IMG/VR virus record: IMGVR_UViG_3300021426_000084
Strand: one strand, 5' to 3'
Length of the DNA stretch: 15,972 nt
Source: a virus
Lineage: Duplodnaviria > Heunggongvirae > Uroviricota > Caudoviricetes
Part shown: positions 1 through 15,972 of the stretch, one piece after another
How the letters are laid out: every line of letters begins with the position of its first letter
Numbering within the stretch: the first letter of the stretch is position 1
Program-made: the position numbers and the translations under genes
Notes under the pieces: model-generated
The model's database searches: none
Told to the model about the DNA's origin: nothing
Seen by the model: the letters and a program-made list of their open reading frames with translations, nothing else

Positions 1-126
1 GGTGCCGTTCGGCAGGCATTGAAAAAAGCCAAACAATGTCTGCATGAGGGTGTAATACATGGCCGGATTTATCTTGATGCCCCCAGCAGCAGCCCAATAG
101 GAAAATTGGCAAAAGTAATAGCATAA
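1..126 (+). CDS. 3' end of an upstream hypothetical protein (...GRIYLDAPSSSPIGKLAKVIA*), truncated by window edge
   Basis: Frame 1 is open from base 1 to TAA at 124-126, same strand as all other genes. Confidence 0.55.
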   Translation, partial: GAVRQALKKAKQCLHEGVIHGRIYLDAPSSSPIGKLAKVIA

Positions 127-179
127 AAAGTACATAGTGAGCATATCTTTGTATACGGGTGAAATTTACCGAGAACTTC

Positions 180-236
180 TTGACACATACCCATTGTCTT
201 GTTTATCTTGAGAACTTTGCTTCTCTCTGTTATAAT
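180..236 (+). promoter_or_regulatory. sigmaA/sigma70-type promoter(s) of the TA operon
   Basis: TTGAGA (208-213), 17 bp, TATAAT (231-236) with extended TG; a second possible TTGACA (180-185), 18 bp, TATCTT (204-209); 8-bp direct repeat GAGAACTT at 171-178 and 210-217. Confidence 0.75.
194..211 (+). repeat. Hairpin-less copy of the TTGTCTTGTTTNYYWTGA motif
   Basis: TTGTCTTGTTTATCTTGA, 17/18 identical to copies at 1468, 3718 and 5406; no triloop hairpin upstream. Confidence 0.7.
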
Positions 237-253
237 TAGAGTAGGTGAGAGTT

Positions 254-568
254 GTGAATATATCAAAAATAAGAAAGCTGTGTCTTCAATATGGCGTAAG
301 GATTTCTCGCCACGCCAGTGAACGACTGGACGAGAGAAATATAACCATAGACGAAGTAGAACAAACCATATTGTATGGTGAAGTTATAGAGGAACGTCCA
401 TGGAGTACGCCACTGCCATCATGTCTGATGTTTTATATACATATGAATGGGCGCCCTATCCATGTGGTTGTTGGGTTAGATGGTGACAATGATGAAATAT
501 CGCTTATAACAGCATATATTCCCAGTAGCGACAAATGGGAAGACGACTTTAAGACGAGGAGGAAATAA
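254..568 (+). CDS. DUF4258-family (RelE/BrnT-like) putative toxin
   Basis: Motifs SRHASERLDERNITIDEV, SCLMF...GRPIHVVVG, LITAYIPSSDKW...KTRR are typical of DUF4258; GTG 254 has an AGGTG RBS (ORF track start 245 lacks one); coupled to a YgiT-type zinc finger gene. Confidence 0.85.
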   Translation: MNISKIRKLCLQYGVRISRHASERLDERNITIDEVEQTILYGEVIEERPWSTPLPSCLMFYIHMNGRPIHVVVGLDGDNDEISLITAYIPSSDKWEDDFKTRRK

Positions 569-569
569 C

Positions 570-794
570 ATGACTTGTGCAACTTGCGGCGGCAGCATAA
601 ATGGTGATAAGCTCACTGTATACTATGCGCATTATAATGGTTATCTGATATCTATAAAGAATGTTCCTGGAGCAGTATGCCCACAGTGTGGAGAAGTATG
701 GTATAAGTCTCCTGTGTTGAAGCGGGTAAAGGCTCTTATTGAAGAAGCTAAAAAGACAATAGACAGCAATATTGTCATGGATTACGCGGCGTAA
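570..794 (+). CDS. YgiT/MqsA-type zinc-finger protein, putative antitoxin (no HTH)
   Basis: CxxC (CATC) ... NVPGAVCPQCGEVWY motif; GAGGAGG RBS inside the toxin 3' end; ends DYAA. Confidence 0.85.
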   Translation: MTCATCGGSINGDKLTVYYAHYNGYLISIKNVPGAVCPQCGEVWYKSPVLKRVKALIEEAKKTIDSNIVMDYAA

Positions 795-828
795 AATATG
801 CGTCCGTTGTGATGTGGTTACTACCGTT

Positions 829-863
829 GTCTGCTCCGCAGACGATTGTCTTGTTTCTTATGA
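829..863 (+). repeat. Triloop hairpin + conserved tail, copy A
   Basis: GTCTGC-TCC-GCAGAC (829-843), then TTGTCTTGTTTCTTATGA at 846. Confidence 0.85.
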
Positions 864-881
864 ATAACTAAAAATAACATG

Positions 882-916
882 TAAGCTCCAGTCTGTATGG
901 CTGGGGCTTATTTTAT
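882..916 (+). terminator. Terminator-like RNA hairpin with U-tract
   Basis: TAAGCTCCAGTC / GGCTGGGGCTTA 12-bp stem with G-U pairs, followed by TTTTATT. Confidence 0.55.
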
Positions 917-942
917 TGCCTGTAAAGGAGATGTGTATAAAT

Positions 943-1422
943 ATGTTACTCAATAAAATGACTGCACATGAAAGAAAGGCTCTGTTTGGATTGTGTGCTT
1001 TAATGCTGCATAATGCCATGGCTAATTCTGAGGCATTTGTAGTGCCCCTAGCTATAAGAGGGTGTATTACTTCTGATGTACTTGGTCTGTTAAAAGCAGA
1101 GTGGGTAGACGGAAGGAAAATGCGCGCCCAAAATGTTAAGGGCGTTACCCCTCAGCAGGTAGCCATGGCCATGGTAAAGGCAGATGTCGTCGAGGTGCCC
1201 CAGGTGGCAACGGGGCCTTCGGCCGAGGAGGGAATGAAACCCCAGCTGGATAGTGAATCTGTCCTGAGCGCCGGGGCTGTATTTACTACGGCATCGAAGC
1301 GCAAGTACAAGGTTGTCACCAAGTTTGACCTCGCCGAGTATCTTGCATCTTCTCCTGCAAACAAATGCCGTATCATCGCTGGTGCGGTAAAAGACTGTGC
1401 CATCGAGAAAGTTGCCGCATAA
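943..1422 (+). CDS. Hypothetical protein, C-terminal ...KVAA
   Basis: ORF 916-1422; AAGGAG at 925-930 makes ATG 943 the likelier start. Confidence 0.7.
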   Translation: MLLNKMTAHERKALFGLCALMLHNAMANSEAFVVPLAIRGCITSDVLGLLKAEWVDGRKMRAQNVKGVTPQQVAMAMVKADVVEVPQVATGPSAEEGMKPQLDSESVLSAGAVFTTASKRKYKVVTKFDLAEYLASSPANKCRIIAGAVKDCAIEKVAA

Positions 1423-1447
1423 CATCGAGCTATTCAGTTAGTGTCTC

Positions 1448-1485
1448 ATCGCCCTCCGGGCGATAGGTTGTCTTGTTTATTTTGA
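1448..1485 (+). repeat. Triloop hairpin + conserved tail, copy B
   Basis: ATCGCCC-TCC-GGGCGAT (1448-1464), TTGTCTTGTTTATTTTGA at 1468. Confidence 0.85.
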
Positions 1486-1520
1486 ATATGTTTTTTTGTT
1501 TTTTACAGGAGGAAATCAAT

Positions 1521-1799
1521 ATGTTTGACGTAAAAGAGCTTAACAAGAAGATTAAAGAGATTGGCGTTGATAAAATCAGATATATTGCCGAGGAGGAAGA
1601 TGGCGGCAATGAATGGAGCTCCTATATCGATCTCGACGACAGCAACGCAAAACAATACTTCGGTTTTGACCTTAAGACCGAGTCTTTCCAGGATAACATA
1701 ACGGAATCATGGGAAGGTTATCGTATTGACCCCAGCCCGTTTGACGGTATGTTCGATATTGTCTTCTATGGGTACGGCACGGCATATCAGTTGGATTGA
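1521..1799 (+). CDS. Small acidic, aromatic-rich hypothetical protein (92 aa)
   Basis: AGGAGG RBS before ATG 1521; 21 D/E vs 9 K/R. Confidence 0.8.
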   Translation: MFDVKELNKKIKEIGVDKIRYIAEEEDGGNEWSSYIDLDDSNAKQYFGFDLKTESFQDNITESWEGYRIDPSPFDGMFDIVFYGYGTAYQLD

Positions 1800-1827
1800 C
1801 ATCGAGGTTTCTTAGGTAAAGACAGCT

Positions 1828-1862
1828 GTTCGCTCCGCGAACGGTTGTCTTGTTTTTCATGA
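1828..1862 (+). repeat. Triloop hairpin + conserved tail, copy C
   Basis: GTTCGC-TCC-GCGAAC (1828-1842), TTGTCTTGTTTTTCATGA at 1845. Confidence 0.85.
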
Positions 1863-2196
1863 GAGATTGTTCCTGACGTGTAGGAGAAGTACTGGAATGC
1901 TTCCGACACTTACAGATGGAACGGTTATGTGTACAGGAAGAATGTTCCAGCATTCTCGACACTTGCGCAAAACCAGGAGAGGTCGTTATGGCTTCTCACA
2001 GATGATATCAGATATTAGAACTCAATAATATTCTGGTGTCATGTGTGAGCAGTCCTAAGGCAAGGGATTGCCCCCTCCTATAGTAAAAAACAAAAGGGGA
2101 GGTTCCCAAACATACCGTTTGGGGCCTTCTCAAAGTCATGATATTTTTCTTCTCCGGGCAAGCTGATTTTGTGGTTTGCCCGGTGTTTTCTTTTTT
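1863..2196 (+). ncRNA. Candidate structured ncRNA or leader (family not recognised)
   Basis: No credible ORF; nested stems 1871-1978, ~23-bp stem 1995-2049, GGCAA-GGGA-TTGCC (GNRA loop) 2059-2072, CCCAAAC/GTTTGGG 2105-2123, terminator at the end; G-U pairs favour the + strand. Confidence 0.4.
2154..2196 (+). terminator. Intrinsic terminator-like hairpin
   Basis: CCGGGCAA / TTGCCCGG stem followed by TGTTTTCTTTTTT. Confidence 0.65.
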
Positions 2197-2249
2197 ATCA
2201 TGTTTTTGAGAAGGTTTGTTTTTCTCTATAACAGAAAGGAAGAGTAGCT

Positions 2250-2657
2250 ATGACTATCTATGTTGTGGAATCTGAAATATACTATGACGGAACTCCTGAA
2301 GTGAATATCGAACAGGTATTTGCCGCCCGCAAGGACGCAGAAGTGTTCGTGGCAAAAGCAAATGCTTTTAATGCCGTGCTGTCAAACAAACCATGTTTAC
2401 GCATTATAGAGCATGAGGTTGCAGAAAGTGAAAACTTCCAGCCGCAAAACATTTGCGTGTCTATCTGGGAAGCAGAAAATGGTTCGCTTTCAAGACCATA
2501 TGTGTTTGCAACGGCAAAAGATGTGCATCCTATGGAGCGCGAGGAAGAGCCGAACTGTATAAACTACGCCGCCAGTTGGAGGGGAGTGTTCCCTTATCAG
2601 GAAGGCGTGACCAAAGAAGAACTGGTAAAAAAGGCCTTCGGCCAGTGCAAAAAATAA
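2250..2657 (+). CDS. Hypothetical phage-type protein
   Basis: GAAAGGAAG RBS; N-terminus IYVV...QVFAARKDAE resembles a common small phage beta-alpha domain. Confidence 0.75.
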   Translation: MTIYVVESEIYYDGTPEVNIEQVFAARKDAEVFVAKANAFNAVLSNKPCLRIIEHEVAESENFQPQNICVSIWEAENGSLSRPYVFATAKDVHPMEREEEPNCINYAASWRGVFPYQEGVTKEELVKKAFGQCKK

Positions 2658-2670
2658 AGGAGCGCAAGCA

Positions 2671-3102
2671 ATGACAAAAGAGGAATTAAGAGACAAACTC
2701 AATGAAGAGCGTGGCTCGATGACAGGGCTCTGCTCCACCGAGCTTGCTTTGGAAGTATGTAATATGGTGTTGAGTGAATGCAGCGCGCCCATGTTTGCAG
2801 GAAACGATATTGCAGAAACCGAAGTGGGCAGTCTTGCCATAAGCTTTGAGGCAAGGGAATTTAGTGGCTGGCTCCGTGAGTATGCCAGTGCAGACATGTC
2901 GCTTTGCACGGCAGAAAAAGTGAGCAGGCTACTGGAATACTTCGGTATCAACAACACCGTATGGTATGCCTACAAGGGAGTTCGCCAAAAAGACTTCCGG
3001 CATATCAGTCTGCCCATGTCCAGAATCCGCGAGGAATATCCATATCTTTGGAAAACCTGGAGTGGAGAGCCCATTTATTCAGAGAAAAATGGTGTAGCGT
3101 AA
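2671..3102 (+). CDS. Hypothetical protein (ends ...GVA)
   Basis: AAGGAG RBS; operonic with 2250-2657. Confidence 0.75.
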   Translation: MTKEELRDKLNEERGSMTGLCSTELALEVCNMVLSECSAPMFAGNDIAETEVGSLAISFEAREFSGWLREYASADMSLCTAEKVSRLLEYFGINNTVWYAYKGVRQKDFRHISLPMSRIREEYPYLWKTWSGEPIYSEKNGVA

Positions 3103-3122
3103 AATAGAAAGGGAGATATGCC

Positions 3123-3518
3123 ATGAAAAAGTATGCATTGAAAATCGTCCGTAATAATGTTATGATAATTCCTGTTTGGGACGTAACCTACGGCAAGTTT
3201 GCTACGCTTGCCTACGAGCTGGTTATCCATCATTATCTTCCGGGCTCCTTTGACCGCTGGGAGATAGTATCGCGGCATGGTTGCACTACGAAGTACAAGG
3301 ACAAACTTACCGGAGAAACAGCTTATAGTTGGCTGATGAAAAACGGCAAGATTGTGTCGGACTTCGATGAGGAAGATAAGCCGCAGAGCAAACCATTCAC
3401 GGTATTTGCTAATGGCAAAGCTGTAGGGTGCGACAGTGTTCAGCAGGCCGCCCGCATGGCTGTCAATGCAATCTTTGACCGTATCCACCGCCCGGCCATT
3501 ATGCGCCGCGCATCATGA
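3123..3518 (+). CDS. Hypothetical protein (ends ...RRAS)
   Basis: AAAGGGAG RBS; operonic spacing. Confidence 0.75.
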   Translation: MKKYALKIVRNNVMIIPVWDVTYGKFATLAYELVIHHYLPGSFDRWEIVSRHGCTTKYKDKLTGETAYSWLMKNGKIVSDFDEEDKPQSKPFTVFANGKAVGCDSVQQAARMAVNAIFDRIHRPAIMRRAS

Positions 3519-3536
3519 TTTAGGAGGAATTGGAAA

Positions 3537-3692
3537 ATGGAAGTCTGGATAGTTTTACTCTTTCTTGCAAGTATCTTGTATTTTGTCATTCTCATTGGCT
3601 GGGTAATTCTGTCAGCCATTTGGGAAAGTATTCAGGAAACCTACTTTCCCAAGAAAGAATCCCGCGACAACAGAAAGAGATATACCCACTGA
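3537..3692 (+). CDS. Small single-pass membrane protein, 51 aa (MEVWIVLLFLASILYFVILIGWVILSAIWESIQETYFPKKESRDNRKRYTH)
   Basis: Not in the ORF track; AGGAGG 3523-3528 is 8 nt before ATG 3537; ~27-residue hydrophobic stretch then a charged tail; the track ORF 3530-3760 is in a different frame. Confidence 0.75.
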   Translation: MEVWIVLLFLASILYFVILIGWVILSAIWESIQETYFPKKESRDNRKRYTH

Positions 3693-3700
3693 CTGCCGTT

Positions 3701-3735
3701 TCGCCCTCCGGGCGATATTGTCTTGTTTATTTTGA
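3701..3735 (+). repeat. Triloop hairpin + conserved tail, copy D
   Basis: TCGCCC-TCC-GGGCGA (3701-3715), TTGTCTTGTTTATTTTGA at 3718. Confidence 0.85.
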
Positions 3736-3774
3736 GATGATTTTTTTGGACGCATTGTGAAAGGAGCGTTTATC

Positions 3775-3924
3775 ATGAAAAAGACGTACATCTCGATTGA
3801 ATGGGGCGACCAGAGAACACGGTTTGAAAGAGCCGAGGCAATCAGAAAAGCCTTGGAGCTTGTAGCTCGTAAGGCACAAAAACCAAATACGCTGGAAGAA
3901 AAAGCCGCCCGCAAAGCGGCTTAA
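3775..3924 (+). CDS. Small basic protein, 49 aa (MKKTYISIEWGDQRTRFERAEAIRKALELVARKAQKPNTLEEKAARKAA)
   Basis: Not in the ORF track; AAGGAG 3761-3766, ATG 3775, TAA 3922-3924; ends AA like its neighbours. Confidence 0.75.
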   Translation: MKKTYISIEWGDQRTRFERAEAIRKALELVARKAQKPNTLEEKAARKAA

Positions 3925-3975
3925 TTTTTTTGCCCGAAAATATTTGTGTAGTTTTGGAAAAGGAGAATGAACACC

Positions 3976-4374
3976 ATGGAAATGAAAATGTATTTTAACG
4001 CTAAAGAAATGCTCGCCGTAAAGAAGCTGATGGAATCCTTCGGCCAGACCTTTGTCCGTGAAGACCAGTATGAGGTAGATGGCCCCATTCGCTTCAGCGT
4101 GAACCATGTAGATGGCGAGGCTATTGTCACCATTGCCAGCAACGACAATTTCTTCTGCGATGTGCTGGGTATCTTCAGCCGCAACGCCGGTCTCATCAAG
4201 AACGTAATCGGCGTTGGCAAGAGTCTGTTCGAACTCTGCAAGAGCACGGTAAACATCCTGGAGGGTGAGCTTGATACAGTATGCAAGAAGTACCGCACTC
4301 CGGTCAAAGATGAACACATTAAACCGTACGGCAGTTTTACTACTGAGCCGGTAATCGACAAAGAGGCCGCGTAA
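3976..4374 (+). CDS. Hypothetical protein, C-terminal ...KEAA
   Basis: AAGGAG 3960-3965 fits ATG 3976 better than 3967. Confidence 0.8.
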   Translation: MEMKMYFNAKEMLAVKKLMESFGQTFVREDQYEVDGPIRFSVNHVDGEAIVTIASNDNFFCDVLGIFSRNAGLIKNVIGVGKSLFELCKSTVNILEGELDTVCKKYRTPVKDEHIKPYGSFTTEPVIDKEAA

Positions 4375-4421
4375 AAACTCGCGTCGCTTGCTGTTGATTT
4401 TTTAGAAGACGAAGGGACTGA

Positions 4422-4601
4422 ATGTATATGAAAAGATTTATCAAATGGTATTTAGGAGACGACAAGGCAGTAAGTGACGAGAAGGTTTTGGCCCGCCGGC
4501 AGAAATTTGTCGGTGGAGCCAAGGCCATAGCAGAACAGGCAGTAGACGTGATTGCAACCGGCGCGGTTGTATTCTACGCCGTCGCAAGAAACATTCGTTA
4601 A
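4422..4601 (+). CDS. Small protein, 59 aa (MYMKRFIKWYLGDDK...TGAVVFYAVARNIR), hydrophobic C-terminal segment
   Basis: Not in the ORF track; GAAGGGA RBS 4411-4417; fills the gap between neighbouring genes. Confidence 0.65.
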   Translation: MYMKRFIKWYLGDDKAVSDEKVLARRQKFVGGAKAIAEQAVDVIATGAVVFYAVARNIR

Positions 4602-4620
4602 GAAAGGCAGGTTGCTAATC

Positions 4621-4788
4621 ATGTTCAATACAAATGCAAACACAGAAAAAATCCGTAAACATAACCGCATCTACAGCGAAGGCCGCGAAGCAAGAATGCT
4701 TCGTGACCGCGCCAAGCGGAAGATGACCCGCAGGGACTATGACCGCCTTGCGGAAGAAAAGTATGCCGAGTATAAAATAGCGGCATAA
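4621..4788 (+). CDS. Small basic helical protein, 55 aa, C-terminal ...KIAA
   Basis: AGAAAGGCAGG upstream of ATG 4621 (track start 4552 overlaps the previous ORF). Confidence 0.7.
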   Translation: MFNTNANTEKIRKHNRIYSEGREARMLRDRAKRKMTRRDYDRLAEEKYAEYKIAA

Positions 4789-4863
4789 CCGATATTTTGG
4801 CTGGAGACGCCGCAAGTAATTATCCTCTTGTCTGGATAGTGCCGTCTTCGTCCAAATTCCACT

Positions 4864-4896
4864 TCGCCCTTCGGGCGACATTGCTTTGTTTTTATG
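4864..4896 (+). repeat. Triloop hairpin + conserved tail, copy E (variant tail)
   Basis: TCGCCC-TTC-GGGCGA (4864-4878), TTGCTTTGTTTTTATG at 4881. Confidence 0.8.
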
Positions 4897-4900
4897 GGTT

Positions 4901-4956
4901 CCTGGCGCTCCCCAACCCCCTATGGGCTTCCCCTATGCGTCAGGGGCCTATTTTTT
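4901..4956 (+). terminator. Terminator-like hairpin with U-tract before the 4978 gene
   Basis: CCTGGCGC / GCGTCAGG stem with a large loop, T6 at 4951-4956. Confidence 0.4.
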
Positions 4957-4977
4957 ATCAAAGAAAGGAAATGACCT

Positions 4978-5247
4978 ATGGTATTTCAGAATGACCTGGA
5001 AAGTGTATTCCCTGAAAGCTACTACCGGTTCTTGCCGGCCAAGAGACTGACCACTCTTTGCGATAGCTTCCATATCGTAAGTGACGGCAGTGAACTTGAC
5101 GTTATCCGCAGGGACACCCTTGAAGGAAACGTCGTAACAACCGCCCGCCTTAAAAGCGAGGCCGGCGAGACTATCTTCTTCACCGCCCATACCACCTATG
5201 GTGACTTACTGCATCTTGTGGACAAAGAGGCAGAGGCCGCCGCATAA
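4978..5247 (+). CDS. Hypothetical protein, C-terminal ...EAEAAA
   Basis: GAAAGGAA RBS 7 nt upstream. Confidence 0.8.
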   Translation: MVFQNDLESVFPESYYRFLPAKRLTTLCDSFHIVSDGSELDVIRRDTLEGNVVTTARLKSEAGETIFFTAHTTYGDLLHLVDKEAEAAA

Positions 5248-5388
5248 ACCCCCACCTTGGCAAAAAAAGAGGAGCTTTGAGCCCCTCATAGTACGTCGAA
5301 GAATGTTTGTTGCCTCCTACATTTTTCGGCGCACTATGAAAGGCTTGAATCCCAAAGTAAAAATCCCCTTTCCAAGAACAGAACTCTT

Positions 5389-5423
5389 GTCTGCTTCGCA
5401 GACGATTGTCTTGTTTATTTTGA
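5389..5423 (+). repeat. Triloop hairpin + conserved tail, copy F
   Basis: GTCTGC-TTC-GCAGAC (5389-5403), TTGTCTTGTTTATTTTGA at 5406. Confidence 0.85.
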
Positions 5424-5618
5424 GAGGATTTTTCCGCCCGCATACATACAGATTATATAACTAACTTACGTCTGTCTCCTGTAAGCAGGGCTGAGCTGAT
5501 TTTATCCTTTCACCGTCGTAGCCCCAGAAAACGGACAGTAGTCCAGAAATGTTCATTTGTAGCCCGCTGAAGCGAAATGCTGATAAAAAGCGGGATAAGA
5601 AAAAGGAGTGTTTTATTT

Positions 5619-6548
5619 ATGGCAAACGTAAATGAAATGATTAAGGCAGAAGCAAACAAGGTATCCCGCCGCGAAGCATTGATGGCAAACCTCGATAAGC
5701 AGATGGAGGCAACCAATGTGCTGACGGAAAAAGCCCGCGCAAAACGCGAGGAGGAACTCAAGAACAACACGGTTATCATGAGTGTCGTCAGTTCCCGGGG
5801 TTACGTCGGTCTGGTTGCCGGCGATATTGCCCAGGAAATCGTTGAGCCCGCTGTTGTGGCCAAGGCCGTAAACAAGAAGACGGGTGAAGTTATGACCGCG
5901 CCCGTTGCGACGTTGAATGGCGTGCGTCAGGCTCTCCATAAGGCCGCAGAGTATGGCAAAGACCATCTGGTTCTTTATGTCAATGACTTTGAGGCTCGCC
6001 GCATTTCCGGCATGCTCAACCGCATTGGTAAGGGTTCGAACGAAGTGCTCACGGCAAAAGAAGTTGAACACATTTCCAGCCCGACCAATGCCAGCAAGTA
6101 TGGCAACAGCTACATTGCCTATGCGAAAGGCGTATTCCTCGACCTGAAGGCGGCGCTCGAAAAGTTTAAGTCCATTCGCGTGATGGGCCACAACGCCATC
6201 TTTGGCTGGGAACTGAAGTACAGCAATCTGCCGCTGGATATGGAAAACATGGAGCTGACCTTCAGCAAAGGTTTTGCGTCCACGACCTTTAAGGGGCGCA
6301 ATTATCGCATCAGCCTTGCTTCCGGCTTCAAGCTCAATGGCAAGCACAAACTGGTAAAAGCCAATGGTTCTTTGGTGGTTGGCCGTGAAATCAAAGAAGG
6401 CTCCGAGCAGGAAACCGCCCGTGACCTGTTGTCCATTGTCAACAAGACGATTATCATCAAGGACAACACGGACCGCAGTGAAGCCATTGTGAATGAAGGT
6501 GCAGGCATCGACGCTCCGGCTGAAGAAGCCATCGATTTCGCCGCATAA
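5619..6548 (+). CDS. Hypothetical protein with a possible degenerate RNase H-like domain, C-terminal ...DFAA
   Basis: AAAGGAG RBS before ATG 5619; segment ATLNGVRQALHKAAEYGKDHLVLYVND ... KAALEKFKSIRV resembles the RNase HI helix A/strand 4 pattern (by eye only). Confidence 0.8.
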   Translation: MANVNEMIKAEANKVSRREALMANLDKQMEATNVLTEKARAKREEELKNNTVIMSVVSSRGYVGLVAGDIAQEIVEPAVVAKAVNKKTGEVMTAPVATLNGVRQALHKAAEYGKDHLVLYVNDFEARRISGMLNRIGKGSNEVLTAKEVEHISSPTNASKYGNSYIAYAKGVFLDLKAALEKFKSIRVMGHNAIFGWELKYSNLPLDMENMELTFSKGFASTTFKGRNYRISLASGFKLNGKHKLVKANGSLVVGREIKEGSEQETARDLLSIVNKTIIIKDNTDRSEAIVNEGAGIDAPAEEAIDFAA

Positions 6549-6566
6549 GCAAATACATGCAAAAAG

Positions 6567-6604
6567 ACTGGGCTGTCAGCAGTTGATGGCCCAGTTTGTT
6601 TTTA
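6567..6604 (+). terminator. Intrinsic terminator-like hairpin
   Basis: ACTGGGCTGTCA / TGATGGCCCAGT stem followed by TTGTTTTTA. Confidence 0.6.
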
Positions 6605-6629
6605 TCGTCAAGAAAGGACGGAAACCAAA

Positions 6630-6920
6630 ATGATTATGAACAAAGTATGCCCGAAACATATCGTATTCCCGAAATCCAACCGTGCCAATTCCAAAGTAAA
6701 CTGGAGTCTTACCAAGAACCTCCCCAATGGCTGGGTAAATATCTCCGCCAAAATCCCCCAGACTTGTCTGGATAAATACGGCTTTATCAGCCGCGACGTA
6801 ATCAATTTGCTCCGCACTCCATGCGCAGACAGCCGGTTTAAGCTTCGTTCGCTGTACAGAGTGGAGGTCAGCTATGACTACCACCTTATCGAAGACGCAG
6901 TTATGCCGGTTGCCGCTTGA
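6630..6920 (+). CDS. Hypothetical protein, C-terminal ...PVAA
   Basis: AGAAAGGA RBS; 96 aa. Confidence 0.75.
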   Translation: MIMNKVCPKHIVFPKSNRANSKVNWSLTKNLPNGWVNISAKIPQTCLDKYGFISRDVINLLRTPCADSRFKLRSLYRVEVSYDYHLIEDAVMPVAA

Positions 6921-6950
6921 TAGTCGGTTGCCCCTTGAGGAGGGATTTTA

Positions 6951-7772
6951 ATGGAAACACAAAAAGATACAAAAAATACTCAGGGGGCTGACCCTATCCT
7001 CAGCTTCCTGAATGATACCATCGATACATTGCTTACGCCTGAAGAAAAACAGGAGAAAAAGCAAGAACCCATCGATGTCACACCCACGCCCAGAGAGACG
7101 GAAGAAGCAGAGCCGGCGCCAAAAGAAGTAAAAAGCGTCGACCAGATTGCTGATGAATTTGCACAGGAAGTTGCAAAAAATGTACAGGAGGAAATCAAAA
7201 TGAGTGAACAGAAAGAAACACAGGTAACCATCGACAGTGAAACCGGCGAGGTAGTGCAGGAGAGGTTCTCCAAGACCTTTGAGAACCGTCAGGAAGCCAA
7301 CAACCTGTTGGACTTGCTGGACAGCCTTGGTTATGAAGACAGCTATGAAACCAGCGATGGTGGCAAGACGGTTATCCTCTCTGGTGTTAACGCCGAGGAT
7401 TTACAGCTTATCCAGCGCAAGGCAAACATCAAGCTCTGGTCAGACCGCACGCAGGCAGTTGCCAAAGCCGTCACCACGTTTGCAACCGATGTGGCAGACT
7501 ATGCTTTGAATGGCGCACTTGCTCCGACGGCAGGGGCTGTCGTAAATGCCGGTATGACCACAGGCAGGGTTGTTGCGACTGCCGCTGTTTCGGTTGGCGC
7601 CGCAACGCTTGCTACGACTATCCGCAACGGCAGAGCCGCTGCCCGCGAACTTTCCCGCAATAAGGACGTTCGGGACGCCTGGAATGAAGTGAAAGGTTTG
7701 GGCTCCGATATTGGCGGCTTGCTCTTTGGCTCCAAAGGCGGCACTAAATCCGACTGGACAACGTGTGCCTGA
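6951..7772 (+). CDS. Hypothetical protein: acidic disordered N-terminus, Ala/Gly/Val/Thr-rich amphipathic C-terminus; second in-frame start at 7200
   Basis: AGGAGG at 6938-6943 and again at 7186-7191, 8 nt before in-frame ATG 7200. Confidence 0.85.
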   Translation: METQKDTKNTQGADPILSFLNDTIDTLLTPEEKQEKKQEPIDVTPTPRETEEAEPAPKEVKSVDQIADEFAQEVAKNVQEEIKMSEQKETQVTIDSETGEVVQERFSKTFENRQEANNLLDLLDSLGYEDSYETSDGGKTVILSGVNAEDLQLIQRKANIKLWSDRTQAVAKAVTTFATDVADYALNGALAPTAGAVVNAGMTTGRVVATAAVSVGAATLATTIRNGRAAARELSRNKDVRDAWNEVKGLGSDIGGLLFGSKGGTKSDWTTCA

Positions 7773-7786
7773 TTTACAGAAAAACG

Positions 7787-7820
7787 TCCGTCCGCAATTT
7801 CGCGGGCGGATTGTTTTTTT
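7787..7820 (+). terminator. Intrinsic terminator
   Basis: TCCGTCCGC / GCGGGCGGA stem followed by TTGTTTTTTT, directly after the 7772 stop. Confidence 0.75.
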
Positions 7821-7855
7821 ACGCATACTTAAATAACCCGAAGGAGGATACTGTT

Positions 7856-7990
7856 ATTCTTGCACTGCTATACGCTCTGTTCGAGATAGGTTCCGAAATG
7901 AACCAGATTATCGAAATAGAGATAGAGAAAGACCAGCGCGAAATCCAAAGGCTCAAAGAGGAGCAACGAAAACTTCGCGCCCGTAAGTAA
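7856..7990 (+). CDS. Possible small protein (hydrophobic N-terminus + charged coiled coil) with ATT start, or pseudogene
   Basis: Perfect AAGGAGG 7841-7847 followed 8 nt later by in-frame ATT rather than ATG; alternative ATG at 7898. Confidence 0.35.
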   Translation: MLALLYALFEIGSEMNQIIEIEIEKDQREIQRLKEEQRKLRARK

Positions 7991-8430
7991 TCCTGCCGCA
8001 GAAATTCGTACTCATGAAAGGAGTGAGATAAGCACCATGGTTGTTGTGACATATTTAGAAAAGCTATACAGATTATCCAGAACACTAACCCATCCCAGAA
8101 CAATAGCTTATGTCACAAATACCAAAACTGATATGGTTGCCAGCCCCTTCCCCACCCAAAAGAGACAAGAAGAAAGACCTCTAAGACACTTTTTGGTTAA
8201 ACAAACTGTTAAGTGTCTGCACACATCCCGGTTGGGACTTATCATCGCCCGGCCGCAGAACTGCACCACGGGAGATATTAAGGCACCACCCCATATATAG
8301 GCTCCAGGCCTTCAGCCTAACCTTATGAGCGCAGATTGATATACTTGTTCGGTCAGACCTTGTGAGCGCAGACAAAATAAGAAACTGCCTGACAGGCGAA
8401 CAAGAAAAATCAAAAGCTCATATTTTGTTA

Positions 8431-8705
8431 GTGCGAGCGAGCGAAGCGAGCGAGCACATCAAACAATATTTAATCCCCAAACAACTAATCAAACAAGCGA
8501 AAAGAACAGAGCTTGTTTATATATGCGAGCGTAGCGAGCATATAAAAAGAAAACAAATATTTAAAAAAGCATACTAACTTTTACAGACATTGTAAAAAAT
8601 AGTATACGACCTACCCGAAGGGCAGAACGAAATATATACATGAAATGACAAAAGAATGTATATATTAAGTCATGCCCCTATTAAGGGGCGAACGAAGTGA
8701 GCCCC
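8431..8705 (+). repeat. Cluster of four GNA-triloop hairpins on the + strand, three with tandem GA/GA mismatches
   Basis: GTGC-GA-GC-GA-GC-GAA-GC-GA-GC-GA-GCAC (8431-8457); TATATGC-GA-GC-GTA-GC-GA-GCATATA (8520-8544); CCC-GAA-GGG (8614-8622); GGGGC-GA-AC-GAA-GT-GA-GCCCC (8685-8705). Confidence 0.8.
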
Positions 8706-8859
8706 GGCAAACACTCATGCGGAAAGATATCACCTATATAGTCTATCAGAGACAAAAAGCGGATATCTTTTTGTAAGATTACCTCTTTACTTAAAAGAAC
8801 GAGTTCTATATCTCCGCCCGCAAAGAGTTCTTACATCTTCTCCGCATGGAAATAACCAC

Positions 8860-8898
8860 GCGCGTCCTCCGGCGCGCAAATTGTACTGTTCTTTATGT
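8860..8898 (+). repeat. Degenerate triloop hairpin + tail, copy G
   Basis: GCGCG(T)CC-TCC-GGCGCGC (8860-8877), TTGTACTGTTCTTTATG at 8881 (13/17 identical to the tail of copy A). Confidence 0.55.
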
Positions 8899-9120
8899 GT
8901 ATATCTCATATCCACCAACAGAGAGAGGTAGACTGTATACGTTATCTCTCTCTTTCCCTATCACATATTCTTTTATATCTCCTAATCCCCTTTATTATAT
9001 ATGCAGCACGCATACTCATTATATGTGTGTAAGAAATAAGGGTGTATATATAAGAGCTATTAGGATAAAAAAAGAAATATATGAATGAATGAATGTACAT
9101 ATAGAGAACGGTATAATTTA

Positions 9121-9144
9121 GCGGGCGAGCGTAAGCGAGCCCGC
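9121..9144 (+). repeat. Tandem-GA hairpin, left flank of the Bro/Rha gene
   Basis: GCGGGC-GA-GC-GTAA-GC-GA-GCCCGC. Confidence 0.8.
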
Positions 9145-9194
9145 ATAACCCAAGCCGCGTCAGGTAAATGACAGTCAGAAAGGAAGATTATGTC

Positions 9195-11180
9195 ATGGAT
9201 AGTATAGACATCATCCACGTAGCAGACAAAAAGCTTATCTCCAGCAAAGAGATAGCAAGGCTGTATAAAATCAAGCATGCAGAACTCTTTGAGTTTATTG
9301 AAGCCCTGTGTAAGTTTGATCCTTACGAAAGGGCATTATTCCAAAAAGCCGAAGGTCATTACCTTATGGAAGAAAAAGGTTTTCTGGCCATACTGACGTA
9401 CGCGTCTCTTGATAAAGAGCGTGACAACATTAAGACAGAGGTGTGTAAGATGTTGAGTAAAAATAGCAAAGGCAAATCCAAAGACAAAATTCCGGCACAG
9501 AATTTACCCGCTGCAGAACCGGAGCAAATTTTTACCGCCCACGGCGAAAGAGTCAAATTTTTGACAGATTTTCAAATTGGCGGACAGAATTATCATCTCT
9601 ACGACGCAGGTATGCAAAATTTGCTGGTCAAAGCCACAGATTTATGCGCATGGCTAAATTTTGTAAAACGTTCGTGGGGAGGATATGATGGCAGCAGACT
9701 GGCGAAAAACCTCGGCGCCGATGAAAAGATAAAAGTCAATATCATAGAGGTATTGGGTAACAAGAGTAGGATACGCAAGCAGTGGCTTGTGACTCTGGAC
9801 GCTGTTCAGAAGATTATTAACTCTGATACTTATCGCGAGCGCATGGATAAGGATATCAGAGAAAGCCTCAACAAGATGATTGACGACATGAACTCCTCCA
9901 CGGTAGGAGAGTCTCCTAAACCTATTGTCATCCCGGATACAAAAGTACAGGTTCAAGAGAAGCTCCCCGACTGGTTCGCTTGTGAGGTGGTTGGCAGCAA
10001 TGACGATATGGAATGGCTGAATGAACTGCCGCCCGAAAAGAATATCACTCCACAAGAGAAAACCGAAGGAGAGGCAGATGGAGAGAGCGCTAAACCCATG
10101 AGCGCAGAATTACAGATTGTAACCGAGCAGGAAGTGCTTGGCAGAAACTTTACCGTGTATGGCACGGCAGAAGAACCATTGTTCCTGGCCAAGGACGTGG
10201 CTGAGATGATTGAGTACGACAGATCTTCCGTACACAAAATGTTGAATACGGTTGAGGAGGAAGAAAAGGTTCGGAAGATTGTTCCGACCCCTGGTGGAGT
10301 ACAAGAGTCATGGTTCCTTACCGAAGATGGTCTGTATGAAGTCTTAATGCAGTCCCGCAAACCAATCGCCAAGCAATTCAAGAAGCAGGTTAAGGCAATC
10401 TTAAAACAGATTCGCAAAACCGGAGCGTATATGTCCCCGCAAGTTGCGGCAGATATACAGCAGGTCATTGTACAAAACTCTGAGGCAATGAAGCAGTTTG
10501 GTCATCTGGTTATGCAAAACTCACAGATTGCTGCACAAAATACGCAGCTTATGGCTCAGCTCGTACAAATGATGACTGAGCGCATAGATAAGAATGGTGA
10601 GCTCGTATCAAGAATCAGCACAGCTGTAGAACAGTCTGCTCAGAATACAAACCTCATCAGTAAGATGGTTAATCAGCTCGGGCGCAATATTACTACGGCC
10701 ATCAAAGACGCAAATACTACGCCGGCCTTGACTGCCACGGATAATAATCTGCCTGCAGGTAACAGTGAACCGGATATCACTGGCTGCATAACCCTGAAAG
10801 CGGCTGCGGAGAAACATGGTTTCTATACCATCAAAACAGGTAAGCCGAATTATTCACTGGTAGCAGACATCTTAAAATATGGCTGCGGTATAATGCTTAC
10901 CGTTATCCCAGGATACAAAGATGACTATATCATAGTCAAACCGACTGTATCCGTCCGCGGCGATATTCGTCCATGTATCTTCTTAACAGTTAAAGCTCAG
11001 ATTAAGTTAAATAACTATATAGTATGCCATATCCATAAGATACTGAAAGTAGAGACTTATAAGAGAGCTTACAACCATAAGTTAAAAGGAGACTGGAGAT
11101 TTGACTACATACAGTTCCCAGGCAGGAGGAGACACATCATTGCCAACAAGAATGGTATGGTTAAAAAATTCGCCGCGTAA
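9195..11180 (+). CDS. Multidomain phage antirepressor-like protein: Rha-like N-terminus, degenerate Bro-N, canonical Bro-N, Gln/Asn coiled coil, C-terminal domain; ends ...KKFAA
   Basis: ISSKEIARLYKIKHAEL resembles Rha-family starts; GTAEEPLFLAKDVAEMIEY...FLTEDGLYEVLMQSRKPIAKQFKKQV..IRKTGAY is a typical Bro-N; GAAAGGAAG RBS favours ATG 9195 over 9168. Confidence 0.85.
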   Translation: MDSIDIIHVADKKLISSKEIARLYKIKHAELFEFIEALCKFDPYERALFQKAEGHYLMEEKGFLAILTYASLDKERDNIKTEVCKMLSKNSKGKSKDKIPAQNLPAAEPEQIFTAHGERVKFLTDFQIGGQNYHLYDAGMQNLLVKATDLCAWLNFVKRSWGGYDGSRLAKNLGADEKIKVNIIEVLGNKSRIRKQWLVTLDAVQKIINSDTYRERMDKDIRESLNKMIDDMNSSTVGESPKPIVIPDTKVQVQEKLPDWFACEVVGSNDDMEWLNELPPEKNITPQEKTEGEADGESAKPMSAELQIVTEQEVLGRNFTVYGTAEEPLFLAKDVAEMIEYDRSSVHKMLNTVEEEEKVRKIVPTPGGVQESWFLTEDGLYEVLMQSRKPIAKQFKKQVKAILKQIRKTGAYMSPQVAADIQQVIVQNSEAMKQFGHLVMQNSQIAAQNTQLMAQLVQMMTERIDKNGELVSRISTAVEQSAQNTNLISKMVNQLGRNITTAIKDANTTPALTATDNNLPAGNSEPDITGCITLKAAAEKHGFYTIKTGKPNYSLVADILKYGCGIMLTVIPGYKDDYIIVKPTVSVRGDIRPCIFLTVKAQIKLNNYIVCHIHKILKVETYKRAYNHKLKGDWRFDYIQFPGRRRHIIANKNGMVKKFAA

Positions 11181-11270
11181 AATGCACGTATAAGGCCGCA
11201 GATTATTTTCTCGTATCCCCATACGGGAAATACATAATGTGCAAATAAAGGCCCATATACGATGAAAAAA

Positions 11271-11294
11271 GCCGGCGAGCGTAAGCGAGCCGGC
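11271..11294 (+). repeat. Tandem-GA hairpin, right flank of the Bro/Rha gene
   Basis: GCCGGC-GA-GC-GTAA-GC-GA-GCCGGC; same core as 9121-9144 with compensatory outer stem. Confidence 0.8.
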
Positions 11295-11395
11295 AAACAT
11301 ATATATGCGCGCCAAAATTTTACGGGACCATTCAGGTCTCCTTAAAATAGCGTATATATTATCCCCTATAAGTCATATAGGATCATTTAGACCTT

Positions 11396-11481
11396 ATGAG
11401 CGCAGCTCATTTATGCCCGACATACCCATACAGGAGTATTCCCCTTAAAAAAGCATAAGGGAAGCCCACAGCGCGAAGCGC
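11396..11481 (+). repeat. Two GNA-triloop mini-hairpins
   Basis: ATGAGC-GCA-GCTCAT (11396-11410); GCGC-GAA-GCGC (11471-11481); CCTTRTGAGCGCAG is also present at 8321-8334 and 8358-8371. Confidence 0.65.
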
Positions 11482-11637
11482 ACAATTTTTCAAGAGTGTA
11501 AACTAGGTATACTGTACAAGTACAACAGTATTGCAACTATGATACAGGAGACCAAAATCAGGGAAAATTATTTATTTATCCCCTAGAGGGAAATAACACT
11601 TTTCCCAAAACAGGTTTACACTTTTGCAAAATTCTGC
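11480..11637. repeat. 24-bp imperfect inverted repeat, 110 bp apart
   Basis: GCACAATTTTTCAAGAGTGTAAAC (11480-11503) vs reverse complement of 11614-11637 (GCAGAATTTTGCAAAAGTGTAAAC), 21/24; internal hairpin ATACTGT/ACAGTAT. Confidence 0.7.
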
Positions 11638-12300
11638 AGTACGAGATGTGGTACTCCAGGGTCAAATATACAGATATATTTGCGGAGAGGCATACCAAAA
11701 ACCCTAAGCCAATATATGAGTGATACGCTTATATGAGACGCAAGTAAGAAGGTAAGTAAGAAGGAAAAGGAAGAGCTGAAAATAGCTCTGAGAAAACGAC
11801 TTCAAAAATGCTCCTCAGTGGCCTCAAAAGGCCTCTCCAGTGCATTTGAAGAGAAAATTTTCCGAAACGGCGTCGAAGATAAGAAAACGCTCACAGATGG
11901 CTTAAAACGGCCAATTTGGGAAGCCGTGTTGTACACGCTTTTCACACGAGATTATGCGCCTTTCTTGCGCATATGATATGCGAGGTGTGCAAAATCGTAA
12001 AGTAAAACCGGCTTCGTTTTTGCAAAATAGGTAAATTTTTACCTTATGTTAGGAGTTGCACCTGGCTCGCCCCACAAATACAAAGCTACATAAAGCTGTA
12101 TAGGGCCGCATATCGCGCGAATACATGAGCGCGTCGCCCCGCAAAGCAGTAGCTCTCTCCACATACGTACAACGCTGCTCCACCAACAAATACAAGGTTA
12201 GAATCCCATAGGGCGTAGCCCAGAGACAAAGAAAGCATGTTAAAACCGGAAAATATTTTTCCTTAATTACAAGCTCTATAGAATTTTGTACACACCCTTC

Positions 12301-12330
12301 TTGACAATGAGGGGTTTTAACGTGTATATT
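12301..12330 (+). promoter_or_regulatory. sigmaA-type promoter of the right-hand gene block
   Basis: TTGACA (12301-12306), 18 bp, TATATT (12325-12330). Confidence 0.65.
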
Positions 12331-12384
12331 ATGTGTAAGAAGTAAGTAAGAAGGTAGCCACAAGTGAGGTGTAAGACAGATTAT

Positions 12385-12963
12385 ATGTTGACCGGTATAT
12401 TGAAGATGATGTTAGGTGTAGAAGAAAAACCGAAAGAAGATAAAGCTACGTCTAAGAAAGAGTCCAAGGATATCATACATCCCTTCCCTAATGCTCCGGT
12501 AAAGATTGACTTTATCTCCAGTAAGCTTATGGGGAGATACTGTCCGGAGTATATTGCCGCGCCCGGAGGAAGGATTTTTACGGTAGCAGAAGAAGATATC
12601 CTTGCAAAGGCGATGTTTGCCGCCTGTGTGCGTTACTACAACTATCCTATCACCAAGAGTACGATTGATTCATTTGAAGCATTTGTCGTACAAAAATGTA
12701 GGGAAAGGTCTGTTAAGGACACTGTTGTTAAGAAGTATAACACCCTACAGGAACAATTGAATGAGCTTAATATTCGCGTAGAAGATACTTTCGCGCGCAA
12801 TCATCCCAATCGTATGTATAGGCATAATCCAGATAGAGAGTACCTGAACATGTGTAGTGTTTATGAACAGAATCAGGCTTATAAAGAATTCGCAAAGAAG
12901 TTGGATACGGAAAAAGAATTACGCAAAAAGGAATATGAGAAGTATAGGAGTATCTGGTATTAA
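12385..12963 (+). CDS. Hypothetical protein
   Basis: Long ORF (track 12364-12963); start uncertain (GTG 12364, ATG 12385 or 12406). Confidence 0.75.
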   Translation: MLTGILKMMLGVEEKPKEDKATSKKESKDIIHPFPNAPVKIDFISSKLMGRYCPEYIAAPGGRIFTVAEEDILAKAMFAACVRYYNYPITKSTIDSFEAFVVQKCRERSVKDTVVKKYNTLQEQLNELNIRVEDTFARNHPNRMYRHNPDREYLNMCSVYEQNQAYKEFAKKLDTEKELRKKEYEKYRSIWY

Positions 12964-13048
12964 CAGCTGAGACGGAAAATAATGCGCGCGAGGTATTAGG
13001 ATATAGTCTGAATATTTCGGATATTTAATAGAAGGAGCAAGAAGAAAA

Positions 13049-13909
13049 ATGGATATATATAAACTGGAAAAAGAATACAACGAAGTTAAGTTTCATGGTA
13101 AGAGCTTCTTAACAGCCGATGAGGATTATTGGCGGGCGGTAGTAAACAGCTTCATAAAAGACAGTGTAAGGAGCCAGACGTCCGTAGATATTGAAAAGTA
13201 TATGGAGCTTAGAACTATACTGTTCTATGAGGCAGTAGACAGCTGCGAATCATGTGAGAACGGGGCCGGCATGCGTCATGTAGAAATGTTAAACTGCCTG
13301 TTAACATTAGACACAGCAGTACATAACATGGTTATGGATAAATACGAACATTGGAAGAGTTTTACTGAAAACTACAAAGAGCTGACCGATAAGCTATTTA
13401 ATCTGGAGGACGACAAAGTGTATCCCGCCGCTGTTGCTATAAACAGTAAAGCTCTTGAATTGAATATTGCATTGCCGGCACAGGCGCTGGCTGATAAGTT
13501 ATTCTACGCTGAGCAGTATGAAAAGGAGTGTGGAGAATGCTCCGGTAGTATCTTTGCCAATGTTCGTCGTGACTATATAACGCTTAGGGATTTGAAGGAG
13601 CTGCAGGAGAAGAGTATTTTTGGCGTCGTACAGGAAACTCCCTGTATTGTTGTCTATAAGAGCTTCTTTAATGGTGACGAGAACGACGTGGAAAACGATA
13701 AAGAGCTGCGCGCCGACTATTTGATACGTGTACAGTTTGGCAGTCATTACAACAGTATCCGTCAAAAAAGACATGTAAAACGTGAATATCTCGAACGTGC
13801 TCTGCAAAAAGCAGAGAAGTATGAGAATGGAGCATATGGTTTGCTGCCGGAAGCGATGAAGAAATTGAGAGGATATGCAACTAATGGAAACGAATGCGCG
13901 AAAAATTGA
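13049..13909 (+). CDS. Hypothetical alpha-helical protein
   Basis: AAGGAG RBS; 286-aa ORF. Confidence 0.8.
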   Translation: MDIYKLEKEYNEVKFHGKSFLTADEDYWRAVVNSFIKDSVRSQTSVDIEKYMELRTILFYEAVDSCESCENGAGMRHVEMLNCLLTLDTAVHNMVMDKYEHWKSFTENYKELTDKLFNLEDDKVYPAAVAINSKALELNIALPAQALADKLFYAEQYEKECGECSGSIFANVRRDYITLRDLKELQEKSIFGVVQETPCIVVYKSFFNGDENDVENDKELRADYLIRVQFGSHYNSIRQKRHVKREYLERALQKAEKYENGAYGLLPEAMKKLRGYATNGNECAKN

Positions 13910-14078
13910 TGAACTACAAGATTGTATGGCCAGTGCTAAGGAAATTACTTTGTCAGGCAATGAGGCCTTCAAAATATACTGCAAGCTGCGCAGATGTGAC
14001 GAACTGCAGGAAGAGAATGACAAGCTGAAAAGAATTTTCCGTGACATTAAACAGAGAATGAGTTATGTAAGCGTATGA
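13884..14078 (+). CDS. Small coiled-coil hypothetical protein
   Basis: GAGAGGA RBS, overlaps the upstream gene end; start 13875 or 13884. Confidence 0.65.
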   Translation: METNARKIDELQDCMASAKEITLSGNEAFKIYCKLRRCDELQEENDKLKRIFRDIKQRMSYVSV

Positions 14079-14090
14079 GGGGATAAGATT

Positions 14091-14855
14091 ATGAAGGTAT
14101 ATGAACTGGTGCGTGAGTTGGCAAAATGCGACCCCAACAAAGATGTTGAAGGTATAATGAGGAACAAGGATAATGTTCCTGAAAGCTATAGCGTTAAGTG
14201 TGTAAGAGATTCAGGTTTGTTAGATACAGCTTTGGTTGAGTTTGAACCGTTCGTATGCAAAAAACAGCGCGCGAAAAAAGACAACAGTAAAGACACGCCA
14301 GAAAAGATGACAAGAAAACAACTCTTTTATCAGCTGGTTAAAGATAATTGGATGGAAGAGTTTCGAGGCGTAATTTGGCATGTCTGCGAAGAAATGCCAT
14401 TTCGTGTACTTGCTAATGTGGACGTATTTCTGGAAGAGTTCTCAAAGCTGTCCGATAAAGAACAGGTATGTTATATCGGGCACATGGTAGAGTATGAAGA
14501 CTCCTTCAACCGGCTCAGTGAATCTCATCGGCATCAGCTGAGTTACATCAATGAAGACAACTACAACAAAAATGCTAGGTATCTGATTACAGTTGTGTTC
14601 AGATGGCATAATACGGAAGCGCCGAGAAATGACCACTTTACGGAACAGAACTTTATCTCTAGCCATCATATTGATAGTGTAGAAGATAAAACTGTTAAGA
14701 AGATTATCGATAACGTATGGAAATGCTGCAGCGGGCATTATGAAAATGAGCCGCCGAAATGGTCTGGCGATAGTTTTAAGTTCCGGTACAGCAGTTGGTG
14801 CTGGTGCTATATTACAGTAAGATCAAAACCGTTGCTTATCGAGACAGATAACTAA
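14091..14855 (+). CDS. Hypothetical phage-type protein
   Basis: GAGGGG RBS; N-terminal MKVYELVRELAKCDPNKDV matches a frequent phage N-terminal pattern (MKVxELIxxLxxxDPxxEV). Confidence 0.8.
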   Translation: MKVYELVRELAKCDPNKDVEGIMRNKDNVPESYSVKCVRDSGLLDTALVEFEPFVCKKQRAKKDNSKDTPEKMTRKQLFYQLVKDNWMEEFRGVIWHVCEEMPFRVLANVDVFLEEFSKLSDKEQVCYIGHMVEYEDSFNRLSESHRHQLSYINEDNYNKNARYLITVVFRWHNTEAPRNDHFTEQNFISSHHIDSVEDKTVKKIIDNVWKCCSGHYENEPPKWSGDSFKFRYSSWCWCYITVRSKPLLIETDN

Positions 14856-14893
14856 CTGTATGTGCGTAAGTAAGAAAAGGAGACTGATATATA

Positions 14894-15751
14894 ATGTTTA
14901 AAAAAGTAGCTGTGCATGATAGCGTATTCCATGCTGATGATGTAGTGGCGGTAGCCGCTATCAGAGTTTTATATGGTTATGAACCTGCCATTTTGCGTAT
15001 TCCTTCTCGCGATGATGAGAAACAGGAAAAGGCACGCCAGGACGGATTTACGCTGGTAGATATTGGCGGCGGAGAATTTGACCATCATGGTGCCGCCCGC
15101 GACTGGCAGTATAATAACGGCATCTATCTGTCTGCTTTAGGCAAGGTACTGAAGCAGGCTGTAAAAGACGGCAAGCTTACGCAGGAAGAACTGGACATCC
15201 TTCTGTTTAATGGTCTGTACGACCTGCAGGCAAAGGACAATGGCCAGGACTTTGATGGTGTACCGAGCCCGTTCGGTTTTGTTCACTGGCTTAACAGCGA
15301 GGATATTAGCGATGACATATGTCAGATCTGGCAGTTCCGGCTTGCTGTCGAAATAGCAATAAATATTTTTGCCTCTATGCTGAATGATGCAAAGAAGTCT
15401 ATCGCTGAACATGAGGAATGCGTTGCGGTCTTTAAGGCCATGGGAGAAGATGGCATTGCTAACTTCCCGCATTATATGTCTCATGGTGTGCGGGAGTGTC
15501 AGCAGTGGAATGACCGGTTCCCGGAGAAAGAAGTTAAGTTCTTTACGTTCCCGATGAGGATTGGTGGATATAGAATTCAGGGCGTGAATAAGGTAGGTTC
15601 TTTTAAACTTAACCATGAACTGAAGTATAAGGGTCTTAGGAATGAAGAACTTAATGCCGCCGCCGGTATTACGGATGGAATATTCGTTCACGCAACGGGA
15701 TTCATTGGCGGCGCCGATTCTTTGGAGAGCTGCTATAAACTGGCGAAGTGA
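14894..15751 (+). CDS. MYG1: MYG1/UPF0160-family DHH-superfamily nuclease
   Basis: Conserved motifs HDSVFHADD, LVDIGGGEFDHH, and C-terminal GITDGIFVHATGFIGG. Confidence 0.9.
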   Translation: MFKKVAVHDSVFHADDVVAVAAIRVLYGYEPAILRIPSRDDEKQEKARQDGFTLVDIGGGEFDHHGAARDWQYNNGIYLSALGKVLKQAVKDGKLTQEELDILLFNGLYDLQAKDNGQDFDGVPSPFGFVHWLNSEDISDDICQIWQFRLAVEIAINIFASMLNDAKKSIAEHEECVAVFKAMGEDGIANFPHYMSHGVRECQQWNDRFPEKEVKFFTFPMRIGGYRIQGVNKVGSFKLNHELKYKGLRNEELNAAAGITDGIFVHATGFIGGADSLESCYKLAK

Positions 15752-15785
15752 AACTCATGAGGATAGCAGAAAGGAAAGTTGAATC

Positions 15786-15972
15786 ATGATAATCGCGAGT
15801 GTTGAGACTAAGAAGATAATGAAAGCTTCGTACTGTCTGCAGGGGAAGAAGCCGCCCGCGGGCGCGCTGCGTAAAATATATGGACGCAGGAGAATAACTG
15901 GCTGCTTCCCGTTCCTTGGAATAGGAACACCCTGTAAATGTACCAAAGTATATACGGCTTTGAGCAAGAAGA
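15786..15972 (+). CDS. 5' part of a hypothetical basic protein (MIIASVETKKIMKASYCLQGKKPP...), truncated
   Basis: GAAAGGAAAG RBS, ATG 15786, open to the window end. Confidence 0.5.
   Translation, partial: MIIASVETKKIMKASYCLQGKKPPAGALRKIYGRRRITGCFPFLGIGTPCKCTKVYTALSKK

Follow-up and report, generated by a model that had tools for sequence, protein, structure and literature searches.

Hairpin elements and Ala-Ala tails in the non-structural arm of a large gut phage as candidate promoters and degrons

The 15,972-nucleotide stretch of phage DNA analysed here (the window) carries a repeated hairpin element, with the block TTGTCTTGTTT, that is under selection, and a set of genes whose proteins end in Ala-Ala, a tail that is evidently under purifying selection independently of the sequence upstream of it. 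The best explanation overall, to which we give about even credence, combines hairpin promoters of the N4 type, Ala-Ala degrons read by ClpXP and a single conserved regulatory or origin-like non-coding region, now split in two, that would not be an origin of DNA entry. Together with the ClpXP and the giant polymerase of a relative, the hairpins and tails suggest a built-in programme of transcribing and then destroying; the polymerase, ClpXP and tmRNA discussed below were all seen in the genomes of relatives and none of them in the window's own contig.

The gene arm and its non-coding region

To judge from its relatives, the window belongs to the non-structural arm of a large (jumbo) phage with a contractile tail, from the animal gut or rumen, a region that is probably also the early region. 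Every credible gene from position 1 to 15972 lies on the + strand, as the initial annotation had observed (Table 1), and the small orphans gave no confident Pfam or PHROG match. Positions 191-11711 match the end of IMG/VR record G001, the closest relative, at 98% identity. G001 encodes a terminase, portal, major head protein, tail sheath and tail fibre; these genes mark the element as a phage and not as a conjugative element. The contigs of relatives span 211-235 kb, and one contig bearing the polymerase gene reaches 327 kb. Homology to G001 starts with position 191, exactly where a motif copy stands, and follows a high-copy sequence past which the assembly branches, with three runs leaving loose ends at 190 and with 84.7% identity to a Selenomonas ruminantium plasmid over positions 60-190.

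Table 1. Features of the window, in order of position
Feature	Position	Strand	Details
High-copy sequence	1..190	.	~20x phage depth (~575 vs 26)
Motif copy ATTGTCTTGTTT	193..236	+	Hairpin absent in window, present in relatives; overlaps sigma-70-like promoter TTGAGA-17-TATAAT (208-236)
DUF4258 protein	245-568	+	First of toxin-antitoxin-like pair
MqsA-like zinc-finger protein	570-794	+	Second of toxin-antitoxin-like pair; ends ...DYAA
Hairpin element 1	829..865	+	Hairpin 829-843, GTCTGC-TCC-GCAGAC; TTGTCTTGTTT at 846; template strand GCGGAGC
Orphan gene, 159 aa	943..1422	+	Ends ...EKVAA
Hairpin element 2	1448..1487	+	Hairpin 1448-1464, ATCGCCC-TCC-GGGCGAT; TTGTCTTGTTT at 1468
Hairpin element 3	1828..1864	+	Hairpin 1828-1842, GTTCGC-TCC-GCGAAC; motif at 1845
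Conventional terminator	2154-2183	+	Strong
Hairpin element 4	3701..3737	+	Hairpin 3701-3715, TCGCCC-TCC-GGGCGA; motif at 3718
Small gene	3775-3924	+	Ends ...RKAA
Small gene	3976-4374	+	Ends ...KEAA
Small gene	4422-4601	+	No AA tail
Small gene	4621-4788	+	Ends ...KIAA
Hairpin element 5	4864..4900	+	Hairpin 4864-4878, TCGCCC-TTC-GGGCGA; variant TTGCTTTGTTT at 4881, canonical in relative L025
Orphan gene, 89 aa	4978..5247	+	Ends ...EAAA
Hairpin element 6	5389..5425	+	Hairpin 5389-5403, GTCTGC-TTC-GCAGAC; motif at 5406; template strand GCGAAGC
Gene, 309 aa	5619-6548	+	Ends ...DFAA; highest RNA-contig depth in the window
Conventional terminator	6565-6597	+	
Gene	6630-6920	+	Ends ...PVAA
Gene	6951-7772	+	No AA tail; ends ...TCA
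Two genes	7763-7990, 8037-8300	+	No AA tails
Conventional terminator	7786-7811	+	
Non-coding gap 1	8301..9167	+	ACCTTRTGAGCGCAG repeats at 8317, 8354
Second-family hairpins in gap 1	8431-8457, 8520-8544, 8685-8705, 9121-9144		Stem-GA-GC-G(N)NA-GC-GA-stem; GNA/GNNA loops on + strand
Bro-N domain protein, 661-670 aa	9168..11180	+	Ends ...KFAA
Non-coding gap 2	11181..12363	+	No ORF >52 aa; non-coding also in distant relative
Hairpin in gap 2	11271-11294		
Repeat in gap 2	11388-11406		
Mini-hairpin in gap 2	11471-11481		GCGCGAAGCGC
Sigma-70-like promoter	12301-12330		TTGACA-18-TATATT; 11/12 consensus positions; conserved in relative
Five genes	12364..15751	+	No AA tails; MYG1-family protein at 14894-15751 among them

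The 1.2-kb non-coding gap with inverted repeats that had been described was recovered, with its special hairpins, as gap 2. Gaps 1 and 2 together are one ancestral non-coding region of ~1.85 kb (~2 kb), split by the Bro-N gene, which was inserted relative to L025 and has duplicated hairpins on either side, at 9121 and 11271. The ordinary promoter and untailed genes reported beyond gap 2 also stand, in the form of the sigma-70-like promoter and the next five genes, but the tails resume past the window. A tentative account of this ~2-kb region, which we hold to be possible but not probable, makes it a replication origin or priming site, or else a regulatory hub, marked by mini-hairpins with G(N)NA loops and tandem G-A pairs on the + strand and by three ACCTTRTGAGCGCAG repeats that are predicted to bind a protein. 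The second hairpin family is confined to the gap region and to one strand, its outer stems covary, and it was found in none of 20 shuffled genomes. Its copies are conserved in a second relative (G002) and the ACCTTRTGAGCGCAG repeats in L025, the most AT-rich 500 bp of G002 falls within the non-coding region, and the phage primase matches the archaeo-eukaryotic primase type (PF01896) weakly, at a score under the cut-off. Mini-hairpins are present at the G4 origin and at ssiA, the latter read by a primase of archaeo-eukaryotic type (PMC13037366). The GC-skew extremes argue against an origin at this place, as they lie ~16 kb upstream of the gaps, where the gene arms diverge. The region could equally encode a non-coding RNA; long intergenic RNAs of the early region have been reported for the crAss-like phage phi14:2 (bioRxiv 10.1101/2020.03.07.982082).

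Hairpin elements and their candidate polymerase

The template-strand hairpins said to precede the gene units were confirmed at six places, and they covary. Each element consists of a stem of 6-7 bp and free sequence, a 3-nt loop and then the block TTGTCTTGTTT(aTTTTGAga), which lies 10 nt from the loop centre of each hairpin (12 nt for the copy at 1468). Motif matches with up to two mismatches number 12 against 1.9 expected (0/200 shuffles). The six core stem pairs are paired in 14/14 copies, with compensatory changes in five of the six and an invariant closing C-G pair, and the covariation score is 0.734, compared with 0.245 when shuffled (0/500) and at most 0.21 in slid controls. On the template strand all 14 copies read GC-GRA-GC or CC-GRA-GG. 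Perfect C-TYC-G hairpins of at least 6 bp, scanned for genome-wide, number six in the window, nine in G001 and six in G002, every one with GRA on the template strand and none elsewhere in the 224-235 kb relatives; the exact motif has six copies in the 235.5-kb genome of G002, on one strand only. A pattern scan of a viral collection gave 84 matches, 76 of them with stems of 2 bp or less, and the remaining 8 have stems of 6-7 bp and all come from this phage group. Element 3 is followed by ~300 nt with no convincing ORF and then by the strong terminator. Nearest-neighbour DNA energies did not tell the two hairpin strands apart; the strand asymmetry of the element rests on published mini-hairpin rules.

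The mini-vRNAP of phage N4 binds a mini-hairpin with a 3-base loop, a 5-bp stem and a GGA or GAA cap, such as GCGGAGC, and the rules for mini-hairpins specify a GNA loop with closing pairs GC-GC or CC-GG (PMC13037366; PMC4496689). By analogy, the hairpins match features of the template-strand promoters of the N4 virion RNAP and not those of long Frpo-type single-stranded promoters. The proposal of transcription activated by single-stranded DNA and ended by proteolytic shut-off is supported in this modified form and is plausible as an N4-like system, but its first-entering strand and oriT found no support. Under the proposed mechanism the template strand would extrude a mini-hairpin for a phage RNA polymerase to read, and transcription would start near the G that lies 12 nt from the loop centre. 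In run X17, two RNA contigs have their starts at 3726 and 5414, in both cases 18 nt beyond the centre of a loop, and extend downstream, these starts being the ends of assembled contigs in RNA runs that both come from one study; another RNA contig (5352-6828) crosses a hairpin uninterrupted.

We consider it rather unlikely that the hairpin and TTGTCTTGTTT are instead terminators between small-gene cassettes, whether intrinsic or specific to a phage polymerase, or cassettes that serve as terminator and promoter at once; the conserved loop would, for a terminator, reflect polymerase-specific termination and not initiation. A consensus scan does list the elements as terminator-like, with a GC-rich stem and a T-rich tail, they lie 9-142 nt past the upstream stop codon, and for the virion RNAP of P23-45 a conserved terminator motif of 26 nt is known from the pre-early region (PMC10770324). 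However, in the ordinary terminators of the window the stems are longer, the loops larger and the T runs pure, whereas most copies of the element place 2-4 non-T bases between the stem and the T-rich tract, and their tail is broken by a conserved G and C. Nor would termination call for a GNA loop that is specific to one strand and closed by GC-GC or CC-GG. The elements occupy 6-9 sites in 224-235 kb, with none in the other ~200 kb of the genome, and the two RNA contigs start just past hairpins while no RNA contig ends there.

For hairpins that act as promoters, the likeliest reader would be a protein of 3102 aa from the structural arm of a close relative. Its gene sits between the head genes and the tail/virion genes, a position that suggests packaging in the virion and injection with the DNA. 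The protein has an RNAP beta-prime-like double-psi barrel with DxDGD, and R-x-P...D-x-D-G-D stays unchanged in 14 relatives that reach down to 23% identity. Foldseek gave at least 238 matches at E<=1e-3, the best 50 of which are RNAP beta-prime chains (top 5e-7), and VIA-align Z scores were 6.4-7.7 against archaeal, eukaryotic, poxvirus, AR9, phiKZ and P23-45 gp96 RNAPs. As to a second, beta-like barrel, the upstream segment was modelled at pLDDT 60 and matches generic helical structures only.

Ala-Ala tails and the ClpXP of relatives

Nine of the 19 proteins that end at or before 11180 terminate in Ala-Ala (Table 1; binomial P=4e-15 against an internal AA dipeptide frequency of 0.7%). The initial annotation had these degron-like tails stop at 11180, but past the window they return on 5 of the next 20 genes of the source-sample contig, and in relatives they are spread over roughly 45-50 kb on both sides. 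Tails are found on 24/90 non-structural versus 2/114 structural genes of G001 (P=6e-8) and on 16/91 versus 2/219 of G002 (P=1e-7), or 26 and 18 proteins in total, a ~10-20-fold over-representation confined to the non-structural arm. The Ala-Ala is kept in all seven orthologue pairs between the window and L025 and in 10/10 pairs between G001 and G002, compared with 49/93 for other terminal dipeptides (P=0.0045); where the upstream residues have diverged it is kept in 4/4 versus 3/25 (P=0.0015). At the -3 position of the window tails the residue is aliphatic or aromatic in 6/9, Ala in 1/9 and charged (K, E) in 2/9.

The tails match the C-terminal degron of ClpXP, in keeping with the earlier description of them as degron-like, and relatives carry ClpX and ClpP or a tmRNA. 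The ClpX of G001 passes the NCBIfam equivalog cut-offs (NF003745 at 433 bits, cut-off 359; TIGR00382 at 408, cut-off 371) and has the zinc finger, Walker A/B, GYVG pore loop and RKH loop motifs. The adjoining ClpP matches Pfam CLP_protease (1e-52, 175 bits) and has the Ser-His-Asp triad positions in its sequence; it scores 172 bits with the NCBIfam ClpP model, under the cut-off of 249, and 80 bits with the head-maturation model. A hairpin element stands ~100 nt upstream of the clpP-clpX pair. G002 has a tmRNA whose tag reads DEVEYRLAA and was found to have no ClpX or ClpP, so a phage protease is not required for the tails to be retained. We propose that the tails act as ssrA-like degrons read by ClpXP and limit the lifetime of early and replication proteins, for which the protease would be the host ClpXP and, in the G001 lineage, also the product of the phage clpP-clpX operon.

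It is doubtful that the tails were selected for something other than degradation, as a dock for non-proteolytic remodelling by ClpX, as decoys that saturate the host ClpXP or as a context for translation termination. Such a role would suit enzymes that are needed for long: beyond small transient orphans, the tails of relatives are also found on a helicase, a primase, a UvsX-like recombinase and topoisomerase II, which argues against a simple early shut-off, and ClpX and ClpP themselves end in AA. A random-tag screen in E. coli bears on both sides, in that Ala-Ala was necessary but alone insufficient for strong degradation, and yet in this unbiased screen the strong, ClpXP-dependent C-terminal degrons were marked above all by a terminal Ala-Ala, which was critical for them (91% of the top 100; bioRxiv 10.1101/2024.01.29.576913). 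Each of the four Ala codons and each of the three stop codons is used at the tails, which makes a signal in the nucleotides or in the termination context unlikely. Proteolysis is pointed to because the lineage has a ClpP with catalytic residues and a tmRNA with an LAA tag.

Comparison with known systems

It is very improbable that the window is a conjugative leading region or the first-entering end of a phage, with the minus strand entering from 11190-12380 or 8300-9150 and single-stranded promoters firing: the genes point in one direction toward the gap, strand-specific mini-hairpins of the kind reported at single-stranded replication or priming origins (PMC13037366) abound in the gaps and the G001 contig happens to end at 11711, but the terminase, portal and sheath define the element as a phage, neither gap breaks the source-sample contig or the contigs of two other relatives, which hold the region internally, the GC-skew extremes lie elsewhere, the hairpins measure 15-17 nt against ~100-300 nt for Frpo-like folds, and AA tails and co-oriented genes go on past the gap. 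The depth of run X2 is nearly zero beyond ~11727, a drop that is consistent with strain divergence and could explain the G001 contig break. Frpo-type leading regions resemble the window in their co-oriented small orphans and in DNA secondary structure proposed to activate transcription; they differ in that this is a tailed phage with no transfer genes, whose DNA enters as a duplex and whose mini-hairpins do not mimic a -35/-10 duplex.

T4-type PeSL cassettes, in which an early promoter and a stem-loop flank mobile small genes, are similar in that a repeated stem-loop stands at the boundaries of small orphans and strain homology breaks at an element (window 191). They differ in that a sigma-70 -10 hexamer is present in one copy only here and the loop is strand-specific and conserved.

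The tails share with the ssrA tag and C-motif-1 ClpX degrons (...LAA-COOH) a terminal Ala-Ala-COOH and a mostly non-polar -3 residue, and the RKH and GYVG pore loops of the close relative's ClpX and the LAA ending of a relative's tmRNA tag extend the likeness. Degrons of the ssrA type proper are added to stalled chains or stand on few regulators, whereas here the tails are genome-encoded on ~6-13% of phage proteins (up to 27% in one arm). Taken with the ClpX/ClpP and tmRNA of close relatives, conserved Ala-Ala tails encoded in the genome would make up a viral code for protein lifetime, of which no description was found in the literature searched, and they could help to predict temporal classes and short-lived effectors of uncultured phages from sequence alone.

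The 3102-aa protein resembles gp66 of the crAss-like phage phi14:2 and the TMP-fused gp96 of P23-45 as a very large protein whose gene lies among structural genes and whose DPBB catalytic barrel carries a metal-binding motif rich in Asp, which reads DxDGD here and DFDxD in the crAss-like enzymes, although no sequence similarity to gp66 or gp96 was detectable. Both known enzymes transcribe the earliest genes, and gp66 prefers single-stranded or denatured DNA. One barrel is demonstrated here, whereas the known enzymes are two-barrel; no common early-promoter motif was found for gp66, and that of gp96 is AT-rich. To our knowledge, the early promoters of crAss-type virion polymerases that prefer single-stranded DNA are still undefined, and no hairpin promoter for the two-barrel virion class has been reported in the literature searched. 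A covarying, strand-specific GNA element in a phage with a putative two-barrel giant polymerase offers a concrete template for testing.

The closest likeness of the hairpins is to the N4 early promoters P1-P3: a stem of 5-7 bp whose sequence is free, a loop of 3 nt, a template G(G/A)A in a GCGRAGC-type mini-hairpin, a fixed short spacing to a conserved downstream block, and few copies clustered in a co-oriented block of small genes. N4 is a podovirus of the Schitoviridae, and the phage described here is a jumbo phage of the myovirus type. The downstream block TTGTCTTGTTT is unlike that of N4, there are 6-9 copies here against three, the position equivalent to the N4-specific -8G is G in 8/14 copies and C in 6/14, and the first G at which transcription could start (template C) lies 12 nt from the loop centre here, against 11 nt in N4. 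The reader in N4 is a T7-like RNAP, while the candidate reader here is of another type, with a beta-prime-like active site; a profile search with PF00940 gave no match in G001, nor in the control genomes. We know of no source of hairpin promoters other than N4-like phages. On the boldest reading, which we put well short of even, a jumbo rumen phage would inject a giant two-barrel RNAP that reads GNA hairpin promoters of the N4 style, and promoters of this one immediate-early class would also turn on a phage ClpXP that, with the Ala-Ala tails on two dozen proteins, forms a self-contained programme of protein lifetimes. If true, this would be the first promoter type defined for the virion polymerase class that prefers single-stranded DNA, hairpin promoter recognition would have arisen more than once, and the giant enzyme would be a convergent solution to the T7-like enzyme of N4.

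Phage identity and gene layout

The window comes from a tailed phage, not from a conjugative element. The first 11.5 kb of the related record G001 (224,101 bp), on its reverse strand, are 98% identical to window 191-11711, while window 11712-15972 and 1-190 are absent from that record. One arm of G001 encodes the terminase large subunit, portal, major head protein, tail sheath and tail fibres, as well as three giant ORFs in succession (2230, 3102 and 2922 aa). These structural genes, together with the relatives, identify a tailed phage and thus settle the choice between relaxase/T4SS and terminase/capsid genes against the conjugative leading region proposed in the initial annotation. Statements about the whole genome are based on the relatives G001, G002 (235.5 kb) and G003 (211 kb). 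The G003 locus (L023) is 98% identical to the window; the loci L024-L026, including that of G002, are more distant, and their orthologous proteins share 39-91% identity. The window-equivalent region is internal to every contig in L023-L026, and a 41.9-kb animal-gut metagenome contig, from the run that is the probable source, spans window 161-15972 unbroken. The gene for the candidate polymerase also occurs on a 327-kb contig, and the true genome may therefore be larger. By megablast the window has no match in the phage collection and a sole match of 131 bp (Selenomonas) in a plasmid collection; an Rfam scan of the entire window gave none at E<=1, and the window holds no tRNA genes.

Depth over the first 190 nt of the window is ~575x, compared with 26x in the phage; the assembly branches several ways past position 190, and window 60-190 is 85% identical to a Selenomonas ruminantium plasmid. 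Homology to G001 begins at 191, precisely at the motif of a hairpin element (a short stem-loop and downstream motif ahead of gene units). This suggests either that recombination or mosaic joins fall at the hairpin elements, or that a shared repeat supplied the first 160 nt of the window.

The sequence observations of the initial annotation were largely right. All credible genes lie on the plus strand according to a codon-usage-trained caller, the contig's own calls and orthologue comparison, as had been claimed, and the predicted non-coding gap past 11180 is free of credible ORFs, as is a second gap before it. A promoter-like site is also present where an ordinary sigma promoter had been claimed for the genes beyond the gap, and the five genes at 12364-15751 lack Ala-Ala tails. 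Among individual features (see table), a toxin-antitoxin-like pair has its own sigma-70-like promoter and an antitoxin-like protein ending in Ala-Ala, and the ~300 nt without a convincing ORF that follow hairpin element 3, closed by a strong 12-bp terminator, are by their sequence a candidate small RNA or leader.

Coordinates of features in the window and in related records
Feature	Record	Position	Strand	Remark
Motif TTGTCTTGTTT or one-mismatch variant	window	194, 846, 1468, 1845, 3718, 4881, 5406	+	sequence scan
Direct repeat ACCTTRTGAGCGCAG	window	8317-8335, 8354-8372, 11388-11406		three copies, conserved in L025
Gap 1	window	8301-9167		no credible ORF
Gap 2	window	11181-12363		no credible ORF
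Bro-N gene	window	9168-11180	+	
Hairpins flanking Bro-N	window	9121-9144, 11271-11294		stems GCGGGC/GCCCGC vs GCCGGC/GCCGGC
Promoter-like TTGACA-18-TATATT	window	12301-12330		
DUF4258 and MqsA-like zinc-finger pair	window	245-794	+	toxin-antitoxin-like
Candidate small RNA or leader	window	1845-2190		
Ordinary terminators	window	2154-2183, 6565-6597, 7786-7811		
Gene ending ...GVA	window	2671-3102	+	...SVA in L025
Gene ending ...TCA	window	6951-7772	+	...ACA in L025
MYG1-family (UPF0160) protein	window	14894-15751	+	phage-encoded
Other two giant ORFs	G001	62400-69092, 78523-87291		L007:2400-9092, L016:1-8769
clpP-clpX operon	G001	217495-219476	-	L014:17495-19476
Tandem GRA-loop hairpins	G001	219596, 219615		
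tRNA cluster	G002	197761-210553		13 genes
tmRNA	G002	202719-203117		

Ala-Ala tails and ClpXP

Terminal Ala-Ala is found on 9 of the 19 window genes ending by 11180 (binomial P=4e-15), and on 12.7% of G001 and 5.8% of G002 genes where 0.5-0.7% is expected. The tails do not stop at 11180 as had been claimed, since 5/20 genes over the following 10 kb of the animal-gut contig again end in Ala-Ala. They are concentrated in the non-structural arm, both in G001 (24/90 vs 2/114 elsewhere, P=6e-8) and in G002 (16/91 vs 2/219, P=1e-7). The tailed genes draw on each of the four Ala codons and each of the three stop codons, which places selection at the protein level; this genome-wide use of every Ala codon was also the reason for rejecting a nucleotide-level GCSGC motif at gene ends. 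All seven tailed window proteins with an orthologue in L025 keep Ala-Ala, even at 49-55% identity and with unrelated preceding residues. Across genome-wide orthologue pairs the tail was kept in 10/10 cases, compared to 49/93 for other terminal dipeptides (P=0.0045), and where the six upstream residues had diverged it was kept in 4/4 vs 3/25 (P=0.0015). Two further tails, ...GVA and ...TCA, have similar counterparts in L025, and C-terminal Ala is ~3x enriched in G001 (48/204).

An unbiased screen found terminal Ala-Ala to be critical for ClpXP-dependent degrons, with upstream residues tuning their strength (bioRxiv 10.1101/2024.01.29.576913). G001 encodes a ClpX, itself Ala-Ala-tailed, that passes curated equivalog cut-offs and has the zinc finger, GYVG and RKH motifs, with ClpP adjacent; both products of this clpP-clpX operon end in Ala-Ala. 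A distal hairpin element with two tandem GRA-loop hairpins lies ~100 nt upstream of the operon, which ties the hairpin elements and the tails together. By tblastn G002 has neither ClpX nor ClpP, and neither was detected in G003. G002 nevertheless keeps its tails, and its tmRNA tag is DEVEYRLAA; judging from gene content, the tails must be readable by a host protease. None of the ~89 genes called between 196 kb and the contig end in G002, a stretch that includes the tRNA cluster and tmRNA gene, has an Ala-Ala tail.

The idea of degron tails put forward in the initial annotation gains support in a ClpXP/tmRNA-linked form, through the selected Ala-Ala, the ClpX/ClpP of G001 and the tmRNA of G002; the phage proteins would be putative ClpXP substrates. 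The tailed G001 proteins include a Dda-like helicase, PhoH, primase, a Rad52-like protein, the UvsX/RecA recombinase and both topoisomerase II subunits, and tails on such replication enzymes argue for control of protein lifetime rather than a simple early shut-off.

Non-coding gaps and the Bro-N insertion

The two gaps correspond, in the same order, to one 1.85-kb non-coding stretch of L025. Between them, the Bro-N gene is an insertion, and on either side of it stands the hairpin GCSGGC-GA-GC-GTAA-GC-GA-GCCSGC, present once in L025. These near-identical flanking hairpins differ by compensatory stem changes; with a single copy and no Bro-N gene in the distant relative, the gene looks like a cassette inserted at a hairpin. 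A second hairpin family in the gaps occurs on the plus strand only and combines a free-sequence outer stem, tandem G-A and a GC-G(N)NA-GC core. It has four to five members in the window and three or four in G002; 20 shuffled genomes yielded none.

It had been proposed that the minus strand enters first from an origin in 11190-12380 or 8300-9150. Contig continuity, the relatives' contigs and GC skew, which does not single out the gaps, place neither a DNA-entry origin nor a genome end there. Their sequence makes the gaps a candidate origin or priming site, operator region or non-coding RNA, and the ACCTTRTGAGCGCAG repeat a candidate protein-binding site (operator or iteron).

Hairpin elements and a candidate polymerase

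Every motif copy except that at 194 follows a perfect hairpin of 6-7 bp, looped by TCC or TTC, with the loop centre 10 nt upstream of the motif (12 nt at 1468). The hairpin of the 194 copy is present in G001, L023 and L025; the window's homology breaks exactly there. In an alignment of 14 distinct copies (window, L023, L025, G001 and G002), six core pairs are paired in 14/14; compensatory double changes occur at five of them, and the C-G pair that closes the loop never varies. Covariation scored 0.734 vs 0.245 in shuffles (0/500), with slid controls at <=0.21. The template strand reads GC-G(G/A)A-GC or CC-G(G/A)A-GG in 14/14 copies, a hyperstable GNA DNA mini-hairpin that the coding strand, with its TYC loops, cannot form; nearest-neighbour DNA folding gave no energy difference between strands. 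Perfect C-TYC-G hairpins of >=6 bp occur only at element sites (6 in the window, 9 in G001, 6 in G002), always with the GRA loop on the template strand of the local genes. The exact motif has six copies in G002, all on a single strand, five within 4 kb and one 36 kb downstream. When the viral collection was searched for motif and loop with no stem requirement, 76 of the 84 matches listed had stems of <=2 bp and the 8 with 6-7 bp stems all came from this phage group; lineage specificity holds for the matches listed.

The elements lie 9-142 nt past the preceding stop codon and 65-415 nt upstream of the following start, and their position therefore fits both promoters and terminators. We lean towards promoters. 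The loop and closing pairs are conserved and strand-specific, neither of which a terminator needs, and the elements are confined to a handful of sites with differently built ordinary terminators nearby. Two RNA contigs of metatranscriptome run X17 start at 3726 and 5414, each exactly 18 nt past a loop centre and extending downstream, and no RNA contig ends at an element. A sigma-70 -10 hexamer is found in a single copy only, and for that reason the conserved TTGAGA block was not taken for a sigma-70 element. Counter to initiation, an RNA contig of run X10 (5352-6828) runs through an element. The two RNA runs belong to a single study and, like all runs used, consist of assembled contigs, which fall short of proving a start; neither has contigs over 7996-9061 or ~11.7-12.8 kb, which is absence of cover only. 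Terminators, or dual terminator/promoters, are a less likely reading, though a simple pattern scan classes the elements as terminator-like and the virion polymerase of P23-45 has its own conserved terminator motif (PMC10770324). Roles other than these are the least probable.

If the elements are promoters, a reader may be encoded by the 3102-aa ORF of G001. Residues 2099-2899 have 17 relatives in a 1.8-billion-protein library, with R-x-P-x-x-Y-x-x-S...D-x-D-G-D invariant down to 23% identity. An AlphaFold model of this region (pLDDT 73) gave at least 238 Foldseek matches at E<=1e-3, the best 50 of which are RNAP beta-prime chains (top 5e-7, probability 1.0). VIA-align over the barrel gave Z of 6.0-7.7 with archaeal, Pol I/II/III, mycobacterial, vaccinia, AR9, phiKZ and P23-45 gp96 polymerases. 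A sequence search of the three giant ORFs against the PDB matched only an HNH motif, a profile search found no match, and a fold test for a second barrel in the giant protein yielded a poor model. A Pfam search of G001 for T7-like RNAP found no match, but the controls gave no signal either. Of the other two giant ORFs, one has the HNH motif near residues 1967-1998 and the second resembles a long PHROG that carries the label endolysin (E=1.7e-178); both are possible ejection proteins.

The combination of Ala-Ala tails with strand-polar GNA hairpins was not found described in the literature searched. The template-strand hairpins claimed at the outset gain support as strand-specific GNA mini-hairpins ahead of the units, in an N4-like form. 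The N4 virion polymerase target has a 3-base loop and 5-bp stem with GGA/GAA caps (e.g., GCGGAGC), a purine loop centre, free stem identity and a start at fixed distance (PMC13037366, PMC4496689). Single-stranded DNA is the preferred template of the crAss-like gp66 polymerase, whose early transcripts showed no shared upstream motif (bioRxiv 10.1101/2020.03.07.982082), and the AR9 non-virion polymerase reads the template strand (PMC5449584). The 3102-aa protein would be packaged in the virion and read these hairpins, which, like those of the N4 virion polymerase, are GNA mini-hairpins.

Follow-up and report, generated by a model that had tools for sequence, protein, structure and literature searches.

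Why should so many unrelated proteins of one virus end in the same two residues? In the DNA analysed here, a viral stretch of 15,972 nt (hereafter the window), 9 of about 21 plus-strand ORFs have an Ala-Ala C-terminus, which raises the question of whether this ending reflects composition, a nucleic acid signal or a property of the proteins themselves. The genes that bear on it are listed below.

245..568, plus strand: DUF4258 toxin-like protein (DUF4258, E 3e-22), its own end not Ala-Ala, paired with the antitoxin gene that follows
570..794, plus strand: MqsA-like zinc-ribbon antitoxin, 74 aa, ending DYAA (PF15731, E 4e-7)
916..1422, plus strand: protein of no known family, 168 aa, ending KVAA
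2671..3102, plus strand: 143-aa protein ending GVA (orthologue SVA)
3123..3518, plus strand: 131-aa protein ending RAS (orthologue RAS too)
3757..3924, plus strand: 55-aa protein ending RKAA (orthologue RKAA; dN/dS 0.14)
3967..4374, plus strand: 135-aa protein ending KEAA
4552..4788, plus strand: small protein ending KIAA, likely true start ATG at 4621
4978..5247, plus strand: 89-aa protein ending EAAA (orthologue, 56% identity, KVAA)
5577..6548, plus strand: 323-aa protein with a weak RNase H-like fold, ending DFAA, likely start 5619
6630..6920, plus strand: 96-aa protein ending PVAA, TGA stop (orthologue PIAA)
6951..7772, plus strand: 273-aa protein ending TCA (orthologue ACA)
9168..11180, plus strand: Bro-N/antirepressor-like protein, 670 aa, ending KFAA (PF02498, E 7e-16; phrog_130 anti-repressor, E 3e-31)

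RNA-library contigs from two studies cover 3785-7704, a weak point in favour of the degron reading discussed below and possibly a result of DNA carry-over; the gaps in this cover, at 7996-9061 and over most of 11.7-14.4 kb, are uninformative.

Ala-Ala ends in the window and in related genomes

The nine Ala-Ala ends named in the original prediction were all correct, and re-reading also upheld the other Ala/Ser-type ends among the window ORFs (IA, VA, AS and CA, at 126, 3102, 3518 and 7772), as well as the statement that none of the five complete ORFs to the right, beyond 12364, ends in Ala-Ala. Well under one such end had been expected by chance, and this stands: 21 ORFs should yield about 0.1 (binomial probability of nine or more, ~1e-15), a value that rests on the Ala content of a close relative, 7.4% and not the figure near 9% assumed earlier. 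With p=0.02 per ORF, the same test still gives ~1e-10.

The source of the window is an uncultivated gut/rumen jumbo phage of ~210 kb. Megablast of the window against cultured phages returned no match, and tblastn of the helicase against cultured phages reached at best <=32% identity, so the phage is without a cultured relative. Against plasmids, the sole megablast match was 131 bp to Selenomonas pSRC1. The first part of the window (1-190), which carries the ORF end reading ...IA, is absent from L002 and has a read depth 10-20x that of the rest, and it may be a chimeric join produced in assembly; the plasmid match is for this reason a weak clue to the host.

In G002, a relative of 211 kb at 98% identity, Ala-Ala is the commonest C-terminal dipeptide, found in 20 of ~220 genes where 1.2 are expected (P 3e-18), and it is also the top dipeptide in the sister genome, G003. 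All 20 cases in G002 fall among the 149 non-structural genes, roughly one in seven of these, with none among the 71 genes of the structural arm (Fisher 3e-4), and the Ala content of the two classes is equal (7.1% and 7.7%, respectively). Further genes with this ending precede the window and are spread over the entire non-structural part of the phage genome. The habit is thus present at 570-11180, where it was originally placed and where around half of the proteins show it, but is not confined there. Neither is Ala-Ala as frequent elsewhere, since besides its absence from the structural arm it ends only 1 of 244 genes, under the same gene caller, on the Selenomonas megaplasmid pSRC1, a candidate host-lineage replicon. 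Given the decisive binomial tests, the equal Ala content and the pSRC1 control, chance and composition are rejected as the source of these ends. In L030, from the next clade out, just 1 of 31 genes ends in Ala-Ala; the habit therefore appears narrow, and a clade-specific reader could be envisaged. By function, the set comprises a Dda-like helicase, a primase-like protein, PhoH, an NrdG-like protein, a Mor-like regulator, Bro-N/KilAC antirepressors and an antitoxin, so that the earlier label of early effectors proved too narrow for a group spanning replication proteins, regulators and an antitoxin.

Independent gain and conservation of the ending

The nine window proteins show no pairwise similarity (best E-value 0.03 in a nine-sequence database), which excludes their common descent. 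Among homologues of the Dda helicase, the ending occurs only in the closest ones, the three database proteins P0006-P0008 (>=74% identity) and the G003 orthologue (72%), while P0009 (73%) ends in IA and the other 117 listed homologues include one unrelated Ala-Ala end. PhoH homologues carry it only at >=88% identity (0 of 66 others), on an appended basic tail of ~9 residues, and NrdG-like representatives in 0 of 150 cases. Family-level C-termini can be discarded as the source in these three families, the ending being confined to this phage clade, and the proposed convergence, by which unrelated proteins gained Ala-Ala independently, is borne out.

Comparison of G002 and G003 orthologues (dS ~0.5-3, dN/dS 0.04-0.27, with synonymous sites saturated in the sister clade) revealed that Ala-Ala is kept in 14 of 17 pairs, the remaining three having VA, VA and TA. 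The last residue is conserved in 17/17, residue -2 in 14/17 and residue -3 in 5/17, while in control non-structural genes without Ala-Ala the last dipeptide is kept in 24 of 68 (Fisher 7e-4 against the Ala-Ala set). Seven of the 14 conserved pairs carry 11 synonymous Ala-codon changes, and some stop codons differ; swaps between VA and AA are also seen elsewhere in these genomes. The same holds gene by gene. The orthologue of 916..1422 in the 67% clade ends in KIAA with its last codon altered (dN/dS 0.10), that of 3967..4374 (49% identity) has the end NKAA although neither Ala codon nor the stop codon is the same, and that of 4552..4788 retains KIAA while gcggca TAA becomes gccgcg TGA (dN/dS 0.15). 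The DYAA end of the antitoxin is the same in L001 and L002. Retention of Ala while codons and stops change agrees with the protein-level selection proposed before, and, judged from these comparisons, purifying selection maintains the Ala-Ala ends as short C-terminal motifs encoded in the genome.

The DNA word itself was considered with the same data. All nine window ends read GCS-GCN, followed by TAA (8) or TGA (1), and GCSGC in 9/9 cases against a 45% share of GCS among the Ala codons of the block (P 8e-4) would favour a nucleic acid signal, as would a terminator-like hairpin at 3902-3922 whose stem includes the last codons of the RKAA gene. This caveat is, however, explained by the internal Ala-Ala pairs of the window, which are equally GCS-rich (first codon GCS in 18/22), and by the ends outside the window, which use GCT-GCA, GCA-GCA, GCA-GCT and GCT-GCG with TAA, TGA or TAG stops. 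In G002, GCNGCN plus stop away from gene ends, whether out of frame, antisense or intergenic, amounts to 100 copies against 83-96 expected (order-3/order-5 Markov), and T4, SPO1 and phiKZ contain no surplus of the string. The word is thus not conserved as DNA whatever the frame, and a repeated element at gene ends (attC/REP-like or a terminator stem) was rejected, with no enrichment of the word and only one of nine ends overlapping a hairpin.

Possible readers of the ending

Since selection keeps it, the ending probably serves as an inherent tag, for protein lifetime or for recognition. We lean, by a modest degree, towards the reading in which the ends are genome-encoded ssrA-like (C-motif-1) degrons recognised by host ClpXP; we infer both ClpXP as the reader and turnover as the outcome. 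The terminal Ala-Ala-COOH of ClpX C-motif-1 was found in nine window ORFs and 20 G002 genes. The phage lineage gained Ala-Ala ends independently on many unrelated non-structural proteins, and according to this model the exposed xAA-COOH would be bound by ClpXP of the host, or by a different host AAA+ protease able to recognise ssrA or Ala-tail ends, after which the protein would be unfolded and degraded. Regulators, replication factors and an antitoxin would consequently have a limited, protease-dependent lifetime, while virion proteins lack such an end. The variable residue -3 and the swaps of AA with VA or TA between orthologues could tune degron strength, and the GVA end of 2671..3102 would be a weaker, ssrA-variant-like end. 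When random C-terminal tags were screened in E. coli, no other degrons came close in potency to ssrA-like Ala-Ala ends (PMC10862746). For sigma-AntA, a ClpXP degron was predicted from a conserved natural Ala-Ala-COOH and subsequently confirmed, the protein being stabilised by AA->DD (PMC7142297).

Both G002 and G003 contain a tmRNA, with the tags DEAEYRLAA and DEVEYRLAA. The Ala-Ala residues of the window are in-frame codons before a normal stop and are kept in orthologues; as read from the genes, they are therefore a mimic of the tmRNA-added tag and not an instance of it. Pfam-type searches of G002, which would miss an unrecognised reader protein, found no ClpP, ClpX zinc finger, AAA_2, AAA, Lon_C, S41, PDZ_2 or SmpB, and several of these families were also not found in G003 and G004. 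ARAGORN additionally called a "tRNA-Stop(tta)" in G002, with a type-II cloverleaf fold, which is not called by Rfam and is absent from G003 and G004. Masking of an AA-TAA degron by read-through at this tRNA was dropped as a candidate because the stop-codon use of the Ala-Ala genes matches that of the genome.

The shape of the tails bears on how accessible the ending would be. In the 323-aa protein, for which Foldseek gave an RNase H match (E 2e-4), DFAA lies on a variable, acidic, low-confidence tail of ~20 residues; in the AF2 model the core has pLDDT 80-90 and residues 303-323 have <50, and in an alignment of 7 sequences down to 61% identity the tail has indels while FAA is invariant. The FAA tail of this one modelled protein is thus predicted to be disordered and accessible. 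Several other Ala-Ala tails look helical, not floppy. Of 37 tails, 20 have I, V, F, M, L, A or Y at residue -3 (Leu in only 2) and the other 17 have K, Q, E, D, T, N or S; residue -4 is charged in 26. In E. coli, the terminal Ala-Ala was necessary and not sufficient, tags of <5 residues did not work, and the tag was weakened when Pro, His, Gly or a short polar residue stood at -3 (PMC10862746), the favourable form having Leu or some other non-polar residue there and at least ~5 tag-like residues; these are the rules against which the -3 preferences were compared, and those of the host may differ.

Several points count against the degron reading. Fast turnover would not readily be expected of replication enzymes like a helicase, a primase or PhoH, residue -3 is often K, Q, E or D, no tmRNA was seen in G004, the record nearest the window, and Ala-Ala ends are rare in L030. 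A broader version of the degron reading, which we regard as speculative and rather doubtful, would make the endings a proteome-wide lifetime code, with xAA strongest, xVA and xTA weaker and residues -3 and -4 tuning, so that half-lives would be handed over to host ssrA/Ala-tail proteolysis; a phage tmRNA in some relatives would keep or load the pathway, and the tails might also be in competition with antitoxins and other ClpXP substrates of the host.

It is also conceivable, if unlikely, that xAA-COOH is a docking or sorting motif for a non-protease reader, for instance an unrecognised protein of the phage or a chaperone or adaptor of the host, which would gather non-structural proteins into a replication/transcription assembly or compartment. 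The combination of a variable tail, a free residue -3 and an invariant terminus has the form of a short linear motif, the charge preference at -4 suggests a motif slightly longer than Ala-Ala, and both the restriction to one phage clade and the presence on replication proteins that need not be unstable would suit such a role. However, PDZ_2, peptidase S41, AAA, AAA_2, Lon and ClpP were all negative in the phage, and the bacterial systems known to read Ala-Ala are ssrA/Ala-tail proteolysis pathways only. Less probable still is that the proteins act jointly as decoys, loading host ClpXP and thereby slowing the decay of other substrates (for instance antitoxins of the host, the loss of which sets off abortive infection) or of the phage's own proteins. 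Many of the ends are on abundant-looking small ORFs of one block, a clade-specific accessory region, and the tmRNA of the relatives would bring an extra load of LAA-tagged proteins, but this proposal is purely inferential, does not need conserved Ala-Ala on large enzymes at dispersed loci, and one strong inhibitor would achieve the effect at lower cost. That GCSGCN-TAA acts instead at the DNA or RNA level, as a recombination site, a terminator stem, a methylation/restriction word or a termination context, with Ala-Ala incidental, is hardly credible, having been largely refuted by the codon and orthologue comparisons above.

Relation to known systems and significance

The degron reading finds its closest counterparts in cases where single proteins carry the tag. 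Sigma-AntA of Streptomyces, in which 67 of 71 orthologues end in Ala-Ala and AA->DD blocks ClpXP (PMC7142297), shares the terminal Ala-Ala, the free carboxylate, the variable tail and conservation across orthologues, whereas here the ending occurs in ORFs of ~20 unrelated proteins of one phage and not in one regulator. Compared with the ssrA ending ...LAA, residue -3 is rarely Leu here. Further natural ClpX C-motif-1 degrons are those of E. coli RecN and Caulobacter CtrA. In phage BPs, a genome-encoded ssrA-like C-terminal degradation tag likewise sets the lifetime of a phage protein; it is on the virally encoded repressor, and integration at attP inside the gene removes it. The BPs integrase carries an ssrA-like tag too. 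In the present phage, which is lytic-looking, the tag would be on about one in seven non-structural proteins, and the integration-dependent immunity of BPs does not explain the many kinds of genes concerned. C-terminal Ala ends also mark proteins for ClpXP in RqcH/RqcP Ala-tailing, a ribosome quality control pathway of Firmicutes and thus of Gram-positive-type hosts; there, untemplated Ala is added to stalled chains, while here two templated, conserved codons precede a normal stop. In the literature searched, precedents were single proteins only (BPs gp33 and sigma-AntA), and no report was found of a bacterial virus that employs a host degron on a genome scale.

If the degron reading is true, roughly one non-structural phage protein in seven would carry, encoded in its gene, the host's strongest C-terminal degradation signal, as a simple post-translational timing device beside the transcriptional early, middle and late programmes. 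The half-lives of dozens of phage proteins of unknown function would become predictable from sequence, and a host group that has received little study would gain, in these tails, a natural collection of graded xAA/xVA tags. ClpXP would, in that case, be a host dependency, and a vulnerability, of this phage group.

Ala-Ala ends in the window

In regard to the nine ORFs of the window that encode a C-terminal Ala-Ala (AA end), the listed ORFs and the sequence flanking each stop both agree with the table given in the original prediction:

Stops ending at 794, 1422, 3924, 4374, 4788, 5247, 6548, 6920 and 11180, plus strand: nine AA-ended ORFs (ORF list, stop context)

The stop codon is TAA in eight of them and TGA in one, and all nine Ala pairs read GCS-GCN (S = G/C). 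Three further ORFs within the same block have VA, AS and CA ends, and the ORF terminating at 126 ends in IA. As had been claimed, AA is absent from the five complete ORFs to the right of 12364, which end in WY, KN, SV, DN and AK. The estimate of far fewer than one AA end by chance also holds, with ~0.1 expected in 21 ORFs at 7.4% Ala; the binomial probability of nine or more is ~1e-15, or ~1e-10 if p is set generously at 0.02. The observation is genuine, far above chance, and wider than first reported.

The phage behind the window

Relatives were reached through a 323-aa protein of the window, leading to IMG/VR contigs of 147-235 kb. Two of these, of 224 kb (L001/G004) and 211 kb (L002/G002), are 99% and 98% identical, respectively, and a sister clade (L003-L005, with the 235-kb genome G003) shows 67% identity at the protein level. 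Such identity makes the window part of an uncultivated jumbo phage. Cultured phages gave a best tblastn match of 32% or less, and Rfam and ARAGORN found no matches on the window. In public data, the window sequence turns up in metagenome runs from animal gut, faeces and sheep. Metatranscriptome libraries from two studies hold contigs that match 3785-5011 and 5352-7704 (97-99% identity); since such libraries can contain DNA, transcription of the 3785-7704 region is only weakly hinted at.

Few window genes could be named by Pfam/PHROGs:

245-794: DUF4258 toxin-like / MqsA-like antitoxin pair
In the window: DUF7336
9168-11180: Bro-N antirepressor-like protein
14894-15751: MYG1-like protein

The toxin-antitoxin-like pair joins a DUF4258 toxin-like gene to a 74-aa MqsA-like zinc-ribbon protein lacking the HTH half of MqsA. 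This putative antitoxin has a DYAA end, and the pair is found in L001 and L002 and not in the 67% clade. The 323-aa protein (5577-6548, DFAA) is modelled as a long N-terminal helix pair and a core whose fold weakly resembles RNase H (Foldseek to RNase H domains, E 2e-4; in Pfam only a sub-threshold DUF5460 match).

At the left edge, positions 1-190 match an unannotated intergenic sequence of the Selenomonas ruminantium plasmid pSRC1 at 85% identity, are missing in L002, and in the likely source run reach a depth 10-20 times that of the rest of the window. These 190 nt are either an assembly chimera or a shared element, mobile or abundant. Two stretches of ~1.2 kb each (7990-9168 and 11180-12364) are poor in genes and richer in AT (GC 38-41%), and hold no convincing ORF and no Rfam match. 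Furthermore, an intergenic element is repeated, in which TTGTCTTGTTT directly follows a short hairpin that is rich in GC and has a loop of 3 nt:

194-204, 846-856, 1468-1478, 1845-1855, 3718-3728 and 5406-5416, plus strand: TTGTCTTGTTT element

These six exact plus-strand copies compare with 0.7 expected, each precedes a gene, and a variant lies near 4864-4890; it resembles a phage-specific promoter/terminator unit.

Distribution, selection and acquisition of the ends

Gene calls for the whole G002 and G003 genomes came from an ORF picker using self-trained codon scores. In G002, AA outnumbers every other C-terminal dipeptide by a wide margin, with 18 among 218 calls, or 20 of ~220 with two small missed genes added (1.2 expected, P 3e-18). 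The ends are not equally common over the replicon, in line with the original prediction: all 20 fall among the 149 non-structural genes and none among the 71 of the structural arm (70-175 kb; Fisher 3e-4), at Ala contents of 7.1% and 7.7%, respectively. Terminal Ala of any kind is found in 38/149 non-structural and 2/71 structural proteins. At 43.5-57.7 kb, corresponding to the AA block of the window (~570 to 11180) plus ~3.5 kb upstream of it, 11 of ~20 called genes are AA-ended. G003 has AA as its top dipeptide too (15 called and 2 missed, in the same arm), and VA comes second in both genomes. AA-ended proteins with an assigned family are:

Mor/HTH-like regulator
NrdG-like radical-SAM activase
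Dda-like helicase
PhoH
Primase-like protein
Two KilAC/Bro-N antirepressor-like proteins
MqsA-like antitoxin

As a control, the 285-kb S. ruminantium megaplasmid pSRC1 was run through the same gene caller: of its 244 genes, with Ala at 9.3%, one is AA-ended. In G002 the raw string GCNGCNTRA is found 102 times and its reversed control 30 times. T4 (20 against 22), SPO1 (2 against 4) and phiKZ (19 against 27) show no such excess, so the habit is not a general one of large phages.

Between G002 and G003, orthologues paired as reciprocal best matches differ by a dS of ~0.5-3 (largely saturated), with dN/dS at 0.04-0.27, which shows that the small ORFs are real genes. Among the 17 AA-ended G002 genes with a G003 orthologue, 14 keep AA and the others have VA, VA and TA; the reverse swap, VA in G002 and AA in G003, is also seen. 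Swaps in the two directions (VMAA/EGVA, RKAA/YVA, RRVA/RLAA, QEAA/KTA) resemble LVA, AAV and ASV, engineered variants of ssrA whose stability is graded. In the AA set, orthologue identity is 100% at -1, 82% at -2, 29% at -3 (counted from the C-terminus) and 35-65% further in, whereas non-AA non-structural controls show ~50% at every position, and 24 of 68 retain their last two residues (Fisher 7e-4).

A signal residing in the nucleic acid rather than in the protein was suggested by the uniform GCS first codon at the AA ends of the window. This uniformity reflects a general codon-pair habit, as 18 of 22 internal Ala-Ala pairs in the window also begin with GCS, and AA ends outside it use GCT-GCA, GCA-GCA and GCA-GCT. 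Over 7 of the 14 conserved AA pairs, 11 synonymous Ala-codon changes were found (for example gcggca TAA to gccgcg TGA, and gccgcg to gcagct). GCNGCN plus stop is present in 120 copies in G002. Gene ends account for 20; the remaining 100, which are intergenic, antisense or out of frame, agree with the 83-96 +/- 9 expected under order-3/order-5 Markov models. Conservation of the DNA regardless of frame, raised originally as a possible refutation, thus fails. One AA end only (3902-3922) lies within a terminator-like hairpin, and a nucleic-acid signal is essentially excluded.

The claim that the AA-ended proteins are unrelated and gained their ends separately is borne out by the lack of any pairwise similarity found among the nine window proteins and by family-wide homologues mostly without AA. 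The gene for the Dda-like helicase lies just upstream of the window. The query, database homologues P0006-P0008 (at least 74% identity) and the G003 orthologue (72%) all have IAA or MAA at the end; a further homologue, 73% identical, has IA, and only one of the other 117 listed homologues (63% identity or less) has AA. In PhoH, AA is present only in two clade members, on an added basic tail of ~9 residues past the usual family end, and in none of 66 other homologues; likewise, 0/150 NrdG-like activase representatives have it. One phage clade further out (L030, whose helicase is 63% identical), AA ends occur in 1/31 genes and the AA gene block is wholly absent. In seven sequences of the 323-aa protein, down to 61% identity, the last ~25 residues are rich in substitutions and indels, with FAA invariant; AlphaFold gives the core a pLDDT of 80-90 and the tail (303-323) below 50. 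As judged from these sequence comparisons, the AA end is a motif of the protein, under selection and acquired independently, that marks non-structural proteins of one jumbo-phage lineage.

Possible readers of the tails

What is already established points to ClpXP: the Ala-Ala-COOH terminus is the portion of the ssrA tag that is indispensable for ClpX. Genes for tmRNA are present beside islands of ~14 tRNA genes in two relatives:

G002 (L006) 5740-6136: tmRNA gene, Rfam 86 bits, tag DEAEYRLAA
G003 (L028) 2719-3117: tmRNA gene, Rfam 91 bits, tag DEVEYRLAA

None was seen in G004, the record nearest the window, whose contig breaks inside the window-equivalent region. Also in G002 (L006), a full-length ROOL RNA (Rfam RF03087, 216 bits; 12036-12619, minus strand) adjoins the tRNA island, and ARAGORN reports a 93-nt type-II tRNA (2575-2667, minus strand) with the ochre-suppressor-like anticodon UUA, a cloverleaf fold, a good T-arm and a CCA end. 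This tRNA has no Rfam call in G002 and is absent from G003, where a different tRNA-Ser(UGA) takes its slot, and from G004; the main stop codon of G002 is TAA.

Family searches of the phage genomes for ClpP, ClpX zinc finger, AAA_2, AAA, Lon, SmpB, S41 peptidase and PDZ found none, so the reader would be host-encoded or an unrecognised phage protein. In a screen of random C-terminal tags in E. coli, strong degrons were only ssrA-like AA ends, AA alone was insufficient, and upstream residues modulated strength (PMC10862746). For sigma-AntA, a conserved natural AA end rightly predicted ClpXP control, and AA->DD is stabilising (PMC7142297). The kind of signal is already known and single phage precedents exist: in mycobacteriophage BPs, the virally encoded repressor bears an ssrA-like tag (PMC4557955). 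In the literature searched, no phage was found to use such a signal on a large part of its non-structural proteins.

Alternatively, the AA end could have a docking role without degradation, which we regard as unlikely, or the AA-ended proteins could be ClpXP decoys, which is less likely still. Somewhat favoured over the whole of our analysis is a built-in ssrA-like degron, with the AA end of the ORF being recognised by host ClpXP. Leu at -3 is rare in the phage tails and -4 is usually charged, so many of them would be weaker than ssrA if E. coli rules apply.

Follow-up and report, generated by a model that had tools for sequence, protein, structure and literature searches.

Here, I show that the first small genes of an uncultured gut jumbo myovirus are preceded by a repeated element consisting of a GC hairpin and an adjoining tail of 18 fixed bases, and I propose, with about even confidence, that its copies serve a phage polymerase as early promoters of the hairpin type and may, in addition, act as weak terminators and recombination joints. 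The window analysed, i.e. the whole stretch of 15,972 nucleotides, belongs to a replicon of ~211-235 kb (224 kb) in IMG/VR.

The exact 11-mer TTGTCTTGTTT occurs six times in the window, always on the + strand (194, 846, 1468, 1845, 3718 and 5406), against a chance expectation of ~0.008 copies; with up to two mismatches there are 28 matches, a number reached in 0 of 200 shuffles (shuffle mean 7.6), and two degenerate tails, at 4881 and 8882, stand beside the six exact copies. On the 5' side of every tail except one lies a GC hairpin of 6-7 bp with the loop C-T(C/T)C-G, perfectly paired (6-7 pairs) at 829, 1448, 1828, 3701, 4864 and 5389 and bulged at 8859, so that the core reads GC-GGA/GAA-GC on the template strand. 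Counts, shuffles and hairpin positions confirm and extend the hairpin-and-tail repeat described in the first-pass annotation, and the spacing given there, the tail starting 10 nt from the loop centre in five copies and 12 nt from it in the other two, was found again; all seven of its copies are present, while an eighth tail, at 194 and without a hairpin in the window, had been missed.

This leftmost tail belongs to copy 0 (194-236, + strand). The end of the tail (194-211) supplies the -35 box of a sigmaA-type promoter, TTGAGA (208-213), followed after 17 nt by TATAAT with an upstream TG; the extended -10 box TGtTATAAT ends at 236, and the promoter drives a toxin-antitoxin pair (DUF4258/MqsA-like, 245-794) which sits between two copies of the element and is missing from G004, an 80%-identical relative. 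The first-pass statement that no sigmaA -10 box lies 17 bp from TTGTCT holds for the other copies; copy 0, with its near-perfect promoter, is the exception. At the same copy, the relatives L004, L005 and L007 keep a hairpin, GCCTGC-TTC-GCAGGC (L004 4577-4591, L007 5649-5663), whereas positions 1-190 of the window are a replaced segment, swapped exactly at the hairpin/tail boundary, homology with G002 starting at 191.

Further along the + strand, on which all copies lie, copy 1 (829-863) has the hairpin GTCTGC-TCC-GCAGAC (829-843), the spacer GA and the tail 846-863; it begins 34 nt past the stop at 794 and is followed by a long hairpin with a T-run (881-911) and a gene start at 943. Copy 2 (1448-1485), with the 7-bp hairpin ATCGCCC-TCC-GGGCGAT, the spacer AGG and the tail 1468-1485, lies 25 nt past the stop at 1422 and 35 nt ahead of the ATG at 1521, and copy 3 (1828-1862), with GTTCGC-TCC-GCGAAC, the spacer GG and the tail 1845-1862, precedes ~330 nt without a convincing gene and then a terminator (2154-2183). 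Copy 4 (3701-3735; TCGCCC-TCC-GGGCGA, spacer TA, tail 3718-3735) is found 8 nt past the stop at 3692 and 39 nt ahead of the ATG at 3775. Copy 5 (4864-4898) carries TCGCCC-TTC-GGGCGA, the spacer CA and the variant tail TTGCTTTGTTT (4881-4898), and copy 6 (5389-5423) carries GTCTGC-TTC-GCAGAC, the spacer GA and the tail 5406-5423, 195 nt upstream of the ATG at 5619; the template strand of the latter contains GCGAAGC, the classic DNA mini-hairpin. Copy 7 (8859-8899), 268 nt upstream of a Bro-N gene at 9168, combines the bulged hairpin GCGCG(T)CC-TCC-GGCGCGC with the spacer AAA and the tail TTGTACTGTTCTTTATG. It had been called degenerate, yet the same variant is present in G004 at 163394, which marks it as conserved rather than decayed.

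In three whole genomes the hairpin with its tail is restricted to 5-7 copies in a ~5-kb cluster of small ORFan genes and one outlier ~35 kb farther downstream, every copy pointing the same way as the genes; the clustering in one region and one orientation that the first-pass annotation proposed to look for is therefore borne out. Except at copy 0, the spacers between element and gene hold no usable sigmaA promoter, because the ribosome-binding site occupies the position of the -10 box. In G004 the first copy is the sole conserved signal ahead of the first gene; it follows a divergently transcribed gene and ~300 bp of non-coding DNA, the nearest + strand ORF ending ~630 nt upstream, and hence has no co-oriented gene directly upstream of it.

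The hairpin structure is under selection. Among 22 distinct copies from six related sources, the six core stem pairs are 100% Watson-Crick, with double (compensatory) changes in five of the six; they covary with a score of 0.79, compared with 0.26 for shuffles (0.79 being reached in 0 of 500), and sliding the partners gives at most 0.23. A case in point is copy 4, which in G004 has the stem TCGCGC/GCGCGA, a compensatory change, and the loop TTC; likewise, copy 5 in the relative L053 has exchanged its entire stem for GTCCGC/GCGGAC while retaining loop and tail. Invariant in the 22 copies are the closing C-G pair, the T-Y-C loop and, in the tail, TTG, TTGTTT and G17. The free variation of the loop that had been named as contrary evidence was not seen, homologous loops being either TCC or TTC and their stems covarying. 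Moreover, G-U pairs are absent from all 132 stem cells (0/36 in the window), compared with 10/61 in the ordinary terminators of the window (Fisher p = 0.012). The constraint on the stem looks DNA-like: a G-U pair formed by one strand leaves the complementary strand with an A-C mismatch.

Under the promoter reading, the GC-rich inverted repeat would extrude on negatively supercoiled or transiently single-stranded phage DNA, its template (minus) strand folding into a very stable mini-hairpin with a 6-7 bp stem and a C-GGA-G or C-GAA-G triloop. A phage-encoded RNA polymerase may then recognise the hairpin and the fixed A/T-rich tail next to it and initiate rightwards within the tail. The likeliest start is the invariant G of TTG, at a distance of 11, 12 or 14 nt to the loop centre, and each copy would launch one small transcription unit of pre-early ORFan genes. 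When transcribed from upstream, the same element might act as a weak terminator, and the repeated tails could serve as joints for the exchange of gene cassettes.

A candidate reader exists. The tail module encodes a 3102-aa protein with a beta'-like two-barrel polymerase module, in which, as in 17 relatives, an invariant RQPxxYxxS is followed after 38 residues by DxDGD. Foldseek pairs its predicted model (pLDDT 75) with the largest subunits of RNA polymerases (E = 4e-8, probability 1.0), and the match to Pol I has VIA Z = 9.5 and rmsd 5.1 over 259 residues; weaker structural matches include QDE-1, P74 gp62, the AR9 and phiKZ polymerases and P23-45 gp96. The gene is flanked by two other giant genes just past the sheath and tube genes, and the equivalent place in 0305phi8-36 encodes giant proteins found in the virion by mass spectrometry; the 3102-aa protein is probably a virion component that is ejected along with the DNA, and its two-barrel module is the most likely reader of the elements. 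The first-pass annotation had suggested searching for a polymerase; the replicon does encode its own, of a type that is not N4/T7, and the search of this phage turned up neither an N4/T7-like polymerase nor a cellular-type beta/beta' subunit or sigma factor. It speaks against the promoter reading that hairpins of this kind are known to be read by a T7-like enzyme and that no two-barrel polymerase is known to use a hairpin promoter. The distant relative 0305phi8-36, which has the two-barrel polymerase gp99, contains no such hairpin family.

Other features also speak against promoters: the distance from hairpin to tail varies (9, 10 or 12 nt); conservation peaks on the downstream side of the presumed start, an unusual pattern among promoters; and three copies have a terminator-like hairpin ahead of the next gene (881-911, 2154-2183 and 4930-4946). 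The first-pass reading of strand-specific hairpin sites for an element-encoded enzyme is thus partly supported: all the checks proposed with it that are open to sequence analysis gave the outcome it foresaw, but the polymerase is of another kind than in N4 and the elements also satisfy a loose terminator consensus.

That they are intrinsic terminators, or terminator/promoter cassettes in which an RNA hairpin is followed by the tail as U-tract and the next unit has a separate promoter, is nonetheless unlikely. A terminator scan lists six copies as terminator-like (GC stem, then T-rich run), and most copies lie 8-141 nt past a stop codon. At copy 0 a strong sigmaA promoter takes its -35 box from the tail end, so that a terminator-then-promoter layout occurs at least once, and the terminator 2154-2183 is likewise followed by T-rich sequence and TTGAGA. 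Comparable composites, the PeSLs of T4-like phages, combine promoter and terminator and flank ORFan genes at indel joints (PMC4122927), as the elements do here. The U-tract, however, is broken by fixed G and C bases, and an 11-mer kept exactly across genomes just 80% identical, together with an invariant loop, goes far beyond the needs of termination. Folded as RNA, the stems are less stable, at -9.6 to -11.7 kcal/mol, than those of ordinary terminators (-11 to -21), which, unlike the elements, do use G-U pairs in this phage and are employed in the cluster and elsewhere, the hairpin with its tail being limited to one 5-kb region. A -10 box is absent except at copy 0, a sigmaA promoter having no room before the ribosome-binding site, and termination would leave the first gene of G004 without any promoter.

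The RNA data bear on this as well. They are assembled contigs, whose ends cannot prove RNA ends; two contigs of run X2 start at 3726 and 5414, each exactly 8 nt into the tail (copies 4 and 6), a weak hint at starts inside the tail. Contigs X1 3785-5011, X1 5352-6828 and X3 3191-3862 cross copies 5, 6 and 4, respectively, which argues against termination there; it also counts against the promoter reading, as some RNA (or contaminating DNA) then contains the hairpin.

The shared X2 start, directly after the invariant G8, might instead reflect a signal for RNA processing or stability, a host or phage endoribonuclease cutting a long early transcript in the tail and the hairpin protecting the upstream 3' end. 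RNase Y of Firmicutes cuts preferentially after G in A/U-rich RNA near structure, T7 early RNA undergoes comparable intergenic processing, and the intergenic position and single orientation agree with such a role. It is improbable all the same: the lack of G-U pairs and the identity of the opposite strand with a DNA mini-hairpin would go unexplained, and UCC and UUC triloops are not known to be specially stable in RNA. Only copy 0 in the window has a promoter that could drive the entire 8-kb block, in which several ordinary terminators intervene, and the first copy of G004 has no co-oriented gene directly upstream of it.

A DNA site for another protein is very improbable: copy 4 reads GGGCGA-TATTGTCT, with a spacing that would match the R388 nic region (hairpin, then TATTGTCT), but an HUH relaxase/Rep nick site is at odds with the absence of a TrwC-type relaxase from three near-complete genomes and with an octamer limited to some copies (GATTGTCT, GGTTGTCT or CATTGCTT in others), and a 'stoperator'-type operator blocking early transcription with the failure to find a repressor-like (HTH) protein near the cluster. 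A primase priming site would suit the primase-like protein of the phage and the GNA mini-hairpins known at primase sites, e.g. G4 ori and RSF1010 ssiA (PMC13037366), yet eight co-oriented sites set exactly between small genes of a single block are more in keeping with gene expression than with replication or transfer.

Among known systems, PeSLs share with the elements short stem-loops and a conserved regulatory sequence repeated around ORFan genes at insertion or replacement joints; their promoters are ordinary sigma70 early promoters, whereas here a -10 box exists in copy 0 only and the invariant loop matches a DNA mini-hairpin. As to the enzyme, crAss-like phi14:2 gp66 and P23-45 gp96 (fused to the tape measure protein) are virion two-barrel RNA polymerases and, like the 3102-aa protein, whose packaging is predicted, giant proteins among tail/ejection genes with a beta'-like double-psi barrel and DxDGD, although sequence similarity of the 3102-aa protein to either is undetectable. 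Phi14:2 gp66 prefers single-stranded DNA; its early promoters yielded no common motif, unlike the repeated element here, and P23-45 gp96 reads an AT-rich motif without a hairpin.

There is also a close likeness to the early promoters P1-P3 of coliphage N4, read by its virion RNA polymerase gp50, and to the mapped early promoters of the N4-like phage LUZ7. N4 is a 70-kb podovirus and the present phage a 224-kb myovirus in which an N4/T7-like polymerase is not detectable; N4 conservation stops at +1, whereas the 18-nt tail 3' of the hairpin is the most conserved part here; and here the second stem pair is variable (GC or CC) and spacing varies by 1-3 nt, unlike N4's fixed ruler. In both systems, as here, a GC-rich stem of 5-7 bp with a C-G-closed GGA/GAA triloop on the template strand recurs in multiple co-oriented copies ahead of small early genes. 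The resemblance to N4 noted in the first-pass annotation extends to the real promoters P1-P3 (EF056009: GTTGC-TTC-GCAAC-TTAT-G; AAGAAGC-TCC-GCTTCTT-TTGG; AAGCTGC-TCC-GCAGCTT-TTGG), which share with the elements the heptamer GC-T(C/T)C-GC, both loop variants and a T-rich spacer before G. GCG(G/A)AGC is the extraordinarily stable DNA mini-hairpin bound by the N4 enzyme (PMC13037366; PMC4496689). The invariant G lies 11-14 nt from the loop centre here, the N4 start at 11 nt and the mapped LUZ7 starts, also G, at 13-14 nt (PMC9163698). Since these N4-like signals occur in a phage carrying an unrelated "two-barrel" RNA polymerase, the repeats are probably the early promoters of that enzyme.

The element, a GC hairpin with a T(C/T)C triloop and a conserved 18-nt tail, lies in eight copies on the plus strand of the window (copies 0 to 7, at 194, 829, 1448, 1828, 3701, 4864, 5389 and 8859). 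The observation of a repeated hairpin with a fixed tail, as put forward in the first-pass annotation, is solid: the 11-mer TTGTCTTGTTT is present in six exact copies, on this strand only (194, 846, 1468, 1845, 3718 and 5406), variants of the tail stand at 4881 and 8882, and the tail count at up to two mismatches is reached by no shuffle of the window. A GC-rich hairpin of 6-7 bp precedes all tails but one, at a gap of 2-3 nt, the stems being perfect save for one bulge in the copy at 8859, and the loop being T-C-C or T-T-C with C...G closure in all hairpin-bearing copies. Predicted folding of the minus-strand hairpins as ssDNA yields -5.1 to -7.5 kcal/mol, with z-scores from -1.1 to -3.9. The spacers that hold the elements contain no other conserved signal; the -10 position, 17 nt past the TTGA of the tail, is taken by a ribosome-binding site in all copies but copy 0. 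The ribosome-binding sites of the phage are strong, of the AGGAGG type. Copy 0 alone has a -10 box (TTGAGA, 17 nt, TATAAT). A similar arrangement, a T-rich run followed by TTGAGA, 15 nt and TATAAC, was seen after the terminator at 2154-2183.

Evidence of selection on the structure comes from an alignment of 22 distinct copies, drawn from the window, the related jumbo-phage genomes G002, G003 and G004, and the two further relatives L053 and L054 (62% and 75% protein identity, respectively, in the neighbouring gene). The six core pairs are Watson-Crick in 132 of 132 cells, with changes on both sides in five of the six; invariant throughout are the C-G closure, the loop pattern T-Y-C and eleven positions of the tail. 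Covariation is scored at 0.79, against 0.26 in shuffles (0 of 500 reach 0.79) and 0.23 or less with slid pairing partners. Between homologous sites, stems differ either as a whole (TCGCCC to GTCCGC) or by compensated single pairs (GTCTGC/GCAGAC to GTCCGC/GCGGAC; TCGCCC/GGGCGA to TCGCGC/GCGCGA), and in the loop nothing but a switch between TCC and TTC occurs; the free variation of the loop that would have told against the initial reading is thus not seen. G-U pairs number 0 in the element stems versus 10 of 61 in the ordinary terminators of the window. Their absence suggests that the stem has to pair on the minus strand, if not on both, which points to DNA and not to RNA.

The proteins of the window are matched on IMG/VR contigs of 211-235 kb; G002 (224,101 bp) is 98% identical to window positions 191-11711 and G004 (235,547 bp) shares about 80% DNA identity with the window. 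The phage, a myovirus, has genes for a sheath, a portal and tail fibres, and its tail-tube protein is a distant relative of its counterpart in the Bacillus jumbo phage 0305phi8-36; public runs containing the sequence are gut or faecal samples, and cultured phages gave no near match to the window. As for the clustering in one region and one orientation envisaged at the outset, a whole-genome scan for triloop hairpins in G002 and G004 found the hairpin with its tail in one cluster of about 5 kb plus one outlier only, all copies being co-oriented with the genes. The clustered copies are seven in G002 and five in G004 (range 5-7 per genome), and the variant copy at 8860 is kept in G004. The outlier lies about 35.6 kb downstream in G004 and G003, and in G002 it is placed ahead of a ClpP-like protease gene (L034 7540-7640, minus strand; about 219,600 in G002), where a second TTC-triloop hairpin was noticed in tandem before it and a C(UUCG)G hairpin after it. 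The genes of the cluster are small ORFans, which are typical of phage early regions, and I infer that they are early genes. Many small proteins end in Ala-Ala (gccgcataa or gcggcgtaa; window 1420, 4786, 5245, 6546, 792, 4372 and 11178). Long non-coding regions (8300-9160 and 11180-12360) flank a 670-aa Bro-N gene (9168-11180) and carry a different plus-strand hairpin family, GCGAGC...GAA/GTAA...GCGAGC, with tandem G-A steps.

Beyond this clade, the exact 19-mer tail has only chance matches in IMG/VR, none with a hairpin, and Rfam has no match in the window or in the region upstream of copy 0. No TYC-triloop hairpin family was found in the cultured distant relative 0305phi8-36 or in the 100-150 kb region of KLEB27-3. 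Such hairpins are also missing from G005, a distant relative of the polymerase module (see below), an absence that is uninformative because G005 is a 31%-complete fragment; the contig of another such relative, P0004, has the three giant genes and nothing else.

On the best reading, about as likely as not, the element is a hairpin early promoter like those of N4 that a two-barrel polymerase of the phage reads, with weak termination and service as a recombination joint as possible further roles. The foremost alternative is that the copies may be pure terminators. Six of them do meet a loose intrinsic-terminator consensus, but G and C interrupt the U-tract and the stems are weaker than those of the ordinary terminators of the phage, which have long stems and T-runs and occur in the same block at 881-911, 2154-2183, 3902-3922, 6565-6597 and 7786-7811; unlike these, the element-type hairpins are confined to one block. 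Against pure termination stands also the first copy of G004, which lies 41 nt ahead of the first gene of the block, with about 300 bp of non-coding DNA and a divergent gene with its own strong sigmaA promoter upstream, and with no co-oriented gene end nearby to be terminated. From about 12.3 kb on, a consensus sigmaA promoter appears (TTGACA, 18 nt, TATATT), in keeping with a handover to the host enzyme.

RNA data bear on the same question. Four metatranscriptome runs cover parts of the window as assembled contigs only, which cannot prove ends; stretches without cover (e.g. 7996-9061 in the runs X1 and X2) were excluded as evidence, and depth cannot rank genes. Contigs of X1 and X3 span copies 4, 5 and 6, so that these elements are not efficient stops, unless the contigs are contaminating DNA. 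Two contigs of X2 start at 3726 and 5414, in both cases exactly 8 nt into the tail and 6 nt downstream of the invariant G of TTG, which is compatible with a 5' end there or a few bases upstream, be it a start site or a cut. The elements may instead be RNA processing sites, a reading that would leave the lack of G-U pairs unexplained, or they may be other DNA-protein sites. A nic site of the R388 TrwC type (HUH) was rejected, the required relaxase family (TrwC, PF08751) having no match in G002, G003 or G004.

Closely following copies 1 and 5, within their presumed leaders, terminator-like hairpins lie at 881-911 and 4930-4946, which may be attenuators or RNA-stabilising structures; the former is missing from the homologous leader of G004. 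Some 330 nt without a convincing gene or an Rfam match (1863-2196) extend from copy 3 to the strong terminator at 2154-2183, and may form either a long leader that starts at the element or a non-coding RNA.

The elements also appear to be joints for the exchange of gene cassettes. The copy at 194 is without a hairpin in the window and its homologues in three relatives carry one, window bases 1-190 being a replacement whose boundary falls exactly at the hairpin/tail junction of this copy. Between copies 0 and 1 sits a gene pair, a toxin-like DUF4258 gene at 245-568 followed by an MqsA-like gene for the antitoxin at 570-794, which has a consensus sigmaA promoter of its own (208-236). G004 lacks this pair and has a single element at that site, directly before the next gene. 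In having repeats around ORFan genes at the joints of indels and replacements, the elements match a trait of PeSL; PeSL cassettes of T4-like phages behave as gene-cassette joints (PMC4122927). The host sigma70 promoter of PeSL (-35 and -10) is instead not matched, a -10 box being found at copy 0 only. In relatives (L004 4260-4560 and L007 5330-5640), the DNA replaced by bases 1-190 is a GC-rich non-coding stretch of about 300 nt upstream of copy 0, lying between the first hairpin and a divergent gene of 81-85 aa that has a strong sigmaA promoter. By eye, its conservation seems to exceed that of the genes on either side; Rfam gives no match to it, and it contains tail-like TTGTCTTC motifs and repeats of the GCTCGC-TTC-GCTCG type.

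If the element is a promoter of the N4 kind, an enzyme is called for, and the first-pass annotation had suggested looking for polymerase or sigma-like genes across the replicon. A two-barrel module was recovered in a 3102-aa protein, whereas neither an N4- or T7-like virion RNA polymerase nor a sigma factor turned up. In detail, the N4 mini-vRNAP query had no match in the three genomes (90-96% complete), nor did Pfam searches of them for cellular-type beta' and beta, for sigma region 2, for RdRP (PF05183) or for the T7-like polymerase (PF00940), the last being a weak result as its control matched nowhere; a regex search for T7-type motifs, including motif B, returned none. Three giant genes (2230, 3102 and 2922 aa) come after the sheath and tube genes, and sequence searches of their products against PHROGs, Pfam and PDB brought up nothing beyond an HNH domain and a match to an 'endolysin' family, with no match to N4 vRNAP among the PDB sequences. 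The 2230-aa and 2922-aa proteins may include a fold-level relative of N4 vRNAP.

The 3102-aa protein (P0001) is encoded in the tail module (G002 69148-78456; L012 9148-18453), with the two-barrel RNA polymerase module at about residues 2350-2600. Its relatives in metagenomes are 2660-3412 aa long, 17 representatives being present in a library of 1.8 billion proteins, and none was found in 50,697 deposited phage records. The motif RQPxxYxxS, followed 38 residues on by DxDGD, is kept in 16 of 16 aligned sequences including the query (21-98% identity to it), the invariant residues being R465, P467, Y470, S473, D503, D505, G506 and D507. R-x-P-x-x-(H/Y)-x-x-S with DxDGD some 38 residues later is the signature of the beta' double-psi barrel, DxDGD being metal-binding. 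A structure model of residues 2000-2900 (pLDDT 75) retrieved bacterial beta' among solved structures with Foldseek (E = 4e-8), and a second, independent aligner placed it with the Pol I and Pol II largest subunits (Z = 9.5), next with archaeal and vaccinia polymerases, and more weakly with two-barrel enzymes of phages and of RNAi (P74 gp62, QDE-1, AR9, phiKZ and P23-45 gp96). By conserved motif and predicted fold, the protein carries a beta'-type polymerase barrel, its modelled fold being that of polymerase largest subunits; a second barrel, of the beta type, is likely at model residues 354-417.

Virion-ejected polymerases occur in crAss-like phages and in P23-45, in the latter as a fusion with the tape measure protein. 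In 0305phi8-36, the same position is occupied by three giant proteins that mass spectrometry detected in the virion, including one annotated as a tape measure protein, and by analogy the 3102-aa protein is probably packaged and ejected; ORF146 of that phage has no DxDGD. A further candidate, which may be a second, non-virion two-barrel polymerase, is an 1100-aa protein (P0025/P0026) whose gene lies on the minus strand of G002 (16391-19693; L009), some 5 kb upstream of the cluster of hairpins. Its motif KYP...GSDRDGDK is invariant, and the language-model clusters nearest to it carry the RdRP/QDE-1 family (score 0.95), BLASTP against 0305phi8-36 gp99 being not significant; since its structure model is unusable (pLDDT 35), this protein is to be taken as a lead only.

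That the two-barrel polymerase of the tail-module protein, probably an ejected one, recognises GNA-triloop DNA hairpins on the template strand is a tentative proposition, more apt to fail than to hold. Were it true, a jumbo phage would have reached the N4 solution independently, by means of an unrelated enzyme and with convergent use of the GCGNAGC mini-hairpin, and with the element a promoter class would for the first time be defined for single-chain virion two-barrel polymerases, the type that crAss-like phages have. Virion two-barrel polymerases (crAss-like phages, P23-45) transcribe single-stranded DNA well, and promoters in the form of single-stranded or extruded hairpins are not known from enzymes other than the T7-like polymerases of N4-like phages. 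Crass-like phages have yielded no promoter motif for early transcription. The present lineage, in which the elements mark presumed pre-early genes of an uncultured gut jumbo phage, pairs a clean, covarying N4-like hairpin signal with two-barrel polymerase candidates only, and may be regarded as a concrete in vitro template for how two-barrel enzymes find their start sites.

The N4 system is defined by a giant T7-like virion polymerase (gp50 homologue), and since this was sought in the window's phage and not found, the element does not belong to the N4 system sensu stricto. The likeness of the DNA signals is nonetheless close. In the N4 genome (EF056009), the promoters read GTTGC-TTC-GCAAC-TTAT-G (P1), AAGAAGC-TCC-GCTTCTT-TTGG (P2) and AAGCTGC-TCC-GCAGCTT-TTGG (P3); they share with the window copies (e.g. 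GTCTGC-TCC-GCAGAC-GA-TTG) the GC-T(C/T)C-GC heptamer, both loop variants (TCC and TTC), and a T-rich spacer followed by G. The GC-rich stem of 5-7 bp with a 3-nt loop that typifies N4 promoters is matched by the 6-7 bp triloop hairpins of the window, the template loop GGA/GAA with its C-G closure and central purine by the element loops, and the layout of several co-oriented copies before early genes by the 5-7 clustered copies plus outlier per genome. Extrusion of N4-type hairpins is dependent on supercoiling and SSB, and on this point the elements offer the predicted single-strand folding given above. The N4 start is 11 nt away from the centre of the loop; in the elements, the distance from the loop centre to the invariant G of TTG is 12 nt for most copies, 14 nt for those with 7-bp stems and 11 nt for a single one. 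The mapped early starts of LUZ7 are likewise a G, 13-14 nt from the loop centre (PMC9163698). Along the same line, the heptamer of the element reads GCGGAGC or GCGAAGC on the template strand, that is, the extraordinarily stable DNA mini-hairpin bound by the N4 enzyme (PMC13037366; PMC4496689).
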